A stretch of DNA of 64,000 nt, taken from IMG/VR virus record IMGVR_UViG_3300045988_039444. One strand, 5' to 3'. Of this stretch, positions 1-64,000 are shown piece by piece. Origin of the DNA: a virus. The position numbers were made by a program, and so were the translations under genes. The first letter of the stretch is position 1. Each line of letters begins with the position of its first letter. The notes beneath the pieces were generated by a model. That model did no database searches. It saw only the letters and a list, made by a program, of their open reading frames with translations, and had not been told where the DNA came from.

Positions 1-1
1 A

Positions 2-703
2 AAATATGATTATCTTGTTTCGCAGATAGAAGAGAATGACGGCGAGATAACGGAAGAAATTGCAGAAGAATTAGCTATTGCTGAAAGTGAACTTGAAGAT
101 AAACTTCGTGCTTATCGACAAATAATTGATGCTCAAAAAGCTAATATTGCTTATAATAAAGATGAAATCAAACGACTTCGTGATAGGAATGTAAGTTTTG
201 ATAAAATAGCTGGTAGACTTAAATCTTCAGTTGTTGATGCTTTACATATATTTGGTCAAGTTGGTAAATCTGGTAATTATAGTCTTAAATTTCCTGATTT
301 TACTGTTTATACAAAAGAGTCGGAAAGTGTTTCAATTAATGAAAATGCCTTAGACCCTATTGTTACTTCATTACTTCATATAACAGAAGCACCTCTTTCG
401 CCGGAAGATAATATTTTCGTTGAGAAACATAAAGAAGAATTAGATAAGATTGCTTCTATTAGTATTACAGTTGATGTTCCTATTAGTTTAGCAAAAGAGG
501 TAGGTAAATATATTCATGATAAATTAGGTGATGATTATATTTATACTGTTAAATTTGATAAGAAAGCTATTAAGGAACTTGATAATTGGGCTAAGGCATC
601 CAGTGAATCTGACGAAGATATTGCTCGTGCTGAACGAATAGCTCATGTTATGGATAAAATTGATATGGAGATTGTTACGTCTGAAACTGCTATATATAAG
701 TAG
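2..703 (+). CDS. Partial CDS (3' part; start upstream of window). Acidic coiled-coil protein, function unknown; sits in the replication/nucleotide-metabolism-side module.
   Basis: Frame 2 stays open from position 2 to TAG at 701-703. Codon usage is typical of the window. Heptad-like charged sequence (…ELEDKLRAYRQIIDAQKANIAYNKDEIKRLRDRN…). Absent from the ORF track only because it has no Met within the window. Confidence 0.5.
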   Translation, partial: KYDYLVSQIEENDGEITEEIAEELAIAESELEDKLRAYRQIIDAQKANIAYNKDEIKRLRDRNVSFDKIAGRLKSSVVDALHIFGQVGKSGNYSLKFPDFTVYTKESESVSINENALDPIVTSLLHITEAPLSPEDNIFVEKHKEELDKIASISITVDVPISLAKEVGKYIHDKLGDDYIYTVKFDKKAIKELDNWAKASSESDEDIARAERIAHVMDKIDMEIVTSETAIYK

Positions 704-736
704 TCTATCATTAAACAAATTAAAATTAATTAAGCT

Positions 737-952
737 ATGAGTAAAAAGTATTTGATTACAAAAGTAATCGCTGGTGAGAAACAAGGTTTTCTTAAAAATG
801 TAACCAAAGATGGTGGAGAGTGGATTAATGACCATAATGAAGCTCTTACATTTTTGAATCTTAAAGATGCTGAAAATGAGAAAGAACTTCTGTTTAGCAA
901 ACTTGGTGCTGAACATAAGGACATTGCTCATATTCGTATTATTGAATTGTAA
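737..952 (+). CDS. Hypothetical protein (71 aa).
   Basis: ORF with ATG 16 nt after a start-proximal AT-rich spacer. Co-oriented and tightly packed with neighbours. Mutually exclusive with two antisense ORFs, which are rejected. Confidence 0.45.
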   Translation: MSKKYLITKVIAGEKQGFLKNVTKDGGEWINDHNEALTFLNLKDAENEKELLFSKLGAEHKDIAHIRIIEL

Positions 953-973
953 TATAAATTAACTAATTTAATT

Positions 974-2086
974 ATGGCTGCGAATATTGAATTTAATTCT
1001 AATAGAAATACTTATTCATTCTATTCGTTGAAAGATGTTCCTTGGCATGGTCTTGGAACTGTCGTTGAAGAAGCTAAAACTCCTGACGAAATCATTCGTA
1101 TTGCTAATATGGATTATGAAGTAGCTTTAGCTCCGATGTTTGCAAGTTTTATTCCTGCTGAAGCTAAACATATAGTAAAAGAAGATAATCATTATGCTTG
1201 TCATATGTCCAATGGTGATGTTATCATTATTCCGGAAAAGGGTGCTCGCGTAAATGATGTATATGCTACATATCGTAAAGATAATTATAAAATTCTTGGT
1301 ATTGTTGGTAGTAGGTATGAACCTGTTCAGAATACAGAAGCTATGGATTTTATATATCAAGTTTGTAAAAGTCAGATGGTAATTAATCCAAAAGATGTTA
1401 TCATTCAGACTGCTGGTGTTTTAGGTATTGGTGAACGAATCTTTGTTACTGCTAAACTTCCTACTTATGAGATTGCAAAAGATGAAATGGAAAAATATAT
1501 CCTTTTCACTACAAGTCATGATGGAAGTGGTAGTATTCAGGCTTGTTTCACTGATATTCGTGTTGTATGTAACAATACGTTAAATGCTGCTTTGAATCAT
1601 TGTAAGAATATGGTTCGATTTAAGCATACTAAAAATGTTAAAGCTAATTTAGCAATAGGTGCTCAAATGATGCGTGACACTCTTAAATATTCTGAACAAG
1701 CTAAGCTGATTCTTGAAGCTGCTGAGAATATTAAGATTAATGATGATGTGATGATTGATTATATCACGGATTTAATTTGTGATGCTAATCAGAAAGAATT
1801 TATTGCTAAATGCGGTGGTATTGGTAAGATTCCTTATGAGAATGATGTTATTTCTACTCGTAAGAAGAATCAGTTACACGCTATGGTTAATTATATTGAA
1901 CGTGGCCCCGGACAAGATAGTCATCGCGGTACAATGCTTTGGCTTTATAACGGTGTTACTTCATATATTAATAATGGAATTGAATATAAAGATAATCTCA
2001 ATAAATTCGATTCTATTACGCAGGGTAATTCTTTCAAACTCGGTCAGACAGCCTTTAATAAATTAGTTCAACGTTTAAGTGCCTAA
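974..2086 (+). CDS. Hypothetical protein (370 aa). Possibly of the phage/plasmid-related (DUF932-like) class; not verifiable here.
   Basis: Long ORF with typical codon usage. The stop overlaps or abuts the next start (2086/2087). No recognisable catalytic motif by eye. Confidence 0.7.
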   Translation: MAANIEFNSNRNTYSFYSLKDVPWHGLGTVVEEAKTPDEIIRIANMDYEVALAPMFASFIPAEAKHIVKEDNHYACHMSNGDVIIIPEKGARVNDVYATYRKDNYKILGIVGSRYEPVQNTEAMDFIYQVCKSQMVINPKDVIIQTAGVLGIGERIFVTAKLPTYEIAKDEMEKYILFTTSHDGSGSIQACFTDIRVVCNNTLNAALNHCKNMVRFKHTKNVKANLAIGAQMMRDTLKYSEQAKLILEAAENIKINDDVMIDYITDLICDANQKEFIAKCGGIGKIPYENDVISTRKKNQLHAMVNYIERGPGQDSHRGTMLWLYNGVTSYINNGIEYKDNLNKFDSITQGNSFKLGQTAFNKLVQRLSA

Positions 2087-2407
2087 ATGATTACAGAAGT
2101 AGTTATATATTCTGATGGTACTGTAAATAGCTTCGATTCTGATAATTGTCAAATTCCAAGTGCTTCTGGTAGTTGGGAAATTATTCCTTTGCTTGCAAGT
2201 TGGGCTTTAGCTCAATATCCAAGTCAATTACCTGAAGAATGTAGAATGACTAATGCCAAATGTTTTATTGGTGTTAGAAAGAAAGGAGGTGACGATAGGA
2301 TGCCAATTCCTATACGTCATCTCCTTAAAATGGCAAAATATATTGGAGAAGAAGGGTATAATATTCGTACCGCAGATGTAAGTCAAATCCCACAATCTGA
2401 AGAATAA
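2087..2407 (+). CDS. Hypothetical protein (106 aa).
   Basis: ORF immediately following the previous stop; co-oriented operon packing. Confidence 0.55.
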   Translation: MITEVVIYSDGTVNSFDSDNCQIPSASGSWEIIPLLASWALAQYPSQLPEECRMTNAKCFIGVRKKGGDDRMPIPIRHLLKMAKYIGEEGYNIRTADVSQIPQSEE

Positions 2408-2413
2408 GATAGC

Positions 2414-3064
2414 ATGAAAGAAAGTCTTATAGGATTGTATGTCGATAACACGGAAGTTCCAGAGTACAAAAGTGCTGGAGCTTCCGGTTTCGATTTACGA
2501 GCCATGTTTAATCCTAATATACCTTCTCTCAATCCTGAGACTGTTGGTAAAATAGGTCTTGGAGATAAGTATATTACATCATATTTATATGATACTCAAT
2601 ATGCTGGTCTTGAATGGGTTATTGATTTTAATACGCTTCATAAATCTATTCGTCATGCAATAAGTCAACCAGTTGAAGGAAATACTCTTCTGGAATATAT
2701 GGTTATAAATAATATTGACGCAGTTAATATCATTCTCCCATATAAAACTGTTAAATTTAAAACTAATATTTATACTGAAATACCTGAAGAAGATGAAATG
2801 CAAATTCGTCCTCGTAGTGGTATTTCGAGTACTACTTTATTAGATATTAAATTTGGTACTGTAGACAATGACTGGCGTGGTAACAGTGGAATTATAGTAC
2901 AAAATCCTACACCTTTTAGTTATATTATTATTCCTAATAGTAGACTTGCACAAGGTGTAATTGTTGAAAAGAAACGTGCAGTATTTGATATTAAATCTTC
3001 TAAAGATGAATTAAGCAAAACTGAACGTGGTGAAAATGGTTTTGGAAAAAGTGGATTAATGTAA
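2414..3064 (+). CDS. dut: dUTP diphosphatase (dUTPase), with an unusually long insert between motifs 1 and 2.
   Basis: All five dUTPase motifs are present in order: SAGASGFDLRA (motif 1, AGxDL); IRPRSGISS (motif 2, PRSG); GTVDNDWRG (motif 3, GxIDxDYRG); RLAQGVI (motif 4); ERGENGFGKSG (motif 5, RGxGGFGSTG). Confidence 0.85.
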   Translation: MKESLIGLYVDNTEVPEYKSAGASGFDLRAMFNPNIPSLNPETVGKIGLGDKYITSYLYDTQYAGLEWVIDFNTLHKSIRHAISQPVEGNTLLEYMVINNIDAVNIILPYKTVKFKTNIYTEIPEEDEMQIRPRSGISSTTLLDIKFGTVDNDWRGNSGIIVQNPTPFSYIIIPNSRLAQGVIVEKKRAVFDIKSSKDELSKTERGENGFGKSGLM

Positions 3065-3067
3065 ATT

Positions 3068-3556
3068 ATGAATAACGAAGAAGTTAAACTCCAAAGTGGT
3101 CAAGGTTATTACATTGGAGTAAAAATGATTAAAGCTCGTAAAGCTTGGATGGTTAATGGTAATGATATTATTTATGACCTTAATCATAAAATTAATGATA
3201 ATGATTTTGTAGATGAAGGTTATGAAGTAGAATATTCTGATGATTATAAATCTTTTTCACCCAAAGATGTTTTCGAGAAAGCATATTATCAGATTTTAGA
3301 CCCTACTAAAATTAGTGAAGGTGATGTTCTTGGATTTATGAAACAAGGGTGTTCTCTTAGACTTGGTGAAAAGACTACCGTTGTTCTTGATACTACTATT
3401 ACTGGATTTGATACCATTGGTACGTCAGCTTGTGTAAATCCTAATAATTACGACCATGCTATTGGCGAAGGTATTGCTCGTCGTGATATTAAGGATAAGA
3501 TTTGGGGACATTTAGGTTTTGTTCTTCAATGGGCTATTAATGGTCTTAAAAGGTAG
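3068..3556 (+). CDS. Hypothetical protein (162 aa).
   Basis: ORF 4 nt after the dut stop; typical codon usage. Confidence 0.6.
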   Translation: MNNEEVKLQSGQGYYIGVKMIKARKAWMVNGNDIIYDLNHKINDNDFVDEGYEVEYSDDYKSFSPKDVFEKAYYQILDPTKISEGDVLGFMKQGCSLRLGEKTTVVLDTTITGFDTIGTSACVNPNNYDHAIGEGIARRDIKDKIWGHLGFVLQWAINGLKR

Positions 3557-3559
3557 TTT

Positions 3560-3826
3560 ATGATTAAGCGACTAAATGTAAAGAAAAATGTTAGATTATT
3601 AAGTGTACAATGGGATGGTGCTAATATCTCAGAATGTGTTAGTTTTTGTAGATATTGTCATTTTTCCGATGGTTGGATGTTTATTATGTTTAGAGAAAAT
3701 ATAATTCGACTTAATAAAGGAGATTGGATTATTGCTTTAACTGATAAAGAATTTACTGTTATTAATAATGAAACATATCAATATCTTTTTGATAAACCGA
3801 AAGATGTTGAAAACGGTGGCGAATAA
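3560..3826 (+). CDS. Hypothetical Cys-rich small protein (88 aa); last gene of the plus-strand block.
   Basis: ORF tightly following the previous one and ending at TAA 3824-3826. Contains a C-x3-C-x2-C-H cluster (CVSFCRYCH). Confidence 0.5.
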   Translation: MIKRLNVKKNVRLLSVQWDGANISECVSFCRYCHFSDGWMFIMFRENIIRLNKGDWIIALTDKEFTVINNETYQYLFDKPKDVENGGE

Positions 3827-3829
3827 AAC

Positions 3830-3890
3830 GTGACAAGTGGGCGTGCAACCTCCTGCCCCACCGGGTCAGCGAAGCCCGAAGGGCTGAGCT
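3830..3890. repeat. GC-rich repeat element, copy 1 (core plus GCCC-GAA-GGGC hairpin). Intergenic, immediately after the plus-strand block.
   Basis: Reads GTGACAAGTGGGCGTGCAACCTCCTGCCCCACCGGG followed by CAGCGAAGCCCGAAGGGCTG. The 30-bp core is identical or near-identical to copies at 28334, 31551 and 51513. Sharp GC spike in an AT-rich genome. Confidence 0.9.
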
Positions 3891-3970
3891 ATCAATGTTA
3901 CAACTTTAATTGCTACTATAATTGTTGTTATTATTAATAACGATATTACTAACATAATAAGTGATACAGA

Positions 3971-4018
3971 CAGACCGTCAGAGTGCCTATTTTCAGGCGT
4001 TCTGACGGTCTTTTTTTT
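3971..4018 (+). terminator. Rho-independent terminator for the plus-strand block.
   Basis: Perfect 11-bp stem AGACCGTCAGA…TCTGACGGTCT with an 18-nt loop, followed by T8 (4011-4018). Confidence 0.7.
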
Positions 4019-4040
4019 GTCAGTTAGACAAATGTACCAT

Positions 4041-4088
4041 TAACAAAAGATAATGCCCGTAGCAGGCTGGGAAGCACCGCCACGGGCA
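4041..4088 (-). terminator. Possible terminator for the minus-strand giant gene (convergent with the previous one).
   Basis: On the minus strand, GCCCGT…ACGGGC (6-bp GC stem, long loop) followed by ATTATCTTTTGTT, just 3' of the stop at 4114. Confidence 0.35.
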
Positions 4089-4113
4089 AATATCCGACGT
4101 TTACTCTATTAGA

Positions 4114-7100
4114 CTATTCGTCCTCGTAGTTATCACTATCTTTCGGACTAATCATTTCTCTAACACCACTAAATGTAATACCAAAAGGATTATACATATT
4201 GTAATAAGACATAGTAGCACCGAGATTATTAAACTTATTAATTTGACGAAGAACAGGAACAGCTTGACGTAATGCAACTGCACGTTTATCTTGTCCCTTA
4301 TAAATACCTCTATCATAAATAAGTTCATCATCATCAACCCAAAGACCTTGAATAGTGAGATTAACAAGTTTATATGCAGATTGTAAAGTTTTCTGACCAG
4401 CAAACAAACTATTTGCAGTTTGTTCTATTGTAGCCATCCAACCAAATACTGGCATAGGTTCAATCATTTGTTGATAATAAGTTGTTGCAGCATACATAGC
4501 GTGCTGATACAAAATATTATCTTCGTCATCATCATCTTTCTTAAATGCACCAAGTGTCATAGCAGCAAGAGCACTGAAAGCTAAAGCACCCATTAAACGA
4601 GCAAATTTCATAGTTGCTATCTGTTCATTTAAAGGAAGAGTATTATAATAGAATCCTACATTAAGTAACCAACTTGATACACCTTTGAAGAAATTACCAA
4701 TACCTTTCATATAGTCGATAACAGTATTGTTATCATTAAGACTATCTTTGAAGGCTTGACTACCACTTCTAAACATATCAAACATAGGATTAAATATAGG
4801 AACTTCATAAGAACCTAATTGTTCATTATAAAATATACGACCGAAACGACGACCGAAATAACGAACAAAGTTAGGACGAACCCATTTCTTAAATTGCATT
4901 AACAAATCACCAAATGCAGCATCTTGTAAACTATTTCTGTCTACACGATTGTAAATACCATGTAATGATTGGTTAATAGCTTTAACTCGACCACGGAACT
5001 CCGAAAGAGTTTCTTCTGTAAGACCACTTTCAGGATTAAAACTCAAACGACCATTTACAAGTTTAAGTTCCGAACGAAGAGTATTATATTTATCAAAAGC
5101 TTCACGTTGAACTTTTTTATCAGTCTTTCGAGAATCAACAATTTTCTTACGTTGTTCATCAGAAAGTAAATTATAATGTGATTTAAGATATTGAGAAGCA
5201 TAATCATGATTCCATAAATACTCTTTTGAAGTACGTTTTTCTTCACGAGCTATCTCAGCATCTAAATCTTCTTTGAAAATAAGATATTTATCATATTGTT
5301 CATTAGTAAGAACATCTTGTAATAACTTTTCAAGATTATCATTATAAAAATCATTGAAAGCCATAATTTTACCACCAACTACTCGATGAGATTGCGTAGC
5401 AGCAAGTAACATACCAAACTGCATAATGAACTCACCCATGTTATTAGGAGCATAACCAACAGTATCAACCATTCGCATAGCTTTAATCCAATAGGAAGTT
5501 CCAGTATCAGAAGATGTTACATCACGAGTATCTTGATAAATATCATCAAAGTCTTTAATGATTGCTACAAGTATATCATCAGTTCTTGTCGAATTAATAT
5601 CGCGTAAGAAATGAGGAATAGTTTTAATAACATCACGAAGACCTGATTTCATAATATCTTTGCTTTCAACAAAGTTATTAGCAGTAGATTCAACTATCAT
5701 ATCAGTAACACCTTTGAGAATATTAGTGATACCGGCAGTATAGTTGAGATACATGAAAGTCATAGAAGTATAACGTAATAATGCACCGGCAGAAACATCG
5801 AGAGCACTATTATATTTACTAAAATTAAAAATACGACGTTCCATATTATTTAACTGTTCATTCGCATTTTTAATAATATCACGAGGTGCTACACCAGAAA
5901 CTCCACGTTCATTCATTAAATATTTCGTAAGCTGATAATCAGTTTCAAAATTATTAATTGCACGAAGATTATAAAGTTCTTGTGTAAAACCTTTCATTAC
6001 ATCAACAATATCATAAGACATCACATTTGCTTTATACTTTTTATTTTCAAGCATTACAGCATCGTTATAATGTCTAATCTCACGAAGAGTTGAAGGTTTA
6101 ACTGTAACAGGAAGTTTGTTATTTTTATCAAACCATTCACTAAACAATTCTACAATTCGAGCTTCGTATTCAGTATAACTTTCAGATTTGTACTTTTTAC
6201 GAATATTAAATACAGGAATATGTTTAGGAACTTGTAAAGTTTGAGCTTTTGTAACAAATCGTTTAGTACCATCAATGTCAGTATAATACCTATCTTTATG
6301 AATCATAGGAATACTAACAAATTGTTTAGCAGATTGACCTAATGTAGCTTGAGGAATGAAAGGCATTACCTCATCCCATCTACCATAATAGTTAATCCAG
6401 TTACCGTCATATTCACGAATAGTTCGTTGAATAAGATTACGAATAGTATTGAGTAATTTTTGTTCTTTATCACTTAAAGCTGCATATTCATCTGATACTG
6501 GGGTATTACCAAAATCAAGTTTATAAAGAACGTTTTCACGCTTACCACTAATATCAGTAATAAGACTAAGTTCAATAAGGTCGTGAGTTTGTAAATAAAC
6601 AAGTTTCTCACGATTACTTAATTCAGTAAGTTCAGCAAGATGTTTAGCTGCTTCATTATCATTTAATGGAACAATGTTCCAAGTGTGATTTTCGTTATAT
6701 TTCTTTATAATATCATCAACGATTTCAAGAGTTTTTTCAGCAGTAGCCCTTGTAACAAATCCACTGTCAGTATAGAGATTCTGATAAATAGCATCACGAA
6801 TATCTTTTCGTAAAGTACCAGTCGAATCTCCAAGACCTTCAGTTTTATAACTACCGATTAAATCTCCATATTCATTAATGAATTTGTGCATTAACTTTTC
6901 ACGAGCACGAGCATTTTTAGAAAGTCCCGGTTGGAACTCTTCAAGTGCACTTTCAAGTTCATCATTAATGCGTTGAGCTGCTTTCTTAGCTTTATAATTA
7001 GCTTCATCCCATGCTTTACCAGTAATATCAATCAGAGTAATACCAGTTGTAAAAGCAGAATCAAGCCAAAGTTGTGTCTTATTAATATCTTTATCAAGTT

Positions 7101-10100
7101 CAAATAACAAATGCTGAATTTCTAACCATTCATCTTCTGTTATTTCAACACTATTAACATCAAATCCTTCAAGGCTACCATTATGTGAAGCAAGATACTC
7201 TTTAATCTTACTAAACGCGGTAATATATTTAGGATTACGGCTCTTATCAATTACAGCCCAAGTTACCACATCTTTAACAGATTGAATAACATTAGACCGT
7301 ATTCCAGCAACTTTTGTTGCAAGAGATTTAAGTCGAGCTATATTATTATTTAATTCACCAAATTCTTTAGTAAATAATTCTTTACCTTCTTCACTTTCAG
7401 CGTCATAAACTGTATCTTGAATTTTTATTTCTTCAAGTGTAAGATATGGACTAAAATGAGAAGCAAGTTTTAACATCATTACAAGTCTATCTTTGTAATC
7501 AAGAGCCGCACCATAATTTGAACGAATCTCTTCATAATTCAAATCCTTAGTAATAGCCCACAATTGCTTAATAGCATCATAAACAGAACTACTCAAATTA
7601 GCCAAACGACTATAAGTAGCTTTCATTGCAGCAATATCTCGTTCTTCAAGAGCACTTTGAATACCACCTTCAAAACTTTCATCATCGAAGGATTTTAAGA
7701 TATTCATAAATTCCTCACGATTTCCAACATTGTTATTATTCAAAAATTTCTGGATTCTATCCATAATTTTCAAAGTTTCAATAGCAATATTAGAATCGAC
7801 AACAAGAGAATTTCGTAAACCATCTCTTGTAGGAACATCAGCATGAACAACACGAGAATATAATTTTTCATTATCACCATAAATATTAATATTCCTACGA
7901 GGAACATCAATATATGTTTCTGCAACTATTCGACCAACACCATCATTTAAGACAGTACTAACCGACGTCATAATGGGATTAATTCTGTAAAGATTACTAA
8001 TAAATGTTTTTGTCCAATCATCTAAATAATTGAAATCTCTATTAGCATCAATCAGAACATCACCATTAATATAAAGATTACCATTCTTTAACATAGGAGC
8101 TATACGAAGAGCTTCTTCGTAAGCAGACTTATTATAATCTACTTGAATTGCAGATTTATGATAACCTTTATAGAAAGAATGAGTTGCTTGTGTAGTAATA
8201 AAAATAGATGTAGCAGAAGATTCTAATTCATTATAAATAACATCGCTTGCAGAAGAATGTGTATGTTCAATATTAATGAATGTAGGAGTAGTAACTTCAA
8301 CTGAATTTAATACTTCAAAATCTGTATCAGATACAGAAGCAACATCAGTATCAATTACATCTTCTGTTTCAGCATCAACAGTGCTATCAATAGCATCTTC
8401 TGTTTCAATCATATTAGCATCATTGAAATCTGAATTTTCATCCATTTGGACTGATTCATTATCATCAATAGCTAACATGAATTTATGAATAGTATCAGAA
8501 TCTATAATAACCGATAATCTATCAGTTACAATAGTTTCACCATCTTTTTGAACTTGTGCCATCATACCTTCTTGATAAGTAGGTATAATACTAATGTCAC
8601 CAGTCATTAAAGACGCTTCATTACGAAGTAAAGGATTAACAGGTAAGAATACATAAATATCTTTTAATGGATTATTAGTATTCGTAGTAATTTTATATCG
8701 TTTATATACACGATTCTTACTACGAGTAATCCTTTCAGTTACATATTCTGCATTAGCATATTCAGAATTAATTAATCGAGCTTCAGTTTCAATATAGAAA
8801 TTCTGAGTATTACCATTTTCGTCAATATAAGAACCAATACCAACATTTTCGCCGTTAGCATTTTGAACATAACCAATAGTAGCTTTATTCTTATTTGCTT
8901 CCCAACGATAACGTTTTTGTATATCACTTAATAATACTGGATTCATATCTGATTTCATACGAGATATTAAACTCATAACAGGTGTAATATCTACATTTCC
9001 ATCAAATACAGCTTTTTCAGCATTTCTTAAATTCTCTGCGTAATTACCAAGATTAACAGAAGGGTCAGGATAATGAACTTCACGGCATAAAGCATCGTAT
9101 TCTGCATTAAGTCGATTAGTACTTATAAGTTCAATCGGAATATATTTTGAAACATTATAAGCATAATTAAAACCTTCTGTAACATAAGTATAAACTAATA
9201 ACTGACGTATCGTATGAGCAATGTAAGGAATTTTACTATCCCACATACGAAGAATACTATCAGTCATATTAGACCAAGAATTGACATCATTATCATCACG
9301 TTGGATTCTAATAACATCATAAGGTACAGAACGATTATTCTTACGAACTGTTAAATACTTAAATATGTTATCGCCTCTAAATTCAGGTGATTTCTCAATA
9401 TAATCTCTTAATGTACTATCTTTTTGAATAAATTGAATTTGTTGAGCAAGTGAAAGTTTAGTGTATTGAGTAAAACTTTCAGGTGTATAACCATCTTTAA
9501 CAGTATTCAAAAGAGTCTTAAAGATAAGTTTTTGTTCTTTAAGTTGTTCCTCTGTATGAATACCTAACGTAGTAAGAACTTCGGGAGTATTATCAGGTGT
9601 TAAAATAGGAAGAACTTTAACAAGTCCATTATCTAATCCACCGTTAATACTTACGAGATAGTTCATAATACTATCAGTAACATATTTATAAGTAGATTCA
9701 TCAATCGAATTTTTACGTTGAAGTATCTGACCTAAAATCGTATTAGTAATGTGATGATTTCGAGTAATGAAAACATCGCCGAAACCATTAGCCATTAACC
9801 AATGTGCATACTGATAACGAGCTTGAATTACTCCGTAAGCACTTTGATTTTCAGTATCATTAAATTTGTTGCCATCAAGATAACCTTCAAATGAACCAAC
9901 AAATATACTTTCAATAATGTCTTTACCATTATCAAGAATTACCTTATTAGGAGTTTCATATCCAACAGCTAAATCCTCAATGAGTTCACGACGTGTCATA
10001 ATATCATTTCGTTTCGGAAGTTCCGCACGAAATCTTTTCATATCAGAATAAGTAATCGCAGCAAGAGGATTACCTTTAACATCTTTTGGTTTATAATGCC

Positions 10101-13100
10101 GTCTAAAAGCATCAGAACTTTCACGAGTAAAAGCAGCTTTAATCGCATCTATTGCTTTAGGATTACCAGCATTTTCTTCGATATATTCATCAATAAATCG
10201 AAGTGTTTGATTATACTTATCATTTACAAGTTCTTTTAAAGCTTTTACTGGATAATAATATTCAGCAAGTTTACGTTCTTTTTGGTCAGCCTTAAAGAAA
10301 CTATCAACCCTACTTTCACTTTTAAGCATAAAGTTAAGGTCAATCAAATTAGTAGCAATTTCATTATATTCAACAAAATTACCAAGAACGCTAATCTGAC
10401 GTAATAACCAATCTGCTGTACGATTATCACGATTTTTAATATTATCTAATAACTCTTCAGTAGTTTGATAACCATATTTACCACTGATTTCATTAATAGT
10501 TATATTCGGTAATTTATCTTTCAGTTCGTTAAGCTGTCCAACAGTAAGAGTTTTAGTTTTACTTTTACCACTTGCGACAGTCATTATGGCATCATGAGAT
10601 TCAACAGGAGTAATTTCTTTTTTAACAATTAAATCAGCATAAATCTTAGCAAGTTCTACACTATAATCAGAACGAATTGCTTCGACAGCATCAAGAATTG
10701 TAAAATTGCCACGACTTAATGATTGAACTTCCATTCGATTAACTGCTTCAACAATAGCAGGTTGATGAATAAAAGCATCCTCATTAGTAAACCTATTAGC
10801 TTTACCATTATAAAGTTCAATAGTAACACCAGATGATATAGCACGAGCTACACTTAAAGTATGAACATTAAGATTAAATCCAAGTCCAGCTTTAAGAACA
10901 TCAAGAATACCAGAAGTAAACTGATTCATTTGAAGTTCAACTCGCTCACCACTAATATCCAAATGTTCATTAAGTGCATCATTATTAATCCAAACATCAT
11001 TAACCCAAAGAGCATTTTCTTTTGGCAATAATTGGATATTTTCAGCACCATATCGTTTAGCTAAAAACTCTTTATATTTACTTGTTAATCGAGGTACACC
11101 TTTATCACTTACAGTGTACATTTCACTTCTATCAGTAAAACCTTTAGGTATCGGTAAAGAATTAAGACTAATTTTACGACGAATACCTTTAAGTAATCTA
11201 CCATGTAAAGTAGAAATTGTTGCGATTAAAGTATCGAAATTAACAGAGTGACCTTTAAGAACTGTTGAACCCATACTCATGTTATTAAGAGTAATCTTAT
11301 CCATGAGATTATTAGGATTCAAAGTTTTAAGAGTATAATTCCAAAAAGCATTATCACGGTCAGATACGGCTTGAATTTCAGCCATACCATTGGGTTTATT
11401 TACTTCTTCAGCATGATTTGGATTAGAAAGAACAGCTGTAATAATATCAATCAAATGATTATCACGAGCTTCTCTACTATTCAATTCATAAATACTCTCG
11501 TTTTGAACAAAGTCTTTTGTAAAAGCATTAAATGCCTTATCAATATTACTTTGAATAGCACTTAAATGAGGAATAATAGTTTTATCAGTATCTTCAACAA
11601 GATATTGGAATTTTGATTTAATAGTATCAAAATTACTAATTGTATCAGGAGAAATATTAATAGTAGCTAACTGACTATTAACATTCTTAACAAACTTAAT
11701 TAAATCATTGATTGCTTTATGAGCACGAATTAATAAATCCGAAGTATAAGCACGTTGAGTTTGAGTGTAATTACCAAAATCTTCAGTAACACCATCTCGC
11801 TTATTAGCAAGATACTCTCGAACTAAACTATTTACATCACCGTAATTCTTTGCAAATCCATACTGTAAATTATGCAGAATAGATTTAAGAATCTTAGTAT
11901 ATTCCGGATTACTTTTAACATCTTGCAAATCCTCTTTAATTAATTCAATTATATTATTAAGAGGAGATTGATTTGTATTAGTAGGTACTAAATTAGGATT
12001 ATAATATCGGCTAATCCACTTAATAATAGCATTAAAATTATGACTTGTTAAATTAGTAAATTTTTGCGGAGTAGTGGCTAATTCGATATACTTTTGCTTA
12101 AATACCGACCGTGTGAATTTACCCCCTACTTGGGCCTGCGAGGCATCAAATTTCGACTTAAATTCGACAGGTATATATTTGTCTTGCTCAAAAATTACAT
12201 TGCGATAGTAGGCGTAAATCGAGTCAATATCGAAGTCCCAGCCAGTACGAGTAATAAGACTTTGTGGGAATATAGCTTGTGTAGCATTATTATTAAGAAA
12301 ACCAACAACTTCAAATACAACCATTGATTGTTTACCCTCGGTAGGAATACGAATACCTATCATCCGACGAGCTTTGACATCAAGTTTGTCAATATCAACA
12401 GTTATAATATCCTTAGTTGTACCATCTTCATTAGTAATAGTTTTAACAGTACCAATATTTTTATAGAAATCCATTTTCCACGGATTAACTATAACTTCTG
12501 CATAATGATAATTTCCATCCTCACGATATTCAGCTTGTAATTCAAGACTTCTACCAGTTCGTTTACATTCTTTAATAAAACTTGAAGCGTATGTAATAGA
12601 ACCATTAGCAACAAGTTCATCAATCGTTTTATTATAAAGTTCTTTATCAGAATAGAACTCTTTATGTTTGATTAACTCATTACTTGCAGTAAATATGTCA
12701 GCTCGAATAGGAGCATGGAATCCGGGAAGATATTTATTAATAACTTGTTTACTTAACATAGAAGCAAGTATCTTCTCTAACTTACCTTTAATAACAGGAT
12801 AAGATAAAGGCATAATAGGAAGACCATCTTCTTTAATTTCAAGAGCTTTTCGAATAGTTATAGCATCAACATCATCCGATATAATTTCTTGAAAACGATT
12901 AACAAGTTTATTTATATCAATTTGAATAGCACCGCGAGCATCAGTTCGAATTTCACCATTCTCATCGATACCACCAATATCGTAAAGTAATTGCATAGCA
13001 TCTTCACGAATATTAGTAGCTAATGTCTTTTGAAATTCATCAAACAGTTCTTTACCAGTAACATTTTTGCCATCTAATTCATAAATAGCATTATTCCAAT

Positions 13101-16100
13101 CAAGACCTTCCATAATCTGCTTAACTAACTGACCACCTAAAATAGTAGTTTCATCAAGCAAATCAGCTTTAATATCTTGTTGAATAACAAAATCACTATC
13201 TCGCATATAAAGAATAGACCTATCATCTACTCGATTTAGTGCTTCAATATCAAGACCACCTTGGTCATTATGAATTTTAACTGGTGTAATACCAGATACT
13301 TTAACAGCAGAAATAGGACTAACTTGGTCAATATTATTTTGAATCATCCAATCATATAATTGACCAATAGCACTACCTCGTGTCATACTTTCAAAAAGAA
13401 CAACAGTTGAGTCTTTTATTTGAACACTATCTACTTCATCAGCAAATATATCAACTTCATTACCAGTTACAGCCGGAGCATGATAAAAATCACCACGGCG
13501 ACGACGAGTTGTACCAAACAATTTAACTTGTTCTACAACCTTAGCGTAAGATGTAGGATTAAATGTTTTAGTCGGGTCTTGTAAATCAGTAATATATTGA
13601 TACAAAGGTTCACTTGGATTCCAACGACCAGTGGCTTTCAAAAGTTTAATAAGACCTGCATCAGTCATAATAGACTGAGAATCATTAATAGTAGCAGTAG
13701 CACGATAAGCATCCAAAATAGCTTCATTTTGAATACCCATTTTATCAAGAATATTGCTATTGAAATTCATATCTTCCATAACAACAACCTTACGAGGAGT
13801 ATCATTATGAATTAAATCAATAGAATTAAGACCATTCTTAATAACTTGTGCTACACGTTTATTGAGGTCTACTGTATCTTTATATTCTTCAATATCACCA
13901 TTAAATATAGCGTTCATACTATGATTATAGATAGTATGATTAAGTAATACTTTAAGTAAACTTAATCGAACACCATCATTATCCATAATATCATAAGTAG
14001 CAAGAACGTGCTGACGAGCGCTATTTAACAAACTTTCTTTCTTTAATGTAGGGATAGTATCAAGAGTATATTCTTTACCATCAGCTTTGCGACGTTTAAT
14101 CCAATCATTAGCTTTCTGATTATATACTTCTTGAACTAAATCTGCTAAATAACTATCGAAAGTAGTAACGACACTTGTATCAGTTTTGATATTAGTATCG
14201 TAAATACTTTTAGCAATATTTTCAAAACTATCAACACCAGTTGTAGCATTCCAACGAATGTAAGCAGCTACAAAATCTCGAATATTACCAGTATTAGCAA
14301 CAAGATTTTCATCGTAAGGTTCATTACGAACTTGTGCAATCATATTACGATAAACTTCTGTAACATCTACATTATTTATCTTTGCAATATGAGCAGGTAA
14401 TGTGATATTCTTACCATTCTCAATATAAGTAATATTCAAGAACTGAAACGCCTTACCAGTCGGAATACCTTTTGCATCATAAATAGCTCTACCATTCCAA
14501 TACTTTCGATTATGACGAGTTTTCATTTGAGCAAAATTCTCGTCGCTATTATCTCTTAATTGGAATATAATTTGTCCAAAAGTATTAAACTTAAAGACAT
14601 CACTATTTACAATCTTTTCGATAGAATGAAAAACATTGGATTCTTCATTTATCGGATTATCTGTTATACGAACAAACTTATTTCGTGCAACAATATTATC
14701 TAAATATTCAGTTACATAAGAATATATACGAGGAGCATGAGTAGCTAACCTACTACTAATACCATTCATCGGAAGATAAATATTTAATCCACGAGAAATA
14801 GCATCATTAATAAATGGAACTACTCGACTTTCAAAATCTTTTACATAGGCATCATAATCTGCATCAGTAAAATAATCTGTTGTCGTAGGTTTATTCGGAG
14901 TAATATTCTCACCCTTAAAACCATCAATTTCGATAGTATTTTTAAGACCTCGAATAGATTCTTGTCCAGATGTTGCTGGAGCACCTATCGCACGACTTTT
15001 AGTATTACCTGAGAAAATAAATACCGATTTAGGATGTGCTGCAACAGCGGCAGGTGTATAATTAGAACCAAAAGTCTTAACGTGAATTGAAGTACGAGGC
15101 TTAGAAGAATCTTTAATAAATAAATCATCAACTTCAAGTCGTTTTGTAGTCATCATATAACTACGAGGACTATCAGATGTTAAAAATACATATTGACCAA
15201 ACATATTAAGAATAACTTCGGTATATGTATAAAGAGCACCTTGTACTTCACGATATTTCAAACCTTTATTTCCAATCTTAACACCATTAAATGCAGATAA
15301 TGCAAACTGATAACGACGTTCAACATCAGAAATAAATACAGGATTTACTTCGTATTCACCAATACTATTTTTAGTGAATATACCAAGACCAGTCTTTTCA
15401 TCATAAATAAGAATATTATCTTCTGCACCCGGAGCAGTTAAAGTTGGGTCATTGAGATAATCCTTAAATATATGTTTAATATATTCAGTATTTACACCAG
15501 TACGAGTAACAAATCCACGAAGGAACTTTGTAAGCATACTATCATACTGAGGTGAATAATTAAGTTTACCTTGAACATCAAGATAACTCATATTCGTAAA
15601 ACTGTTAAAATCATAAGTAGCAATTTGTGCTAATGAATATAAATATCCATTAATATTATGTGCAGGAATTTCTTTGCCACGATATGTATTAACACGATGT
15701 TTAGTATCGTTAACTACATTTTCAAGAAGAGAATTAACTCTTGAATATACTTCATTAGCATTATCGTTCGCATTATAATATTGAGTAAGAGCATCACGAG
15801 TAATTGCTAATCCTAAATAATTAATTACAGACATCTGTTTATCTAACAGAGCTGCTTTATCAATCTTACTACGTCTTGAAATAGGTTCAAAAATACGTTT
15901 AGATTTAGGATTAGTATAAAGTACATCATTCAGATTATTATATAATCCAAATTCAATATTTGTACTTAAAATACTTTCAAATCTATCAATATATGTTTTA
16001 ACACCAAATGATTCTCGATTATTCTGATAAATCGTAGCATTATTACCACCTTCTAATGCCATAATATTTACAGGAATAACAGCAAGTTTAATTCCAGAAA

Positions 16101-17292
16101 TATAAGCATTTACAAAAGAATTATCATAATCAGAAGCAGCAGAACCATCATCTTCAAATACTCGTTGGAATATTTCAAGAATAGGAGTAAACTCATCATT
16201 TATAGCTGCAAGTTGTTGCAATCTATTATATACATCTTGAGGTTGAATATCGTAAAGATGTGCCTCAATAAGTTTATTCCATAAAACATTAATATCAATA
16301 GGAGCAGGAATATACGCTTTGTTAGCAGTTCTATTTTTGAAATTACTCGAACCTACAAGAAGAGCTATTTGAGCTTTAACATGAGATGCTAACGTATTCT
16401 TTCTGTCAATACGTTCTTTTTGCAAATCATCCCACATTACCTCAATATCTTCAATAACATCACGTTGTCCTTCTTCTGTACTTTCATCATCAACAATCCG
16501 ATTATTCTGATAAGCACGCTTACGATTAATACCATAGTTCTTATCAATATAATCAAGAAAATAATTAAAGATTTGACTATTACCTTTATTCAAATCAGTA
16601 AGTACATTTGCTACAAAAATATCGTTGAATCTTGTAGGAATAAAATTAGGTCGAGCTTTATACTCTTCAAGTTCTTTATTAAACTCAGCAAGAATTAAAG
16701 CCTTAAATCCACTACGAGAAACATCTCGATAATTAGCTCCAAAACGAGCTTGTCTTTGTTCCGCAGTAAGACCTTTTAACTTAAAGTAAGCAGCAGTTAA
16801 AACACGAGCCATATAAGCATAATCCATCTCATCAAATGTAGCAGTATTTACAATAGACGGATTAAAAGCGTGTTTAATATCAAGACCTAATGCGTTACCA
16901 AGAGATTCAAAATCTTTACGAATATCTTCACTATAAGTTTCATCTGTCGAAAGAGCAGCTAATACAGATTCTAATTTAAGTTCTCCACTTGTATAAACGG
17001 GATAACCCGTAGCTCCATAAGGAGTACGGGCATCCGCTTCTGCATATAAAAACGCTGTAAGAATACGACGCTTAAAAGCATTTTCTAATGACACATCAGC
17101 ATTATCTTCAGCATAACCTCGAATATTATTATAATCTTTAATAGTAGGTAAAACACCTTTTCCCATTAAAGATGTAATAATATCTTCAATAGGCTTAGTC
17201 TTAAAAGACTTCATTTGATGATAAAGACCAGATTTCTCAAGTCTTCCATCAGCAGTTAAACGATAAGGTTCAGGACTACATTGTGCATTCAT
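4114..17292 (-). CDS. Giant virion-type protein (4392 aa). Candidate crAss-like virion-packaged RNA polymerase, carrying a DFDID motif resembling the DxDGD/DbDGD catalytic loop of double-psi beta-barrel RNAPs.
   Basis: Uninterrupted 13.2-kb ORF in AT-rich DNA. Contains …TRTGWDFDIDSIYAYY… (encoded about 12222-12236). Sits at the distal end of the structural array, as giant RNAP-like proteins do in Crassvirales. The assignment is inference. Confidence 0.8.
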   Translation of the reverse strand: MNAQCSPEPYRLTADGRLEKSGLYHQMKSFKTKPIEDIITSLMGKGVLPTIKDYNNIRGYAEDNADVSLENAFKRRILTAFLYAEADARTPYGATGYPVYTSGELKLESVLAALSTDETYSEDIRKDFESLGNALGLDIKHAFNPSIVNTATFDEMDYAYMARVLTAAYFKLKGLTAEQRQARFGANYRDVSRSGFKALILAEFNKELEEYKARPNFIPTRFNDIFVANVLTDLNKGNSQIFNYFLDYIDKNYGINRKRAYQNNRIVDDESTEEGQRDVIEDIEVMWDDLQKERIDRKNTLASHVKAQIALLVGSSNFKNRTANKAYIPAPIDINVLWNKLIEAHLYDIQPQDVYNRLQQLAAINDEFTPILEIFQRVFEDDGSAASDYDNSFVNAYISGIKLAVIPVNIMALEGGNNATIYQNNRESFGVKTYIDRFESILSTNIEFGLYNNLNDVLYTNPKSKRIFEPISRRSKIDKAALLDKQMSVINYLGLAITRDALTQYYNANDNANEVYSRVNSLLENVVNDTKHRVNTYRGKEIPAHNINGYLYSLAQIATYDFNSFTNMSYLDVQGKLNYSPQYDSMLTKFLRGFVTRTGVNTEYIKHIFKDYLNDPTLTAPGAEDNILIYDEKTGLGIFTKNSIGEYEVNPVFISDVERRYQFALSAFNGVKIGNKGLKYREVQGALYTYTEVILNMFGQYVFLTSDSPRSYMMTTKRLEVDDLFIKDSSKPRTSIHVKTFGSNYTPAAVAAHPKSVFIFSGNTKSRAIGAPATSGQESIRGLKNTIEIDGFKGENITPNKPTTTDYFTDADYDAYVKDFESRVVPFINDAISRGLNIYLPMNGISSRLATHAPRIYSYVTEYLDNIVARNKFVRITDNPINEESNVFHSIEKIVNSDVFKFNTFGQIIFQLRDNSDENFAQMKTRHNRKYWNGRAIYDAKGIPTGKAFQFLNITYIENGKNITLPAHIAKINNVDVTEVYRNMIAQVRNEPYDENLVANTGNIRDFVAAYIRWNATTGVDSFENIAKSIYDTNIKTDTSVVTTFDSYLADLVQEVYNQKANDWIKRRKADGKEYTLDTIPTLKKESLLNSARQHVLATYDIMDNDGVRLSLLKVLLNHTIYNHSMNAIFNGDIEEYKDTVDLNKRVAQVIKNGLNSIDLIHNDTPRKVVVMEDMNFNSNILDKMGIQNEAILDAYRATATINDSQSIMTDAGLIKLLKATGRWNPSEPLYQYITDLQDPTKTFNPTSYAKVVEQVKLFGTTRRRRGDFYHAPAVTGNEVDIFADEVDSVQIKDSTVVLFESMTRGSAIGQLYDWMIQNNIDQVSPISAVKVSGITPVKIHNDQGGLDIEALNRVDDRSILYMRDSDFVIQQDIKADLLDETTILGGQLVKQIMEGLDWNNAIYELDGKNVTGKELFDEFQKTLATNIREDAMQLLYDIGGIDENGEIRTDARGAIQIDINKLVNRFQEIISDDVDAITIRKALEIKEDGLPIMPLSYPVIKGKLEKILASMLSKQVINKYLPGFHAPIRADIFTASNELIKHKEFYSDKELYNKTIDELVANGSITYASSFIKECKRTGRSLELQAEYREDGNYHYAEVIVNPWKMDFYKNIGTVKTITNEDGTTKDIITVDIDKLDVKARRMIGIRIPTEGKQSMVVFEVVGFLNNNATQAIFPQSLITRTGWDFDIDSIYAYYRNVIFEQDKYIPVEFKSKFDASQAQVGGKFTRSVFKQKYIELATTPQKFTNLTSHNFNAIIKWISRYYNPNLVPTNTNQSPLNNIIELIKEDLQDVKSNPEYTKILKSILHNLQYGFAKNYGDVNSLVREYLANKRDGVTEDFGNYTQTQRAYTSDLLIRAHKAINDLIKFVKNVNSQLATINISPDTISNFDTIKSKFQYLVEDTDKTIIPHLSAIQSNIDKAFNAFTKDFVQNESIYELNSREARDNHLIDIITAVLSNPNHAEEVNKPNGMAEIQAVSDRDNAFWNYTLKTLNPNNLMDKITLNNMSMGSTVLKGHSVNFDTLIATISTLHGRLLKGIRRKISLNSLPIPKGFTDRSEMYTVSDKGVPRLTSKYKEFLAKRYGAENIQLLPKENALWVNDVWINNDALNEHLDISGERVELQMNQFTSGILDVLKAGLGFNLNVHTLSVARAISSGVTIELYNGKANRFTNEDAFIHQPAIVEAVNRMEVQSLSRGNFTILDAVEAIRSDYSVELAKIYADLIVKKEITPVESHDAIMTVASGKSKTKTLTVGQLNELKDKLPNITINEISGKYGYQTTEELLDNIKNRDNRTADWLLRQISVLGNFVEYNEIATNLIDLNFMLKSESRVDSFFKADQKERKLAEYYYPVKALKELVNDKYNQTLRFIDEYIEENAGNPKAIDAIKAAFTRESSDAFRRHYKPKDVKGNPLAAITYSDMKRFRAELPKRNDIMTRRELIEDLAVGYETPNKVILDNGKDIIESIFVGSFEGYLDGNKFNDTENQSAYGVIQARYQYAHWLMANGFGDVFITRNHHITNTILGQILQRKNSIDESTYKYVTDSIMNYLVSINGGLDNGLVKVLPILTPDNTPEVLTTLGIHTEEQLKEQKLIFKTLLNTVKDGYTPESFTQYTKLSLAQQIQFIQKDSTLRDYIEKSPEFRGDNIFKYLTVRKNNRSVPYDVIRIQRDDNDVNSWSNMTDSILRMWDSKIPYIAHTIRQLLVYTYVTEGFNYAYNVSKYIPIELISTNRLNAEYDALCREVHYPDPSVNLGNYAENLRNAEKAVFDGNVDITPVMSLISRMKSDMNPVLLSDIQKRYRWEANKNKATIGYVQNANGENVGIGSYIDENGNTQNFYIETEARLINSEYANAEYVTERITRSKNRVYKRYKITTNTNNPLKDIYVFLPVNPLLRNEASLMTGDISIIPTYQEGMMAQVQKDGETIVTDRLSVIIDSDTIHKFMLAIDDNESVQMDENSDFNDANMIETEDAIDSTVDAETEDVIDTDVASVSDTDFEVLNSVEVTTPTFINIEHTHSSASDVIYNELESSATSIFITTQATHSFYKGYHKSAIQVDYNKSAYEEALRIAPMLKNGNLYINGDVLIDANRDFNYLDDWTKTFISNLYRINPIMTSVSTVLNDGVGRIVAETYIDVPRRNINIYGDNEKLYSRVVHADVPTRDGLRNSLVVDSNIAIETLKIMDRIQKFLNNNNVGNREEFMNILKSFDDESFEGGIQSALEERDIAAMKATYSRLANLSSSVYDAIKQLWAITKDLNYEEIRSNYGAALDYKDRLVMMLKLASHFSPYLTLEEIKIQDTVYDAESEEGKELFTKEFGELNNNIARLKSLATKVAGIRSNVIQSVKDVVTWAVIDKSRNPKYITAFSKIKEYLASHNGSLEGFDVNSVEITEDEWLEIQHLLFELDKDINKTQLWLDSAFTTGITLIDITGKAWDEANYKAKKAAQRINDELESALEEFQPGLSKNARAREKLMHKFINEYGDLIGSYKTEGLGDSTGTLRKDIRDAIYQNLYTDSGFVTRATAEKTLEIVDDIIKKYNENHTWNIVPLNDNEAAKHLAELTELSNREKLVYLQTHDLIELSLITDISGKRENVLYKLDFGNTPVSDEYAALSDKEQKLLNTIRNLIQRTIREYDGNWINYYGRWDEVMPFIPQATLGQSAKQFVSIPMIHKDRYYTDIDGTKRFVTKAQTLQVPKHIPVFNIRKKYKSESYTEYEARIVELFSEWFDKNNKLPVTVKPSTLREIRHYNDAVMLENKKYKANVMSYDIVDVMKGFTQELYNLRAINNFETDYQLTKYLMNERGVSGVAPRDIIKNANEQLNNMERRIFNFSKYNSALDVSAGALLRYTSMTFMYLNYTAGITNILKGVTDMIVESTANNFVESKDIMKSGLRDVIKTIPHFLRDINSTRTDDILVAIIKDFDDIYQDTRDVTSSDTGTSYWIKAMRMVDTVGYAPNNMGEFIMQFGMLLAATQSHRVVGGKIMAFNDFYNDNLEKLLQDVLTNEQYDKYLIFKEDLDAEIAREEKRTSKEYLWNHDYASQYLKSHYNLLSDEQRKKIVDSRKTDKKVQREAFDKYNTLRSELKLVNGRLSFNPESGLTEETLSEFRGRVKAINQSLHGIYNRVDRNSLQDAAFGDLLMQFKKWVRPNFVRYFGRRFGRIFYNEQLGSYEVPIFNPMFDMFRSGSQAFKDSLNDNNTVIDYMKGIGNFFKGVSSWLLNVGFYYNTLPLNEQIATMKFARLMGALAFSALAAMTLGAFKKDDDDEDNILYQHAMYAATTYYQQMIEPMPVFGWMATIEQTANSLFAGQKTLQSAYKLVNLTIQGLWVDDDELIYDRGIYKGQDKRAVALRQAVPVLRQINKFNNLGATMSYYNMYNPFGITFSGVREMISPKDSDNYEDE

Positions 17293-17295
17293 AAA

Positions 17296-20200
17296 CTAAC
17301 AAATTTTGTTATTATTGTCATCAATATATTTATCAATAAATTCGATTACATATCCACCGTTTGAAGATACAACATTTTTCTGATTATTCAAAACATTTTC
17401 AGAACTATTTGAAAAAACCTGACCAGTGGGCGTCAAACCCACTCCCCCACCGGGTATTACTATGTTCGGGCCAATATCAGAAACATCAAGACTATTAAGT
17501 GTTTCAGAATTATTGTCATCAAACGTAATTTCACCGTCATCATCAAGGAAATCCAATTCAGCTTGAGCTGCTCTTTGATTTTCTGTCAGAGGTACATCAG
17601 ATGTTTTAATAGGTTCCGTAACTGATAAATTATCATGTGTTGCATCATTTGTAACATTAGTTTGATTAGTTGTAACTGAGGTTGGCTCCGCTGCTGGGCT
17701 TCGCCCAGCGCTCCGCTCCCCGGTGGGAGAGGAGGTTGCACGCCCACTGGTCGGACTTTTTGCGCGTCGGCTATTCACACTATCCAAACTATTAATTACT
17801 ATATTTCGTACATTACTAAGTAAACTATTATCTGTAATTGTATCTATACCAATAACAGAAAGAATTGCATCAATAATTTTATCCCAAAGACTTTTACGTT
17901 TCTTGATCTTCGGAGCTTCTTCTACGATAATTCTATTTGCCAAATTAGCAAACTGTTTATTTGTAAAAGCATAAGTAACTATTTCAGCAGGAGTTTCACT
18001 TAATATTTTAAGATATGTACGAAGATAACCAAGTTCAAGTTCAGTTAAATCGCTCTTATATTTAGCATTAAATTCTTTAGCGTCAACCTTAAATGCGGTA
18101 TCATTAATATCGCTAATTAATGTAGCAAGTTTATCGTATAATTCTTTAGAATTAGCTTGTTGTTCAAAATACTTATGAAGAGATTCATGAGTAATATTAA
18201 CACCTAAATCAGTAGCAGTAAAATCACGTTTAGTAAGTTTATTACTATTGATAACGATAGTTTCAGTACCTTTATCATATTGAGCAATTATGAAATCTTG
18301 TTTACTCGATAGTTTCTTAATACTGAAATTAGTTTTACCATCAGCATAAATTCTATCATATAATTCAGCGATTCTGTTAGCAACATCTTCAGATACAAAA
18401 TCAGGTATAACACCTAATACCCTAAGACCTGCTACTTTATCATCTGTAATATTAACAAGTTTTTGATACCAGTTTGTTTCAGTATCACTTGTCATTGAAC
18501 TTAATGTTGTAATTGCTTTAACAGCAAATTCTTTCGTCATATCTTCTGATTCTCGAATAGGATTATCAGAACTTTCAGATTTAAGTTCAAAGAACATTGC
18601 AGGTTGAATAGAATCAATAGTATAATTGGTAACAACATTACCATTGGTATCTCTAATTCCAATAACACTTGTTGTTAAAGCGCCGGTGTCAAGAATAAAA
18701 TCTTGCATCGAATCAAATGTTGAAGAAACAGATTTATCAACGATACCTTGTTGTTTAGCCCAATCAAGTATTTTAGATTTATATTGACCTTTAACTGCTG
18801 CGTAACCATCATCTGTTTTAACACCATAAGTATAATGGTCGCCTTGCAATGCAGTAGTAACACTACGTTGCATATTACCATACAGTTTACGGAATAGATT
18901 ATGATTAAGTAAATCAGTTAAATCTTTACCAGTAATACCTCTTGCTTGCAAATCAATTACAGCGTAAGTTCCTTTGTTAGATTTACTCTTTTCAATAATA
19001 CCATTTAATTGAGCAAGTTCTCGTGCTGTAAAAGGACTCTTAGCAATACGAACTTTTGAAGTAGTTCTATTAACTGGAATTACTCTACGACTTAATCGAA
19101 GTTTAACAGGAGTAAATTTATCACCAGATTTAGTATATTCAATACTAATTCTATTGATATAACTTATTCCATTTCCAAGTATATTCTTTTTACGAACAAC
19201 TGTTTGGAAATCTAAATGTTTAATATAACGAGTTTTTCCAGTAGCAGGGTCTGTATTTTCGTAAAGAGAACTAATGTTAAACCATTCAGCTCCCGGAACT
19301 CCACGATTATAACTTGTAATGATAGCTTCTGATAAAGGAGCTAATCGACTACGAATATTAGCATTGTGAGCTTTAGTTCGAGTCTTATTAGTATCATCTA
19401 CAAGAGTATACAGACCAGATTTAGCATCAGTCGGAAGAGATGTAAACGTAGCATCTGAAATAATATCACTCATAGTTTGAGTAACAAATTCCATAGCAGC
19501 TACATTAAACGGTGTATCTGCAACATCACTTACTAAATTACCACGATGTAACGGAACATAACTTTTTCCATTTTCACCAGCATTAGCTTGAATTTCAGCA
19601 TACATTTGGAAATGCCTATCAGATGAAGTAATTTTATCTTCAACAATAGGATTATTAAATGCAGTGTCAGTAGTAAGTGATGAAACTAACATTAAACCAT
19701 CAGCATCAGGCTGACGTTGAATAATATTAACAGCAGGTTTACCATTAACTGTAACAGTACGTTGCATCTCTTCATTTACATTAGCTCGATAACCACTTGA
19801 ATCGGCAAATGTAATAGGAGATTTATTAATACCTTTTAATACTAAAATTGCAGAACCTTTTTCTTTAATTTCAGTAACAAGTTTTTGACTTTGAATAAAG
19901 TCATTTCCAAGTTTAGTATTTAGATTCTGATAAGCGTTCTTGATTCTAAGTCCATAACGAACATAATCATTAAGATTTTTAAGTCTTACGTTATAAAACA
20001 TAGGACTAATAAGATAATAAACCTTATTTAAATCAAGAGCTTCAATATCAAACGCTTCAGGACTAACACCTTCGACTTCGGTATTATATTGGATAGCTCC
20101 AATAAAAGCATTGATTATTTCAGAATGTTCAGTTTTTGATGTATTACCATATTTATCTAATTCTTTAATAATTGATTTCAGTTTTGAAACAACTGAATCA

Positions 20201-23200
20201 GAATTTTGTTGTTCACGAGTTAAGGCTTCAGTATATACTTTATAAAACTCTTTTGTTAAGTTAAATATTGTATCACTTCCACCAGCTTTTCTGATAATAG
20301 TATCTATAAATTTAGATGTTCCATAAGAATTACCAAAAGCAGAATCATATTGATTAACTCCACTTTCATCAATTCTACCTAATTGGATTCCATGATAAGT
20401 TTCACTATCACCTAAACCAATTCGTTCAATTAATAGTTTCTTACCATTTACATCTAAATTGACATCGACATTACCATCTTTATAAATAACTTCAAATTCC
20501 TGACCTTCGTGTAAAGTTCTTAAAGCATCAAATAATTCAGTAGCCTTGAATTTAACACCATTAACTGTAATGTTGTTCTTAATAACACGAGTTTTAGGAT
20601 TATAATATTCAGGACTTGTGATAATCTTATAAACTTCAGGTGTAAGACGACGTAAACCTTTGAAACCATTAGTTTCAAATTCACGTTGAATATGAGTTTT
20701 GAAGAAATCACTTAAAAACTTACCACGAAGATTTAAGTTACTATCAAGATAAGCACCGTCTGTTGTTTGAATAGGATTAGCAATTCGTTTATTAATAATA
20801 TCAAACAAACGTTTAAGAGCATCAAGTTGTTCTTGTGGAACACCATTCTTACTCATTTGTTGATATATTGTATTAACATTTACATCATTTTTAAAATATT
20901 TAAGTGCATACCAGATAGGTTCATAATATTTGATAACATCATTACGACCATCTGTTTGCTGATATATAGAATCAAGAATATCTTCGTAAGTATAAACGTG
21001 ATTATCAGTAAATATCTGACGACCATCGAGTTTTACAATAGTATTTTCAATAGCATCAAGAGCATTACGCATTGAATCACTAATATAATAACGATAGTCA
21101 TTAGTATTAAACTCATCTCTCGATTCAGTATCATCTATAAAGTCAGAAACACTGTTAGCAAGTACATCAAGACTATTAAGAATAGATACATCATCGTTTA
21201 ATTCAGTACCACTTTCAAAATTATAATATCTCGAAAGAATAGAATAAGCCATTCGAGCATTTCTTAATAAATCAAGAACATTACTTTGACGAACAGCAGT
21301 AATAACATCCACACCAGTAAGATTCAAAGCATCAACATCAGATACCAAATAAGGTTGAATTGATTGAGCTAATGTATGAAGTCTTGTACGAGCAGGAAGA
21401 TTAGGAACAGCACCATATTCTAAAAACTCTTTTGCTAAATTATTTACGGCAGTAGCAAATTCCATAATTTTAGAAGTTTGACTACCAAAGCCATCATCAT
21501 TTACAAGAGCATCATGTAACGGACTATCTTCATCTTGTCTAATAGCACGAATTTTACTAATAAATCTATTCATCACACTATTAATATATGCGATATTAGT
21601 TTTGTAAAATTCAGTTGTACTTTTAGCTACTTCATTAATAATACTATTTTTGAATAGAGTTATCTTATGATAGAAATTTGAATATCTAACAGTATCAAAA
21701 TTACTATTAAGATTTTCAAATTTAATTTGAGTAAGACCTTCAATTTGTGCTCGAATTACATTATGGTCTACATTAATATTCTTAAGAGTTAATTTACCAT
21801 CAGTTATAATATAATTATTGTTAAGAACATTAGCAACGTTAGCAATATAGTCAGTAATAGCTTCACGCATTTTAGCATTTTCCTCTTCACTATAACCAAC
21901 TATATCACCACCGTAAAGATTCCAAATCCAATCTTTGAAAAGATTAGATTTAAGATTATTTGCAATACGGATATTGCTATCTGATAATAACTGTTTTACA
22001 CGATTAGTTTTTTCTAAATTTTCATTACTAATTTCAGTAGGTTGATATTCATTTATCCAACCAATAAAATTACCAATAATAGTAGTTCGTAACGTATTAA
22101 GTTCAGTATTATCAATAGGAGATAATAATGCTTTATAAGTATCACTATTAGAATCAGATAATTCTTTATACAGATTTATAATAGTATCTAAATAATGATT
22201 CTCAAATTTATCTGCTGAAAGTTTATCTTGAATACTATAAAGTGTTTTATAAATAGCATCAAATTTAGTTTGAACTTCACTTCGAATTTCAGTAATATCC
22301 ATACCTGCAAGTTCTTTTGCAGAATATGTATCTTCTTTACCAGTCGAATCATCTTTTATAGTAACCATTACAGCATTAAAATCGGTTTCGTCGTCGGTTA
22401 CGACCTCGATTCTTTGCACGGTTTTGGGCGATTCTGCGACATTAAATTTTGAGCCTACCGAATATACCTTATTTTTAATATCGACGGTATTTGGGGCCTC
22501 GCTGTCATCGAGAGAGTACGAAATCCCGTTACTGTCTGTTAGCACCTCGGTAGTAACATTTTCGGGTTCTTGACTTGCTTCTTGATTAGTAGTTTCAGTA
22601 GTTTCTTCTACTTTATCTTTAGCTTTTTCAATCTCTTCTTGTTTATCATAAACTTCTTTAAGTAACTTACTTCGTTCAGCCATAATCTCATCTCGATTAT
22701 TAACATTTTCTTCGAGAGCCATTACAGCCATACTCAGTTGAGTTCGAGCTTCTTCAAGAGATTTATATGTTTGATTATTGTTATTGCGAGTTTCACGCAA
22801 ACGTTTTGCAGCTTCATTATATTCAGCTACATTGTTATTTTCACGTTCACTCTGTTTTGCAATATCGCTATTAATTCTATTAAGTCTTGCATCGTAATCA
22901 GCTAAATCATTTTCAAATAATTCAATCTTCCTACGAGTATCAGCAATCTCACCATTATGAATAGCAAGTTCTTGTTCGTATTGAAGTTTACCAACTTCTA
23001 ATTCTGCAATAGCTTGACGAGCATTTGCAATTTGTTGTTGAAGACTTAAAATAGATTTCTTACTATTTTTAATTTCAAGAAGATAAGGTTTACGAGCTTT
23101 ACGATTAGGTTGTTTTGTACTAATAGCACCTTGATTAGCAATATAAGTATTTAACTCATCAATTTGAGATTGTAAACCATTGATTGTATCTTCAATAGTT

Positions 23201-25272
23201 TTAATCTTATTTACTAATCGAGTACGCTTACCTTTAAGTGTACTAATCGCTTTATTACGAGTTTTATCTTCAAGCTGAGTTTTATAATCTTCAATAACTT
23301 TTTGCAGTTCTTCACGTTCTTGTTCAAGAACAGTTTTTTCTACATTTAAACTATGAAGTTTACTATCAATAGCTTTAAGGGCTTCATCTCGTTGCTTACG
23401 AAGATTAGACGCTTCAATATCGAAAGTTTGAATATCAGTATCAACGATAGCTAATTGACGACGATAATAGTCAAGTAAATAATCATCAGTTGATGCCTGA
23501 ACTTTAAGAACATTGTCGAAAGGATTACCCCAACTTAAACCCATATTACGAGCATGAATATCTCGCATAATAGTAAATTCTCTACGAAGAGCATCTACGA
23601 CAGGTCGTTTATTAGCACCGTAAACTTCTTCAAGTTGAGCATCTGATAATTTACTTAATTCATCAAAATATTCAACAGCATAATTGAATCCATTAGCAGA
23701 ACCAATTCTACCCATAATACCAACAAGTAAATTTGAAGCAGGGTCAGTAATAGTTCTATTAACTTTCGGAGTACCATCATTATTCATAACTTGATTACCA
23801 GCTTCATCTAAAACTGGTATTTCAGTTACTTTAATATTCATATCACCGTCAAAATCAGCAATAGCTGCGGCAGTATCTTGAATACCATTTATAATGTTAG
23901 TAGCTCGCTTATTTTCAGCTTCTTGTTGAGCTTTACCATTAAGTATTCGTGTAACACCACTACGTCCAGCAGACATTACACCACCACCGATAGCACCCCA
24001 AATAAAACTATCCCATGAAGAAGCTTGTTCAACAAGTCTTCCCATACGAGCTAACGGAGTTAAATCAGCAGTTTCATCTTCAATTCCAAGTTCTTTCTTT
24101 GCGGCAACGACACCTTCATTAAGTGCCATATCAACTCGCATTTCTTCAAGACCTTCAGATAAAGCAACAGAAAAGAAATCTTTTGTTTTACGAAGTCCAA
24201 TACTCGGAATAAGTTTACGATTAAGTTTAGATGCTTCACTATCTAAAACAAAAGTCTTACCTTGTTGTGCAAGACCTTTTATATTACTTCTTAAACCCTT
24301 TTCAATAGAAATACTATTAACTGGAGCTTCTCTAATACCACGAAGCATACTATTGAGTTCAATAGCATTAAATAATACTCCATAAGCCCAAGCATCATTG
24401 TAACTTTCAGAAGCATAAACAGATGCAAACTTACGAGCATCATCTTCACTGAAACCTAAATCGAGAGCATATTGATATTGTTCATCATAACCACGAACAA
24501 TTTCTTCCATACTATCGAGATGTGCTCCGTATAAAGTACCAATTATCTGTTGAGTATAAGGATTTTGTAATGCACGACCTGCTTTATTCAATGCAGAACC
24601 TAAACGGCCAACACCGTTAATCATGGTTCCTAATTTACCAACAGCTTGTAAAGCTCGCATTTGTCCAATAACAGGAAGCATAGATGCGGCCGCAGAACCT
24701 ACGGTAGGAAACATACTTGCCCACCAAGTAGCATCACCCATACCACCAGCAAAACCACCTTTTTGAGCTTGTTCTGTTTGATAAATAGGAATTGCTTTAC
24801 GACCCCAATTTTCAATATCTTTACCTATTCTCTGCCATTCAGAACCAAGACCTTCGTTGATAGCTTTGTCCCATTTATATTTGGCATTATCATCCCATAT
24901 TTGACTAATAGCACGATATGTAGTAGGAAAGAAATTAAGAATACTACCAATACCAGTAATAGTACCACCGAAAATAGTAGTTCCTAATTGACCAATAGCA
25001 TTTTTAGTTAAATACCAACCACTTTGATTTTGTGCTCTATTTTCGTTAAGAACACTTAAATCAAGATTAGGATTAACTTGACCTCGACCTAATATATTTT
25101 CGTATTCAGAAATATTAAAAGGTCGAATTGAAGATTGTTTTGCACCACGAGCTTTTTCTATTTCCATGCTCGGTAAAACAGGAGTAGCTCCTACTCCAGA
25201 AACTTGTGTTTCAACCGGAGTAAGAGCTTGAGAACCTGTAATAGGAATCTTAATATCTGTTAAATTTGGCAT
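17296..25272 (-). CDS. Giant virion/ejection-type protein (2658 aa) with an N-terminal Gly-rich hydrophobic region and a long coiled-coil. Tape-measure- or internal-cargo-like.
   Basis: Uninterrupted 8-kb ORF. Gly-rich segments (GGFAGGMGDATWWASMF…, VGKLGTMINGVGRLGSALNKAG) and a ~400-aa heptad-rich coiled coil. The C-terminal region carries one full and one partial in-frame copy of the GC-rich element. Confidence 0.8.
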   Translation of the reverse strand: MPNLTDIKIPITGSQALTPVETQVSGVGATPVLPSMEIEKARGAKQSSIRPFNISEYENILGRGQVNPNLDLSVLNENRAQNQSGWYLTKNAIGQLGTTIFGGTITGIGSILNFFPTTYRAISQIWDDNAKYKWDKAINEGLGSEWQRIGKDIENWGRKAIPIYQTEQAQKGGFAGGMGDATWWASMFPTVGSAAASMLPVIGQMRALQAVGKLGTMINGVGRLGSALNKAGRALQNPYTQQIIGTLYGAHLDSMEEIVRGYDEQYQYALDLGFSEDDARKFASVYASESYNDAWAYGVLFNAIELNSMLRGIREAPVNSISIEKGLRSNIKGLAQQGKTFVLDSEASKLNRKLIPSIGLRKTKDFFSVALSEGLEEMRVDMALNEGVVAAKKELGIEDETADLTPLARMGRLVEQASSWDSFIWGAIGGGVMSAGRSGVTRILNGKAQQEAENKRATNIINGIQDTAAAIADFDGDMNIKVTEIPVLDEAGNQVMNNDGTPKVNRTITDPASNLLVGIMGRIGSANGFNYAVEYFDELSKLSDAQLEEVYGANKRPVVDALRREFTIMRDIHARNMGLSWGNPFDNVLKVQASTDDYLLDYYRRQLAIVDTDIQTFDIEASNLRKQRDEALKAIDSKLHSLNVEKTVLEQEREELQKVIEDYKTQLEDKTRNKAISTLKGKRTRLVNKIKTIEDTINGLQSQIDELNTYIANQGAISTKQPNRKARKPYLLEIKNSKKSILSLQQQIANARQAIAELEVGKLQYEQELAIHNGEIADTRRKIELFENDLADYDARLNRINSDIAKQSERENNNVAEYNEAAKRLRETRNNNNQTYKSLEEARTQLSMAVMALEENVNNRDEIMAERSKLLKEVYDKQEEIEKAKDKVEETTETTNQEASQEPENVTTEVLTDSNGISYSLDDSEAPNTVDIKNKVYSVGSKFNVAESPKTVQRIEVVTDDETDFNAVMVTIKDDSTGKEDTYSAKELAGMDITEIRSEVQTKFDAIYKTLYSIQDKLSADKFENHYLDTIINLYKELSDSNSDTYKALLSPIDNTELNTLRTTIIGNFIGWINEYQPTEISNENLEKTNRVKQLLSDSNIRIANNLKSNLFKDWIWNLYGGDIVGYSEEENAKMREAITDYIANVANVLNNNYIITDGKLTLKNINVDHNVIRAQIEGLTQIKFENLNSNFDTVRYSNFYHKITLFKNSIINEVAKSTTEFYKTNIAYINSVMNRFISKIRAIRQDEDSPLHDALVNDDGFGSQTSKIMEFATAVNNLAKEFLEYGAVPNLPARTRLHTLAQSIQPYLVSDVDALNLTGVDVITAVRQSNVLDLLRNARMAYSILSRYYNFESGTELNDDVSILNSLDVLANSVSDFIDDTESRDEFNTNDYRYYISDSMRNALDAIENTIVKLDGRQIFTDNHVYTYEDILDSIYQQTDGRNDVIKYYEPIWYALKYFKNDVNVNTIYQQMSKNGVPQEQLDALKRLFDIINKRIANPIQTTDGAYLDSNLNLRGKFLSDFFKTHIQREFETNGFKGLRRLTPEVYKIITSPEYYNPKTRVIKNNITVNGVKFKATELFDALRTLHEGQEFEVIYKDGNVDVNLDVNGKKLLIERIGLGDSETYHGIQLGRIDESGVNQYDSAFGNSYGTSKFIDTIIRKAGGSDTIFNLTKEFYKVYTEALTREQQNSDSVVSKLKSIIKELDKYGNTSKTEHSEIINAFIGAIQYNTEVEGVSPEAFDIEALDLNKVYYLISPMFYNVRLKNLNDYVRYGLRIKNAYQNLNTKLGNDFIQSQKLVTEIKEKGSAILVLKGINKSPITFADSSGYRANVNEEMQRTVTVNGKPAVNIIQRQPDADGLMLVSSLTTDTAFNNPIVEDKITSSDRHFQMYAEIQANAGENGKSYVPLHRGNLVSDVADTPFNVAAMEFVTQTMSDIISDATFTSLPTDAKSGLYTLVDDTNKTRTKAHNANIRSRLAPLSEAIITSYNRGVPGAEWFNISSLYENTDPATGKTRYIKHLDFQTVVRKKNILGNGISYINRISIEYTKSGDKFTPVKLRLSRRVIPVNRTTSKVRIAKSPFTARELAQLNGIIEKSKSNKGTYAVIDLQARGITGKDLTDLLNHNLFRKLYGNMQRSVTTALQGDHYTYGVKTDDGYAAVKGQYKSKILDWAKQQGIVDKSVSSTFDSMQDFILDTGALTTSVIGIRDTNGNVVTNYTIDSIQPAMFFELKSESSDNPIRESEDMTKEFAVKAITTLSSMTSDTETNWYQKLVNITDDKVAGLRVLGVIPDFVSEDVANRIAELYDRIYADGKTNFSIKKLSSKQDFIIAQYDKGTETIVINSNKLTKRDFTATDLGVNITHESLHKYFEQQANSKELYDKLATLISDINDTAFKVDAKEFNAKYKSDLTELELGYLRTYLKILSETPAEIVTYAFTNKQFANLANRIIVEEAPKIKKRKSLWDKIIDAILSVIGIDTITDNSLLSNVRNIVINSLDSVNSRRAKSPTSGRATSSPTGERSAGRSPAAEPTSVTTNQTNVTNDATHDNLSVTEPIKTSDVPLTENQRAAQAELDFLDDDGEITFDDNNSETLNSLDVSDIGPNIVIPGGGVGLTPTGQVFSNSSENVLNNQKNVVSSNGGYVIEFIDKYIDDNNNKIC
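17421..17454. repeat. GC-rich repeat element, partial/degenerate core-only copy. Lies inside the 2658-aa CDS, in frame.
   Basis: GACCAGTGGGCGTCAAACCCACTCCCCCACCGGG versus consensus GACAAGTGGGCGTGCAACCTCCTGCCCCACCGGG, about 85% identity. Translated as …GVGLTPTGQ… within the ORF. Confidence 0.7.
17684..17752. repeat. GC-rich repeat element, full copy with a CTGGGC-TTC-GCCCAG hairpin. Inserted in frame within the 2658-aa CDS.
   Basis: GGCTCCGCTGCTGGGCTTCGCCCAGCGCTCCGCTCCCCGGTGGGAGAGGAGGTTGCACGCCCACTGGTCGG. Encodes …SPTSGRATSSPTGERSAGRSPAAEP… on the minus strand. The ORF continues about 390 nt beyond it, so the insertion is within coding sequence. Confidence 0.85.
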
Positions 25273-25276
25273 ATGT

Positions 25277-28200
25277 TTAATATCCTATATTAGCATTATT
25301 AATTCTATTGTTTTGAATAGCTTCTGCTGCTTCTTGCATATCAAGAAGTATTCCATATTGTGTTAATACATATTCAGAAATAGGTCTTAATGCTTCATTA
25401 ATTGTATCATAATATTGAATATTGTTAGTGGTAATACCATTTATAGTATAAAGACTATTCGGAATAGCATTATATCCAAACTGACCATAATGAACAGAAC
25501 CGTCAGTATATGTTAATCCACTAATATCTTTTATATAATAACCTTGCGTAGTTCTACCGATTTCAACTTTACGACTATTTCCATCAATAGAATTATTAAA
25601 AGGTTCGTGAATATTCAAATTATATTCAACTTTACCTAAATCATCAACAGTTCTTTGAAGGTCTGCGATATTTGCAACAGCAGGACTATTGTTAGCACCA
25701 GTGGTATCGAAATCAATAAATCCCGAAGCGTATTGAGATTCAATCATTCCAGCACTACGTTGTAAACCTTCACCACCAATTTTAGCATAAGGTTTAATAT
25801 TACGGTAATTATCAAGAATTTGACGAGCAATAGTAGATGGGTCTATTTGTTCAGAGAAAATAATATTACCACGAGCAGCACCGGTTTCATCGAAAAGAGT
25901 AATCGCATATTCATTACGGCCTTCACGAGCTGCAATTCCATTAGCAATTGGACTAACCTCAGTCTTATAAATATCATAATCAAGACCAAGTTCTTTACCC
26001 GAAAGAGGTTTAGAATTTTTAGTAGCATTACTCTGACGAGTTACACTTGTACCTTTCGAATTAATAGTAGTCGAAGTAGGGAACGCATCAAAGTTCATGT
26101 ACTTAGCTAATTGCATTCCGGTAAGACCAATACCTTCTCCAGACGAAGTTTGAACAACGCTAATATTACCAGCACCTTTTTTCCAATTTACCATAGCAGC
26201 TGCCATGTAATTTTGTTGGAATCTTGAAGGATTAGCAATAATCTCACGAGTTGCTGTAAATTCAAGAGGTGCATCAGCAATAGCTTTACGATAACGATTT
26301 GAAACATTATCTGCTGCATTAGACAAAGTAGATTCAAACTCTTCTTTTGTCAGCATATCACCAAGATATTTAGCTCCAGTTGTTACACCATCTTTTCGTA
26401 CCCAAGTACTACTATATGTTTCAGGATTATAAAGTTCTTTATAATTTTGATTTATATAATCAACATATTTATCATAACTATCAAGTCTGTTATCAAGAAT
26501 AATTTTAGCTTCTTCGTTATTAACTCGATACCAACCTATACCACCTTCAATCTTATCTCGATGTTTATTCCAAGTATCAAATATAGAATTAAGTTGAATT
26601 TCGTCAGAACGAAGTTTAGCTTGAAGATTATTATAATTACGTTGAGCAGTCTGAACTTGTAAGAGTTTACCTTTAAGATTAGCTGCTGTTTCTTCATCAA
26701 GACCTGCTGAATCAACTAATCTTTCAGCAGTAGAAATATTTAGTGTTTTAACAATATTACCATCTCCCGGATTAAGACCTAAAATTCCAAGTTCATCAGA
26801 TGTAAATATCTGATTCATAGAATTTGAAAGTTTAGTCATTTGGTCAGTAATTTCATTACGACGATTAATGTTTTCTGCAACACTATCACCAGTAACTTCA
26901 AAACCACCTAATGTATCAAGATACGGAGCATATTGTTGAAGAGTTTCAAGTTCTTGTTGCTTACCTTTTGCACGAGCTTTAACATAAGCTGTATAACCGG
27001 GATTAGCAATTAAACCAACCGTAGTCTTAATATCTTGATAAGAATATAAACCTGCGGCAGCACCAGCTAAACTTTGAATATTATTGTTAATAAATTGACC
27101 AGACAAAACACTTTGTGTAAAAGCTGTTCTATCAAGATTCTCAATATCATCAGTAGCACCAAGTACACCCTTAGCGTAACTTTCAAACATTTTATCTACA
27201 TAATTCTGTAAACCAGCTTGAATAAGTTCAGGTGGAACTTGAACTTTATTCTGTAATATATCGAGAACATTAACTCCATATTCCTTATTAACAGTATCTA
27301 ACAAAGTTTTAACTTCAGCAGGTAATTTAGAATTAACAGTAAACTTACCGTCTTTTGTAGGAGCACCAAGTTCATTTACGTTAATACCTAAACCATTAAG
27401 AGCGAACATTGTAGGATTACCAGCGAATAAAGGAGCATAATCTTCTAATTCATAATCTCTTAAATGTCCACCAGCAGAACTATCATCTTTTACAAATCGA
27501 GTAAGAGCATCTTGATTCTGCCAAATAGTAGTAAGATAATTAGTATAATCAGGATTAGATTTGAGTAATGACATAGCATAACTCATAATCTCTTGCTCTG
27601 TAATACCTTCTCTTTCACTACCAGTTTTAACAAAGTGACTTGCTAACTTTTCACCATCGAAACCTGTTGCAACATCTAATCCATACTGACGTATCATATC
27701 AGGATTAGTAACAAGATTTTCAAATGATACTTTATCAGCTTTAGCTTTTGAAAGAATATCAAATACGTCTTTTTGATATTTATTTACATCGAACTTTTTA
27801 CCGATTTGAACTCCGTTAAAACCACCGCTTACAACAGTATTAGTTTCTGCATCATAAACAATATCAGAAGATTGTAAACGACTACGAAGCAAGAAAGCAT
27901 TTTGATTTTGAGTATCCCAATCACTCTTTTTCAAATCTTCTATATATTGCTGTTCTAAAGCGTAATCAGCTTGAACAGCTTTAAGACCTTCATTAGTCAG
28001 AATATTCTCAGTTTGCTTATAAATATAATCATCTGCTGCAAACCAATTATCTTGTTCCTTAAATTCATTAGCACCTTCAACAATCTTAGCTCTTTCAGAA
28101 TCAAGGACTTTTTGTCCACGAGAAGTTACTTTAATTTGACTTAAAGGATTAGCAATTCTGTTAATATATGCTTCACGATTTTGGTAATACTTTTGATTCA

Positions 28201-28297
28201 AAGCATTTCCAACAGCAGCATATACACTTCCATAATCTTGTAATTGTGGAGTTTTTAATGTATTAGTATCGTATCGACCTATTGCAATTTCTGCCAT
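25277..28297 (-). CDS. Large virion/tail-associated protein (about 1006 aa from the internal Met; the ORF track extends it to 28405 through the GC element).
   Basis: Long ORF. The start is placed at ATG 28297-28295 (MAEIAIGRY…), because the upstream 36 codons (MGVQPPAPPGSGAAGRSPAGG…) are the stop-free GC-rich element read in frame. The longer start cannot be excluded. Confidence 0.7.
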   Translation of the reverse strand: MAEIAIGRYDTNTLKTPQLQDYGSVYAAVGNALNQKYYQNREAYINRIANPLSQIKVTSRGQKVLDSERAKIVEGANEFKEQDNWFAADDYIYKQTENILTNEGLKAVQADYALEQQYIEDLKKSDWDTQNQNAFLLRSRLQSSDIVYDAETNTVVSGGFNGVQIGKKFDVNKYQKDVFDILSKAKADKVSFENLVTNPDMIRQYGLDVATGFDGEKLASHFVKTGSEREGITEQEIMSYAMSLLKSNPDYTNYLTTIWQNQDALTRFVKDDSSAGGHLRDYELEDYAPLFAGNPTMFALNGLGINVNELGAPTKDGKFTVNSKLPAEVKTLLDTVNKEYGVNVLDILQNKVQVPPELIQAGLQNYVDKMFESYAKGVLGATDDIENLDRTAFTQSVLSGQFINNNIQSLAGAAAGLYSYQDIKTTVGLIANPGYTAYVKARAKGKQQELETLQQYAPYLDTLGGFEVTGDSVAENINRRNEITDQMTKLSNSMNQIFTSDELGILGLNPGDGNIVKTLNISTAERLVDSAGLDEETAANLKGKLLQVQTAQRNYNNLQAKLRSDEIQLNSIFDTWNKHRDKIEGGIGWYRVNNEEAKIILDNRLDSYDKYVDYINQNYKELYNPETYSSTWVRKDGVTTGAKYLGDMLTKEEFESTLSNAADNVSNRYRKAIADAPLEFTATREIIANPSRFQQNYMAAAMVNWKKGAGNISVVQTSSGEGIGLTGMQLAKYMNFDAFPTSTTINSKGTSVTRQSNATKNSKPLSGKELGLDYDIYKTEVSPIANGIAAREGRNEYAITLFDETGAARGNIIFSEQIDPSTIARQILDNYRNIKPYAKIGGEGLQRSAGMIESQYASGFIDFDTTGANNSPAVANIADLQRTVDDLGKVEYNLNIHEPFNNSIDGNSRKVEIGRTTQGYYIKDISGLTYTDGSVHYGQFGYNAIPNSLYTINGITTNNIQYYDTINEALRPISEYVLTQYGILLDMQEAAEAIQNNRINNANIGY

Positions 28298-28333
28298 AAT
28301 TTTATAATGATTAGTTTGTAAATTAGTTGTAAC

Positions 28334-28412
28334 TCGTATGGCTCCGCCTGCTGGGCTTCGCCCAGCGGCTCCGCTCCCCGGTGGGGCAGGAGGTTGCACG
28401 CCCACTTGTCGC
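28334..28412. repeat. GC-rich repeat element, full copy (CTGGGC-TTC-GCCCAG hairpin flanked by direct GCTCCGC). Intergenic between the 1005-aa and 1042-aa genes.
   Basis: …CTCGTATGGCTCCGCCTGCTGGGCTTCGCCCAGCGGCTCCGCTCCCCGGTGGGGCAGGAGGTTGCACGCCCACTTGTCGCG. Confidence 0.9.
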
Positions 28413-28510
28413 GCGTGTTTGTACCACTATTTGTATCATTACAAATATACAAAAAATCGTGAATATCGGACTATCCTATAAAAGAATAATCCGATATATC
28501 ACGCATCATA

Positions 28511-31500
28511 TTAAGCTCTTTTACGTCTTGCAAGACCACCACAAGCAAAACCACTTCTCATGTGATTAGTTACTCCACGAGGCCATAATTTCTCGTATAA
28601 GCGGGCACTTGCGTAATTATTAACTGCTCCGGCAAGACCTTCAACTCCTTGTAACATTCCTTGTAATCCTTGCGTTCTGACTGCCATTAACTGTTGATTC
28701 AAGCCGACAGCTTTGTTATATTCATTAATAGCGTCTTGATACATAATTTGACTATTAACATTTCGAGCATTAACTCGTTCTTGCCTATTCAAATCATATC
28801 TTTGACGTTGATAATCTTTCTTAGCTCCATACAATTTATTTCGAGCAAGTTGAGCATTAATTGCAAGATTTGCTACACTATTTCGAGCAGTTTGAACATT
28901 ACTTGTGTTATCAGTAATATATCGAGCAGCTCTACGTTCTTGTGTGCCAAGTTCTTGTAATTCCTCACTAATATCATAATCTGTACTATATTGGACAGCA
29001 TCTACTTTATTACCTTTCGGAACATGAAGTGTAGATTCAAATTCAATAGCCTTTCGATTAGCACGAGTATTAAGAGCGTTACCTACAATTCCAAACAGTG
29101 AACTTGCAAGATTCATACCAAGTCCAAATTCATTAAATCCGAACTTAAATGCAGAACCACCGCCAGCACTTGCAGTAGTTTGAATTGGAGGTAAAGTAGT
29201 AAGTTTAGGAGCTGAAACTCCTGTAAGACTATAAGGTGAAGCATATCCACCAAAAGGTCTTTTCTTTCTTACCATTCCACCACAACGCATAATCGGAGCA
29301 TCATCACGAAGTCCTAAAGCAGTGGCATAAAGTTCTTGAGCTTCAAACAAATCTGCTGTTTTAGTATCAATAGCTTCAGATTCACCACGAGCTTTATTCA
29401 TTTTATAAACTAATTTTTCAATATTACGAATATTTGTTCCAGTTTGTAATTTGTTAGTTTTACTCTTATCTAATGCAGATAAAGATAATGTAACTCCATC
29501 AGCAAGTTGAATGACTTGAGCTTCTTTTTTACCTTTCATATCAGTAAGTTTCTTTGCGTAATCAGCGAAAGTACGATTTGTTCCGGGAACTTTAATTGTA
29601 TCACTGAATACTTGACCACCTTCAGAAGTTTCACGAACAACTTCACCAGCATACATTCGACCATTTTTAGCGCCGCCGCCTTCAATTTCCGAATCACCAT
29701 ATATGATTCCAGTTTCACCAGTAGCAGGATTATATTGTTCATGAGTTTGACCATAAGCAACAACACTATTAGATGAATTAGGAACTACTTGACCACCGGT
29801 GTTTAACTTTCTACGACCAACCATTCCACCTAATTTAGCATAAAATCCTGTACCTTCGGAGTAATTGCCAAGATTACTTTGTCGAATAGTTGCAACATCA
29901 TTTTCAACTTTATCTTGCATATTACCCAAAGTCTGCTGACGTTCCATTTCAGCTTGTTCAGCTAAAAGTTCTTGACGACGACGTTCTTCTTGACGCTTTT
30001 TCTTACGTCCAGTAAACAGACCAACAATGCCACCAATTAATGCGCCGATACCAGCACCGATAGGGCCAAGCCAAGAACCAGCAGCTGCACCAGTAGCAAG
30101 CGCCGCGGTTCCACCAACAGCAGCTCCAATTCCTAATCCAGTTCCAGCTCCACTTAAAGCGCTACCACCTACGATACCTTCGCCATCAGCACTATATTTA
30201 GATTCGTCAATATCACTGGTTTGAACTCGTGTACCCCATTGAACACTACCGGGGTCATTAATACTTGTTCCACCCCAATAAAATTTCCTACGAGGAGTTC
30301 CAACAAGTCCACCGAATTTAGCAGTAATACCACGAGAAGTTAAAACTTCATTATTAATCTTATTTTGCATATTAGCATAAATAGCTGAATCACGAGCCAT
30401 CAATTGATTTGCCTTTGCAATACCTTGGGCATTCAAATCAAGGTTGCCGTATTCATAAACATCACTAAGATGTTTTCGTTTAATACCAACACCTTCATTT
30501 TCAAAATAATCTCGATTGTTTTTACCAGCGATTATACTACGATAAGCATCACCAGACATAACGCCACCGAAATCTTTTCGCTTACGTCTTACAAGACCAC
30601 CACAACGAGCAACTCCACGAGCAGTAACAATTTCATTATTGATTTTGTTCTGCATATTTGCATAAATAAGTTTATCATTAGCAATCAACTTATCTACATA
30701 GTTCTTAACTGGGATTCCAGTATCATCATTCTTTCCGCCATGATATAATAAATCAATCATACCATTACCGAAAAAACTATTACCGGAATTACGAGCCATT
30801 CCTAAATAATCAGCGGTAGCGTCATGTGTAGAACGAATACCACCGAAATTATATTTTTTACGATTAGTTTTACTCATATCTTCAACATAGTTATCAGGAT
30901 TATCATCAGTATTAAAATTAGAAAATAATTTATTTCTAATCATATCATAATCATTAGAACTATTAGTTTTAAATATTTCTAATTCAGATTTATCTCTTCT
31001 TTTATTACCAGTAGTATATTCTTTAATAATACTATCTGTATTACGTTCATTAGCACCTTTTAACAATTTCTTATATTGTCTAAAACCAGTTCGACCTACT
31101 CGATATGCAAGATTAGACATAAGATTAACAATAGGTTGAGGTAAGGTATTGAAATCATCAATACCATATTTCTCAGAATAAATATCACGAACATCATTGT
31201 AGGCTTTCGCCATACGACGATTCAATTCAGCATCAATTTGTTTTCTTGTTGCTTTACCTTTCGCTTTAACAGATTTAGTAAAATCAGAAGTATCATTTAA
31301 CTTAAAACCGGGACCAATAGTTTTAGCACCACCTTCATATGAAGCATAAGGATAATAATATTTACCATCTTTTGAACGTGAACGAACAGTTTTAAGTTTA
31401 TTATTTTCTTTAACACGAACAAATTCTTTATCACCAGTCAATTCGTTATCCCAAATATGTTGAGAATACTCATTAATATAACGAGTAACTTGACGAAGAC

Positions 31501-31528
31501 TATCAGGATTAACTTTACGATTAGACAT
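28511..31528 (-). CDS. Virion-associated protein (1005 aa) with an N-terminal lysozyme-like (GH24/T4-lysozyme-like) segment, a Gly-zipper transmembrane-like region and five basic GG(L/M)V-x-RRKR…GG repeats. Candidate ejection/cell-wall-penetration protein.
   Basis: Lysozyme-like N-terminus: …YEGGAKTIGPGFKL…AELNRRMAKAYNDVR…IVNLMSNLAYRVGRTGF resembles the T4-lysozyme E…TIGIGHLL…ALINMVFQMGETG pattern. Gly-zipper: GAGTGLGIGAAVGGTAALATGAAAGSWLGPIGAGIGALIGGIVGLF. Basic repeats: ARCGGLVRRKRKDFGG, AKFGGLVGTPRRKFYWGG, AKLGGMVGRRKLNTGG, MRCGGMVRKKRPFGG, ACGGLARRKRA. There is an internal ~40-aa duplication around IYANMQNKINNE. Confidence 0.8.
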   Translation of the reverse strand: MSNRKVNPDSLRQVTRYINEYSQHIWDNELTGDKEFVRVKENNKLKTVRSRSKDGKYYYPYASYEGGAKTIGPGFKLNDTSDFTKSVKAKGKATRKQIDAELNRRMAKAYNDVRDIYSEKYGIDDFNTLPQPIVNLMSNLAYRVGRTGFRQYKKLLKGANERNTDSIIKEYTTGNKRRDKSELEIFKTNSSNDYDMIRNKLFSNFNTDDNPDNYVEDMSKTNRKKYNFGGIRSTHDATADYLGMARNSGNSFFGNGMIDLLYHGGKNDDTGIPVKNYVDKLIANDKLIYANMQNKINNEIVTARGVARCGGLVRRKRKDFGGVMSGDAYRSIIAGKNNRDYFENEGVGIKRKHLSDVYEYGNLDLNAQGIAKANQLMARDSAIYANMQNKINNEVLTSRGITAKFGGLVGTPRRKFYWGGTSINDPGSVQWGTRVQTSDIDESKYSADGEGIVGGSALSGAGTGLGIGAAVGGTAALATGAAAGSWLGPIGAGIGALIGGIVGLFTGRKKKRQEERRRQELLAEQAEMERQQTLGNMQDKVENDVATIRQSNLGNYSEGTGFYAKLGGMVGRRKLNTGGQVVPNSSNSVVAYGQTHEQYNPATGETGIIYGDSEIEGGGAKNGRMYAGEVVRETSEGGQVFSDTIKVPGTNRTFADYAKKLTDMKGKKEAQVIQLADGVTLSLSALDKSKTNKLQTGTNIRNIEKLVYKMNKARGESEAIDTKTADLFEAQELYATALGLRDDAPIMRCGGMVRKKRPFGGYASPYSLTGVSAPKLTTLPPIQTTASAGGGSAFKFGFNEFGLGMNLASSLFGIVGNALNTRANRKAIEFESTLHVPKGNKVDAVQYSTDYDISEELQELGTQERRAARYITDNTSNVQTARNSVANLAINAQLARNKLYGAKKDYQRQRYDLNRQERVNARNVNSQIMYQDAINEYNKAVGLNQQLMAVRTQGLQGMLQGVEGLAGAVNNYASARLYEKLWPRGVTNHMRSGFACGGLARRKRA

Positions 31529-31550
31529 ACCATTAAAAGTTTGAGTAACA

Positions 31551-31617
31551 CGACAAGTGGGCGTGCAACCTCCTGCCCCACCGGGGAGCGAGGCCGAAGG
31601 CCGAGCCGCACAAGTTG
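31551..31617. repeat. GC-rich repeat element, full copy in opposite orientation (GGCC-GAA-GGCC hairpin), flanked by direct ACAAGT. Intergenic between the 1424-aa and 1005-aa genes.
   Basis: CGACAAGTGGGCGTGCAACCTCCTGCCCCACCGGGGAGCGAGGCCGAAGGCCGAGCCGCACAAGTTG. Confidence 0.9.
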
Positions 31618-31624
31618 TTACAAA

Positions 31625-34600
31625 TTATCTTTGATTATTACGATTATCAAGAATCCATTCGGGATTAACATCAATAAGTTCCCAAAGTCTGTTATTATCA
31701 CTATTATTAAACTTCATTATACAATAAATATATTGACAAATGAATTTATTAATATCATACCATTTAGCTTTACGTTTTAGTGCAGATTCATCTACAACTA
31801 AATCAGTAATCATAAAAGGTATTTGTTTGTGTATATCATTAACACTATTAAATCTCCAAAGATTTACTTTATTAACACCAGTTGTACCATTATACCATTT
31901 ATCATTAAATTTAACAATTTTATAACCAGTACATTGGTCATCATTATGAACCAATATTTCATTAATAGTTTTATAAAATTCATTAACAGTAGGTAATAAA
32001 TTATTAACAATATCAACTCTATCTTTCCAAGCGATATTATTTAATAACTTATTATAACTATTATTATCATTAAGAATAAATTTAATATATGATTCTTTAA
32101 TAAGTTGATTACCATTATCATCTTTTAAGAATCGACCATAATTATTTTTAGATATTGCATAAATGCCATGTTTATCAAACCAGAATAATCCATTTCGATT
32201 GGTAATACCTACAATAGGATTATAGTCATGAAATGAAATCCAAGCATTAGCAATAGGACTAAAACTAATTGTGAATTGTTTATTATCAACATTTTGGACT
32301 AAATATAAGATATTAGTATCTTCATTAAATGCCCAAATTCTACCATTATTCTTAAACGGATTAATTACATCTTTTGCAAGATTACCATCAAACCATTTAA
32401 GAGCATTAAGAGCAGTCATATTACTTACTTTATCTCCATTGATATTGAAGATACGTCTATGAACTGCATCAATAACAAAATAACCAATAACATTAACGTG
32501 AGTATCAAAATAACTTTGACAACCTATATAACCACTGGGACTATATGTAACCTCTTGAGGTTCCATATTAAATATATCAGCTGTACCTAAATACGAAGTA
32601 CCTTCATCCGTATTAGAAAGTGTATCACGAAGTTGTAATAAATGTAGACCATATGTTTGTTGAATATAAAGATTTTTATTGTCAGTTTTTAATGCAATAA
32701 TTTCACCTCGATTAAAAGGCATATCTTTATAATCATCACTTCTAAATAATCGCCAATTAAGATTAGCATTTTCAGCACTCTGTAATTGACTACGAATTAT
32801 ACGATAAGGATGGTCTTGAGTTCCGGGAATTTCTTCAAAATAAGTAAATGTTTCAATACCATTCTCATTGTAAACAGGAGAATAACCTTTACCAACACTA
32901 CTATTTATAAAATTATCAACTTGATAACTTAATTGATAAAATTCGCGTAATTCATTACCACGTTTACCGTGATATTTAAAAGATTTATCTACATTATTAA
33001 TACTAAATCGAGCAAGAATATTGAATTTACTTTCAAGAGGAACAGTAAATATCCAACGATAAACAGTGGCGTTACTGTCTAATTCTTTTGCTTGAGCATC
33101 ACCATAACGATAATCAGATGATGGAGCAGTAGCTCGAAGGGTTATATATCCAATAAATGTATCACCAACTAATGAAGTTATTATTTCAGAAGAACCTTTA
33201 ATATTAATTACATTAGATGCAATTTGAAGTTTCTGATTATTAACATCAGAATAAAGTGTTTCAGAATTATTAATTAAATCGGCAATATATCCTCTTGCCC
33301 ATTCTTCATTATCTGTACCTTTATTAAATCCATCAAAACCTTTTTCAATACGATAATAACTATCGCCAGCAATATTGTTTTGAGAACTAATATTAGCATT
33401 GATATATTCAAGTGAAACATCTTTAGTTGCACGAGAAGTATCAATAGTAAGACTATTAATGTCAGCATCTAAGAATCGAGTTCCAGATTCATTAGGATTT
33501 GTATCAAATCCATCAAAATCTTCACCTTTCCATTTAGCTGGAAATACTTTTATATCATCATCAAGTTCTTCATTTTTAACAAATTTAAGAACATCAGTTT
33601 CAAAGCATAGAGGTTTAAGTTTACCTCGAATACTATTTATCTTATTATAGAGATATTCAAATGTATAAAATCTTGCATTATCTCCACCAAAAGGATTTTT
33701 ATAAGTTTGATTCTTACCAAAATTATTAGTTTCAGTATCTCGCATTGCGAAACCTTGTGTAACAATTCGAGAATTATTAATATTATGTTCAACAAAGAAA
33801 TAAACTATTGAACTAATATATTTATTCATTAAATCTGTTTTACCAGCAAGATTAGCTTTGATATTAATATTAGGACTTAATGTATAAGTAGGATTCCATT
33901 CAGAAGAAGTAGAATATAATTGGGTTAACCAATTAAATGTCGGAGCAGTTGAACCATTAACTTTATAACTTAATCGAGCTTCAATTAAAATATATTTAGT
34001 TTCTTTTGCATCAAGATTAATTACGAAATTAGTTTTGGTATTAATTGTATTACCAATAAATGTAGCTTTACTATCAGATGCTAAAAGATTAGATTCAGAA
34101 ACTTCATAATACCCAGTTTCAACTTCAGATTCTTCTGAATCAATCTGTTTAACTACCGATGTAGCATCATAAACTTTTGTAGTTAAATTTATACCAGCAG
34201 GTATTAAACTATCTCCACCAAATGTAGGACTACATTTAACACCAATTAATTGACTTGATGTACTCTCACTTGTTATCTCCAATACTACAACTTGATAATC
34301 AGAAGGATTAACTCCACCTTCAGAATCTTCAGTTGTATACGGTAATGGAAGACTTGGTAATTTCAGTTTACCTTTTGTTAAAGAACGACCTTTTGCTTTA
34401 ACTGTTGTATGTCCAGTCGAAACTCCGTATAAAGTAAAATAACGATTACGAGCTATTGTAGGTTTTTCACTACCAACACCAATTTTAACAATTTCATCTA
34501 CTTGTTCAGCAGCATCAATATCAGGTAAACTCTTCCAACTCGGACTTATAATCTTACTAATACTTTCAGATTTATAAGGAATTTTATGAGCATTTTGATT

Positions 34601-35899
34601 AGTAGAACCTACAGGATAAGCTTCAACATCATAATTGTTAGCTTTCCAAGGAATATGATGTATATTTACAAGGTCACCTTTATAATCATAATATCCAGCA
34701 TAAAGAACATAAACTTCACCACTCTTAAAATAACGTCGAGTACTATTAATATAAGAAGAACTTGGATTCCAACTTAATTGAACATCAAGATTGTTCTTTG
34801 TAAACTCTTTAAGTTCACTATCAAGTTTACTATAATCAAGAGTTTTTACATTACCTCGAATAAGTCTATTATTGAAATTAACAAGAGTATTATCTCGAAT
34901 ATATGATATGTTTTTAATAAAAATATCATCAAGACTTATAGTAGATAAATATGAAACATCACTTACAATATGAGTAGTACTTACACCACTAATTGAAATG
35001 TCATCAGTTTCATATGATAATTGAGCTTCGTCAGTAATATAAACAATAGCAAATCTACAATGTTTATATTTAATACCACTATTTCTAAAACTAATAGTAA
35101 TATTCTTATTGATTTCGATACCTAACGCATAATCTTCTTCGTAATTACCACAAACAATAAGTGATGTACTCAAAGGAGAATAGTTTGTATAAGTACCATC
35201 ATCAAGACGATATTTAATTGCTATTTGATAAGCACCAGTTTTAAGATTACCACCGTCTTTAACTTCTAATTGAAGTTCAGGATAAGTAACATTTGGAATA
35301 AGATTAAACGAATCAACTTCATCAACAGTGATGTCATATCCTATCGCAGTATCATCTCCATTGTTACCATCATAAAACGGGTCAGTCATATTAATAATTC
35401 TTGTTTCATTTGCTGATTCATCAGTTCCCTCAGTAAATGTAACAATCAAATTTTCTTTATAATTATATATATAATCTCCATGAATTGGTCTATCAATACT
35501 GAATCCAAATGCACCCGATGTACTATACAAACAACGTTTTACAGTTGGGTTATTATCATCAAGATTAAGATATATAATAGCGTCGTTAGTTTGTAAATCA
35601 GATTTATCTGCATTATTCCAGTGTTCTACAACGCAAAAAAGTACAACACCAACATTAGTTGGAATTGTACCTATAATATTATATTTGTGATTATTGGCAT
35701 CACTATAAATATAAGGAATGATATGCCGATTTGTCGGATGATTTTCAAGAATATCATCTAATTCACCTATGAAATCAAATCCTCTTTCATTAAAATAACT
35801 TTGACCTTTATTATCAATAGTTATATTTTTAGCATATCGTAAAGATTTATCTTGTGCAATATGAGGTGAATTATCTAAATCAAGACCTAAAACTTTCAT
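31625..35899 (-). CDS. Large beta-rich tail/structural protein (1424 aa).
   Basis: Uninterrupted 4.3-kb ORF with Asn/Tyr/Gly/Thr-rich composition typical of phage tail and fibre proteins. No catalytic motifs recognised. Confidence 0.8.
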   Translation of the reverse strand: MKVLGLDLDNSPHIAQDKSLRYAKNITIDNKGQSYFNERGFDFIGELDDILENHPTNRHIIPYIYSDANNHKYNIIGTIPTNVGVVLFCVVEHWNNADKSDLQTNDAIIYLNLDDNNPTVKRCLYSTSGAFGFSIDRPIHGDYIYNYKENLIVTFTEGTDESANETRIINMTDPFYDGNNGDDTAIGYDITVDEVDSFNLIPNVTYPELQLEVKDGGNLKTGAYQIAIKYRLDDGTYTNYSPLSTSLIVCGNYEEDYALGIEINKNITISFRNSGIKYKHCRFAIVYITDEAQLSYETDDISISGVSTTHIVSDVSYLSTISLDDIFIKNISYIRDNTLVNFNNRLIRGNVKTLDYSKLDSELKEFTKNNLDVQLSWNPSSSYINSTRRYFKSGEVYVLYAGYYDYKGDLVNIHHIPWKANNYDVEAYPVGSTNQNAHKIPYKSESISKIISPSWKSLPDIDAAEQVDEIVKIGVGSEKPTIARNRYFTLYGVSTGHTTVKAKGRSLTKGKLKLPSLPLPYTTEDSEGGVNPSDYQVVVLEITSESTSSQLIGVKCSPTFGGDSLIPAGINLTTKVYDATSVVKQIDSEESEVETGYYEVSESNLLASDSKATFIGNTINTKTNFVINLDAKETKYILIEARLSYKVNGSTAPTFNWLTQLYSTSSEWNPTYTLSPNINIKANLAGKTDLMNKYISSIVYFFVEHNINNSRIVTQGFAMRDTETNNFGKNQTYKNPFGGDNARFYTFEYLYNKINSIRGKLKPLCFETDVLKFVKNEELDDDIKVFPAKWKGEDFDGFDTNPNESGTRFLDADINSLTIDTSRATKDVSLEYINANISSQNNIAGDSYYRIEKGFDGFNKGTDNEEWARGYIADLINNSETLYSDVNNQKLQIASNVINIKGSSEIITSLVGDTFIGYITLRATAPSSDYRYGDAQAKELDSNATVYRWIFTVPLESKFNILARFSINNVDKSFKYHGKRGNELREFYQLSYQVDNFINSSVGKGYSPVYNENGIETFTYFEEIPGTQDHPYRIIRSQLQSAENANLNWRLFRSDDYKDMPFNRGEIIALKTDNKNLYIQQTYGLHLLQLRDTLSNTDEGTSYLGTADIFNMEPQEVTYSPSGYIGCQSYFDTHVNVIGYFVIDAVHRRIFNINGDKVSNMTALNALKWFDGNLAKDVINPFKNNGRIWAFNEDTNILYLVQNVDNKQFTISFSPIANAWISFHDYNPIVGITNRNGLFWFDKHGIYAISKNNYGRFLKDDNGNQLIKESYIKFILNDNNSYNKLLNNIAWKDRVDIVNNLLPTVNEFYKTINEILVHNDDQCTGYKIVKFNDKWYNGTTGVNKVNLWRFNSVNDIHKQIPFMITDLVVDESALKRKAKWYDINKFICQYIYCIMKFNNSDNNRLWELIDVNPEWILDNRNNQR

Positions 35900-35907
35900 A
35901 ATTTCTA

Positions 35908-36657
35908 TTATTCTAATGTACGAAGAATAGTAGCAATATTCTCTCGACGGTCGTTACTAAATTTATTACAAGAAACTCGAACTTGTATTCTCATTCTATC
36001 GAGTTCTATCGCAGGATTTGTATAAGGATTGTTTGCTGTAAGACTTACAACTGGATGTTTATAACCTCTTAATAACATTTGTTTAAGAACATAAAGTTTA
36101 AGATATTTTTTAAGAGGGCCATTATTATAAATAAGAGGAACATCCATATTTATAATACTGTCATAAACAACAGGCAAAGCTCTATATCTTAAATGAATAG
36201 TTCCATAATCAATGTTAGTATGAATCCAGTTATTACTAATGTAATAATAAGGTTGCTCTTTATCAACAGAAGCATGATTAAAACTATCATTTTTATCACC
36301 GGGACTTGTTATATCTGCATTTGGAATACCGGGATAAGGAGTATATGTCGGAACAGTTGTTACCTTTTCAGTAATAGTATCTTTGTTAAACTCAGCTGAA
36401 TTTTTAAGAACAGCTTTTTTATTATTTATAATGACATCAATTACACCTCGGAAATCCCACGGTAATTGGCAACGATGGTCATCAAATTCAATATCTTTTT
36501 CTACATTAGCATAAGCCTGAATAAATTTAAGTTCTTCCAAAGCATTTGCAACCCAAATAGGAAAACGACTTACAAAGTCATCACTTTGTATATTATAATC
36601 GTTATACATATCTGGAATTAATGTAGCACTACTAATGAATATATTATTATCAATCAT
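35908..36657 (-). CDS. Hypothetical structural-module protein (249 aa).
   Basis: ORF packed 8 nt from the neighbouring gene; typical codon usage. Confidence 0.65.
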   Translation of the reverse strand: MIDNNIFISSATLIPDMYNDYNIQSDDFVSRFPIWVANALEELKFIQAYANVEKDIEFDDHRCQLPWDFRGVIDVIINNKKAVLKNSAEFNKDTITEKVTTVPTYTPYPGIPNADITSPGDKNDSFNHASVDKEQPYYYISNNWIHTNIDYGTIHLRYRALPVVYDSIINMDVPLIYNNGPLKKYLKLYVLKQMLLRGYKHPVVSLTANNPYTNPAIELDRMRIQVRVSCNKFSNDRRENIATILRTLE

Positions 36658-37526
36658 AAAGCATTATTTTGTTTAGGAAGATTATTTCGATATAGTTTAA
36701 TAGCTTCGTCAGGATGATTAAAACAAATTGCAAGAATTTTATTGAAACAATTAAGTCTTCGATTTGTTGCAATTTCATCGACAGTTTTACCTTTCATTGC
36801 AAAAGGTGTTCTGTCAATAGTTTTTTCACCATTTTCATAAGCACTACTTGTGTGACCAAATTTGAATTTGTAATAAACACTTTGCGGTATTCGACCTTTA
36901 ACTTTATGATATACAGCTTTTATGCACCAGTCATAATCATAATATATGAAATAAGGAATACCATTTGGATTATCAGCAGTTCGTATATTAATACCTTGTT
37001 CTAACAATTTCTTTTTTAAGTCTTTTGTAGCACCCCAATCGACAACACTACATACATCTCCTGGCATTGTCTTTTTATAGTAAACATAAACGTAACCTAC
37101 GGAACTACCAAAAGAATAATTATTACCTTTGCATAGTAAATTAGCTATCTCATTATTAACTTCATCTTGCATATAAGTATACATTTCAGAAGGTAATTCT
37201 TTAAGAGCAGCAAGAGTTTCTATATCATCATCGAGTTTATCAAGACGTTCATAAACTAAGTAATTATAACTACGAATATAACTCATTAGTTTAGTACCAA
37301 GTAAAGCATCTTGTTTCTTATTAAAATAAATCTTACTACGATTATCAATATCGAATACTACTGAAACATCAACACCGGCTTCTTGATATTTAGCAAGATT
37401 ATCTTTGATATTATAAATACAATCATTGCGTCGTTCATAAGCAAGATGTAATTGTTTAATTAAAGAATTAAGTTGTATTTGAACTTCTTTAACGAAATCT
37501 CTCCAATAATATTCGTTATCAACCAT
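36654..37526 (-). CDS. Hypothetical protein (290 aa).
   Basis: ORF with a 4-nt ATGA-type overlap with the downstream gene (translational-coupling arrangement). Confidence 0.65.
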   Translation of the reverse strand: MVDNEYYWRDFVKEVQIQLNSLIKQLHLAYERRNDCIYNIKDNLAKYQEAGVDVSVVFDIDNRSKIYFNKKQDALLGTKLMSYIRSYNYLVYERLDKLDDDIETLAALKELPSEMYTYMQDEVNNEIANLLCKGNNYSFGSSVGYVYVYYKKTMPGDVCSVVDWGATKDLKKKLLEQGINIRTADNPNGIPYFIYYDYDWCIKAVYHKVKGRIPQSVYYKFKFGHTSSAYENGEKTIDRTPFAMKGKTVDEIATNRRLNCFNKILAICFNHPDEAIKLYRNNLPKQNNAL

Positions 37527-37544
37527 AATGATAGAAACATGATG

Positions 37545-38258
37545 TTAATCTTGACCATTACCACGTTGAGCAATAGTAGGATTATTATTATTTGTTTTAA
37601 TATCCAAATCTTGAGGATAAATACCAAATTCAGTTTTAAGTATTTCTTGAATTATACTTTCAAGCATATCATTAGGTAAAGGTAATTCAATATCTTGACC
37701 ATCTTCATTCTTAAAGAACGAAAGAACTTCATCAGGATTTTCAAATATACCTGTAATCATTACTTCATTAATTGGTCGTCTATCATCAATATCTTTTGTA
37801 CCAACTTTTTCAGCAATAATTATATGACCGTTTAATATAATATAAGCTCGTGGATACCCGGTGGGAGAGCAGGTTGGACGCCCACTTTGACGTAGTTTAA
37901 GAGATGTAATAGAACTCTCATACATATATCCATTACCAACAGTATCACCTACAAACGCAAAAGGCGCATCACTTTGTATGCGCACGGGTGTAGGAACTTT
38001 GTACTTTGTTCCTAACAATCTAATTTTATTAGCAACTCGATATTCAGTAGGAAGAATATCACTATATTTCAACTCTTCAACAGGAGCAATAAAAGTAAGT
38101 TTAAGAATATCATCTATTCCATTTTTCTCAACGCTTTGTCGGATACGATTTGCAAACATAGTTTTAATCATATCTTTAACACGTTCTTTAAGTTCGTGAT
38201 TATTAGGTTGATTAACCATGTTTGCAATACGAGCTGCATATTGATTAAGTGTTCCCAT
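37545..38258 (-). CDS. Hypothetical protein (237 aa) carrying an in-frame degenerate copy of the GC-rich element.
   Basis: ORF. The element core at 37857-37888 is translated as …QSGRPTCSPTGYPRAY…. Confidence 0.65.
   Translation of the reverse strand: MGTLNQYAARIANMVNQPNNHELKERVKDMIKTMFANRIRQSVEKNGIDDILKLTFIAPVEELKYSDILPTEYRVANKIRLLGTKYKVPTPVRIQSDAPFAFVGDTVGNGYMYESSITSLKLRQSGRPTCSPTGYPRAYIILNGHIIIAEKVGTKDIDDRRPINEVMITGIFENPDEVLSFFKNEDGQDIELPLPNDMLESIIQEILKTEFGIYPQDLDIKTNNNNPTIAQRGNGQD
37857..37888. repeat. GC-rich repeat element, degenerate core-only copy inside the 237-aa CDS (in frame).
   Basis: CCCGGTGGGAGAGCAGGTTGGACGCCCACTTT versus consensus CCCGGTGGGGCAGGAGGTTGCACGCCCACTTG, about 85% identity. 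Confidence 0.7.
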
Positions 38259-38261
38259 ATC

Positions 38262-38939
38262 TTACTTATTTAGATTCAAAAGATTAGCAATAGTATTTTG
38301 TTTTTTCCAAATATATTTTTCATCATCAGGATTAAATCCTTCTACGATATTATATTCAAGAGAAATAAAACCAATAGGTGTTTCTTTAATAGGGTCTTTA
38401 ATAAGAAAAGTATAAGCAGACTTCATACCTCTACTTTCAAGTTCATCTTTATAACATCTATCTTGAAACTTATATTTACTAACATCATTACAATAATGAC
38501 GATTTCTAACAAGAAGATTATGAAATAAATAAGGAAAATTATTAACAAGAACATCCTTAAAAGATTTCTTATAAGATACTACACAACAATCATAATCTTC
38601 ACCAACAACAGTGTATTTATCCATTTCTACACCATTAATGAAATGACCGCCATTATGAAAATAAGCAATATAAACAGCATTAGCGTGAATAGTATCTCGA
38701 ATAGAAGCACATATCTTATCAAGTTCTATATAACAATTACTTTTTTCAATAGTGAGTTTTTGTTCTTTACGCTTAGGAAATAACCATTCTTTTAGATAAA
38801 TACCAGCAATCGTACTTATGGATGTTATTATAGCTACTATAATAGCTGTATAATCGAACATAGATAGGCGTATAAGAGGATTAATATTAATAGGTATATT
38901 ATATTGGGCTACTAACAAATATACGTTAAAATCCCCCAT
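38262..38939 (-). CDS. Membrane-anchored hypothetical protein (225 aa; one N-terminal TM helix).
   Basis: ORF with N-terminal hydrophobic segment YTAIIVAIITSISTIAGIYL. Confidence 0.65.
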   Translation of the reverse strand: MGDFNVYLLVAQYNIPININPLIRLSMFDYTAIIVAIITSISTIAGIYLKEWLFPKRKEQKLTIEKSNCYIELDKICASIRDTIHANAVYIAYFHNGGHFINGVEMDKYTVVGEDYDCCVVSYKKSFKDVLVNNFPYLFHNLLVRNRHYCNDVSKYKFQDRCYKDELESRGMKSAYTFLIKDPIKETPIGFISLEYNIVEGFNPDDEKYIWKKQNTIANLLNLNK

Positions 38940-38955
38940 TTCCAGCCGTAATTAC

Positions 38956-38990
38956 ATGAAAAAAGACGTGCTAATCTAATAGCACGTCTT
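38956..38990 (-). terminator. Rho-independent terminator between the 172-aa and 225-aa genes.
   Basis: On the minus strand: AAGACGTGCTA-TTAGAT-TAGCACGTCTT (11-bp stem) followed by TTTTTCATG. Confidence 0.6.
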
Positions 38991-39013
38991 ACCAAACAAA
39001 TTACAATAGCCCA

Positions 39014-39532
39014 TTAAATAACCCTAAAATATTCCCAAACCTTATCACTACTTGCATCTTCATCCTCAAACCAATTAGCAATAGTAGCTTCAATAATCTT
39101 TTCTTCTATTTCACTATCATTTGCATTTGAGAACCATTTTTCATATAAATCAATATTATCGTGATATTGTGCATTAAGAGCTACATAAACATCCCACATA
39201 GTAACATCCTTATCCAAAGGACGTATTCTCCTATCATATATCTTTTTAGCGTTTTCAATACTGAATAAAGGAGTATCAATCTTAACACCTTTATTATTAG
39301 TATGATACATTTGAGAAACTTGATATATAGCATAAGGTTCATTAAAATGTTTACCAGCTAAACGTTCATGGAAATCTTTCATTATTTCGAATAAATCTTC
39401 TTCATCAATATCTGTATTTTCACAAACAGCTTCTTTGAAATGACAAACTAAATCCCAAGCATTAGAAGAATCAATACGAATAGTTTGTTTATAATGTTCA
39501 ATTAATTTATTCAGATTTTCCATATTTTTCAA
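39014..39532 (-). CDS. Hypothetical acidic protein (172 aa).
   Basis: ORF ending 24 nt upstream of the terminator hairpin. Confidence 0.6.
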   Translation of the reverse strand: MKNMENLNKLIEHYKQTIRIDSSNAWDLVCHFKEAVCENTDIDEEDLFEIMKDFHERLAGKHFNEPYAIYQVSQMYHTNNKGVKIDTPLFSIENAKKIYDRRIRPLDKDVTMWDVYVALNAQYHDNIDLYEKWFSNANDSEIEEKIIEATIANWFEDEDASSDKVWEYFRVI

Positions 39533-39884
39533 TATTAGTTTTCAGTTCATTAAAATCATCTTTATCAAAAATAACAGTTTTATTCATAAATGGAATAGTT
39601 ACTTTTATAGAACCTTCACCAATAGTTACACCATTAATTGTATTAGCTTTTGAAACAATCAATCGATCAATCATATCAGTAAGTAAACCATCTCCATCAA
39701 TCATGCCTTTTTCATCTGTAATTAACGAAAGAGCTTTATCTAATTTTGATACATTAGTATCTACAATTTTAGATAAATAAGGTTTGGCTACAATATCAAA
39801 AAGAGGATTACTACTCGAAATATCTGCAATTTTACTATTTATAAATTTCAGAATCTCTTCAATTAAATTATCTTTATTAATCAT
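39507..39884 (-). CDS. Hypothetical protein (125 aa).
   Basis: ORF with a 26-nt overlap with the downstream gene. Confidence 0.55.
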   Translation of the reverse strand: MINKDNLIEEILKFINSKIADISSSNPLFDIVAKPYLSKIVDTNVSKLDKALSLITDEKGMIDGDGLLTDMIDRLIVSKANTINGVTIGEGSIKVTIPFMNKTVIFDKDDFNELKTNIEKYGKSE

Positions 39885-39887
39885 AAT

Positions 39888-40379
39888 TTACTTATTAATA
39901 GATTCACAAAATTCTTTATATGTAAGATTAGGATTGGCTTTAGCTGCAATTTGGAACTTTTCAAAAAGTTCAAGTTTCTTATTGGATTCAGCAATTATTG
40001 CATTCTTACTCGACTTAACATAATTAAGTTGTTGAGTAAGTAATTCTTTTCCATTAGGAGATTGTTCAATAACATTTTTAACAGAATTAATTAATGCTTC
40101 TTGAATAAGTTGTTTAAGTTGGTTATCTATTTGAATATATTTAGCGTCACTAAATAATATATTTCGTTGTTCATCGTTTAAGCTACCAATTTCAGAATCA
40201 ATAGCCGACCAAAGAGAGTTATTAGGATTATTAGCTGGTTGAACAGTATTTGACATACGTTCTTTCATAGCTTGAAGATACTGAACTCTCTCATCTATTT
40301 CTTTACTATAATCAACCATTTGAGGAAAAGGATTAGAAAGAATAGGGTCGTATCCAATATTAAATGTAGGGCCATTCAT
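39888..40379 (-). CDS. Hypothetical protein (163 aa).
   Basis: ORF tightly packed with neighbours. Confidence 0.6.
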   Translation of the reverse strand: MNGPTFNIGYDPILSNPFPQMVDYSKEIDERVQYLQAMKERMSNTVQPANNPNNSLWSAIDSEIGSLNDEQRNILFSDAKYIQIDNQLKQLIQEALINSVKNVIEQSPNGKELLTQQLNYVKSSKNAIIAESNKKLELFEKFQIAAKANPNLTYKEFCESINK

Positions 40380-40454
40380 AGTTGTAAGAATTTAATTAAA
40401 AGGAGAAGCACTCCGATTTTTATATCGGAATACTTCTCGAATTGAAAGAGTAAA

Positions 40455-41081
40455 TTAATTAGCAGGAGCCGGAGCACTTTGTGCAGGGCACGAGTAAGGA
40501 TTATAAGCAGGATAACCAGTTACAGTCGGAGTGTTAGGAAGAACAACTTCACCAGTAATCATACGGCAAGTACGACGGAACAGATTGAAATCAGCCTGTT
40601 CAGCAACTCGCGTAATAGCTGCTTGAATAAGAGCATCCTGATAAGGACGAGTTGCACGAAGAACAGCAACTTCTTTCTCAAGTTCACTAACACGAGCATT
40701 CGTAACATCAAAACCATCACGCTGACTTTTGTACAGACCAAAATCTGCATCAATCTGACTCTTATAAAGACCAAACATTTCAGCTTCAATTTGATGACGG
40801 TCATTGCAACGAGCCGTTTGACCATTAAAAGCAAGAGACCACATACCATTAATAAGTTCACACTTATCTTCCTTTTCAACATCTGCGGCGACAGCACCAG
40901 CTGCTCCCATTCGATTACCGAATAAACCACCGCCAAGACCACCGCTTAACAACCATAAAGCCGTACCTGCAATACCAAGTCCAAGACCAGTACCAGCAAC
41001 GCCTTTCGAAGCATACTCTTTCTTGTCATGTCCAGAAACTTCAACCATCTCATGGCCAGTTTCAGTATCAATCATTTTCAT
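40455..41081 (-). CDS. Gly-zipper membrane protein (208 aa).
   Basis: ORF with GLGLGIAGTALWLLSGGLGGGLFGNRMGAAGAVAA glycine-zipper hydrophobic segment. C-terminus is Pro/Ala-rich. Confidence 0.65.
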   Translation of the reverse strand: MKMIDTETGHEMVEVSGHDKKEYASKGVAGTGLGLGIAGTALWLLSGGLGGGLFGNRMGAAGAVAADVEKEDKCELINGMWSLAFNGQTARCNDRHQIEAEMFGLYKSQIDADFGLYKSQRDGFDVTNARVSELEKEVAVLRATRPYQDALIQAAITRVAEQADFNLFRRTCRMITGEVVLPNTPTVTGYPAYNPYSCPAQSAPAPAN

Positions 41082-41171
41082 ACAATTATTGATATTAGTT
41101 TGTTTGTTATTAAATGATAGAGTAATCGACTACACTACAAACTTACAACTAATATCTCCAATAACATAAGG

Positions 41172-41211
41172 ATATGAAAAATCCCGTAACCTATTAAGAT
41201 TACGGGATTTA
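41172..41211 (-). terminator. Rho-independent terminator after the 117-aa gene.
   Basis: On the minus strand: AAATCCCGTAA-loop-TTACGGGATTT (11-bp stem) followed by TTTTCAT. Confidence 0.55.
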
Positions 41212-41227
41212 CAAGCGCAAAAGGTTA

Positions 41228-41581
41228 TTAATCATTATTATTAGCCAAATAACGTTTAGCTTCATCTAAATCTTTAAGAACCCAACTAAGTTCATTAAAT
41301 ACTAAACGTTTACGACCATGAGGAATAATACCTTTTCTGACAAGATAATCAAATTTATTAGATGTAATATGAAGAACATGTTCACAAGCATAAGCTTTTG
41401 AAACAGTAGCTACACCTTTATTGAGCATTGTAAGATGGTCTATAATAACAGAAGCTTCTTCCTCAGTTATATTAGTATTTCCAGCATTAACATTCTCAAG
41501 AGTATTTTCGAGAATTGCTACAAGAGCTTTCTTATAATCCACCATCTTTTTAATCAGTAATTTTACACCTTTTCTTAACAT
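41228..41581 (-). CDS. Hypothetical protein (117 aa).
   Basis: ORF followed by a terminator hairpin. Confidence 0.55.
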   Translation of the reverse strand: MLRKGVKLLIKKMVDYKKALVAILENTLENVNAGNTNITEEEASVIIDHLTMLNKGVATVSKAYACEHVLHITSNKFDYLVRKGIIPHGRKRLVFNELSWVLKDLDEAKRYLANNND

Positions 41582-41930
41582 ACCAAATTAGTGCTATAAA
41601 TATACCTGCAAGAATATAATGAATTGTAAGTAATAAACCGTCACTACACTCACCAATATTAGTATAACGAATTAGCAGAATATATGATAGCACAAATAGG
41701 TCATAAGTTATAACAATTTTATGCCAATAACAAAAGTTAAATACATAACTACAAGCATACATCATTATAACGAAAGCTAACGAACTACCAACAGTAATAT
41801 CAAATAAATCTAATATTACATCTTTGACATCTAACATTGCAAGTGTATTATTAATCAGAATACCCGCAGCAACAGCTACGGGTATCCATTTAGCAATTAA
41901 TAAGAACACTTTGTGCTTAAAGTTTGCCAT
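41550..41930 (-). CDS. Multi-pass membrane protein (126 aa; 3-4 TM helices).
   Basis: ORF with hydrophobic stretches FLLIAKWIPVAVAAGILI, LAFVIMMYACSYVF, FVLSYILLI and LAGIFIALIWYV. Confidence 0.6.
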   Translation of the reverse strand: MANFKHKVFLLIAKWIPVAVAAGILINNTLAMLDVKDVILDLFDITVGSSLAFVIMMYACSYVFNFCYWHKIVITYDLFVLSYILLIRYTNIGECSDGLLLTIHYILAGIFIALIWYVKKRCKITD

Positions 41931-41936
41931 AATGTT

Positions 41937-42023
41937 TTATTTCTTTTTAGAACCTTTCTTAATCTTCTTAACATCACCAGATTTAATGCCAGCCGTACCA
42001 GCACCACGAGTTACTTTTGCCAT
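41937..42023 (-). CDS. Small basic peptide gene (28 aa: MAKVTRGAGTAGIKSGDVKKIKKGSKKK). Not in the ORF track.
   Basis: ATG at 42023-42021 and TAA at 41939-41937. It fits exactly the 96-nt gap between two co-oriented membrane-protein genes, which is a tight-packing argument. Confidence 0.4.
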   Translation of the reverse strand: MAKVTRGAGTAGIKSGDVKKIKKGSKKK

Positions 42024-42026
42024 AAC

Positions 42027-42362
42027 TTAATTAGTTTTAGTAGTTTTATCAATTTTCTTATAATCAACACCAATCTTTTTTAGAATCGGTTTGAATATCC
42101 AACTCCAAGCAACTGGTGCAAGAATAGCAGAATTAATAAGAATTGTAGTATTCTCGTATCCACCTGCTACATATCCTGCGGCAATAGCAAAACAACTAAT
42201 TAACATAACCAGTCGTTTAGTCCATGTGCCAACAGATTTATCACCATTAATATCATCTATTGCTTTAATAAGTATATATGTTAAAACATTCACACAAAGC
42301 ATAAATGATAAATCGAAATGAGTACTGAATAACTCAACGAAATGTCCTACGAGTTGTTCCAT
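42027..42362 (-). CDS. Small membrane protein (111 aa; 2-3 TM). Holin-like topology, function unproven.
   Basis: ORF with TM segments LSFMLCVNVLTYILI, LVMLISCFAIAAGYVAGG and ILAPVAWSWIFKPIL, and a charged C-terminus. Confidence 0.6.
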   Translation of the reverse strand: MEQLVGHFVELFSTHFDLSFMLCVNVLTYILIKAIDDINGDKSVGTWTKRLVMLISCFAIAAGYVAGGYENTTILINSAILAPVAWSWIFKPILKKIGVDYKKIDKTTKTN

Positions 42363-42378
42363 TTACCATTCATCAATT

Positions 42379-42801
42379 TCATCGACCACCATATTTCTTA
42401 TTTGGAATATATTTTAAGAAACTAAAAGGAAACAATTTCTTTCTAAAATCTTTATCAGATTCTAAAGTTCTTGCTTCACCTTCAAAACAAATATCTTTAT
42501 AAGCTCGATTATAAGGAGGTAATATAATTTCAATTATCCAACTAATAACATAAGCTAATAAAGAAAATATTGGAGTAGCAAGCAAAGCCCACCAAGAATA
42601 ACTTGTAGTAAGACTTAATATAATACTAACCAACAAACTTGTAATAAAAAGAGTAATTTGTTGATAACTATGAACGGTTTCATGTCGTTCAACAGTTTCA
42701 GTAATTTTATCTTTGTATTCAGTTCGTATGATTAACCACCATAATATCGTCATACATAAATACCCTTTGAACGGTAGGAATTTACAATAGACTTTAATCA
42801 T
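42379..42801 (-). CDS. Membrane protein (140 aa; 3 TM) with an H-E-T-V-H motif.
   Basis: ORF with hydrophobic segments and the motif ERHETVHSYQQ. Confidence 0.6.
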   Translation of the reverse strand: MIKVYCKFLPFKGYLCMTILWWLIIRTEYKDKITETVERHETVHSYQQITLFITSLLVSIILSLTTSYSWWALLATPIFSLLAYVISWIIEIILPPYNRAYKDICFEGEARTLESDKDFRKKLFPFSFLKYIPNKKYGGR

Positions 42802-42805
42802 GATT

Positions 42806-43606
42806 TTATTTTAATTGAATTTGTTTATAACAATTAGCGTGTATAGTATTCATAAAATTTTCAGCAACTCCGCTATCATCAATAACTAAACCATCTTCAT
42901 AACCTTGTAACTTCATTATCTTTTCCCATTCAGATTTTACTGTCATATAATTATAAACAGTTCTTTGTAAAATACTCATAGCACCTGAATAATTATCATC
43001 TTCAACATCGCTTAATTTAATAAGACTATGAATACAAATTGGTACTATAAAATCAATATTCACCATACCCATAATGCAATTATATACATAAGTGATATAA
43101 TCAGAATCAGTATATATAATTGTTACAATGGAAGGTTTCTTTACTTCTTTTTCTTTAGGTACTAAATCATAATATGTAATCTTAAGAGCAGTAAATCTTC
43201 GAATGATAACATCCAAACTTGCAGTGAGATAATCCAAATTATCATCTGTCATACTTTTAAGTAAGGTGACATTCGGAACAGCATACTTAATATTAGCATT
43301 TGCAGAATTAGTTAAATTATTTATAGTACTAAATATGATAAATACTGGAACTGGTTTTGTACCATTTTTAATATCATTATTAAAAAATAAATGAAGACTA
43401 ACAGATAATTGAGACATATATACACCATGTAAACTTCTATAATTCTTTATAGAAAGTTTAATGTTATTTTCATCACCATTTATATTCAAACTACCATCAG
43501 GTGAACCAATAATATTAAATATAGAATCTATAAGATTACCGAATTGAGCTTGTGTAGGTATTTTACCTGTTTCAAAATATTGTTTAAGCTGACTTTTAGT
43601 TGCCAT
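42806..43606 (-). CDS. Tail-fibre/receptor-binding-like protein, paralog A (266 aa), with the shared N-terminal anchor motif.
   Basis: N-terminus MATKSQLKQYFETGKIPTQAQFGNLIDSI matches the N-termini of the two genes immediately upstream. The C-terminal part is divergent. Confidence 0.7.
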   Translation of the reverse strand: MATKSQLKQYFETGKIPTQAQFGNLIDSIFNIIGSPDGSLNINGDENNIKLSIKNYRSLHGVYMSQLSVSLHLFFNNDIKNGTKPVPVFIIFSTINNLTNSANANIKYAVPNVTLLKSMTDDNLDYLTASLDVIIRRFTALKITYYDLVPKEKEVKKPSIVTIIYTDSDYITYVYNCIMGMVNIDFIVPICIHSLIKLSDVEDDNYSGAMSILQRTVYNYMTVKSEWEKIMKLQGYEDGLVIDDSGVAENFMNTIHANCYKQIQLK

Positions 43607-43653
43607 AAATTTAATTGTATTGTTTACATCAACAATACAATTAAATCAAATAA

Positions 43654-44390
43654 CTATATTGTTGATACATTTACATTATCAAAATAAGTATTACAGATTT
43701 CAGCACAAACATCGTAAGTCATACCAAAATCTTGAGTAAATAAATCTTTACTCAAATCTATAAGATTCGCACTCTCTTTTAATACACCAAAATTATGATG
43801 CGTTACTAGACCTTGGATATTAGAAGCAAACCATTCGTATGTAGTAGGAACATAGATTTCTCTAATATCTATAGCTAAATCCCAAGCAACTTTAGTTTTT
43901 ACACACTTAAAAGTAAAAGTATGAAATTCATTACCTTGGTCTATATAAACTGTTTTAACAAACGTATTACCTATATAATTCCATTGACAAGTTGCAGGAA
44001 TAGCATTTACTAAATCATTATCTGATACATCGTGTATAGATGCACCAGACAATGTATTATTCATTTCTAAAAGTTGTGCATCATTAAGAATTGTATATCT
44101 AAAATAAGCACCACCTTCTAATGGTCTACCACCATTAACTTCGAGAATAATATAAGGAACTATAATACCATTAGATGCATCATAAACACCTAAAAAGATA
44201 TATGTATAATTATCATCAAGAGCTACAAATCTATAACCCCAAACATAAGGAGTACTCGGATTATACAGTTTTAATGTACTGTCCCCCCTGTTAAATCACT
44301 ATTTGGAATTTTATTTATTAAATTTTCAAAATCAGCTTATGTAGGAATTTTCCCAGTTTGAAACAAGTCTTTAATTTGTGCAATAGTCAT
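43654..44390 (-). pseudogene. Disrupted tail-fibre-like gene, paralog C. Either a pseudogene or a phase-variable OFF state.
   Basis: The conserved N-terminus MTIAQIKDLFQTGKIPT is interrupted by in-frame TAA (44339-44337) at the position of the conserved Gln (IPTQ) in paralogs A and B. Beyond that, a frameshift at a G6 tract (44288-44283) separates it from the 136-aa ORF 43654..44064. The sequence after the tract in the +1 frame (DSTLKLY…YIFLGVYDASNG) is homologous to paralog B (DSTDRLY…YFLIGAWDDEIGG). Confidence 0.7.
44283..44288. repeat. Poly-G tract (G6 on the coding strand, C6 on the plus strand) at the frameshift site of paralog C.
   Basis: gtCCCCCCtg. G7 or G10 would restore the frame shared with the downstream 136-aa ORF. 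Confidence 0.8.
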
Positions 44391-44459
44391 AGTAATAATA
44401 GTTAAAGTTTGACATATATTGATTAAACTCTAACTATTATTACTAATAACAGTCAGAGT

Positions 44460-45152
44460 TTAATATAGTAGTTTTTTACTAAATTTACCAGCGTTTTTTA
44501 AATCATTTGCGACAACACTGTCAATAGCAGTCCATTTAGTTTGAGAATTACCAGTACAACGATAAACATATAAATCATTGGAACCACCCATATCAACATC
44601 CATTGCGAAAGCATAACCAACATACCATATACCATTTTGCAATACAGGATAAATACGATATGTTATATTGTTTGATTGAATGGTTCGAGGTGACGGATTA
44701 TTATTAGTAGGTTGTGTGATATTAAACCACGTCCAACCAGAACCTTTAATATTATTAATTAAATCTATTTCATCAGCAGTATTAATATCGCCAACTTCAG
44801 ATTCAAAACGCGCTCTATCTGTTTTATCTAATAAATGATAAGTTATATTAAAATTGGCACCGCTAACAGCATTATCTTGAAAACAAATAACTGCTACAAG
44901 ATAATTACCTCCAATTTCATCATCCCAAGCACCAATTAAAAAATAACTACAATAATCATTATAAATATATCTAAGAGATTTAACATATAGTCTATCGGTA
45001 CTATCTCCATTTCCGAAACCTATTGTTGTATCACCATTCCCCCCCCCCAATGGCATACTCAACATACCATCAATAAGGTTGGCAAAATCAGTTTGAGTTG
45101 GTATAGCACCAGCAACAAATTTTGCTTTTAAAGCAGATTTAGATAAAGCCAT
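44460..45152 (-). CDS. Tail-fibre/receptor-binding-like protein, paralog B (230 aa), containing an in-frame G10 tract.
   Basis: N-terminus MALSKSALKAKFVAGAIPTQTDFANLIDGM. The G10 tract (45048-45039) encodes the GGG of …MPLGGGNGD…. Confidence 0.75.
   Translation of the reverse strand: MALSKSALKAKFVAGAIPTQTDFANLIDGMLSMPLGGGNGDTTIGFGNGDSTDRLYVKSLRYIYNDYCSYFLIGAWDDEIGGNYLVAVICFQDNAVSGANFNITYHLLDKTDRARFESEVGDINTADEIDLINNIKGSGWTWFNITQPTNNNPSPRTIQSNNITYRIYPVLQNGIWYVGYAFAMDVDMGGSNDLYVYRCTGNSQTKWTAIDSVVANDLKNAGKFSKKLLY
45039..45048. repeat. Poly-G homopolymer (G10 on the coding strand) inside paralog B. Candidate slipped-strand contingency tract.
   Basis: ccattCCCCCCCCCCaatgg on the plus strand. It is by far the longest G/C run in a window of about 30% GC. 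Confidence 0.85.
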
Positions 45153-45161
45153 AACTTTTAA

Positions 45162-46877
45162 TTAATTAAGATTAGTAACAATACGTTTAATTTTAGCAAA
45201 CAAACTTTCAGATTTAGTTTCTACTGCAACTTCAACAGGTTCTTCTGATAAAGTTTGAACATCATTAGAACGAGTATTTGGTGTACGACCAACTTGGAAA
45301 ATATAGTGGTCAACACCATCACCTTGTATCTGCATATACCCAATACCATCCGGGCCAGCTGCTTGTGTAACACTAACTGACTTAGAAGTAGCACCAGAAT
45401 AACTTGCAGTTACAGTAGCAGTTTTTGCTCCAATAGGATTATTAGCTGCTGTTAATTTATTACCACTTAATGTAAAACCTCCCGGATTAGTTGTTAAAGC
45501 TAACGTAGGAGTTGCAGATTCAGTAATAGCTGTTCCAATAGAACCAGATGTATAAACAGGAATTTTAGTTCTCGTACAACTTGCTGTAATAGTAGAAGTT
45601 CCACCTGATGCAGCAATAGTTGTAGGATTTGCCGAAATAGCAATATTCCAACTACCGTAATTATAAGATTCAATTTTGTTAGCCGCTTGATAAATATATA
45701 TTGTTCCACTTGCAGATTTACCATTAGCCGACCAAGTAACAGCTTGACTTTTAACAGTAGTTTGAGCTGAAACAGTTGTACCCTTCGAAGAAGCAGTAGC
45801 AGTAATGGAAGATACATTCGGAACAACATTAGCAGTTCCACTTGAAGCAGCTTCAGTAGTAACATCTTTTGTAGCACCAGATGTATATTCGTAAGTAGTA
45901 ATTGTAGCAGATTTATTCCAAGTTTGACTACCATTTCCGGCAGTTGCAGTAGCAGAACCTCCAGATGCAGGAATAGTTTTATTTGAAATAGTACCAGCTA
46001 CAATATTACCGTAAGTATAAATTCCACCAGATATAGACTTAACACTTTCAAGATTTTTCTCTTGATATAAATAATATGTTGTCTTTTTAGAACCCCAAGT
46101 TACTTTAATAGAAGCACTTCTATTGTTTGAATAAATAGTTGTTCCAGCAGAAGGACAAGTCCATGTATGTTTTGCAGAATCCCATGTACCAAAAGTAACA
46201 TTACCAAAGGTACATTCATCACTAACATTAGTTTCAGAACTATCTCCGCTGGTATAATCATATATAGCAAAAGTATAAACCCAAACCGTACCACCGTTAG
46301 CTTTAACAGTATTTTGTCCAGTTAAAGGATTAGAACTTGTATATCTATTAGTTATTTCTCGTAATGTTTGAGAATTAGCTTCTTGTTTAATAACAATATT
46401 TGCAGAAACAGTTTGACCATCGAACGTATTAGAGAACTTGCCAGTTACATTAATACTCCGTTCAGTTCCTACAATAGTAGTTCGATTGCTTGCAGTAACT
46501 GTAACACCAGATATAGAAAATCCAGTAGCACTTCCTGATAGAACTGGAGTAACATTATCTGTACTAACTAAATTACCATTACGATACGTTTTAAGTACAG
46601 CTGTAATATTTGCAGTTCCACCTTTTGCGGCAATTTCAGTATTATCACTACTTAATATTAAATCATATGTATAAACAGATGCTTCTTGTTCAACAGTAAG
46701 AATAACTTGTTTACTGGAATCTTTTTTACACTTTCCAATAAACTGCATACTTCTCTTAGAAGTACCTTTTTGAACAGGTGATGAAATTTTAACAGTCTGA
46801 TTTCCTTGAAAAGAGGGAGATTCAATACTAATTGAATCTCCACTTCCGTCATTCCATTTATTAGTGATAACACTCAT
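45162..46877 (-). CDS. Ser/Thr-rich beta-repeat protein (571 aa) with a BACON-like N-terminal domain and tandem Ig-like repeats. Tail-fibre or decoration candidate.
   Basis: N-terminal …KWNDGSGDSISIESPSFQGNQTVKISS…KQVILTVEQEAS fits the BACON pattern. Repeated A/T/S/G-rich beta segments follow. The C-terminal motif DGIGYMQIQGDGVDHYIFQVG is shared with the 1024-aa protein. Confidence 0.7.
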   Translation of the reverse strand: MSVITNKWNDGSGDSISIESPSFQGNQTVKISSPVQKGTSKRSMQFIGKCKKDSSKQVILTVEQEASVYTYDLILSSDNTEIAAKGGTANITAVLKTYRNGNLVSTDNVTPVLSGSATGFSISGVTVTASNRTTIVGTERSINVTGKFSNTFDGQTVSANIVIKQEANSQTLREITNRYTSSNPLTGQNTVKANGGTVWVYTFAIYDYTSGDSSETNVSDECTFGNVTFGTWDSAKHTWTCPSAGTTIYSNNRSASIKVTWGSKKTTYYLYQEKNLESVKSISGGIYTYGNIVAGTISNKTIPASGGSATATAGNGSQTWNKSATITTYEYTSGATKDVTTEAASSGTANVVPNVSSITATASSKGTTVSAQTTVKSQAVTWSANGKSASGTIYIYQAANKIESYNYGSWNIAISANPTTIAASGGTSTITASCTRTKIPVYTSGSIGTAITESATPTLALTTNPGGFTLSGNKLTAANNPIGAKTATVTASYSGATSKSVSVTQAAGPDGIGYMQIQGDGVDHYIFQVGRTPNTRSNDVQTLSEEPVEVAVETKSESLFAKIKRIVTNLN

Positions 46878-46892
46878 AAATGATTAATTAAT

Positions 46893-47531
46893 TTATTCAG
46901 CAGGTTCGAATGTCCATTCGTCATTCGACAGAATCTTCAGAGTCTGCTCACCACCACCCTTCGGAATAGTAACAGTTGCAGTAGTTGTACCCTGCGAATT
47001 GAGATACAAATAGCTGTCACCAAGAGCCTGAGTAATAGTAATAGTTTTAACAACAGTCGAACCCTCACCCTTGATTTCAAGAGTTGCAGAACGAGCTGTG
47101 ATAGTTTCATTCTTCGGTACAACAACAGTAACATCATAAGTATATTCTCCAGTAGCACCGGGGTCACCAGCAATAGCAGTACCAGATGTAGCTGTTTTAC
47201 TACTATTAACCTTAAATGATGTTACATTTGCAATACCGAAGTTAGTTTTCCATGTAAACGTAAGAAGTTTCGAGTTAGACTTACCAGTTACATGAATTGT
47301 TTCACCACCTTTAGCAACATTAATAGTTAAACCATCGGGAGTGATAAATTCGTCAGCAGCCTTTTCAGTAACTATGACTCTAACTGTGTTAGTCTTTCCG
47401 ACAATCTTACCGGAAATTGCAGTACTTCTATCAGTACGACCAGTATAAGGATTCACAGAATTAATCTTAATCTGTGCATTTCCAGTACCAGTTTTAGGAA
47501 CCCATGATAAATAACTCGGAATAGTTGCCAT
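46893..47531 (-). CDS. BACON/Ig-like domain protein (212 aa).
   Basis: Beta-rich. Two …R(S/T)A(T/I)…G…V(V/R)…ITITQ-type segments (…TVRVIVTEKAA…, …ARSATLEIKGEGSTVVKTITITQALG). Confidence 0.65.
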   Translation of the reverse strand: MATIPSYLSWVPKTGTGNAQIKINSVNPYTGRTDRSTAISGKIVGKTNTVRVIVTEKAADEFITPDGLTINVAKGGETIHVTGKSNSKLLTFTWKTNFGIANVTSFKVNSSKTATSGTAIAGDPGATGEYTYDVTVVVPKNETITARSATLEIKGEGSTVVKTITITQALGDSYLYLNSQGTTTATVTIPKGGGEQTLKILSNDEWTFEPAE

Positions 47532-47566
47532 TTGTTTTTTTTTGGTCGATTAATTATAATAACAAA

Positions 47567-47800
47567 CTAATTACCAAATTCCCATTCAGCTGTATCACTT
47601 GCGAAAACAGTTATGGTATCATGATAATTATTATCTTTATTTAGAATAACAAGAGTTTTATTAACAGCTAATTCTACAACAGGTTCATCTATTGGCCAAA
47701 CTTTTTTACCATTAAGCCACATATCAAGAACCTGCCGACGATTACCATTAAGCATTACGACAGCTTCCGTAGCTCGTTCAAGAAGATTAAGTTGTGCCAT
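47567..47800 (-). CDS. Hypothetical small protein (77 aa).
   Basis: ORF packed between neighbours. Confidence 0.5.
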   Translation of the reverse strand: MAQLNLLERATEAVVMLNGNRRQVLDMWLNGKKVWPIDEPVVELAVNKTLVILNKDNNYHDTITVFASDTAEWEFGN

Positions 47801-47815
47801 AGTTGTAGAATTTTA

Positions 47816-48094
47816 TTAACTTTGTGGTGTTTCAAGAGCAGTCACACGACTTTCCAAAGAAGTATAATTACTCTCTAATGTACTTACTTTACCACTTAAA
47901 GTAGTAACAGTTTCTTGTAATGTATTAACAGTACCTTCAAGAGTTTCTACTTTTGTTTGTAATTCTTGAACAGTTGAAGATTCAGCCTTAGTGGCTAAAC
48001 CTTCAACTACAAAAGTAATTAACTTCTGAAAAGCACCAGTTTTCGGAGGCCAGTTTAAGGCACAAAATACTTTGCGAATTACTGATTCTTTCAT
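47816..48094 (-). CDS. Small coiled-coil protein (92 aa). Fibre-associated/assembly candidate.
   Basis: Heptad pattern …VETLEGTVNTLQETVTTLSGKVSTLESNYTSLESRVTALE. Confidence 0.55.
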   Translation of the reverse strand: MKESVIRKVFCALNWPPKTGAFQKLITFVVEGLATKAESSTVQELQTKVETLEGTVNTLQETVTTLSGKVSTLESNYTSLESRVTALETPQS

Positions 48095-48106
48095 ATCATT
48101 AAACCG

Positions 48107-51100
48107 TTAATTAGATTCGACATTACCAACCCTAAATATAGGATGTTCAATACCATTACCTTCTATTTGCATATAGTCAATACCATCATTTTCAAATACT
48201 GGTTCAGGTACTAATTCAATAGTTGTAACACTATGATTTGCAAGATTATCATAACTTTGATTATATTCAGTGTAGCCATCACGTCTAACCAAAATTACAA
48301 CCTTTGAATCATAAGTACCACTAATATGAGCTATACCTTGATAATCAGTAACGATAGTTTTAACAGAAGAACTAAACCAACAACTAATACCTGTGGTAAT
48401 AGGAGCTTTAGTAACAGAATCTACAAATTTAAGAGCTATATAATCTTGACCTTCTTTCGGATGTAAATCAATATAATTGACAACAGCTTCAGAAGGTTTA
48501 GCTGCAATAAACAATGCAGGTTCAGTAGCTTCATAACGAGTATCGCCTAAAGTCTTATAATTACGTTCGAAACCAATCGGATTAGCTTCACTAACATAAC
48601 CATCTTCTGATGAATCACAGTTACCTATCTTTTTACCAGTTTCATCATAAATGGTATCACTAATCATGCAACCAGTTAAAGCATCCCGTGTACGAACTTT
48701 AATAAGGCCGTTATTATTACGAAGACATAATATCTCAACTGTTTTATCAGTATCAAATACTACTTCTTCACTACCAATATTATACCAATCAGAAGATAAC
48801 GGTAAAGCATAATAAGTTATAACACTATTTTTATTCTTTGTGATTACCAAAGGTTCATCAGGTCTGGTTGTACCAACAGTAGTTCCAGTACTTGATATTT
48901 CTTTAATATCAGCAGCTAAATAAAGTTTATTACTATCATAAATTTCATAAGCCTTGATGGTTACAGAAACCTCTTCGGGTTCAGGCGGTAACTCTTCAAG
49001 TACAATAGTAACACTATGTTCACCAGTAGAATTAATCGTACCAGTTCCAGTGTTAGTTATATAACCAGTTTTAGAAGCTCGGAAATCAACACTTGTTCCA
49101 ACTGGAGCTGTAATAGCCTCAGATTTACCAGCAGTCAATTCATCATTATTGAGAGGTTTCCAATCACTTTCAGTACTGAGTTTATACTCAAACGTAACAC
49201 CGTCTAAAGCAGTAGATTCAGTATTTACAGCAGTTGCATAGATAGTACCAGATTGAACTGGAACTTTATCCATTTCAACAGTAACTTCTGCGGTAGGAAT
49301 TGCATAAGTTACCAGTTGTTCAACCTCTATATAACCCGACGAAACAAACCTTAAAATTCGGCTCGTATTGACATCTCCGATGAGTTGTAATGGCGTATCT
49401 TTTGTAACTTGACCTAATATACCACCCGTGTCTTTATCATAGACGTATGCGGCTATTTTGGCCTTTGTTTCGCTATCAACTACCGTAAGACTTACAGCAC
49501 CTTGTTCAACCGGTAGAGCAATAAGAGTAATATCACGAATTATATTCTCATCCAACGTAATACGCTCTTCATAAGTTTCATATCCACTTGCACCAACTTG
49601 AATTAAAATATCACGCGGGTCATAAGTTTCATATGTAAGAGTACCAGTACCTTGAGCAATAACTACATTAGAAGGTTTATCAGTAAATATAATTAAAGCA
49701 TTATCAGGAGTTGCATTTACAGTTAATGTCTTTTTAGTCTTAGGTGTAAGAACAACATTAATTGTCGTATCTTCAGCACCTACATCGACATAAACATCTT
49801 TTGTAATGTAATTCTCTTTTTCTACAATATAATGTAAACGACTTTGAATTAAACATTCAAGACTTGCACTGCCAACACCTACCGATTCTTTACCTTCCGA
49901 ATTAATCATTCGTATAGTAGAATCAAACGGAACAGCTTCAATCTTAATTGTTATATAATCTTCTTCATTTCGAGGAATACGAATCCAAAGTGTACCATCT
50001 TCAAACGTAGTAGGAATTTCGCTTGTAACTTCAATTTGATTAATACTGTTGCTACGAACATGATTATTATGTTCTACAACAATACCATAAATCTCATTAA
50101 TAGCATCTACAATACGTTTGTTATCAGTAACAAGTTCTTCAGAAGTTTTATCTTGCTTATTAATAAGCAAACCTTGAAGTTCTTGAGCTTTTTGTTTTAA
50201 TTTCTCAATATCACTTGCGGCTGTTGGTAAACCAACTTGTGCGGCAGTAACTCTATGAGGATTATCATAATTACGAATATGAGCATTGAAATTATCTTTG
50301 TCATTCTCGTAATCTTCTTTATCAAGTTTCTTGTTTATAGCAGCCCAAACATCTTGAAACTTTTTATTAACTTCTGTAACATGATTGTTAATCCAAACAT
50401 TCAACTGTTTGAACCAACCTTTAACCCTATTTTCAAGAGCATCAATGTACTCTTTTTGAGGTCGAGATACAGGTTTATCCATATCGGCAGTGTTATCAAC
50501 ATTGCCAAGACCAACTTGTTCTTTTGTTACCTCATGAGGATTAAACTTATTATTAATATGTTCAAATAAAAGTTTTGTAAGTTGTTCAACAGGATTTAAG
50601 TCCTCAGCTGTAAGCTCACGAACATATACTTGAACATCAAGAATCTCATTAACAGCATCATTAAAATCAAAATTGGTCTTTACATTCGTCCGATAAATCC
50701 ACCAAGATTTACCTTCATGAACATAAATACCAGTAAGAGTAAATATCTGATTACTTATGATACCTTGTACTGTAATTGTATGTATAGAACGAACAATTGG
50801 TACAAGTATATAAAGATATTGTTGAGTTGATTTAACCCACGGAACTTTATATTCATAATGTCCTACATCAATATTTCGAGATTCAAACTCGGTAATCTTT
50901 GCAGAACTAATATCAGATTTTTCAGTTAGCTTAAATAGAGCACTATTATCGTAAGCAGTTACATTAGTTAAGTCTATTTCAATCCTCTCCTTTGTCCTAT
51001 ATAAATATAGGTGGCCGTTTTTTCGATAGTACATATATAATGTAGGAACTGTTTTAACACCAGCACCTTCACCATCTACTGTACCAATATATTCTCCGGT

Positions 51101-51181
51101 TTGGCCATTATAAACACTCGGATATACACCATCTTCAAGCACACCGAGCGCTACAACATTTCGAAGATTAATTACTGCCAT
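48107..51181 (-). CDS. Tail fibre / receptor-binding protein (1024 aa).
   Basis: Two copies of the tail-fibre-type motif NPH-VT-x2-QVGL (NPHEVTKEQVGLGNVDNTADMDKPVS and NPHRVTAAQVGLPTAASDIE). Ig-like beta repeats. The C-terminal motif DGIDYMQIEGNGIEHPIFRVG is shared with the 571-aa protein. Confidence 0.75.
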   Translation of the reverse strand: MAVINLRNVVALGVLEDGVYPSVYNGQTGEYIGTVDGEGAGVKTVPTLYMYYRKNGHLYLYRTKERIEIDLTNVTAYDNSALFKLTEKSDISSAKITEFESRNIDVGHYEYKVPWVKSTQQYLYILVPIVRSIHTITVQGIISNQIFTLTGIYVHEGKSWWIYRTNVKTNFDFNDAVNEILDVQVYVRELTAEDLNPVEQLTKLLFEHINNKFNPHEVTKEQVGLGNVDNTADMDKPVSRPQKEYIDALENRVKGWFKQLNVWINNHVTEVNKKFQDVWAAINKKLDKEDYENDKDNFNAHIRNYDNPHRVTAAQVGLPTAASDIEKLKQKAQELQGLLINKQDKTSEELVTDNKRIVDAINEIYGIVVEHNNHVRSNSINQIEVTSEIPTTFEDGTLWIRIPRNEEDYITIKIEAVPFDSTIRMINSEGKESVGVGSASLECLIQSRLHYIVEKENYITKDVYVDVGAEDTTINVVLTPKTKKTLTVNATPDNALIIFTDKPSNVVIAQGTGTLTYETYDPRDILIQVGASGYETYEERITLDENIIRDITLIALPVEQGAVSLTVVDSETKAKIAAYVYDKDTGGILGQVTKDTPLQLIGDVNTSRILRFVSSGYIEVEQLVTYAIPTAEVTVEMDKVPVQSGTIYATAVNTESTALDGVTFEYKLSTESDWKPLNNDELTAGKSEAITAPVGTSVDFRASKTGYITNTGTGTINSTGEHSVTIVLEELPPEPEEVSVTIKAYEIYDSNKLYLAADIKEISSTGTTVGTTRPDEPLVITKNKNSVITYYALPLSSDWYNIGSEEVVFDTDKTVEILCLRNNNGLIKVRTRDALTGCMISDTIYDETGKKIGNCDSSEDGYVSEANPIGFERNYKTLGDTRYEATEPALFIAAKPSEAVVNYIDLHPKEGQDYIALKFVDSVTKAPITTGISCWFSSSVKTIVTDYQGIAHISGTYDSKVVILVRRDGYTEYNQSYDNLANHSVTTIELVPEPVFENDGIDYMQIEGNGIEHPIFRVGNVESN

Positions 51182-51462
51182 ACCAAGAACAATAACGAAA
51201 TAAATACTCCAACTACAAAGTTAATAATAATAGGATGAATTTTAAGACCAGTTATTGCTTTCTTTCTTACAGCTTGGATACCACAAGTAATGATTTGATA
51301 AGCTAATGTAATCCATAAACTCATAAACCAAGTAGCAACAGTAGCCTTAAATAAAATACCTACGACAGTAGCAATGACGAAACCAATAATAATATCGTCT
51401 TTATGTTCTGAATAATAACCACTTAAAAAAGTAGTTATTTTATTCCATATTTTCTTTATCAT
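51172..51462 (-). CDS. Small membrane protein (about 97 aa from the internal Met; the ORF track extends it to 51579 through the GC element).
   Basis: Start at ATG 51462-51460 (MIKKIWNKITTF…). Three hydrophobic helices (IIIGFVIATVVGILF, WFMSLWITLAYQII, IINFVVGVFISLLFLVW). The upstream extension (MTSGRATSCPTGERGRRPS…) is the GC element read in frame. Confidence 0.55.
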   Translation of the reverse strand: MIKKIWNKITTFLSGYYSEHKDDIIIGFVIATVVGILFKATVATWFMSLWITLAYQIITCGIQAVRKKAITGLKIHPIIINFVVGVFISLLFLVWQ

Positions 51463-51512
51463 AATACTAATCGTATTTATTGTTATATGACGATTAATAA
51501 TAATAATGGTGC

Positions 51513-51579
51513 AACTTGTATGGCTCGGCCTGCGGCCTCGCTCCCCGGTGGGGCAGGAGGTTGCACGCCCACTTGTCAC
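51513..51579. repeat. GC-rich repeat element, full copy (GGCC-TGC-GGCC hairpin), flanked by direct ACTTGT. Intergenic.
   Basis: AACTTGTATGGCTCGGCCTGCGGCCTCGCTCCCCGGTGGGGCAGGAGGTTGCACGCCCACTTGTCAC. Its left flank ACTTGTATGGCTC is shared with copy 28334. Confidence 0.9.
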
Positions 51580-51673
51580 ATAACATTAGCATCATTAAGA
51601 GAATAACTCCTAACACCACAATTAATAGCATTAGGAGTTATCCTTGTGGTTACATTTTTAACAAATCAATTTC

Positions 51674-52570
51674 TTACTTAATGAGTGCCAATACCCCTTC
51701 AAGTGCAGTAATTGCAGAAGTTTTAGTATTGTCAATAGCAATAAATTGAGTAACCTGTAAACCCTCTGTATGTAAATTAAAGGGATGTGTGAAATCAGCA
51801 CGAGAAGTAATTACATAAGTGTCATACATAACATCCTCGGTAGCTGTAAAAATATCACCATAAACACGGTCATATTCCTTGAAATTAGGATTATAACCTA
51901 CGCCGGCAACATCTGCTTCTTTCTCAAGTTTAGCAACTTGAACATAAGTACCAACAGGAGTTTGATTCTCAGTACCCTCTTCAAGCGTAGCACGAAGAAT
52001 ACCATCAAACGTCACATAATACTCAAAACCTGCGGCGCCAGTAAACGTAACACTTGCTTCGGTGAAATCATCAATCGTAATGCTATCAGTACCAAAACGA
52101 GCGTTAATCTTAGTTAAAGTCTTTTCAACTTCAACTTTCAGACGAGCAATAATATCAGCACTTGCTTCGTCAATTCCGTTGATAGTTACGCTAGCATTGT
52201 AAACTTCCAGAGGATAACCACCAAAAGAATTAATAGGCTTGCACGAGATGATAACCTCAGCATCGAAACCTTGATAACCAATACCACGATTAGCTACGAG
52301 ATTCGTAAACTTATACGTTTTACCAGCAGGAGCAAGATACTTTTCCTTATGTTGCTTCGACCACTTAGGATTAATCCAAACGCCGCGTTTAACCTTGCCA
52401 TCACCAAGACCAAGAACAAACTGCAACATCTCATCATCCTTGACATCCGAAGCAGCTGCAACGACTTTACCAGCCGAATTAAGAAGAACAGCTTGTCCGC
52501 GAGTCAGCTTGCTAACATCATTATTAGCAAGTGTTGTCAGAAAATCATTTGCGACAATTACACTTTTCAT
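51674..52570 (-). CDS. Head-module protein (298 aa). Capsid-associated candidate.
   Basis: ORF in the block between the portal-like gene and the tail genes. Beta-rich and Gly/Ala/Val-rich. Confidence 0.6.
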   Translation of the reverse strand: MKSVIVANDFLTTLANNDVSKLTRGQAVLLNSAGKVVAAASDVKDDEMLQFVLGLGDGKVKRGVWINPKWSKQHKEKYLAPAGKTYKFTNLVANRGIGYQGFDAEVIISCKPINSFGGYPLEVYNASVTINGIDEASADIIARLKVEVEKTLTKINARFGTDSITIDDFTEASVTFTGAAGFEYYVTFDGILRATLEEGTENQTPVGTYVQVAKLEKEADVAGVGYNPNFKEYDRVYGDIFTATEDVMYDTYVITSRADFTHPFNLHTEGLQVTQFIAIDNTKTSAITALEGVLALIK

Positions 52571-52573
52571 TTT

Positions 52574-53650
52574 CTATTCTAAATTTGATTGTTGTTTAAC
52601 AGCACTAAAACTGTCATCTTTAAGAACAAGAAGAATATCGCTAACTACACTATCTATGAAATCAGGTGTAACTTCCATATCTGACATTTGGTTAATATCA
52701 ATATTAAAAAGACGTGGCTTCTTAATATATGAAATCTTAACCGCATCAACACAAAAATCATCACCGTAATAAACAAACAGCCTATCATCAACAAGCTCAC
52801 TTATTGGATTAAGATGTCTGTTTTTATTACCATAGAAGTTATTTAGAGTAGCTCGAATATTTTCGGTAGCAATTAAATCATTTTCAGAAAACTTATTTCC
52901 TATATTTACGAACTCGTCATAAGTAGTATTATAAGTAATAACAGGAATGTCTATATCATTAACTTTCAATGCAATTTCATCTTTTGCATTAGAAGTAATA
53001 ATAATACAATCTTTATAATAACGACCAATCAGATTCTCCCAATAAACATTATATTCATTAGAAAGAGCTTGACGTAATCTATCACAAGTCAAACCTGCGA
53101 TTTCATACAAATCAATCTTATCTGAATCACTATCATAAAGAGAAAGAATATCTGAAATATCAATCTCATTCCCATTAACAATAATTTGTCCATTAAATTC
53201 ATCACCAGTTAAAGCGATTTTAGACAAATCAATTAGATGATAATATAAATTCTTAACTTCATCATCAGGATAAACTTCATGTAAATTCTCAACAAGTCGA
53301 GCTTTGCCATAAGTTAATCGAGAAGTAGAAGAAATAAGTTTTAGATAATCACCTGGAAGAATAACGAAAGCTCTATTTGGATAATCCGCATCTTGCTTAT
53401 CACGTTTAAGTTTAAGCCACGGTGTTTCACGTTTTAATGATTGAATATCATCTACACGTTTTTTACTATCTTCAAGACCTTCGCCTTTATAATTAGTTTT
53501 CCTATTTGATTTAGTTTGTATATATTTAACGGCAGCTCGATTCAGCATCATATCAATAAACTGAGGAGCAATACTCCGATGTCTATTAGATGTTATCTGC
53601 TGTATTCGTTGCTCTATTTCGATGTGTAACTCTTTTACCGTTTCATACAT
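52574..53650 (-). CDS. Head-module hypothetical protein (358 aa).
   Basis: ORF tightly packed with neighbours (3-nt gaps). Confidence 0.6.
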   Translation of the reverse strand: MYETVKELHIEIEQRIQQITSNRHRSIAPQFIDMMLNRAAVKYIQTKSNRKTNYKGEGLEDSKKRVDDIQSLKRETPWLKLKRDKQDADYPNRAFVILPGDYLKLISSTSRLTYGKARLVENLHEVYPDDEVKNLYYHLIDLSKIALTGDEFNGQIIVNGNEIDISDILSLYDSDSDKIDLYEIAGLTCDRLRQALSNEYNVYWENLIGRYYKDCIIITSNAKDEIALKVNDIDIPVITYNTTYDEFVNIGNKFSENDLIATENIRATLNNFYGNKNRHLNPISELVDDRLFVYYGDDFCVDAVKISYIKKPRLFNIDINQMSDMEVTPDFIDSVVSDILLVLKDDSFSAVKQQSNLE

Positions 53651-53652
53651 GA

Positions 53653-54660
53653 CTAACCTTTCAAACTACGATACTTCGCGTTCCACTCGGCAACAATACC
53701 TTTGTTGTTATCATTCGAGAAATACGAGATAGCATCATTAATATTATTACCAATAACATTTTCCGGATTAGAAGCATCGACAATGATAGAACTATTTGGA
53801 AGTTGTCGAATAATATTCATCCAAAGATAAATAGTAATCTTAGCTTTCATCTCCAGATGTTTATCATCAACAATACTAATAAACTTCTGTGGGTCACTGT
53901 CAATAAGTTCAAGAAGAACAGATTGCTTATCATCGGCAGTCATTGCCATAAATTCCGAATAATCGCCTACGCTACCTGTCGATACAACAACATTGTCGAT
54001 AAGTGCGCTATTCGGATTATTAATAAGTTCTGTATATTTCTTGAGAGCATCAGTGCGAAGTTTCGTCCGAGCAGCTTTGAGTGCTTTACGCTCACTATCC
54101 GAAGTAAGATAAAATTGAATATTGACGCTCTTATTAATGTCTTCAACCTTATTAGCAACTTTGCTACTTAAAAGGCAATATCTCCAACTAATATAATCGG
54201 GAATATTAACAAAAGTAACATACTTATAAAGTTCCGTTTCATCAAGTTCCTTAATCCGTTTCAGAACAATAGCTTCAAGTTCTGAACCAGTTTCATTCTT
54301 AATCTTATCAGCTTTTTTAAGTTTACCAATAAGTTCGTCGATATTACTTTTCAGAGCAGGATTACCTAAATCTAAAACGTAAGAAGTATCGAACTCTAAG
54401 CCATGAACAGGAATCTCAAGAAGAAAATCATTTAAGTATGTAGTGATTCGTTCTTGCCAAGAACTATCAATAGGAGATACACCAACAACAGTAGGAAGAA
54501 GAACTCGCATTTCCTCACTACGGCTCAGCAATTCATTAACAGGACGAATAGCAGAACCAAGACGAAGAAAGTCAGTTTTGAAAGCATCTTTATTCCGAAG
54601 TTCAAAAGAAGAAGGATTGTTCCTCCATTCAATACGAACTGAACGATTAACTTTAATCAT
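53653..54660 (-). CDS. Head-module hypothetical protein (335 aa).
   Basis: ORF tightly packed with neighbours. Confidence 0.6.
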   Translation of the reverse strand: MIKVNRSVRIEWRNNPSSFELRNKDAFKTDFLRLGSAIRPVNELLSRSEEMRVLLPTVVGVSPIDSSWQERITTYLNDFLLEIPVHGLEFDTSYVLDLGNPALKSNIDELIGKLKKADKIKNETGSELEAIVLKRIKELDETELYKYVTFVNIPDYISWRYCLLSSKVANKVEDINKSVNIQFYLTSDSERKALKAARTKLRTDALKKYTELINNPNSALIDNVVVSTGSVGDYSEFMAMTADDKQSVLLELIDSDPQKFISIVDDKHLEMKAKITIYLWMNIIRQLPNSSIIVDASNPENVIGNNINDAISYFSNDNNKGIVAEWNAKYRSLKG

Positions 54661-54701
54661 ATTTTTAACATTTTAAGTTATTCAATCTTTTATATGTTAA
54701 T

Positions 54702-54733
54702 GAGTAGTAATAACCTTTCGATTATTACTACTC
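54702..54733 (-). promoter_or_regulatory. Perfect 12-bp hairpin immediately 3' of the capsid-like gene. Possible attenuator or RNA-stabilising stem-loop.
   Basis: GAGTAGTAATAA-cctttcga-TTATTACTACTC, 12 nt after the stop at 54745. No U-run follows, so it is not a canonical intrinsic terminator. Confidence 0.4.
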
Positions 54734-54744
54734 AAATTGGGTGT

Positions 54745-56217
54745 TTAGTTCAGAGCTAAATCAAGCCAGAACGAAGTAGTAGGATTATCAATATTGATAC
54801 CCTGCGAACCAAGAACTTCATAAGAAGCAATATCCTTCGTATCCGACAGTTGAGTACCACTTGCAAGTCCCCACGAAGCAGGCAGTTCAGCCATACCTTT
54901 ATAGACACCTACTTTATACTCACGACCCTCTTCACAAACAAACTTAATATTACGCTCACCATTCGAACCCATAGTATGGTCAAGGAATACAGCACTATAA
55001 GAAGTAATAGGCAGACCTTGATACATATTACCGGCTTCACGATCACGACGAGCACGAATACCGTGGTCAAACATATCAACAATCTTGACAGTAAGAATCT
55101 TACCATTAAACATCTTATAACGGTTAAAATACTTACCATAAGACATCATTTCACCATCGCTCTTAATCTCGTTATCACCAAGAGTTACAAAGTAATTCTT
55201 AAGACGAGCATCATAGTAAATAGCATCATTGAACATTCGTGCAAAACCTTTACCGCAATAAAGAACAAGTTCCTCAACGGTAGAATCAATACGATTGTCA
55301 AAGATACGAGTGATGATACGGTCGAAACGATTAAGTGTCAGAACGGAATACGTTTCATAATTACCAACAGCTTTGAGAATATCAAGAACACCAGCACCAC
55401 GAGGAATTGCCTCACCAGTCTTTTCATCCTTTAAGTGGATAATACCATTCGAATCGCGGTTGTACTCCGAGAACCACAAGTCCTCTTCGAGCATCTCGCG
55501 TCGCATGATTTCCCACATCTTCATTTCGTAAGGCATCCACAGACTACGCTCACCACCTGATGCAGTATCAAAGGCAATATTAACAACCTTATTACCCATG
55601 TTACCAGCAATCTCTTTCGAGAAACGGTAGTAACCATACTGGTTAGTTGCCTTGCTGAACGACTGGTTATTCGAGCGGTTTCCGTCAGACTTGCTACCCG
55701 GAATAGTCGAAGCACCTAATGCCCAAATAGCACCACTAATGAAGTCTTTTGCAACAGCATCAGCCGAGATAGGAGCACCTGACATATTGGTAAAACGATA
55801 AACGTATCCACCAGTCGAAGTAGCAATACCCTCATTCTGAATACGCCATTGCATACCAGACGGAGCAATAGCCGTGTGCTGATAAATAAACCAATTATCC
55901 TCCATTTCAACCTCAACAGTTCCATAAGGCTGAATAGCAGTTTTATCAGATACCAGCTTTTTCAGACGAGAAGTAACACGCTGACGAGGAGCAATTTCCC
56001 AAGTATATTGAGTATCACCACCATTCAGCTTAACTTTTGTTGTAACAGCACCTTGACCCTCAGTAAGAGTAAGAAGAGGATACTTGTCACTATCCTTACC
56101 CCAAAGATAAGTAAGATTACGATTAAGTTTAACAGGGTCAATCAAATCAAAATTCAGAAGCATATTAGCATCTGTATATTGATTCGAGTCAAATTTTACA
56201 GTTCCAATTTCACGCAT
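54745..56217 (-). CDS. Major capsid protein candidate (490 aa).
   Basis: Size and position (after portal-like and scaffold-like genes) fit the Crassvirales MCP. It is followed by a strong hairpin. No diagnostic motif can be verified by eye. Confidence 0.5.
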   Translation of the reverse strand: MREIGTVKFDSNQYTDANMLLNFDLIDPVKLNRNLTYLWGKDSDKYPLLTLTEGQGAVTTKVKLNGGDTQYTWEIAPRQRVTSRLKKLVSDKTAIQPYGTVEVEMEDNWFIYQHTAIAPSGMQWRIQNEGIATSTGGYVYRFTNMSGAPISADAVAKDFISGAIWALGASTIPGSKSDGNRSNNQSFSKATNQYGYYRFSKEIAGNMGNKVVNIAFDTASGGERSLWMPYEMKMWEIMRREMLEEDLWFSEYNRDSNGIIHLKDEKTGEAIPRGAGVLDILKAVGNYETYSVLTLNRFDRIITRIFDNRIDSTVEELVLYCGKGFARMFNDAIYYDARLKNYFVTLGDNEIKSDGEMMSYGKYFNRYKMFNGKILTVKIVDMFDHGIRARRDREAGNMYQGLPITSYSAVFLDHTMGSNGERNIKFVCEEGREYKVGVYKGMAELPASWGLASGTQLSDTKDIASYEVLGSQGINIDNPTTSFWLDLALN

Positions 56218-56268
56218 TGTAAATTAGATTTTTGGTTAAGTTATTATTATAAGGCAAGAACATTTGCT

Positions 56269-57564
56269 TTATTTAATAGGTAAAACAATTTTATCATCCT
56301 TTGCAGTCTTTTGGACTCTGGGATTACCATTGTTTTTACCAGTCTTACTTGCTAATGAACGAAGACGTTTAACTTCTTTTTTAGCAAGTTCAGCTTTAAT
56401 CAGTTGGTCAACTCCACCATCAAGATTCATAATAAATCGCATAGCCAATTCAGCAGGATTAGAAAGACGATTAATCTCATCAATCTGCGCTTGACTATAA
56501 ACCATTCCATTAATCTCTTGAACAGGACGAGAGAAATAATCAAATAACTCTTGACGAGAAACAAGTTTCTCACCATCAGTTGTCTTAATTCTCAGACCTT
56601 CTTTCGGAAGAGCGTATTCTCCAATCTGACCTTTAACAACAATTAAATCATAAAGACTACCCGGTGCATTATGAACTTTGACAGTACCGTCATCTTCATA
56701 AGAAACACCAAAGTATTTAATTTCCTTTTCAAGTTCAGCCTGCATTTCTTTGGCCTCACGTTCACGAATTGCTTTAATCTCACTCTCTTGAGTTTTACGC
56801 AACCAGTTAAGACTTTCAGTTGCATCATCTTTAAGAGTATTATTTGCTTTTGCAAACTCAACAATTCGTTTGGCACGTTCCGGGGAAGTACCTTTTTGAA
56901 TTTCAGCTTTATAGATTAAATCAGCAAGTAAGTTATCATCATCTTTGATTTCAACTTTGCTATAATCTACATTTGCCGAATAACCTTCGATTGTACCGAA
57001 CTTACTCTTATATTCAACAAGAGCTGCAATATCAGGATTGTTAGCTAAAAACTCATTAAAACCTTTTGCAAAACCCTCTCGTTCACCAAGAGCTTTTACA
57101 GCAGCTTCACGTTTAGCAAAACCCTCAATCGTAGGTTCAAACTTAACAGGTTCACCTTTCTCATCTTTAATAACAATGCCACTGGCTTTTGAAATAGCTT
57201 CGATATAATCACCGTCTAATTCATTAGCACCTTCATCAGACATTGCATCAATCTGTTCTTTTGTAAACTTAATTTCACCGTTATCATCTACGGCGTTTCC
57301 GTTATCATCAAGTGTGTAAAGAGTACCATCAATTTCTACTTGTTCCGGTTCAGTTTTTTCTTCGCCATTACCAGTAGAACCACCCTTATCACCTTCTTCT
57401 TCAGCTTTCTTACGAGCAGCTTCCTCTTCAGCTTTACGTCGTTCTTCAGCTTCTTGAGCTTCTTTAGCTTCCTTAGCTTTACGTTCTTCTAATTCTTTAC
57501 GAAGACGTTCTTGTTTTTGCTCCTGAGTTTCATCATCAGGTATAACAACTTTTTCAACAGCCAT
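56269..57564 (-). CDS. Highly charged Lys/Glu-rich coiled-coil protein (431 aa). Scaffolding-like candidate.
   Basis: N-terminal …QERLRKELEERKAKEAKEAQEAEERRKAEEEAARKKAEEE… low-complexity charged helix. Located between the portal-like and capsid-like genes. Confidence 0.5.
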   Translation of the reverse strand: MAVEKVVIPDDETQEQKQERLRKELEERKAKEAKEAQEAEERRKAEEEAARKKAEEEGDKGGSTGNGEEKTEPEQVEIDGTLYTLDDNGNAVDDNGEIKFTKEQIDAMSDEGANELDGDYIEAISKASGIVIKDEKGEPVKFEPTIEGFAKREAAVKALGEREGFAKGFNEFLANNPDIAALVEYKSKFGTIEGYSANVDYSKVEIKDDDNLLADLIYKAEIQKGTSPERAKRIVEFAKANNTLKDDATESLNWLRKTQESEIKAIREREAKEMQAELEKEIKYFGVSYEDDGTVKVHNAPGSLYDLIVVKGQIGEYALPKEGLRIKTTDGEKLVSRQELFDYFSRPVQEINGMVYSQAQIDEINRLSNPAELAMRFIMNLDGGVDQLIKAELAKKEVKRLRSLASKTGKNNGNPRVQKTAKDDKIVLPIK

Positions 57565-57690
57565 ATTAGTATTTATTTATAGTTGAATATTATTACATGA
57601 ACAAAGATATACTATATATAATATATTATCAATAATTATAGTAGTATTATCTTGCAGGTTCTCTTGCTCGCCGTCGATAATTCTCGGTCA

Positions 57691-60015
57691 TCATTGCTTT
57701 AACTCTTTTTGTAACTTTATTCTATTAACATCAGAAGCAGTGTAACCAGATTGAGCAGCCATAGCTTCATCTTTATCTATATTACCATTTCCATTGGTAT
57801 CGACTTTAAGTCGCATATTCCAAATCTCTTTTTCACCTTCTTGTTTAAGAATCTCAAGATTAACATCATGTTCTCTATCAAGAGCATTTTGTTGAGCTTC
57901 AAATTCTTGTTTAGCTGCTTCACGCTGACTAACAATTTGTTCAACTTCTGCTTGAGCTTGTTGTTGAACTTGTTGCATTTGAAGTTCATAATCTCGACGA
58001 GCTTGAATAGCTTTCTTAATATTCTTAGCAATAGAAGTAATATTATTATTTTCAATAGCTTCAATAGCAACTTCCAGTTGGTCATTCTGACCTGCGCTAA
58101 AAGCAAGTTCTTTCATCATATTCAGCTTATTCTGAACATCGGCATTATTACGAATATAAATTCCAATATTACCAGAGAAATCAGAAGAACCATCAATATC
58201 AACTACAACAACTTTATTAGTTGTCGGGTCTACATAAGAACCTCGTTTACCGTCAATCCAAGCAAACTTACTGTAATCAATATTTGCAACATAATCACGT
58301 TCACGGAAGAGATTAAAACATTCAAGACTCCAAACACTTCCGGTCATTGCTTGAGAATAATTCGATTCATTAACAGCCTTACCTGCATAATCTTTAGCAT
58401 CACCAAAGCGAGCATTATTCATATTAGCTGCTTCCCAAGCTTCTGCTTTCAAACCTTGCTTAAGATTATCAAGCATTTGAATATAATTCGTAATAGCACT
58501 TGTAGCTACTTCTCGAATAGATTGTAAAGCATTAGGTTGTGCATCAGAATCATCAAACGGTAAGAAACTATCTTTATTCGCAACAGCAAGACGTTCCTCG
58601 GTAGTCATGTCACTACTATCAGCGAGAATACTTTCAGGGAATAATAGCCAAGACTTAAACTTAGCTACTGCACGTTCTTGTTGTAAAGTATAAATACGAT
58701 AAAGAGCAAGATAAGGTAAAACACGGAAAGGAATAGGATTACGAAGATTATCTTTATGTAAACCTACAATACCATTATAAGGTAATTTACAATCACTATA
58801 ATTGTTAAATCTTTCACGTTGAACTTCGATAGGTCGCGGCTTAATATAAATACCACTATGACAACCACCTATACGCCAACCTTCCCAAACTTGATTTATC
58901 CATTCCCATTCAATTTCAATATCACCAGCGGAAGTATCAAATTCATAATTTTCGTCTACAACACTTTCAACGATATTTCCTAATAAATCTCGATGTTTAA
59001 GAATACCTTGTTTAATTTCAGTTTTCCAAACATAATGATAAATATCAATTTCTTTACCATATAATCGAGCTTCACTACGAAGTGCTTCTGCGTTAGTATG
59101 TAAGATAGCTTTACGTTCAGCAAAATCTGTTTTATTGAAGATTTGAACTATACCATCGGGAGCATCATATTTAGGAGATACAGTATAAATATCTTTAAGA
59201 TAATTCATTTCTGCATCTGTAAGTTCATCACGAAATCTATCAATGATTTGAGGAATAGTCATTCGATAGACACGAAGTCCTGCATCATCATCTTCAATAT
59301 ATCGTTGACCACTTTCAATACGATAATATTCGAGAGGAGATATTACTTGAAGATAAACATCACCTTTATAAACTTCTCGATAAGTATAAACCTCTTCACA
59401 AGCCCACCAATAGAAATAGCATTGTTGATATTTGTCTTTTGCTTCAACAATAGTATTGATAAGTTCAAGACGCTTTTGAGTTGTAATAGTTACATCATCA
59501 ATCCAATCGTTAAGAACTTCCTCAATAATATCGTTAAGTTCACCTTGCTTAATTGTCTTTTGACCAGTATTAAATCCTGCTTCATTAAGACGATTAATAA
59601 TTTCTTGATTACAATAAGCCATTACTTTATCAGCAAGAACTTTATTGCGAGCAAGAGTTACAGAAGGGTCATTATTAAATACTTGATAATTAGAGAACAT
59701 ATTAATAAATTCTCCCATATATCGTTCTTTAATAGGAGTGAGAAAATCTACATCACGTATCTCACCATACATGACAGCTTTCTCACCAACCTTATCAATA
59801 TAATTCCGAAGAACATATTCATAAGTTTTAGGGTCTACTAAACCATTAGCAGCATCAAGAAATTTCTGCGTAACAGTTTTATCATTCTGACCAATAGCAA
59901 GATTAATCCAATAATTACAATTAGGAATGTACCAAGCTTTCGTTTGTTTTGTAGCAGTACTTGCACGCTGGTCAGGCATAACAAGTGGAGTTGCTCTTAA
60001 ATCACGTTCACTCAT
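57691..60015 (-). CDS. Portal protein candidate (774 aa).
   Basis: Size, a Q-rich helical C-terminus (…QMQQVQQQAQAEVEQIVSQREAAKQEFEAQQ…) and position directly downstream of the terminase-like gene, with a 4-nt overlap. Confidence 0.5.
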   Translation of the reverse strand: MSERDLRATPLVMPDQRASTATKQTKAWYIPNCNYWINLAIGQNDKTVTQKFLDAANGLVDPKTYEYVLRNYIDKVGEKAVMYGEIRDVDFLTPIKERYMGEFINMFSNYQVFNNDPSVTLARNKVLADKVMAYCNQEIINRLNEAGFNTGQKTIKQGELNDIIEEVLNDWIDDVTITTQKRLELINTIVEAKDKYQQCYFYWWACEEVYTYREVYKGDVYLQVISPLEYYRIESGQRYIEDDDAGLRVYRMTIPQIIDRFRDELTDAEMNYLKDIYTVSPKYDAPDGIVQIFNKTDFAERKAILHTNAEALRSEARLYGKEIDIYHYVWKTEIKQGILKHRDLLGNIVESVVDENYEFDTSAGDIEIEWEWINQVWEGWRIGGCHSGIYIKPRPIEVQRERFNNYSDCKLPYNGIVGLHKDNLRNPIPFRVLPYLALYRIYTLQQERAVAKFKSWLLFPESILADSSDMTTEERLAVANKDSFLPFDDSDAQPNALQSIREVATSAITNYIQMLDNLKQGLKAEAWEAANMNNARFGDAKDYAGKAVNESNYSQAMTGSVWSLECFNLFRERDYVANIDYSKFAWIDGKRGSYVDPTTNKVVVVDIDGSSDFSGNIGIYIRNNADVQNKLNMMKELAFSAGQNDQLEVAIEAIENNNITSIAKNIKKAIQARRDYELQMQQVQQQAQAEVEQIVSQREAAKQEFEAQQNALDREHDVNLEILKQEGEKEIWNMRLKVDTNGNGNIDKDEAMAAQSGYTASDVNRIKLQKELKQ

Positions 60016-63000
60016 TTTAGGAATCTATTAACTTTACGACCAGTGTTATTAGTTTTACTTTTCGAGTTAGCTTCTCGTTCAAGTAAAAGAGAATCTTTAC
60101 GAAATTCAAACATTGCAACGATAGCCGAACTTAATCGGTCTGCATTACGTCCAAATATAAATCTATCCAACTCTAATAAGAAACTTATATCATAAATTTG
60201 ATTAAATCTATATATTGGTGTATCGTCGGACGTTTTTCCGACAATTTCGTATAAGAAATCCCGCACCATACGCATACCTTCCAACTTAATATCGCCATCA
60301 CCAATGACAATACCATAACCTGTAATACGAGGGCCATCAACACTACGATTAATATAACTACTTGGGTCTTTTAATAACTTATCTCTATAACCCCATTTCT
60401 TGAAATTAGTAACAAGTTCACCAGTACCAGCCTCATAAAGAACTTTACAATTCCAACGTAAACAAGCATAAAGAACAAGTTTATCGACAGCTTCCATAGT
60501 ATCAAGACGACCACAATAAGAAGCAACAAGTCGTTTACCCATGTAAGGAGTTTTGCTGTTAGTACGCATCCACACTTGAAAACTTGCAAGTGAATTTTTT
60601 GTACTAACTTCTTCTTTATTTTTATCTACACGATATGGGTCATAAGAAATAAAATAAAGACTACCATCATTTGGAATAGGAGAATAAAATTCTCTTATAC
60701 AACCATGAACATCAGTCTTTGAATTATGAGGTACATCAGTTATATATTCATGGAATCTATCGGAACCAAATATAGTTCGTTCAATACATTCCTGTTTAGT
60801 AATAAATCTAACACGTCCATCATCAAGTATATACCAACCATCTTCATAAAAATGATTAGACTTATCATATTTAATAGCGTTAATATGATTAGTAAGTTCC
60901 GGACTGTGAAAAATGTTCTCTTGTGTGTTCGTAAATGCCTCATTAGGACTGTTAGCACGTTGACCTACATAAATATTATATTCACCAGCATCTTTCTCTT
61001 TTTCTGCACCACGTTTCTTATCATAATCATCCTTCCAAGAAGCAAACAGTAAAGAATTACCATCTTCTATAAAAGGTTCATAATCCCATATCTGCGGAAA
61101 AAAGAAACCACAAACAGCATGTCTACTATTAGCATCCCAGATATTTTCCATAGGAAGCATATCATTCTTTCCGGGATTATAAAAACAATTACTGAAAGCT
61201 TCCCAGTTAGCACCTTTTGTACCACCCGTACCATATACACGAATAGTACCAATTCGCATTGCACCTGATTCACTATTAGACATCATAACATCTAATGCCT
61301 TTTGAAGATTAGGACAGTTATGAGTAATAGTAAAATCTTCTAATAATACAAGATTATCACCATCTACTTCAAATCCATAATATCTACCTCGACCAATAGG
61401 TTTAATATCAAATCGAGTTTCCAATACATTCTTTTGTAATGAAATATAATTTTCTGCTTTTTTACGATTTATTTTAGTAGGAATTAAATGACAACCAGAT
61501 AAAATAAAAATTCTATAATAAGTAACACCTCTTATAATCTTTTCTGAAACAGTGGTTTTCAATCCAAGACTTCTACAAATATAAACAATATCATAAACAA
61601 TTGCAGGGTCTTTTTGAGCTATTTCAAAATTATGTTTTTTAGAATTATAAGAACCATCAGTGTCAATAATACCAGCTAAAAATTCTAATCTACTTTGTTT
61701 ATCAGTATAAATGTACTCTTTTGGAATATATTTATTATGAAGAACTCCCATATTAAAAAGTTCTTGTCTAAACCAATTATCCGAAGCATCTTCACATTTT
61801 ACTAATGTAATTCTTTTAGCATTAGAATTAGTATCTGCAATCGAATAATCAAGATTATTATTTTTTGAATATTCTTTTAAATAATCAATTACTTCACTAT
61901 CTTCATTGGTAAATCTACATGTATCTTTATCTCCATCACCAATCCATAATCCAAAAACATAAGGTTCAATTTTAACATTCTTTTTATCAAAATCAATACA
62001 TGTTTTTATAAGAGCATGATTATCTTTCCAGCGAGGATGTTCTTTAATCATATTTATATAATCTGGAGCAGTCATAGTAATCGGTTTACATATATTACCA
62101 TAACTTTTCCTATAAATCATATAAATATCATGCTTACTATTTACAACATGAGATTCACCATTTAAAGGAGTAACTTCGTATAAATCATCTTCACCATTTA
62201 TAGTAGCTAATACTGTACGAGGATTTCCGTCAGGTCCCATAAGTTTATCACCTACTTTAATATCTTGAACAAATTTAATTTGTCCATCAGACATTATAAA
62301 ACCAGTATTTTCCCCAAAACATTTACCTGCTTCCTCAAAATCAGTTTCAATAGCTTTCTTACCTACTGCGGCACTTTCATTTTTACCAATAGCAACACTT
62401 AAAAGTTTACTACGAAATCCGAAAGCCTTTTGACCTTCTTTTGATTTCTTATATCCAAGTTCAATACCTTTATCAAAGTTCTCACTTAGATAACCTCTTC
62501 GCCAATAAGTTTTATCTTCATACCAATCAAGATTAACTTTAACCATATAAGATGTAGCACCTTTTTCAGTTAAGTAATCCATTTGGTCAGCAGCAAGTGT
62601 AACGGTTACATTCTTATTTGCGTTAATAGTATTAGCTGCTTGACTACCACGTTTATATGAAAAACCTTTACGACGAGCTTTTGCCTTACATAAGTTACAA
62701 CTATTGTTAGCAATCAGCTCGTCAATCTTAAAGTTCCAATAATCTCCATCCCAAAATCGAGGAAAGCCTTCAACAGTATTAACCTTAAATCTTCCCTCTT
62801 TATCTAACTGTTTACGTTCCTTTTCATTAGGAGCACGTTCGATACGACCATAATTGAGATAATTATAATGGTCGCCAGTTATACGAACTTTATGAAGTAA
62901 AGACTTACGTTCAGCATCAGATTTGGCTGCTAAATAAGCAGGAATATCTTTAATGTATAATTTACAATATGCTTGAACACCTTTAACTCGTCTATCCATT

Positions 63001-63380
63001 TCACGTTGCCAAAACTTTATGGCATTAGGACTATCATCAGGTTCAAGACAATAACATCCATGTTTTTCATAAAAGTCTGCAACACGACTAAATATTTCAG
63101 TACCTACGAAAACAAAGTCTATTTTCATAAGTACACCACCACTTTCACCTATAAGAAAATCGTTATCTCTGTCAATCCAAGGTTTACCAGTAAAACGACA
63201 AATACTTGAAGATAAAGGCTTGTAACTTTCTTTATCTTCAAGTATATAATCTATAAACGGACTTCGACCAGTTTCATAACCATAACGATTGTCTTTACGA
63301 TAATGTTTCTGTTTCGTTAGGAGCGTTAGATGCTCTATCATTTGTTCCGTCATAGCTATCTCTATATTCAGCTCCACCAC
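60012..63380 (-). CDS. Terminase large subunit-like protein (1122 aa precursor) interrupted by a 335-aa intein.
   Basis: Position next to the portal-like gene. The C-terminal region has RNase-H-like acidic motifs (LYFISYDPYRVD…, KVLYEAGTGE). Removing the intein gives about 787 aa. The ATPase Walker A motif was not confidently located by eye. Confidence 0.5.
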   Translation of the reverse strand: MVELNIEIAMTEQMIEHLTLLTKQKHYRKDNRYGYETGRSPFIDYILEDKESYKPLSSSICRFTGKPWIDRDNDFLIGESGGVLMKIDFVFVGTEIFSRVADFYEKHGCYCLEPDDSPNAIKFWQREMDRRVKGVQAYCKLYIKDIPAYLAAKSDAERKSLLHKVRITGDHYNYLNYGRIERAPNEKERKQLDKEGRFKVNTVEGFPRFWDGDYWNFKIDELIANNSCNLCKAKARRKGFSYKRGSQAANTINANKNVTVTLAADQMDYLTEKGATSYMVKVNLDWYEDKTYWRRGYLSENFDKGIELGYKKSKEGQKAFGFRSKLLSVAIGKNESAAVGKKAIETDFEEAGKCFGENTGFIMSDGQIKFVQDIKVGDKLMGPDGNPRTVLATINGEDDLYEVTPLNGESHVVNSKHDIYMIYRKSYGNICKPITMTAPDYINMIKEHPRWKDNHALIKTCIDFDKKNVKIEPYVFGLWIGDGDKDTCRFTNEDSEVIDYLKEYSKNNNLDYSIADTNSNAKRITLVKCEDASDNWFRQELFNMGVLHNKYIPKEYIYTDKQSRLEFLAGIIDTDGSYNSKKHNFEIAQKDPAIVYDIVYICRSLGLKTTVSEKIIRGVTYYRIFILSGCHLIPTKINRKKAENYISLQKNVLETRFDIKPIGRGRYYGFEVDGDNLVLLEDFTITHNCPNLQKALDVMMSNSESGAMRIGTIRVYGTGGTKGANWEAFSNCFYNPGKNDMLPMENIWDANSRHAVCGFFFPQIWDYEPFIEDGNSLLFASWKDDYDKKRGAEKEKDAGEYNIYVGQRANSPNEAFTNTQENIFHSPELTNHINAIKYDKSNHFYEDGWYILDDGRVRFITKQECIERTIFGSDRFHEYITDVPHNSKTDVHGCIREFYSPIPNDGSLYFISYDPYRVDKNKEEVSTKNSLASFQVWMRTNSKTPYMGKRLVASYCGRLDTMEAVDKLVLYACLRWNCKVLYEAGTGELVTNFKKWGYRDKLLKDPSSYINRSVDGPRITGYGIVIGDGDIKLEGMRMVRDFLYEIVGKTSDDTPIYRFNQIYDISFLLELDRFIFGRNADRLSSAIVAMFEFRKDSLLLEREANSKSKTNNTGRKVNRFLK
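61317..62321 (-). other. Intein (Hint domain plus a double-LAGLIDADG homing endonuclease) inside the terminase-like gene.
   Basis: Starts with Cys (…EEAGK|CFGENTGFIMSDGQIKFVQDIKVGDKL, block A) and has a block B T/H segment (EVTPLNGESHVV). Two LAGLIDADG motifs (YVFGLWIGDGD and EFLAGIIDTDGS). Ends …LLEDFTITHN|C with His-Asn followed by a +1 Cys. Confidence 0.8.
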
Positions 63381-63927
63381 GAATTGACGTTACACCTTTT
63401 TCAATCTTATCCCACTTATCATTAAGCTCAGTAAGACTTTCAACTCGTGCAGGAATTTCATTAGCAATTTTAATAATCTGTTTAAGAGTATCTTCACAAA
63501 GAGCTAAATCTTTCATTTCAAGTTCTTTCGACATTAAATCTTCTATACCATCAGTTAATGTACGAACTAACTTACTTGAAAGATTCAAAGATTTAATAGT
63601 AGAATTAATTAAATCTTCAACAGCTGTAATATTAAGATTTGATTTTACAAATTCAATAGCAGATAAAACAACTTTATCCGGTAGATAAGATTCATCTAAA
63701 CCAGCATTAGACTTAGCATAAGCATAAGCTTCTTTTTTAGTAAGTCCTGCTTTCGTTACATAACCTTTTCTATCGGATAAATATAATATAAATCTAAATT
63801 CTTTTTCTGCAAAAGATTTATCTTTACTATCATCACGAGCATATATCTGTTGAAGTAAAGGATATTGAAGTATCTCTTCTACATCAAGAATTAGTTTATC
63901 ATTTTCTATCTTAAATCCATGTACCAT
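63295..63927 (-). CDS. Hypothetical protein (210 aa) upstream of the terminase-like gene. Small-terminase candidate by position only.
   Basis: ORF whose 3' end overlaps the first 86 nt of the 1122-aa ORF. Confidence 0.45.
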   Translation of the reverse strand: MVHGFKIENDKLILDVEEILQYPLLQQIYARDDSKDKSFAEKEFRFILYLSDRKGYVTKAGLTKKEAYAYAKSNAGLDESYLPDKVVLSAIEFVKSNLNITAVEDLINSTIKSLNLSSKLVRTLTDGIEDLMSKELEMKDLALCEDTLKQIIKIANEIPARVESLTELNDKWDKIEKGVTSIRGGAEYRDSYDGTNDRASNAPNETETLS

Positions 63928-64000
63928 ATATCATCGACTTGATATAAATATTAATACAGCGTTCAAAGCAATAGAACCAGCTGCAATCCAACCATTTCTA

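Follow-up and report, generated by a model that had tools for sequence, protein, structure and literature searches.

The DNA heptamer d(GCGNAGC) folds into an extraordinarily stable mini-hairpin, of which the RNA counterparts are far weaker, for example r(GCGAAAGC) with a Tm of 39 C (PMC13037366). The promoters of the N4 virion RNA polymerase contain hairpins capped with GCGGAGC or GAA, and ssiA of RSF1010 contains CCGAAGG (PMC13037366). The N4-type promoter is defined by a stem of 5-7 bp and a GGA or GAA triloop on the template strand (PMC13037366). Structured repeats are also known from other genomes. REP/BIME repeats of bacteria are short GC-rich imperfect palindromes in many copies and both orientations, frequently placed as inverted neighbours in intergenic gaps, and show concerted evolution. 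REPs carry a tag "at one end", namely GTAG or CGTC (PMC3733652). Rickettsia palindromic elements (RPEs) and the hairpin elements of AT-rich organelle genomes, such as the repetitive hairpin-forming elements of sponge mitochondria (PMC2800124), are GC-rich hairpin repeats in AT-rich genomes, which are translated in frame within genes and kept at orthologous positions. In virulent T4-type phages, PeSLs are short conserved stem-loop motifs at gene boundaries (PMC2839356; PMC4122927), which combine a promoter with the stem-loop and mediate module exchange (PMC2839356).

Few viruses of the human gut are as abundant as the crAss-like phages, and next to nothing is known of the promoters, origins and regulatory DNA of these phages. 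They carry a virion RNA polymerase, as N4 does. The crAss enzyme is not known to be related to that of N4. An upstream motif was searched for at the virion-polymerase promoters of phi14:2, and none was found. Here we describe a lineage-specific family of dispersed repeats in a crAss-like phage, the structured hairpins of which share the mini-hairpin signature of N4 and ssiA.

Architecture of the element

The window analysed here is 64 kb of the genome (~92-94 kb, GC content 26-32%) of a crAss-like phage (Crassvirales) that is very common in the human gut, whose closest GenBank genome is Kahucivirus cr127_1 and whose host is presumably a member of the Bacteroidota. A record of one protein of this phage is contained in 19,303 blocks of an assembly collection. 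The repeat is present in about 14 copies per ~93-kb genome, 7 of them within the window (Table 1). The five hairpins quoted in the initial annotation were all found in the sequence at their coordinates; they belong to a set of seven copies, of which the arm-less G and F had been missed.

Every copy contains an asymmetric 29-nt core of fixed spacing, A-GTGGGCGT-NN-AACC-N6-CCCAC-CGGG. The core hardly varies at its end blocks, AGTGGGCGT and CCCACCGGG; its middle is variable and is swapped between copies. This pattern matched the window six times against 0.01 expected, and a weight-matrix scan gave exactly seven hits (scores 64-81), with no other window match above 12, the reporting cut-off, and none above 5 in 20 shuffles. 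The element has a 5' extension, CG(C/T)GAC(A/C)A, and its ends are direct ACAAGT boxes that are frequently unlike within one copy; the 3' box showed no enrichment elsewhere in the window.

In most copies, including five of the seven in the window (A, B, C, D and E), the core is followed on its 3' side by a GC-rich arm module of one to three small hairpins. Shape alone is conserved among these hairpins: a C-G closing pair, a G-N-A triloop and covarying stems, often with flanking GCGNAGC. The 3-nt loops reported initially do exist, but had been quoted on mixed strands; read on the core strand, every arm hairpin has a G-N-A triloop closed by C-G (GAA, GAA, GCA, GAA and GAA in the window). Among 363 copies, all GC-rich hairpins with 4 bp or more had the GNA loop in a strand-specific manner. 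Long arms consist of three tandem GCGNAGC units, of which the 3' unit was intact in 123/123 long arms with N being G, A or T, and the 5' unit varied almost only at N. The window has nine GCGNAGC occurrences, seven of which belong to copies A, B and C and are without exception on the strand of the element. The outer CAGC...GCTG stem that had been proposed for copy A overlaps the inner 3' arm and is impossible as written, the actual layout having tandem G.A mismatches. Folding z-scores of whole elements were unremarkable for most copies.

Table 1. Positions of the repeat copies and their parts in the 64-kb window
Feature	Position	Strand	Description
Copy A	3829..3904	+	core 3837-3865; 3' box ATCAATGTTACAAC; 3 nt past the stop codon of the final gene on the + strand (3560-3826); precedes a real terminator
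Copy A arm	3868-3890	+	AGC/GA/AGCCC-GAA-GGGCT/GA/GCT; GCGAAGC unit at 3869-3875
Copy A main hairpin	3873-3885	+	AGCCC-GAA-GGGCT
G/B inverted pair	17412..17761	.	arms 17412-17454 and 17719-17761; 43 nt, 81% complementary, 264 nt apart
Copy G	17418-17454	+	core only, without arm: GACCAGTGGGCGTCAAACCCACTCCCCCACCGGG; antisense, in frame inside ORF 17296..25272; encodes PGGGVGLTPTG
Copy B	17671..17755	-	core 17719-17747; long arm with three GCGNAGC units; in frame within ORF 17296..25272; translated as SGRATSSPTGERSAGRSPAAEPTS
Copy B arm units	17710-17716; 17685-17691	-
Copy B main hairpin	17693-17709	-	apex 17698-17704; on the element strand GCTGGGC-GAA-GCCCAGC
Copy C	28326..28413	-	core 28377-28405; 3' box ATACGAGTTACAAC; intergenic, sense; between gene 28511..31528 and the next gene (ATG near 28336)
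Copy C long arm	28368-28374; 28341-28347	-	GCGGAGC units on either side of the main hairpin, which reads GCTGGGC-TTC-GCCCAGC on the strand given for the window
Copy C main hairpin	28350-28366	-
Copy D	31549..31622	+	core 31557-31585; 3' box ACAAGTT at 31610-31616; intergenic, antisense; between muzzle gene 31625..35899 and gene 28511..31528
Copy D short arm	31588-31606	+	GC/GA/GGCC-GAA-GGCC/GA/GC; hairpin 31592-31602
Copy F	37857-37893	-	core only, without arm; sense, in frame within tail Ring-2 gene 37545..38258; encodes SGRPTCSPTG
Copy E	51508..51580	-	core 51544-51572; 3' box ATACAAGTTGCACC; intergenic, sense
Copy E short arm	51527-51537 (hairpin)	-	GC/GA/GGCC-GCA-GGCC/GA/GC

Selection on pairing

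It had been claimed that selection acts on pairing rather than on sequence, and this is supported by two independent comparisons, one between arms and one within sites. For the first, 14 distinct arms, paralogous and orthologous, were aligned on the loop; all types of armed copy that had been identified by then are represented. In this alignment, which was built from segments picked for being hairpins, 82.7% of the cells were paired against 58% in shuffles, 18 cells showed double changes against 6.1, one-sided changes were absent, and the covariation score of 0.44 (0.10 in shuffles) was reached by 0/500 shuffles. Slid registers gave only 22-37% pairing. Counted from the loop, stem positions 2, 3 and 5 hold G-C, C-G, U-A or A-U, depending on the arm. 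Moreover, for each window arm, composition-matched shuffles rarely gave a GNA-looped stem of the same or greater length (P = 0.0004 to 0.016), and a later metagenome scan added a few arm variants, again all with GNA loops.

The second comparison used the 363 copies, which were collected from IMG/VR and gut metagenomes. Within sites, stems changed at 6 of 770 positions and flanks at 109 of 3694, that is, about four times less often in the stems. The sole recurrent stem change is a compensatory replacement of G-C by T-A, so that disruption was not as frequent as compensation (one singleton copy against seven copies, both small counts). The five loop changes are all at the middle N, with G and A unaffected. 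Within populations, purifying selection acts on the stems and on these two loop bases. Perfect palindromes could also be produced without selection, by fold-back synthesis. The window copies differ largely by swaps of whole-arm architecture (short, long or absent at orthologous sites) and less by stepwise substitution.

Placement and conservation of the copies

Among the 14 sites, eight copies are sense and six antisense with regard to the genes; five lie within genes, in frame, and all nine intergenic copies are found in short gaps adjoining gene starts or ends. Arms are present on 7/8 sense copies versus 3/6 antisense copies, and the identity of the loop tracks the core strand independently of the direction of transcription. 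Annotators have placed spurious start codons within elements, namely GTG at 28405 and at 51579. Several related IMG/VR loci end inside or at an element, two of them with poly-G/C runs there.

The copies keep their positions in lineages as distant as ~55-60% in protein identity: a lineage at 61% still has B and G, and three further lineages share positions F, D and C. The coding copies are built of rare GC-rich codons, and in the Ring-2 gene of lineages L092 and L094 a synonymous change to CCT ACC GGC mirrors the change in their non-coding copies. These codons, the synonymous match and the conservation of sites across lineages indicate that the copies are selected at the nucleotide level. In Kahucivirus genomes, an inverted pair of another GC-rich motif is situated at protein positions homologous to B/G; since this is the only pair there, the family expanded in the lineage of the window phage.

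Comparison with known repeats

The element resembles REP/BIME repeats in its short GC-rich imperfect palindromes, many copies, two orientations, inverted neighbours and concerted evolution, but it consists of an asymmetric core with a separate arm, resides in a phage and has five copies inside genes. No GTAG or CGTC tag abuts the stem, CGTC being found in a few copies only and separated from the stem. REP/RAYT repeats are extragenic and linked to a transposase; five copies of our element are within ORFs, and no Pfam hits to Y1_Tnp (RAYT) or any other transposase were obtained among the window ORFs, the scanned L150 proteins and the L150/L152 Pfam listings, which together cover all but ~6 kb of the genome. 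Host copies of the element were not found except on one 11-kb MAG contig, which resembles phage sequence. A MITE does not fit either, as the ends are direct, often dissimilar boxes and thus neither inverted repeats nor a duplication.

RPEs and the organelle elements share the GC-rich hairpins in an AT-rich genome, the translation in frame (B, G and F) and the orthologous positions. The phage element, by contrast, is much shorter, shows strong nucleotide-level conservation of its end blocks, is not known to be related to them in sequence and gives no sign of insertion relative to homologs. Rfam gave no match at the gathering score over the whole window, and a relaxed search around copy C (E up to 10) gave only chance-level miRNA hits. 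None of the arms has the form of an intrinsic terminator, as no T-run follows any of them; a canonical terminator is located at 3975-4018, and positions 4055-4090 contain another hairpin of terminator type.

Possible function

We tentatively regard this family as new, REP/RPE-like structured repeats that serve as a protein-recognised hairpin or cruciform site on DNA, a leading reading that we hold with reserve. The element would act at the DNA level, not in mRNA. The core may be the recognition site of a putative phage-specific protein, and the arm a stability module, with which the core-bearing strand would snap into mini-hairpins when unwound or negatively supercoiled, for instance during cruciform extrusion, replication, recombination or in transcription bubbles. 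The folded arm may leave the site accessible or flag it to an enzyme that recognises structure, and frequent breakage and repair or annealing at the elements could then result in patch exchange and occasional mosaic junctions. DNA is favoured over RNA because of the strict strand-specific C-GNA-G and GCGNAGC signature, a call that draws on loop chemistry and the orientation counts at 14 sites only. Strand-linked GNA loops could also occur without function, if core and arm are inherited as one unit. No nuclease- or transposase-like protein was detected in the window or L150, nor any candidate core-binding protein.

A signal in mRNA seems unlikely. Here, the arms would fold as RNA hairpins between the cistrons of long polycistronic transcripts and there stop 3' exonucleases or indicate where processing occurs, and inverted neighbours, with the antisense copy preceding and the sense copy following a gene or gene group, would pair over ~30-40 nt as RNase III-type long-range stems. 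REP-element and T4 intercistronic hairpins of high stability do stabilise mRNA. The location of all intergenic copies at gene starts or ends agrees with such a role, as do the opposed pairs, five antisense-then-sense and one sense-then-antisense, which cover 12/14 copies, and the mutually inverted C and D, identical over 39 nt, which flank a single gene in four lineages. An inverted pair is also kept at the B/G position in Kahucivirus with a different sequence, and a 7-bp GC stem would be good as an RNA hairpin as well. However, the alternation of orientation in 10/14 neighbouring copies is not significant (P about 0.09), the middles of the two arms of the inverted pair differ without compensation in Kahucivirus relatives, and B/G are just 81% complementary. 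In addition, the 2-bp GCGNAGC units are strictly conserved despite being too weak as RNA hairpins, and pairing alone leaves the conserved asymmetric core unexplained. An mRNA signal is also disfavoured because loop identity follows the core strand and not transcription, antisense copies keeping GNA on the element strand and thus giving UNC loops in mRNA.

It is unlikely that the element is a selfish or fossil palindromic repeat of the RPE or organelle kind, in which an ancestral burst left tolerated copies, some of them in frame within genes, that were homogenised by gene conversion, and the hairpins reflect a fold-back origin and the spread of the element itself instead of any benefit to the phage. 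Concerted evolution through gene conversion could in fact keep a functionless family homogeneous. The element is GC-rich in an AT-rich genome, its arms are gained or lost at orthologous sites, core middles are swapped between copies as multi-nucleotide patches, and the single pair of Kahucivirus speaks for expansion at the level of the lineage. The coding copies give loop-like peptides rich in Gly, Pro, Ser and Thr, in the same frame for each orientation (both sense copies SGRxTxxPTG, both antisense copies PGGGxGxTPT). On the other hand, target-site duplications, terminal inverted repeats and a transposase were not found, and empty sites were seen in 0/75 site-spanning comparisons with related loci, all filled in a set biased to element carriers. 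Copy F is no insertion, as its peptide aligns gap-free in Ring-2 homologs down to ~45% identity. At deep divergence, where the intergenic flanks are near random, positions and end blocks remain conserved, and the purifying selection on stems, loop G and loop A within populations also argues against selfish persistence.

N4 hairpin promoters and primase single-strand initiation signals, having the GNA-capped mini-hairpin in common, may be the closest working analogies. The heptamer GCGGAGC of N4 promoters is identical to the unit of our element, CCGAAGG of ssiA is also present in copies A and D, and N4, ssiA and the complementary-strand origin of G4 likewise have GC stems of 4-7 bp with a strand-specific 3-nt GNA loop. 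Unlike them, the hairpins here are attached to a separate 29-nt core and occur in about 14 copies of both orientations, some of which are within genes and the majority in the late region. It is thus conceivable, if improbable, that the elements are genome-wide ssDNA signals, in which GNA mini-hairpins present the core to a crAss-specific enzyme, an N4/ssi-like code of independent origin. Its reader might be the ejected virion RNA polymerase, the DnaG-like primase or a nuclease that recognises structure and initiates recombination-dependent replication; the G/B pair, which lies 120-460 nt upstream of the 4392-aa gene 4114..17292 (Pfam DUF7831), presumed to encode the virion RNA polymerase, would then be ancestral. 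The stems (4-7 bp) and loops (GAA, GGA, GCA or GTA) do fall within the N4 type. The placement expected of N4-type promoters, upstream of and co-oriented with genes, was not found, as the GNA strand is the template in 6/14 copies only, three of which (D, site 3 and site 14) are armed. With primase signals (G4 ori, ssiA), the mini-hairpin is the one resemblance seen; a 339-aa protein directly downstream of one copy is weakly Toprim-like, with E = 0.095, which does not reach the Pfam cut-off.

PeSL-like recombination linkers or regulatory cassettes, conserved gene-boundary patches of terminator and promoter offering homology for module shuffling between co-infecting phages, are most improbable: some copies do coincide with mosaic junctions (site 3, upstream of the early small genes, has a single downstream flank joined to six upstream flanks, and two sites besides it have at least two flank classes) and element density is highest in the early region, but flanks are replaced at only 2-3 of ~15 sites and not at 12 of about 15, five copies lie inside essential structural or cargo genes, the hairpins lack the T-run that a true terminator nearby has, no promoter motif was found in a scan whose promoter types exclude that of the Bacteroidota, and the 3' box is not enriched in the rest of the window.

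Finally, a DNA-level structured repeat as tentatively proposed here supplies concrete sites for testing recognition by polymerase, primase or nuclease, and is a clean natural case of selection on the d(GCGNAGC) mini-hairpin. The repeat family also explains the local hypervariability and mosaicism of these phage genomes.

The element and its copies

The element consists of a conserved asymmetric core with fixed spacing and a structure-selected, strand-specific arm. Its consensus on one strand reads CG(C/T)GAC(A/C)A, GTGGGCGT-NN-AACC-N6-CC(C/T)AC-CGG(G), the arm, and GAGCC-NN-ACAAGTT(A/G)CA. The conserved part beside the hairpins, GGAGGTTGCACGCCCAC, matches the window six times against 0.01 expected. 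With a weight matrix derived from 62 distinct copies (listing cut-off 12), the window yielded exactly seven copies, with scores of 64-81, and no others above 12, while 20 shuffles used as control never exceeded 5. All hairpins quoted in the initial annotation are found in the sequence, but the arm-less copies G and F had been missed. The triloops GAA, TGC and TTC reported there are also present, but their apparent mixture arose because different strands were quoted: on the element strand all loops are G-N-A with a C-G closing pair. An outer stem CAGC...GCTG, proposed for copy A, overlaps the inner arm; the actual fold is AGC/GA/AGCCC-GAA-GGGCT/GA/GCT with tandem G.A mismatches, and the GC/GA/stem/GA/GC frame recurs in copies D and E. 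Mechanical ORF calls begin at GTG codons within C (28405) and E (51579), giving spurious N-terminal extensions. Seven IMG/VR loci (L007, L053, L071, L079, L097, L114 and L134) end inside or right at an element, two of them with poly-G/C runs, which points to interference of the hairpins with sequencing or assembly.

Positions of the element copies and associated features (window coordinates unless a contig is named)
Feature	Position	Strand	Remarks
Copy A	core start 3837	+	
Copy G	core start 17426	+	no arm; antisense, in frame near C-terminus of 2658-aa ORF
Copy B	core start 17747	-	sense, in frame near C-terminus of 2658-aa ORF
Copy C	core start 28405	-	
Copy D	core start 31557	+	
Copy F	core start 37885	-	no arm; in frame in Ring-2 gene
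Copy E	core start 51572	-	
Seven further sites	~65.3, 67.4, 72.5, 75, 78.7, 87.8, 92 kb		on contigs L150 and L152/L052
Antisense copy			in frame at N-terminus of small early-region gene
Canonical intrinsic terminator	3975-4018		for + strand block; GACCGTCAGA...TCTGACGGTC then T8
Second GC hairpin	4055-4090		terminator-like for - strand block
Kahucivirus inverted pair	L153 (cr127_1) 42020-42065 / 42215-42260		
Kahucivirus inverted pair	L290-L292 1335-1380 / 1530-1575		

The window comes from a crAss-like phage, in which the crAss major capsid protein, portal, terminase, muzzle protein and tail Ring-1 and Ring-2 proteins were identified with PHROG and Pfam. Contigs with its genes are 92-94 kb, and the genome GC content is 32%. 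The closest GenBank genome by capsid protein is the uncultured phage cr127_1 (Kahucivirus, Crevaviridae), at 72% identity; the phage has no close GenBank phage record. Its 210-aa protein (window 63295-63927) turns up in 19,303 blocks of the public assembly collection, of which about 3,000 have contigs of 50-200 kb, and the phage is therefore very prevalent. The early and replication genes make up a + strand block, and the structural genes a 63-kb - strand block ending at 4114. A canonical intrinsic terminator and a second, terminator-like GC hairpin lie where the blocks converge, just downstream of copy A, and the elements themselves are therefore not the terminators. The 1122-aa 'terminase' ORF (60012-63380) is an over-extension of a gene called at 774 aa in L152, the tail region encodes a BACON-domain protein (46893-47531), and the 1005-aa gene between copies C and D (28511-31528) has a glycine-zipper or holin-like segment at residues 467-552.

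Selection on pairing in the arm

We gathered 363 instances from IMG/VR, ENA contigs and gut metagenomes, comprising 125 distinct arm regions. Fourteen distinct arms, whose segments were entered because they were recognised as hairpins, were aligned on the loop. The covariation that the initial annotation had read as selection for pairing is borne out in this alignment: 82.7% of the cells are paired compared with 58.2% in shuffles, 18 cells are changed on both sides compared with 6.1 in shuffles and none on one side, and the covariation score is 0.44 compared with 0.10, a value reached by 0 of 500 shuffles. Slid registers gave 22-37% pairing. All 14 arms are closed by C-G, and at the second pair from the loop eight arms have G-C and six have C-G. 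Moreover, each of the five window arms has a probability of 0.0004-0.016 in composition-matched shuffles (stem at least as long, GNA loop). Much of the difference between copies consists of whole arm types being swapped.

Within sites, 6 of 770 stem positions were changed, compared with 109 of 3694 in the flanks. The only recurrent stem change, in seven copies at site C, turns CTGGGC/GCCCAG into the compensatory CTGTGC/GCACAG, whereas a broken stem pair was seen in one singleton copy; disruption as common as compensation, which the initial annotation had named as contrary to its reading, is therefore not what the copies present. All five loop changes within sites fall at N, and none at G or A.

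Candidate identities

No tRNA or tmRNA was found in the search, and no Rfam family matched. The reverse complement of the core superficially resembles a tRNA T-arm (GTGGG, 7 nt, CCCAC), and one pattern also caught real T-arms, but loop position 56 is not C and the acceptor partner is absent. An intron or translational bypass at copy B is rejected as well, with 71 nt between the boxes, which is not a multiple of 3, and an ORF that reads through into a conserved C-terminus. No related locus shows an inverted arrangement, and a G-B inversion would truncate the protein, against an invertible segment. A diversity-generating retroelement is excluded by variable positions that are not linked to adenine, no reverse transcriptase being seen. 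CRISPR-repeat mimics, integron attC, dif/Xer sites and anti-Shine-Dalgarno mimics were also compared and gave no good fit. The element ends in direct ACAAGT boxes, with neither inverted repeats nor target duplications; transposase, HUH and HNH domains were absent from the window ORFs, the scanned L150 proteins and the Pfam listings of L150 and L152, and there were no empty sites among the related loci compared. No T-run follows the hairpins, and RNA folding z-scores of the whole element were uninformative.

By their defining membership tests the element is none of REP, MITE, RPE, terminator and N4 promoter, although it has working features in common with several of them. Among 185,579 species genomes the sole match lies on a phage-looking 11-kb MAG contig, and no host copy was found; none was found in GenBank phages either. 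Full-text searches of the literature on crAss-like phages gave no account of GC-rich, hairpin or palindromic repeats like these, and a survey of viral MITEs reported that its Bacteroidota-linked sequences bore no relation to known crassphages. The element is best classed with the dispersed structured palindromic repeats.

Age and relatives

In Ring-2 homologs down to about 45% identity, the SGRxTxxPTG peptide of copy F is aligned without a gap, so copy F is not an insertion. Its conserved residues coincide with the invariant DNA blocks and are encoded by rare GC-rich codons (GGG, CGT, CCC, ACC, GGG). The Ring-2 gene of lineages L092 and L094 (about 60-67% Ring-2 identity) reads CCT ACC GGC AGT, and 3' blocks much like this, CCCTAYCGGCAGT or close variants of it, occur in the non-coding copies of these lineages at D and C; coding and non-coding copies therefore show concerted evolution. 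L092 and L094 retain sites F, D and C, and L099 retains D and C, as cores only or with other arms. At the intergenic sites C and D the core is 62-86% identical to L092/L094 and the flanks about 50%. Similarly, B and G are retained in L149 at 61% protein identity, where the apex GGGC-GAA-GCCC is kept and tandem G.A stands in place of the outer pairs. The copies are old and constrained at the nucleotide level. Three metagenome-derived Ring-2 variants (P0001, P0002 and P0005, 99% identical to window 37545..38258) have deletions of 19-41 aa that adjoin or take out the peptide encoded by the core, and that may be either genuine deletions at the repeat or assembly errors there.

The core is absent from cr3_1 and cr127_1. 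In cr127_1 and three Kahucivirus-like contigs there is a bipartite GC-rich motif, GGCCACAAGG-N9-GCGTTCC, unlike the element core, as one inverted pair of 46-nt arms, 83-89% complementary and 149 nt apart, inside the homologue of the 2658-aa ORF (17296..25272), where it occupies the protein positions of B and G. B and G are themselves an inverted pair (43 nt, 81% complementary). The middle of the Kahucivirus motif differs between the arms without compensation, which rejects a strict long-range helix at B/G, and the pair instead resembles a bipartite site that is present twice. The inverted pair is absent from the homologous gene end of cr3_1. The most economical history starts from an ancestral pair upstream of the giant 4392-aa gene (Pfam DUF7831), which presumably encodes the virion RNA polymerase, followed by expansion to about 14 copies. 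The only GC-rich island of cr3_1 (L095, Intestiviridae; 44003-44040), at the same convergent junction as copy A, reads GGGGAGCG-CAGGGC-GAA-GCCCTG; it is a GNA hairpin resembling an arm, and no core can be recognised.

DNA-type hairpins and genomic placement

In the long arms (B, C and three sites outside the window), GCGNAGC is repeated directly three times at a spacing of about 13 nt, and the middle unit forms the apex of a 7-bp hairpin; because they are direct repeats, the flanking units cannot extend the main stem. The 3' unit is intact in 123/123 long arms, with N being G, A or T, and the 5' unit varies almost only at N. Of the nine GCGNAGC occurrences in the window, seven belong to A, B and C, and each of these is on the element strand. 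The motif d(GCGNAGC) is known as 'mini-hairpin DNA'; its RNA counterparts are far less stable, e.g. r(GCGAAAGC) with a Tm of 39 C (PMC13037366). It is known from the G4 complementary-strand origin, occurs as CCGAAGG in RSF1010 ssiA, and is found as GCGGAGC in N4 virion-RNA-polymerase promoters, whose 5-bp stem is capped by a GGA or GAA loop (PMC13037366).

In the genome view obtained by joining the window to L150 and L152/L052, which covers all but about 6 kb of the genome, eight sites are sense and six antisense to the neighbouring genes, and neighbouring copies alternate in orientation in 10/14 cases, which is not significant (P about 0.09). Nine of the copies occupy short intergenic gaps and five are translated in frame; one more sense copy is present in a lineage that L132 represents. 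The single gene after the muzzle gene is flanked by C and D, which are inverted relative to each other. Another copy lies directly upstream of a 339-aa gene (L150 2556-3670), at the position of the cr127_1 gene annotated 'DNA primase'; the 339-aa protein gave a weak Toprim-like match only (E = 0.095).

We tentatively favour, at somewhat short of even chances, an element that acts on DNA, since loop identity goes with the strand of the core rather than with the direction of transcription, sense and antisense orientations are about equally common, and only DNA hairpins make sense of the GCGNAGC units. The core would be read as a recognition site by a putative phage protein, and the arm would make the core-bearing strand fold when unwound or supercoiled, by analogy with N4 promoters and primase initiation signals. 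Candidate processes are transcription, priming, or break-induced recombination and replication. Intercistronic positions and inverted neighbouring copies would also suit an mRNA stabiliser or long-range processing stem, but the uncompensated arm middles and the DNA-type units speak against it, and we regard it as doubtful.

Exchange between copies

The six-nt core middle is polymorphic, with nine variants among 23 copies at one site, and the variants differ by multi-nucleotide patches that are also found at other sites. This sharing is the pattern that would be expected from gene conversion between paralogous copies, and a tolerated selfish repeat homogenised by such conversion is an unlikely though not negligible reading. 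At the early-region site at ~72.5 kb (L052 6890-6982, L152 1423), six classes of upstream flank, whose small genes differ from genome to genome, all adjoin one conserved downstream flank, with the mosaic junction exactly at the repeat. Two other sites have two or more flank classes and the remaining dozen show no replacement; a PeSL-like recombination or regulatory cassette is very improbable. That the copies behave as recombination-active sites is a further reason to favour action on DNA. The importance of the element lies in its abundant carrier phage and in a testable link to single-strand DNA signals.

Follow-up and report, generated by a model that had tools for sequence, protein, structure and literature searches.

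A dispersed GC-rich repeat family of a crAss-like phage, with in-frame coding copies that appear to evolve in concert

Closest Described Systems

Rickettsia palindromic elements (RPEs) are dispersed palindromic repeats of an AT-rich genome, some of which are read in frame within surface or linker regions of proteins and keep their orthologous positions; the units of RPE-1 to RPE-10 measure roughly 100–150 nt. Yeast mitochondrial GC clusters are short and palindromic, lie mostly between genes and are spread or homogenised by gene conversion, with an optional in-frame cluster in var1. Among phages, Arbiol, Comeau and Krisch reportedly described in 2010 the PeSL cassettes of T4-type phages, said to be intergenic stem-loops upstream of genes that form recombination junctions between modules. 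PeSLs contain a recognisable sigma-70 early promoter and do not occur inside ORFs. The crAss-like phages are among the most abundant human-gut viruses; to our knowledge their regulatory signals are almost unknown, and we are aware of no promoter motif found for their virion RNA polymerase. The palindromes of REP/RAYT systems carry a GTAG or CGTC tag at one end (PMC3733652). The early-promoter hairpin of phage N4 possesses a 3-nt G-N-A loop stabilised by a sheared G:A pair (PMC4496689), and the crAss-like virion polymerase uses single-stranded DNA efficiently as a transcription template and double-stranded DNA poorly, with no early promoter motif known (preprint 10.1101/2020.03.07.982082).

The window analysed here, a 64,000-nt stretch from IMG/VR record IMGVR_UViG_3300045988_039444 (~31% GC), belongs to a crAss-like phage of the Crevaviridae and contains a GC-rich repeat family that recalls several of these systems. 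As with RPEs, it is a palindromic family in an AT-rich genome, with in-frame copies whose orthologous positions are kept across related genomes. Unlike RPEs, its units span 30–90 nt, the genome is that of a lytic phage, the copies are concerted, GC-rich synonymous sites are kept and the net insertion amounts to 3–4 aa; moreover, the family is known from this phage lineage only and probably bears no sequence relation to RPEs. Yeast mitochondrial GC clusters offer a second likeness, namely GC-rich palindromes in an AT-rich genome that are mostly intergenic and sometimes in frame, but they belong to another host system, their sequences are unrelated, and close strains of the phage showed no present/absent alleles. 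REP and BIME elements resemble the family in being repeated imperfect palindromes of 20–40 nt, mostly intergenic and in both orientations, but the phage repeat has a low copy number and some coding copies and displays no consistent GTAG or CGTC tag: its 5′ flanks differ among copies (CGTGACA, CGCGACA, CGTCACG, CCGACC and CGTCAAA), so no fixed tag is present. No RAYT (IS200/IS605-like TnpA) was found among the window proteins scanned with Pfam or PHROGs, with ~28 kb of the genome lying outside the window.

Two phage systems complete the comparison. PeSLs share with the present family repeated stem-loops upstream of phage genes and the joining of one right flank to different left flanks, which is seen here at two sites in different strains; the present repeats differ in being without a demonstrated promoter and in lying partly inside ORFs. 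As in the N4 promoter hairpins and d(GCGNAGC) mini-hairpins, a GC-rich stem of 5–7 bp carries a G-N-A loop whose ends are invariant while the stem covaries. N4, however, has three early promoters at one genome end and a T7-like polymerase, whereas the hairpin described here is optional, dispersed through late genes and found in both orientations. The presence/absence polymorphism among close relatives that characterises MITEs was not seen. No description of such elements in crAss-like phages was found in the literature searched.

Copies and Distribution of the Repeat Family

A pattern search with the core AGTGGGCGTnnAACCnnCTnnCCCACCGGG retrieved seven matches in the window, referred to as c1–c7 in order of position: three on the plus strand (3836–3865, 17425–17454 and 31556–31585) and four on the minus strand (17719–17748, 28377–28406, 37857–37886 and 51544–51573). 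None is expected by chance, given that 100 of 100 shuffled windows contained no match, and an nhmmer search of the window recovered no copy beyond the seven. A GC-rich patch at 12105–12144, which by eye resembles a decayed copy, received no nhmmer support and was set aside.

Copies c1, c4, c5 and c7 are full and intergenic. Directly after the last plus-strand gene (stop at 3826), c1 (3828–3904, plus strand) is composed of the core, a hairpin AGCCC-GAA-GGGCT with a tandem G.A base (3868–3890) and the 3′ box ATGTTACAAC. Copy c4 (28325–28414, minus strand) ends ~35 nt before a 1006-aa gene (ATG at 28297). The GTG start (28405) listed for this gene as a "1042-aa" ORF falls within c4, and the ATG at 28297, giving 1006 aa, is likely the true start. 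Between the 1424-aa (muzzle) gene and a 1005-aa gene, c5 (31548–31623, plus strand) is oriented opposite to transcription. Finally, c7 (51512–51581, minus strand), with the hairpin loop GCA, is preceded by a terminator-like hairpin and sits ~55 nt upstream of a small membrane-protein ORF.

Three of the seven copies are translated in frame, c2 and c3 in a 2658-aa gene and c6 in a 237-aa gene. An earlier note on this DNA had proposed these three as in-frame members of one GC-rich family; their positions were confirmed, the ORFs read through them, and the assignment to a single family is supported. That note had missed the inverted arrangement of c3 and c2, the GTG start within c4 and the sites outside the window. 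These number approximately 8–9, for a total of roughly 15 per ~92-kb genome. A fourth in-gene copy, likewise in frame, lies outside the window in a gene whose product, from our reading of its motif, resembles a family-4 uracil-DNA glycosylase.

At least 120 stretches in IMG/VR match the core, and the species is represented by dozens of complete ~90-kb metagenome contigs. A metagenome scan with alignment A4 reached the same species only, among the 80 loci kept; a viral-contig scan with the core type of lineages L192, L195 and L196 retrieved two loci only, and megablast of positions 15000–20000 against GenBank phages gave no match. A scan of 185,579 bacterial and archaeal genomes yielded no repeat arrays with the core and no Bacteroidales matches, only single chance matches in high-GC bacteria and two apparent mis-binned phage contigs. 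Across the IMG/VR and genome scans the family is confined to this phage lineage and, judged by this distribution, is not host-borne.

Element Architecture and the Second Hairpin

The repeat unit is built from a 30-nt core, in which 8-nt imperfectly inverted arms (CCAGTGGG and CCCACCGG) flank a variable centre; an optional second hairpin whose base is a tandem G.A and whose triloop is C-GNA-G; and the 3′ box ACAAGTTAC. Most copies bear (A)CAAGT at both ends, and since this sequence is identical across sites, it may belong to the element rather than represent a target-site duplication.

The GNA loop recurs in 13 distinct GC-rich stems of the second hairpin, with one AAA singleton. Orthologous c1 copies from two species are three double compensatory stem changes apart, and the GNA loop always lies on the strand of the element itself, c5 included, although that copy runs antisense to transcription. 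By these substitution patterns, the second hairpin is maintained by compensatory changes, with its strand fixed regardless of transcription direction. It is missing from the in-gene copies except c3. The core displays no consistently covarying structure, and a GGG-to-GTG change in L196 is uncompensated. Single-copy folding energies were not clearly better than those of shuffles (z-scores of −0.2 to −2.7), and no tRNA or tmRNA was found.

One explanation for such hairpins is that they act as DNA signals for a co-evolving phage or host enzyme, whether as N4-type virion-polymerase promoters, priming or origin sites, nick sites or recombination hotspots. A GC-rich stem of 4–10 bp with a 3-nt G-N-A loop is the N4 early-promoter hairpin motif (PMC4496689), and the crAss-like virion polymerase favours single-stranded DNA (preprint 10.1101/2020.03.07.982082). 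Furthermore, from genus to genus the family consensus shifts as a single block, and the common right flank with different left flanks at two sites suggests recombination junctions. We nevertheless regard this explanation as quite improbable, as the copies occupy the late, structural region in both orientations rather than positions upstream of early genes, the second hairpin is missing at the same sites in several lineages (L196), and no cognate enzyme was found. A shared promoter-like motif, TTACAA, was also considered upstream of genes; it is suggestive at a few starts and not systematic.

Far less probable still is a structured RNA of known class, either an HDV-like self-cleaving ribozyme or a CRISPR-repeat mimic. 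The core can be drawn by hand with P1 (GUGGG/CCCAC), P3 (GCA/UGC) and CCUCC within L3, with a variable P4-like hairpin downstream, and the element is similar in length to CRISPR repeats. However, P2 pairing is inconsistent across copies, for which reason the HDV-like fold was rejected, and P3 is broken in the in-gene variants. Rfam returned no match for the whole window at gathering thresholds and nothing relevant at E ≤ 10 around c5. The occurrence of copies in both orientations and inside ORFs also speaks against a known RNA class, and the genome scan, with no core arrays in 185,579 bacterial and archaeal genomes, led to the rejection of both CRISPR-repeat mimicry and a host-genome origin.

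A Copy in the Ring-2 Gene

The 237-aa ORF (37545–38258, minus strand) encodes CrAss_Ring_2 (PF25702), a virion neck ring protein; a fold search matched it to 7qog_C, and a PDB sequence search gave no match. Its short-form copy, c6 (37843–37893, minus strand), combines the core at 37857–37886 with a degenerate version of the 3′ box, CCACGAGCTTAT; its translation is QSGRPTCSPTGYPRAY, the ORF reading QSGRPTCSPTG. The copy encodes residues 125–134, which fall in a predicted coil (125–136) between a helix (117–124) and a strand (137–142). For this copy, the structure prediction called for by the earlier note thus bears out a loop location.

In lineages L156, L192, L194, L195, L196 and L197, c6 occupies the same site with unchanged orientation, in genomes of 26–31% GC and with Ring-2 identities of 59–96%, among them phages at 59–72%. 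It is also present in 17 of 17 viral-contig Ring-2 loci; three rare ENA contigs, one of them low-coverage, carry in-frame deletions next to or including c6. Codon composition sets the copy apart from its gene: GC3 is 0.60 in the Ring-2 core versus 0.063 in the rest of the gene, and synonymous-codon identity is 0.80 versus 0.52. Judged by sequence comparison, the nucleotide sequence of the in-gene copies is conserved beyond protein needs.

Distant Ring-2 orthologues (cr127_1, crAss002, cr8_1 and the whole clade in A7) are 4 aa, or 12 nt, shorter at the site, and the other 21 nt align to native or decayed sequence; in cr127_1 the site holds AT-rich, unrelated DNA. The expectation that relatives would lack an insert of ~23 aa was not borne out, every relative down to 59% identity in Ring-2 and 66% in the tail of the 2658-aa protein having kept the copies. 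What had been pictured as clean insertions of that size are instead replacements that add a net 3–4 aa to a pre-existing loop.

Concerted Change Among Copies

Paralogous cores within a genome differ at 2.7 of 30 positions, versus 6.1 of 30 for orthologous cores between genomes. The Ring-2 copy shares lineage-specific substitutions with intergenic copies of the same genome. In L196 its core is identical to that of the c5 site, including the GGG-to-GTG change, which is nonsynonymous (Gly to Val) in Ring-2, and in the 042075 genome a change from CCCACC to CCTACC is common to the Ring-2, c3 and c1 copies. The c4 and c5 sites of L192, L195 and L196 are oriented as in the window. On this evidence, copies within one genome evolve in concert, and the sequence patterns make gene conversion a candidate process. 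Within 20 kb of the Ring-2 copy, L194 and L197 have no further copy, so conversion from a nearby donor can account for only part of the pattern unless these genomes carry copies farther away. Close relatives provided no empty site or recent insertion, and the searches turned up no trans-acting factor (transposase, RAYT or recombinase); within the window, the LAGLIDADG enzyme of an intein in the terminase was the sole endonuclease seen.

These comparisons bear directly on the possibility that the elements are RPE-like and selfish, were inserted in frame, and now persist in genes as old copies slowly decaying under protein-level constraint. In-frame translation, placement in loops or linkers, the 4 aa fewer in distant orthologues and the lack of a second hairpin in in-gene copies other than c3 all agree with it. 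So do AT-drifted remnants at the Ring-2 site of cr127_1 and L198 (TTCCCTCCTAAT; TCCCTTCCTACAGGG), which imply that decay does occur in some lineages. Yet the Ring-2 core retains GC-rich synonymous codons in seven lineages and tracks the intergenic copies of its own genome, and in-gene cores vary no more within the species than the coding sequence around them. Clean empty sites were found in no relative, and the net length change is 12 nt, not ~70. We consider ongoing decay unlikely. The likeness to RPEs advanced in the earlier note thus stands for an in-frame family, a loop location and shorter distant orthologues; its view of degenerate in-gene copies as older insertions in decay is contradicted by GC3, by synonymous identity and by the tracking of intergenic copies.

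An Inverted Pair in the 2658-aa Gene

The 2658-aa ORF (17296–25272, minus strand) encodes a zincin-protease protein, carried as virion cargo and bearing the zincin motif ITHESLHK, and ends 3 nt before the start of a 4392-aa gene. Its full copy, c3 (17668–17761, minus strand), comprises the 5′ flank AAAAAGTCCGACC on the gene strand, the core at 17719–17748, the hairpin GCTGGGC-GAA-GCCCAGC (~17693–17709) and the 3′ box CAGTTACAAC (17669–17678), and is translated as ...KSPTSGRATSSPTGERSAGRSPAAEPTSVTT... The core-only copy c2 (17412–17460, plus strand; core 17425–17454) has the opposite orientation and lies ~125 nt upstream of the 4392-aa gene start. The ORF reads through both copies (...SPTSGRATSSPTGERSAGRSPAAEP... 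and ...PGGGVGLTPTGQ..., the latter being the translation of c2), which form an inverted pair with 43-nt arms that are 81% complementary and 264 nt apart, so that the C-terminal tail of the protein runs from c3 through an acidic 88-codon spacer to c2. Beyond c3 the ORF continues for 388 nt, in agreement with the ~390 nt given earlier. It does not end at the element, because both cr127_1 (NLKIC) and a relative with 66% identity conserve its C-terminus (...NNNKIC).

In L132 (66% aa identity) the two copies have kept their place and orientation, and all strains whose region is complete (75 of the 94 loci fetched) carry both. This core is missing from cr127_1, the nearest named relative; at the equivalent position its orthologue possesses its own perfect 30-nt inverted GC-rich pair of different sequence, and no empty site for c2 or c3 was found. 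A homologue search with the 535-aa C-terminal tail gave no match, and one with the 1006-aa protein returned same-species proteins only, reaching no distant orthologues of the pair. That two genera share the placement of an inverted pair shortly before the RNA polymerase gene points tentatively to a specific role.

One such role could be that of a long-range RNA helix in the late polycistronic mRNA, 125–430 nt upstream of the virion RNA polymerase gene, serving as an RNase III processing site or as a translation or stability control element. Its placement within the upstream ORF would then follow from the gap of just 3 nt between the two giant genes. The 43-nt arms share an extra flank, AAAAAnnCnGACC, that is absent from other copies, and helix prediction gives z = −6.4 for the window and z = −9.9 for cr127_1, whose 30 bp pair perfectly. 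The same gene, tail position and inverted layout recur in two genera despite different arm sequences, and the pair is also found in L132. Among 72 distinct strain sequences, however, substitutions in one arm are never matched in the other; cleavage at this position would strip the stop codon from the upstream mRNA; and the solitary copies in the Ring-2 gene, the glycosylase-like gene and intergenic sites are left unexplained. The comparison covers three lineages, and we judge a functional helix improbable.

The same layout could, in principle, flank an invertible segment of the shufflon or Gin/Cin type that alters the protein C-terminus. The spacers between the inverted repeats are divisible by three (264, 237 and 171 nt), inversion would keep the downstream frame, and the inverted cr127_1 version is open. 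In contrast, the inverted version acquires stop codons in the window (3) and in L132 (4), no recombinase was seen, and 75 complete strain sequences revealed no inverted allele, with 68 confirmed in forward orientation and 7 unscored because the probe matched neither orientation. Inversion is hardly credible and, for this species, effectively refuted.

Proposed Explanation and Implications

The reading we favour, with a probability of about 0.5, is that of an old GC-rich palindromic repeat family with stable positions, comparable in kind to REP elements, RPEs or yeast mitochondrial GC clusters. Maintenance would act on the nucleic acid, and a coding copy would be tolerated where the protein can accommodate the loop it encodes. 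Some copies occupy the spaces between late genes, and others are embedded in coding sequence, where they replaced a native loop with a Gly/Pro/Thr/Ser/Arg loop only 3–4 aa longer. Embedded copies lie in the loop of Ring-2, in the protease cargo protein's tail and in the uracil-DNA-glycosylase-like gene outside the window. The element would function or spread as DNA, by forming hairpins or cruciforms, and its copies would be kept alike by ectopic gene conversion, by the recognition of one trans-acting factor, or by both. Coding copies would then persist because of this nucleic-acid-level maintenance combined with a harmless encoded loop. The element may be purely selfish, or it may also serve as a regulatory or recombination cassette before late genes, including the virion RNA polymerase gene.

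A more tentative proposal, possible but on the doubtful side, is that the elements are functional cis-acting signals of the Crevaviridae, placed in coding sequence and read by a single co-evolving phage or host factor. Signals would be written into coding sequence because the late operon leaves no intergenic room. They might be DNA hairpin signals for a virion RNA polymerase that prefers single strands or for the replication machinery, or they might form a long-range RNA helix controlling expression of the virion polymerase gene. Either version, if true, would explain the genus-wide joint rewriting of copies, including nonsynonymous changes in a virion protein.

Within structural genes, the repeat family overrides codon usage and even amino acid sequence, and it is rewritten jointly in each lineage. 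It may thereby provide a handle on a cis/trans recognition system, or a clear phage example of a selfish GC-rich element held by gene conversion against strong AT pressure. The elements also have practical consequences: they mislead gene callers, as with the 1042-aa versus 1006-aa start, and they break assemblies, many contigs ending at c3.

Copies and Anatomy of the Repeat Family

The window (~31% GC) carries most genes on its minus strand, among them giant ORFs of 4392 and 2658 aa, a crAss-type major head protein, a portal-sized ORF and a terminase-sized ORF (60012-63380, minus strand; 1122 aa versus 781 aa in cr127_1), which has Hint and LAGLIDADG homing-endonuclease domains at residues ~354-631 and so carries an intein. 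Among named phages, cr127_1 (Kahucivirus intestinalis, Crevaviridae) is closest; its major capsid protein is 72% identical, and no match was found at the nucleotide level. Human-gut metagenomes commonly contain the window species, with many ~90 kb contigs that are 97-99% identical to it.

A 40-nt GC scan of the window retrieved seven related islands. The degenerate 30-nt core AGTGGGCGTnnAACCnnCTnnCCCACCGGG, which as written defines orientation A, matched exactly seven times (0 of 100 shuffles matched), and nhmmer found no further copies in the window. The intergenic cores are c1 (3836-3865, A on plus), c4 (28377-28406, A on minus), c5 (31556-31585, A on plus) and c7 (51544-51573, A on minus). 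Cores c2 (17425-17454, A on plus) and c3 (17719-17748, A on minus) lie within the 2658-aa ORF and c6 (37857-37886, A on minus) within the 237-aa ORF; both ORFs read through their copies, and the coordinates, translations and in-frame placement given in the earlier note are correct. Copy c1 starts directly behind the stop of the last gene on the plus strand; c4 and c7 end 35-55 nt before a start codon. The listed GTG start (28405) of the ORF at 25277-28405 (minus strand) falls within c4; the true start is likely ATG 28297, giving 1006 aa, and public gene calls for this gene are divided between 1042 and 1006 aa.

In the core, imperfectly inverted arms (CCAGTGGG / CCCACCGG) flank a centre of 12-15 nt that holds most of the variation. 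This centre contains AACCTCCT, and a cr127_1 copy (MT774393.1, 11898-11942) has GGAACACCTC; both look similar to the 3'-terminal anti-Shine-Dalgarno sequence of Bacteroidetes 16S rRNA, and the opposite strand reads AGGAGG. Most copies end 3' in (A)CAAGTT(A/G)CA(A)C, and at the 5' end ACAAGT is also found, directly before GGGCG. Full copies add a second hairpin whose stem varies across sites and species through compensatory changes (GCTGGGC/GCCCAGC, GCTGTGC/GCACAGC, GGCC/GGCC, AGCCC/GGGCT, GGGCC/GGCCC and GGGTGC/GCACCC, for example); the c1 orthologues of the window species and of a relative, contig 042075, are three double compensatory changes apart. The 3-nt loop is G-N-A (GAA, GCA, GGA or GTA) in 13/13 GC-rich variants, with one AAA singleton, and a tandem G.A pair forms the hairpin base. 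Rfam gave no match at gathering thresholds across the window and nothing relevant at E<=10 around c5, excluding a known RNA family.

These purine features (GNA loop and tandem G.A) all reside on the A strand, including at c5, where A is the template and not the mRNA strand. With its strand fixed in this way, the GNA hairpin is more suggestive of DNA than of mRNA. N4 virion-polymerase promoters also display a G-N-A triloop hairpin motif (PMC4496689), and the crAss-like virion polymerase, whose promoter motif is not known, prefers single-stranded templates (10.1101/2020.03.07.982082). A possible N4-like hairpin signal for the virion polymerase is a lead; the location of copies in the late region and their occurrence in both orientations speak against their being simple promoters.

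An Ancient Copy in the Ring-2 Gene

The 237-aa protein is CrAss_Ring_2 (PF25702), for which 80 homologues were found. Its AlphaFold model (mean pLDDT 64) best matches 7qog_C, chain C of the phicrAss001 portal assembly, and c6 encodes residues 125-134, a predicted coil flanked by a helix (117-124) and a strand (137-142). The copy lengthens a loop that already existed by a net 12 nt. In alignment, many orthologues, with identities as low as ~51%, have SGRxTxxPTG; a second clade, including cr127_1, is missing the four residues SGRx and mostly retains xxPTG, and distant Intestiviridae orthologues have neither.

The nucleotide level decides the matter: six other lineages with genomes of 26-31% GC use the element codons AGT GGG CGT GCA ACC ... 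CCT ACC GGC. Synonymous-codon identity at identical amino acids is 0.80 in the Ring-2 core versus 0.52 in the rest of the gene, and GC3 is 0.60 versus 0.063. One relative (L193) keeps just the 3' 21 nt, yet these are GC-rich, and the sites in cr127_1 and another relative (L198) are AT-drifted remnants. Codon conservation across lineages, the GC-rich core and the remnants elsewhere together show that the Ring-2 copy is ancient; some lineages actively keep it, and others have lost it.

Three rare in-frame deletion variants of this gene occur in ENA contigs (L199, L200 and L201; variants P0001, P0002 and P0005). A 57-nt deletion runs precisely up to the core's 5' boundary, one of 66 nt removes the core between GTAT microhomologies, and the third leaves it untouched; at least the deletion in L199 (coverage 1.7x) may be an artefact.

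An Inverted Pair in the 2658-aa Gene

As the earlier note stated, c3 is internal to coding sequence: the ORF extends 388 nt beyond it, and conservation of its last residues (NNNKIC) extends to two other genera-level relatives. Copies c3 and c2 are mutually inverted, with 43-nt arms that are 81% complementary and spaced by 264 nt, and have in common an extra 5' flank, AAAAAnnCnGACC, that is absent from the other copies. The 66%-identical orthologue in contig 042075 (L132) contains both copies at identical residue positions. The genome of cr127_1 contains no copy of the window's core, and the tail of the protein is only 27-32% identical; at the equivalent place, its orthologue gp_26486 has a different GC-rich sequence, CGGAACGCCCTCCCGCCCTTGTGGCCAATA, as a perfect inverted pair of 30 nt with 171-nt spacing. 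As RNA, each of the two pairs is predicted to fold into a long-range helix (window z = -6.4; cr127_1 z = -9.9).

That two genera conserve an inverted pair directly upstream of the polymerase gene is the clearest pointer to a specific function. We keep this reading as a rival because only three lineages were examined and arm covariation was not found: across the strain sequences, substitutions in one arm of c3/c2 never had a counterpart in the other. For the window species an invertible switch is ruled out, since inverting the intervening segment keeps the frame but generates stop codons (in the window and in L132), and no inverted allele was detected among 75 complete strain sequences (68 confirmed forward, 7 unscored). 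Many same-species metagenome contigs (L266-L272, L275-L280; some genome-length, ~89-92 kb) end in the c3 region, at query residues 384-404; assembly breakage at the inverted repeat is the most likely cause, and a physical end or nick is possible.

Concerted Evolution and Proposed Maintenance

In one relative (L196), the Ring-2 copy and the intergenic c5-site copy are identical (AGTGTGCGCGCAACCCACTCCCCTACCGGC), both carrying GGG to GTG (Gly to Val in Ring-2) and CGT to CGC; L195, L192 and contig 042075 each have copy-shared states of their own. Over the 30-nt core, paralogues within a genome differ by a mean of 2.7 nt versus 6.1 nt for the same site in different genomes. Orientation at the c5 and c4 sites is constant across lineages, so the copies predate the splits and must since have been homogenised. 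Among near-identical strains, the core centre varies at some intergenic sites, with variant states matching those at other sites, and at two sites one right flank is joined to differing left flanks; both patterns are consistent with ectopic exchange.

Such data contradict the proposal in the earlier note that in-gene copies are old insertions passively decaying: core GC3, synonymous identity and the paralogue versus orthologue distances all oppose it, and within the species in-gene cores are no more variable than flanking codons. Selection on the protein does not account for the GC3 values, nor for copies that lie between genes or for the presence of both orientations.

IMG/VR contigs of the window species widely carry the core, and ~8-9 further sites lie outside the window. 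These include a fourth in-frame copy (L016, 4909-4938, B orientation, PGGGAGCTPT) that replaces a native glycine-rich loop for a net ~+3 aa, in a gene that, judged by a motif in its product, probably encodes a family-4 uracil-DNA glycosylase-like protein. A third cr127_1 copy, solitary and intergenic, directly follows a uracil-DNA glycosylase gene and is succeeded by GTTACAAC repeats. A scan of 185,579 bacterial and archaeal genomes found no bacterial genome carrying the family, excluding host-derived repeats and CRISPR-repeat mimicry.

With protein selection, known RNAs, host origin, a switch and decay set aside, what remains is a repeat family that would be maintained at the nucleic-acid level, through homogenisation by gene conversion, constraint by a common recognition factor, or both, with coding copies tolerated as protein loops. 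The likeness to Rickettsia palindromic elements (RPEs) suggested previously is one of behaviour; yeast mitochondrial GC clusters are closer in this respect, and the copies between genes are similar to REP elements and T4 PeSL cassettes. The data do not support placing the repeats in any of these four families, RPEs included, and our literature search found no account of such elements in crAss-like phages.

Other GC-Rich Sequences

In cr107_1, from the unrelated crAss family Intestiviridae, GC-rich patches unrelated to the window core occur at L158 1006-1058, 3296-3350 and 4372-4423. Two lie in the orthologous 'peptidase' giant gene, inverted, 2.3 kb apart and with CCTCTAYGGGGGAA in common, and the third is intergenic, 3' of the gene. 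The phenomenon may therefore be broader, and element families of their own may exist in other crAss lineages. A 506-aa gene of a 26%-GC relative (L192) contains two GC-rich patches (1935-1968 and 2334-2378) unrelated to the core.

The convergent gene-block junction by c1 (3965-4020 and 4047-4101) has one classic intrinsic terminator (a GACGGTC... hairpin, then a T-run) together with another GC-rich hairpin (GCCCGT...ACGGGC), which is conserved in contig 042075 (L034, 1475-1509). A 62% GC stretch in the 1005-aa gene (30042-30129, minus strand), unrelated to the repeat family, apparently encodes an Ala/Gly-rich low-complexity run, judging from the DNA; similar runs are present in L193 and L194.

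What the first reader, a model, noticed from the sequence alone, without database searches (positions are those of the whole stretch)
44283..45048. Poly-G tracts at homologous positions of two fibre paralogs: G10 in frame (ON), G6 out of frame (OFF). Candidate slipped-strand phase variation
Paralog B carries a G10 run (45048-45039, coding strand) encoding the GGG of the Gly linker …MPLGGGNGD…. It is immediately followed by DSTDRLY…. Paralog C carries a G6 run (44288-44283) at the equivalent linker position. With G6 the frame terminates (…TGGTVH*). With G7 or G10 the frame continues as …TGGG-DSTLKLYNPSTPYVWGYRFVALDDNYTYIFLGVYDASNG…, straight into the 136-aa ORF 43654-44064. That continuation is clearly homologous to the post-tract sequence of paralog B (DSTDRLYVKSLRYIYNDYCSYFLIGAWDDEIGG). 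G6 versus G10 differ by 4, which is not a multiple of 3, exactly as expected for ON and OFF states of the same contingency tract. Long G runs are otherwise absent from this AT-rich window. This points to phase-variable expression of receptor-binding proteins in a phage, by polymerase slippage during replication or transcription.
Basis: partly seen in the sequence, partly recalled or inferred. Interest (0 to 1): 0.85.

Follow-up and report, generated by a model that had tools for sequence, protein, structure and literature searches.

The report
Poly-G switches in crAss-phage fibre genes
Two neighbouring tail-fibre-like genes of an uncultured human-gut crAss-like phage each carry a run of G's whose length differs between almost identical phages and decides whether the gene is in frame, which points to a mutational on/off switch of a kind so far described only in Campylobacter phages.

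Summary
The G10 (45039-45048) and G6 (44283-44288) runs are real. They are the only G/C runs of 6 or more in the 64 kb window. They sit in the linker between a conserved N-terminal tail-fibre motif and a variable C-terminal domain of two tandem paralogs. In about 90 related human-gut metagenome loci both tracts are nearly always present, with longest pure G runs of 2-12. All 105 runs of G7 or more in 580 kb lie in these genes. Tract length differs between loci with 0-1 substitutions in 570 nt. Only about one third of copies are in frame (B 31 of 85, C 21 of 74), and frame state shows no phylogenetic signal. Out-of-frame copies mostly keep about 200 open codons downstream (about 49 stops expected, none seen). 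The tract-less third paralog and the upstream gene are almost always intact. C is therefore doubly disrupted here, not simply OFF. The mechanism is known from Fletchervirus phages. I found no report of it in Crassvirales. Read-level heterogeneity and receptor binding remain untested.

The parts
44460..45152 (-). Paralog B, a 230-aa tail-fibre-like gene that is in frame (ON) in this window
   Evidence: Intact ORF. Full-length homologues are abundant in metagenomes: 704 proteins at E<=1e-5, all unnamed. The AF2 model has N-terminal helices at 5-31, a disordered linker at 31-55 and a beta-rich domain at 56-230.
45039..45048 (-). Poly-G tract of B (G10), encoding the Gly residues of the linker ...MPLGGGN...
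   Evidence: The same site in 85 loci has a longest pure G run of 4-12. In the uninterrupted context G10 is ON (8 copies) and G6, G8 and G9 are OFF (27 copies).
45060..45152 (-). N-terminal anchor of B (codons 1-31, K..F..G.IPTQ..F..LI motif), shared by paralogs A, B and C
   Evidence: Alignments. The profile matches the N-terminus of the AfpX13 tail fibre 8uur_A (E 1.9e-4) and 'Tail fiber protein' 9qgo_A (E 0.02). pN is 0.017 and pS 0.12, against pN 0.24 and pS 0.30 for the C-domain.
43654..44390 (-). Paralog C, disrupted in this window. It comprises the start at 44390, a TAA at codon 18, the G6 tract, a frame-0 stop at 44271-44273, and a 209-codon downstream frame at 43657-44283 with its stop at 43654-43656.
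   Evidence: The natural intact allele is in L016 (246 aa).
44283..44288 (-). Poly-G tract of C (G6), out of frame. G4, G7 or G10 would join the two frames.
   Evidence: The same site in 74 loci has a longest pure G run of 2-10, with 21 ON and 51 OFF.
44337..44339 (-). In-frame TAA nonsense codon at codon 18 of C (CAA in relatives), a second lesion
   Evidence: One search shows it shared only by L012, L018, L022 and L035. TAA is the main stop codon and no suppressor tRNA is in the window.
42806..43606 (-). Paralog A, 266 aa, with the same N-terminal anchor but no G tract (constitutive member of the set)
   Evidence: In 55 related copies the longest G run in the linker is 2, and 50 of 52 complete copies are intact.
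45162..46877 (-). Upstream 571-aa tail-block gene, used as the control for frameshift errors
   Evidence: At least 500 codons are open in 67 of 68 loci.

Best explanation
The window is part of an uncultured human-gut crAss-like phage. Its closest classified relative is Kahucivirus intestinalis (Crevaviridae). At the end of its tail-fibre block lie three tandem paralogs, each built from a conserved roughly 30-residue N-terminal tail-fibre motif, a flexible linker and a divergent C-terminal domain. In two of them (B and C) the linker is encoded by a run of G's that uses the otherwise avoided GGG codon.

The run is a hypermutable simple-sequence repeat. Slipped-strand mispairing during phage DNA replication adds or removes G's, so each gene moves among three frames. 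One frame gives the full fibre protein. The other two end 2-7 codons after the tract. A phage population would then be a mixture of virions with different sets of fibre C-domains on top of the constitutive paralog A. This is a bet-hedging device against variable host surfaces.

What is shown: the tracts, their frame consequences, their length variation between near-identical natural genomes, and preservation of the downstream frames. What is inferred: replication slippage as the cause, reversibility within a lineage, virion incorporation and receptor binding.

In this particular window B is ON (G10). C is OFF (G6) and has also acquired a nonsense codon, so C is here probably a recently dead or locked-off copy.
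For: Specificity. All 105 runs of G7 or more in 580 kb of related loci fall in the B tract, the C tract or a third site in an alternative third paralog, and there are no runs of C7 or more. GGG is 1.8% of Gly codons.

Hypermutability. L055, L078 and L085 differ at 0-1 of 570 nt downstream but carry G10, G9 and G8. L001 and L025 differ by 1 mismatch in 7743 nt plus one indel, which is the B tract. In W vs L012, L055 vs L078 and L064 vs L065 the only indels are in the tracts. The tract differs in 31% of pairs below 0.5% divergence and in 94% of pairs at 0.5-2%.

Frame state. B is ON in 31 and OFF in 54 copies. C is ON in 21, OFF in 51 and cut by the contig end in 2. The joint states are OFF/OFF 33, ON/OFF 16, OFF/ON 14 and ON/ON 4. 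At least 23 ON/OFF changes are needed on a 74-tip tree, equal to the shuffled expectation of 22.7 +/- 1.9.

Function retained. 50 of 54 OFF B copies and 40 of 51 OFF C copies keep at least 150 open codons downstream or run off the contig end. About 1000 substitutions occurred on the tree of the B C-domain with no stop codon, against about 49 expected.

Controls. Tract-less paralog A is intact in 50 of 52 copies and the upstream gene in 67 of 68.

Other support. The tract encodes a low-confidence linker between two structured parts. The N-terminal motif matches tail fibres. PHROG tail-fibre and collar hits occur in the 1024-aa protein upstream, and a BACON domain in the 212-aa protein. A precedent exists: Fletchervirus phages carry 7-11 G tracts in receptor-binding protein genes (PMC12633550, read; PMC11959909, read).
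Against: No reads were available, so heterogeneity within one population and the switching rate are unmeasured. The ON fraction is close to the neutral one third. In uninterrupted tracts ON is even rarer (B 8 of 35, C 1 of 18), so there is no sign of selection for ON at the consensus level. pN/pS of the B C-domain is about 0.8-1.0 by Nei-Gojobori, against 0.60 for the neighbouring gene. That ratio alone does not show purifying selection and fits either diversifying or relaxed selection. The C-terminal domains have no recognisable fold or family (Pfam none, Foldseek PDB TM below 0.3), so receptor binding is not demonstrated. Many loci are not independent samples; L002 and L034 are identical over the 4866 nt they share. 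In this window C has a second lesion.
Confidence: 0.78

Rival explanations
1. Recoding rather than switching. The G run, made of rare GGG codons, is a slippery site for ribosomes or RNA polymerase. Full-length protein would then be made from any genomic tract length, and tract length would tune the amount of fibre rather than turn it on or off.
For: The consensus frame is essentially random (about one third ON) while downstream frames are preserved, which is what one expects if the genomic frame hardly matters. GGG is a rare codon, and on a homopolymer a P-site tRNA can re-pair after a shift of +1 or -1 (established knowledge of frameshifting, not tested here).
Against: Both wrong frames occur (32 and 22 of the OFF B copies), so no single programmed shift would serve. 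No stable RNA structure follows either tract (z +0.68 and +0.09), and there is no Rfam frameshift element. OFF alleles with interrupted, poorly slippery tracts (pure run of 5 or fewer: 7 in B, 19 in C) would not be rescued. This rival does not explain why tract length itself changes so fast at the DNA level.
Confidence: 0.12
2. Decaying pseudogenes. B and C are redundant fibre copies being lost, and the G run is merely where the inactivating frameshifts happen to occur.
For: Most copies are out of frame. pN/pS is near 1. In the window's own lineage C also carries a nonsense codon, all five members are out of frame, and the tracts are short (G3-G6). For this copy, decay is probably true. A few OFF B copies have short downstream frames: L003, L004, L024 and L035.
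Against: The tract and the roughly 200-codon downstream frame are kept across lineages down to about 50% amino-acid identity, with no stops where about 49 are expected. ON and OFF are interspersed on the tree. ON/ON pairs evolve like OFF/OFF pairs. The G run is maintained against a 98% codon bias. Hundreds of full-length 229-230-aa proteins exist in metagenomes.
Confidence: 0.05
3. Homopolymer sequencing or assembly error. The genes are simple in-frame genes and the frameshifts are artefacts.
For: Homopolymers are a known weak point of sequencing. Several contigs have low coverage, 1.3-3x.
Against: The loci are mostly Illumina/SPAdes contigs. OFF alleles occur at 10-66x coverage: L032 and L071 (B and C), L061 (C). 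The neighbouring 1.7-kb gene is intact in 67 of 68 loci and paralog A in 50 of 52. OFF alleles include many with pure runs of only 4-6 G interrupted by A or T. The window's G6 and its relatives' G5, G6 and GAGGG all agree on OFF.
Confidence: 0.03

Closest known systems
Hypermutable polyG tracts in receptor-binding protein genes of Campylobacter Fletchervirus phages (Sorensen et al. 2021, Cell Rep 35:109214, as summarised in PMC12633550 and PMC11959909)
   Same: G runs of similar length (7-11) lie inside phage genes of the host-recognition module. Length changes shift the frame. Several genes per genome carry a tract, giving mixed progeny. The host group has phase-variable surface structures.
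   Different: The phage order (Crassvirales, podovirus-like, human-gut metagenome source) and the proteins are unrelated. B has no tblastn match in 50,697 GenBank phage records. Here the tract always sits in the linker just after a conserved N-terminal anchor of tandem paralog cassettes. No experiment exists, and receptor binding is not shown.
Bacterial contingency loci (poly-G/C tracts in Neisseria, Haemophilus and Campylobacter surface genes)
   Same: A homopolymer lies within the ORF. Many sequenced alleles are OFF with intact downstream frames. Tract length is decoupled from phylogeny. The tract is maintained against codon bias.
   Different: Here the tracts are located in a virus and replicated by the phage's own machinery. 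The switching rate is not measured.
Contingency loci of coliphages T2/T4 (Gomez, Barrick & Waters 2025 preprint, PMC12633550)
   Same: Reversible frameshifts at short homopolymers in phage genes, used as bet-hedging.
   Different: Those loci are short runs (6 or more) scattered over many gene classes. That study found them under-represented in tail-fibre genes. Here long G runs are confined to fibre genes.
Other phage tropism-switching devices: invertible tail-fibre segments of Mu/P1, and diversity-generating retroelements (Bordetella BPP-1; DGRs in Zeta crAss-like phages, PMC12386605)
   Same: The same presumed purpose: a population with alternative tail-fibre specificities.
   Different: The mechanisms differ (site-specific inversion, or reverse-transcriptase mutagenesis). 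I made no targeted search for an invertase or reverse transcriptase, so their absence from the fibre block is not established.

Membership tests
SSR-mediated phase-variable (contingency) locus | Homopolymer or short repeat inside the ORF or promoter, long enough to slip (usually 7 or more) | tested here: met
   B has G10 in the ORF. C has only G6 in this window, but C tracts reach G10 and runs of G7-G10 are common in relatives.
SSR-mediated phase-variable (contingency) locus | Length changes that are not multiples of 3 switch the gene between full-length and truncated product | tested here: met
   In-silico G4-G11 series for C. Natural alleles of B: G10 is ON, and G6, G8 and G9 are OFF with stops 2-7 codons after the tract.
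SSR-mediated phase-variable (contingency) locus | Tract length is polymorphic between otherwise near-identical genomes (mutation rate far above background) | tested here: met
   Pairs with 0-1 differences in 570 nt carry G10, G9 or G8. The only indels in 4-8 kb alignments are in the tracts.
SSR-mediated phase-variable (contingency) locus | Reversible, high-frequency switching within a clonal population | not testable with these tools
   No reads or cultures were available. Indirect evidence only: frame state has no phylogenetic signal (23 changes observed, 22.7 expected from shuffles).
SSR-mediated phase-variable (contingency) locus | OFF alleles remain functional genes (downstream ORF under selection) | tested here: inconclusive
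   There is a strong deficit of stop codons (0 observed, about 49 expected). But pN/pS is about 0.8-1.0.
Fletchervirus-type polyG receptor-binding proteins | The tract-bearing genes encode receptor-binding proteins | tested here: inconclusive
   The N-terminal motif matches AfpX13 and a 'Tail fiber protein' (E 1.9e-4 and 0.02), and the genes close the tail-fibre block. The C-domain has no Pfam, PHROG or PDB assignment.
Fletchervirus-type polyG receptor-binding proteins | Sequence homology to the Fletchervirus proteins | tested here: not met
   tblastn of B against 50,697 phage records gave no match at E<=1e-3. The similarity is one of mechanism, not of descent.
Programmed ribosomal frameshift site | One fixed shift direction, and a stimulatory RNA structure downstream | tested here: not met
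   Both wrong frames occur (32 vs 22). Downstream folds are no better than shuffles. No Rfam hit.
Stop-codon reassignment (as in some crAss-like phages) | In-frame stops at conserved sense positions across many genes, with a suppressor tRNA | tested here: not met
   ORFs of 4392 and 2658 aa are uninterrupted under code 11. TAA ends 19 of 27 genes. No tRNA is in the window. The TAA occurs only in one sub-lineage of C.
Crassvirales (near Crevaviridae) | crAss-type major capsid protein, portal and TerL, and giant tail/RNAP-region ORFs | tested here: met
   The MCP is 72% identical to Kahucivirus intestinalis cr127_1. PHROG hits to MCP, portal and TerL. Giant ORFs.

The most novel reading that the evidence does not exclude
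A whole clade of abundant human-gut crAss-like phages uses two to three independently switching poly-G tracts, each placed between a constant tail-fibre anchor and an exchangeable C-terminal domain. This would generate 4-8 virion types per burst, with most genomes carrying the optional fibres OFF. It would be the phage-side counterpart of capsule phase variation in Bacteroidales, and the first contingency-locus system in Crassvirales. A further twist is not excluded: rare-codon GGG runs may also allow leaky ribosomal or transcriptional slippage, so that tract length sets fibre stoichiometry rather than a strict on/off state.
Probability: 0.55. Interest if true: 0.8.

Novelty: new member of a known kind. 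Interest (0 to 1): 0.7.

Why it matters
crAss-like phages are the most abundant phages of the human gut. They persist for years alongside hosts that vary their surface by phase variation, and so far only the host side of that variation has been described. If these phages switch their own fibre genes through hypermutable G tracts, that would help explain stable coexistence and apparent host-range breadth.

There are practical consequences too. 'Frameshifted' fibre genes in crAss-like assemblies should not be discarded as pseudogenes or errors. Gene callers split these genes: the window's 136-aa ORF 43654-44064 is a fragment of C. The claim is directly testable with data that already exist, by counting tract lengths in raw reads of public gut metagenomes. 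It would also extend phage poly-G phase variation, described in a 2025 review as an 'exceptional case' in Fletchervirus, to an unrelated and ecologically dominant order.

Tried and rejected
- Megablast of the fibre block and of an 8-kb structural block against 50,697 GenBank phages gave no match. Only the MCP protein placed the phage.
- Pfam and PHROG scans of A, B and C gave nothing except a 25-residue N-terminal PHROG hit of unknown function.
- phmmer of B against PDB gave only weak hits. The useful one (AfpX13) was confirmed with a profile of the anchors.
- The AF2 model of B (pLDDT 72.7) was searched with Foldseek. PDB gave no credible fold (TM below 0.3). BFVD gave only uncharacterised proteins of another crAss-like virus.
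- Stop-codon reassignment as an explanation of the TAA was rejected.
- Programmed frameshifting was tested by RNA folding and Rfam, with nothing found.
- dN/dS was meant to prove purifying selection on OFF copies. It came out near 1 for ON and OFF alike and 0.6 for the control gene. I treat it as uninformative and used the deficit of stop codons instead.
- Two literature searches with the stem 'crass' returned only Neurospora, Crassostrea and similar, and were wasted. Targeted searches found no paper linking crAss-like phages with homopolymer or poly-G variation.
- Within-sample heterogeneity could not be addressed, because no read data are reachable.
Full report
**What is in the window**

On the minus strand, ORF 44460-45152 (paralog B, 230 aa) contains a run of ten G's at 45039-45048, read as ...SMPLGGGNGD.... 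About 760 nt downstream, a second gene (paralog C) starts at 44390 and contains six G's at 44283-44288. With six G's the frame ends at ...TGGTVH*. With four, seven or ten it continues for 209 codons to the stop at 43654-43656, absorbing the 136-aa ORF 43654-44064. A third paralog (A, 42806-43606, 266 aa) follows. The three share an N-terminal motif, K..F..G.IPTQ..F..LI, and diverge after it.

The two G runs are the only G or C runs of six or more in 64 kb. From base composition one expects 2.3 runs of six or more, but only 0.0023 of ten or more. GGG makes up 1.8% of glycine codons in the window's genes. The only in-frame GGG-GGG pairs are in B.

Codon 18 of paralog C is TAA (44337-44339), at the Gln of the IPTQ motif. 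TAA is the usual stop codon here (19 of 27 genes). The giant ORFs are uninterrupted under the standard bacterial code, and no tRNA gene is present. So this is a genuine nonsense codon.

**What kind of genome it is**

The window has crAss-type genes for the major capsid protein, portal and large terminase, followed by ORFs of 1024, 1424, 2658 and 4392 aa on one strand. Its capsid protein is 72% identical to that of Kahucivirus intestinalis cr127_1 (Crassvirales, Crevaviridae), and no closer record exists among 50,697 GenBank phages. Related contigs are about 90 kb and come from human-gut metagenomes.

B, C and A close a block that contains a 1024-aa protein with PHROG tail-fibre and collar hits and a BACON-domain protein. 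A profile of the shared N-terminal motif matches the N-terminus of the AfpX13 tail fibre (8uur_A, E 1.9e-4) and of a 'Tail fiber protein' (9qgo_A, E 0.02).

An AlphaFold model of B (pLDDT 72.7) has two N-terminal helices, a low-confidence linker containing the tract-encoded glycines, and a beta-rich C-terminal domain. That domain resembles nothing solved. 'Tail-fibre-like' is therefore reasonable. 'Receptor-binding' is an inference.

**Comparative test**

I fetched 9 IMG/VR loci and 80 metagenome loci that encode relatives of B, 580 kb in all including the window's own 12-kb stretch, and later 24 more through the anchor motif. The results were as follows.

1. A G tract is present at the same linker position in nearly every B copy (longest pure run 4-12) and in most C copies (up to G10; a few C copies have no tract), often interrupted by a single A or T.
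2. All 105 runs of seven or more G's fall in the B tract, the C tract or a third site inside an alternative third paralog. There is no run of seven or more C's.
3. Tract length changes much faster than anything else.
   - L055, L078 and L085 differ at 0-1 of 570 downstream positions but carry G10, G9 and G8.
   - L001 and L025 differ by one mismatch in 7.7 kb plus one indel, which is the B tract.
   - In several other near-identical pairs the only indels are in the tracts, plus one intergenic poly-A.
4. Only 31 of 85 B copies and 21 of 74 C copies are in frame. Both wrong frames are used. The joint states are 33 OFF/OFF, 16 ON/OFF, 14 OFF/ON and 4 ON/ON.
5. On a tree of the B C-domains at least 23 ON/OFF changes are needed, the same as when states are shuffled among tips (22.7 +/- 1.9).
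6. Out-of-frame copies are not decaying. 50 of 54 OFF B copies keep at least 150 open codons downstream or run off the contig end. About 1000 substitutions on the tree produced no stop codon where about 49 would be expected.
7. Controls: paralog A, whose linker has no G run longer than two, is intact in 50 of 52 complete copies. The upstream 571-aa gene is intact in 67 of 68 loci.
8. Its downstream part differs from the window's at 2 of 627 nt.

**Interpretation**

These are the hallmarks of simple-sequence contingency loci:
- a homopolymer kept against codon bias;
- a frame-dependent product;
- tract length uncoupled from phylogeny;
- many OFF alleles with intact downstream frames;
- a tract-free paralog that never shows frameshifts.

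Slipped-strand mispairing during replication is the established cause of such variation, and the variation is visible here at the DNA level.

Three things are not shown: heterogeneity and reversibility within one population, incorporation of B and C into virions, and an effect on host range.

Sequencing error is unlikely for several reasons.
- The loci are mostly Illumina/SPAdes contigs.
- OFF alleles occur at 10-66x coverage.
- Neighbouring genes are intact.
- Many OFF alleles have pure runs of only 4-6 G.

Plain pseudogenisation does not fit the preserved frames or the interspersed ON and OFF states.

A recoding alternative cannot be excluded as an additional layer. On this view, ribosomal or transcriptional slippage on rare GGG codons would make the genomic frame partly irrelevant. 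It would explain why the ON fraction is close to the neutral one third. Against it, both wrong frames occur, no stimulatory RNA structure follows the tracts, and interrupted OFF alleles would not be rescued.

A weak point of the main explanation is that pN/pS of the B C-domain is about 0.8-1.0, against 0.6 for the neighbouring gene. This fits either diversifying or relaxed selection.

**This window specifically**

B is ON (G10). C is OFF by frame and also carries the TAA. The TAA is shared with L012, L018, L022 and L035. All five are out of frame and have short tracts (G6, G5, GAGGG, G6, G5), while their 209-codon downstream frames are still open and differ from the window's by only 1-3 substitutions in 627 nt. 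In this sub-lineage C looks like a recently killed or locked-off copy, not a reversible OFF state. A is the constitutive member.

**Relation to what is known**

The same device is described for Campylobacter Fletchervirus phages, with G tracts of 7-11 in receptor-binding protein genes that yield mixed progeny (Sorensen et al. 2021, as cited in PMC12633550 and PMC11959909). A 2025 review calls that case exceptional. A 2025 preprint reports contingency loci in T2/T4 and found short repeats under-represented in tail-fibre genes.

The proteins here are unrelated to any GenBank phage protein detectable by tblastn. I found no paper linking crAss-like phages with homopolymer or poly-G variation. I therefore file this as a new member of a known kind: the same mechanism in an unrelated and ecologically dominant phage order. 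Its distinctive layout is an anchor, a tract and an exchangeable domain in tandem cassettes.

**Scores**

Interest is 0.7. The mechanism has a precedent. The comparative evidence is unusually clean. The host system (gut Bacteroidales-type phages) is one where phage-side variation has been missing. The claim can be tested at once on public reads.

Noticed in passing
window 47535-47543 (T9 on + strand, A9 on the coding minus strand): A poly-A run lies 3 nt (CAA) upstream of the ATG of the BACON-domain gene 46893-47531. It is A8 to A15 in 32 related loci and differs between near-identical loci. It may be a second hypervariable homopolymer, in a 5' leader, or it may be sequencing noise at a long A run.
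   Followed up: partly
L003 8349-8357; also L016, L022, L035, L073, L082: A third poly-G site (G7-G9) lies inside the C-terminal half of an alternative 363-aa third paralog (...FINGGGSLTV...). G9 is in frame in four loci. G8 and aG7 truncate the protein at 270 aa in two loci.
   Followed up: partly
L099-L114 (IMG/VR loci found through the anchor motif): Further anchor types (MAKINK.../MTKINK..., MTLAQIK...) carry G7-G10 tracts at the same linker position, several of them out of frame. MATK-type paralogs never carry a tract. The design extends over a wider clade of AT-rich crAss-like contigs.
   Followed up: partly
window 45060-45152 versus 44460-45038, and the same parts in the loci: The N-terminal anchor of B is far more conserved than the C-domain, even at synonymous sites (pN 0.017 and pS 0.12, against pN 0.24 and pS 0.30). 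L014 has a C-type N-terminus joined to an A-type body. This suggests cassette exchange by recombination within the anchors.
   Followed up: partly
window 48107-51181 and 45162-46877 (C-terminal ends): The 1024-aa and 571-aa tail proteins share a C-terminal motif, GI(D/G)YMQI(E/Q)G(N/D)G(I/V)(E/D)H.IF(R/Q)VG. It may be a common docking or assembly element.
   Followed up: no
window 43613-43642: A perfect 12-bp inverted repeat (AATTGTATTGTT ... AACAATACAATT, 6-nt loop) lies between the stop of paralog C and the start of paralog A. It is not conserved in L001, L002, L003 or L008, the loci where this region was compared. The only Rfam hit in the region overlaps part of it and is chance (E 0.72).
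   Followed up: no
window 60012-63380: The ORF holding the large terminase is 1122 aa from a GTG start, but TerL profiles cover only residues about 350-1110. The N-terminal 350 residues are unexplained; they could reflect a misplaced start, a fusion or an insertion.
   Followed up: no
window 4114-17292 and 17296-25272: Two giant uninterrupted ORFs (4392 and 2658 aa) have no PHROG match for the one tested. They are typical of the crAss-like region that encodes virion RNA polymerase and cargo proteins, and they show that the standard code applies.
   Followed up: no
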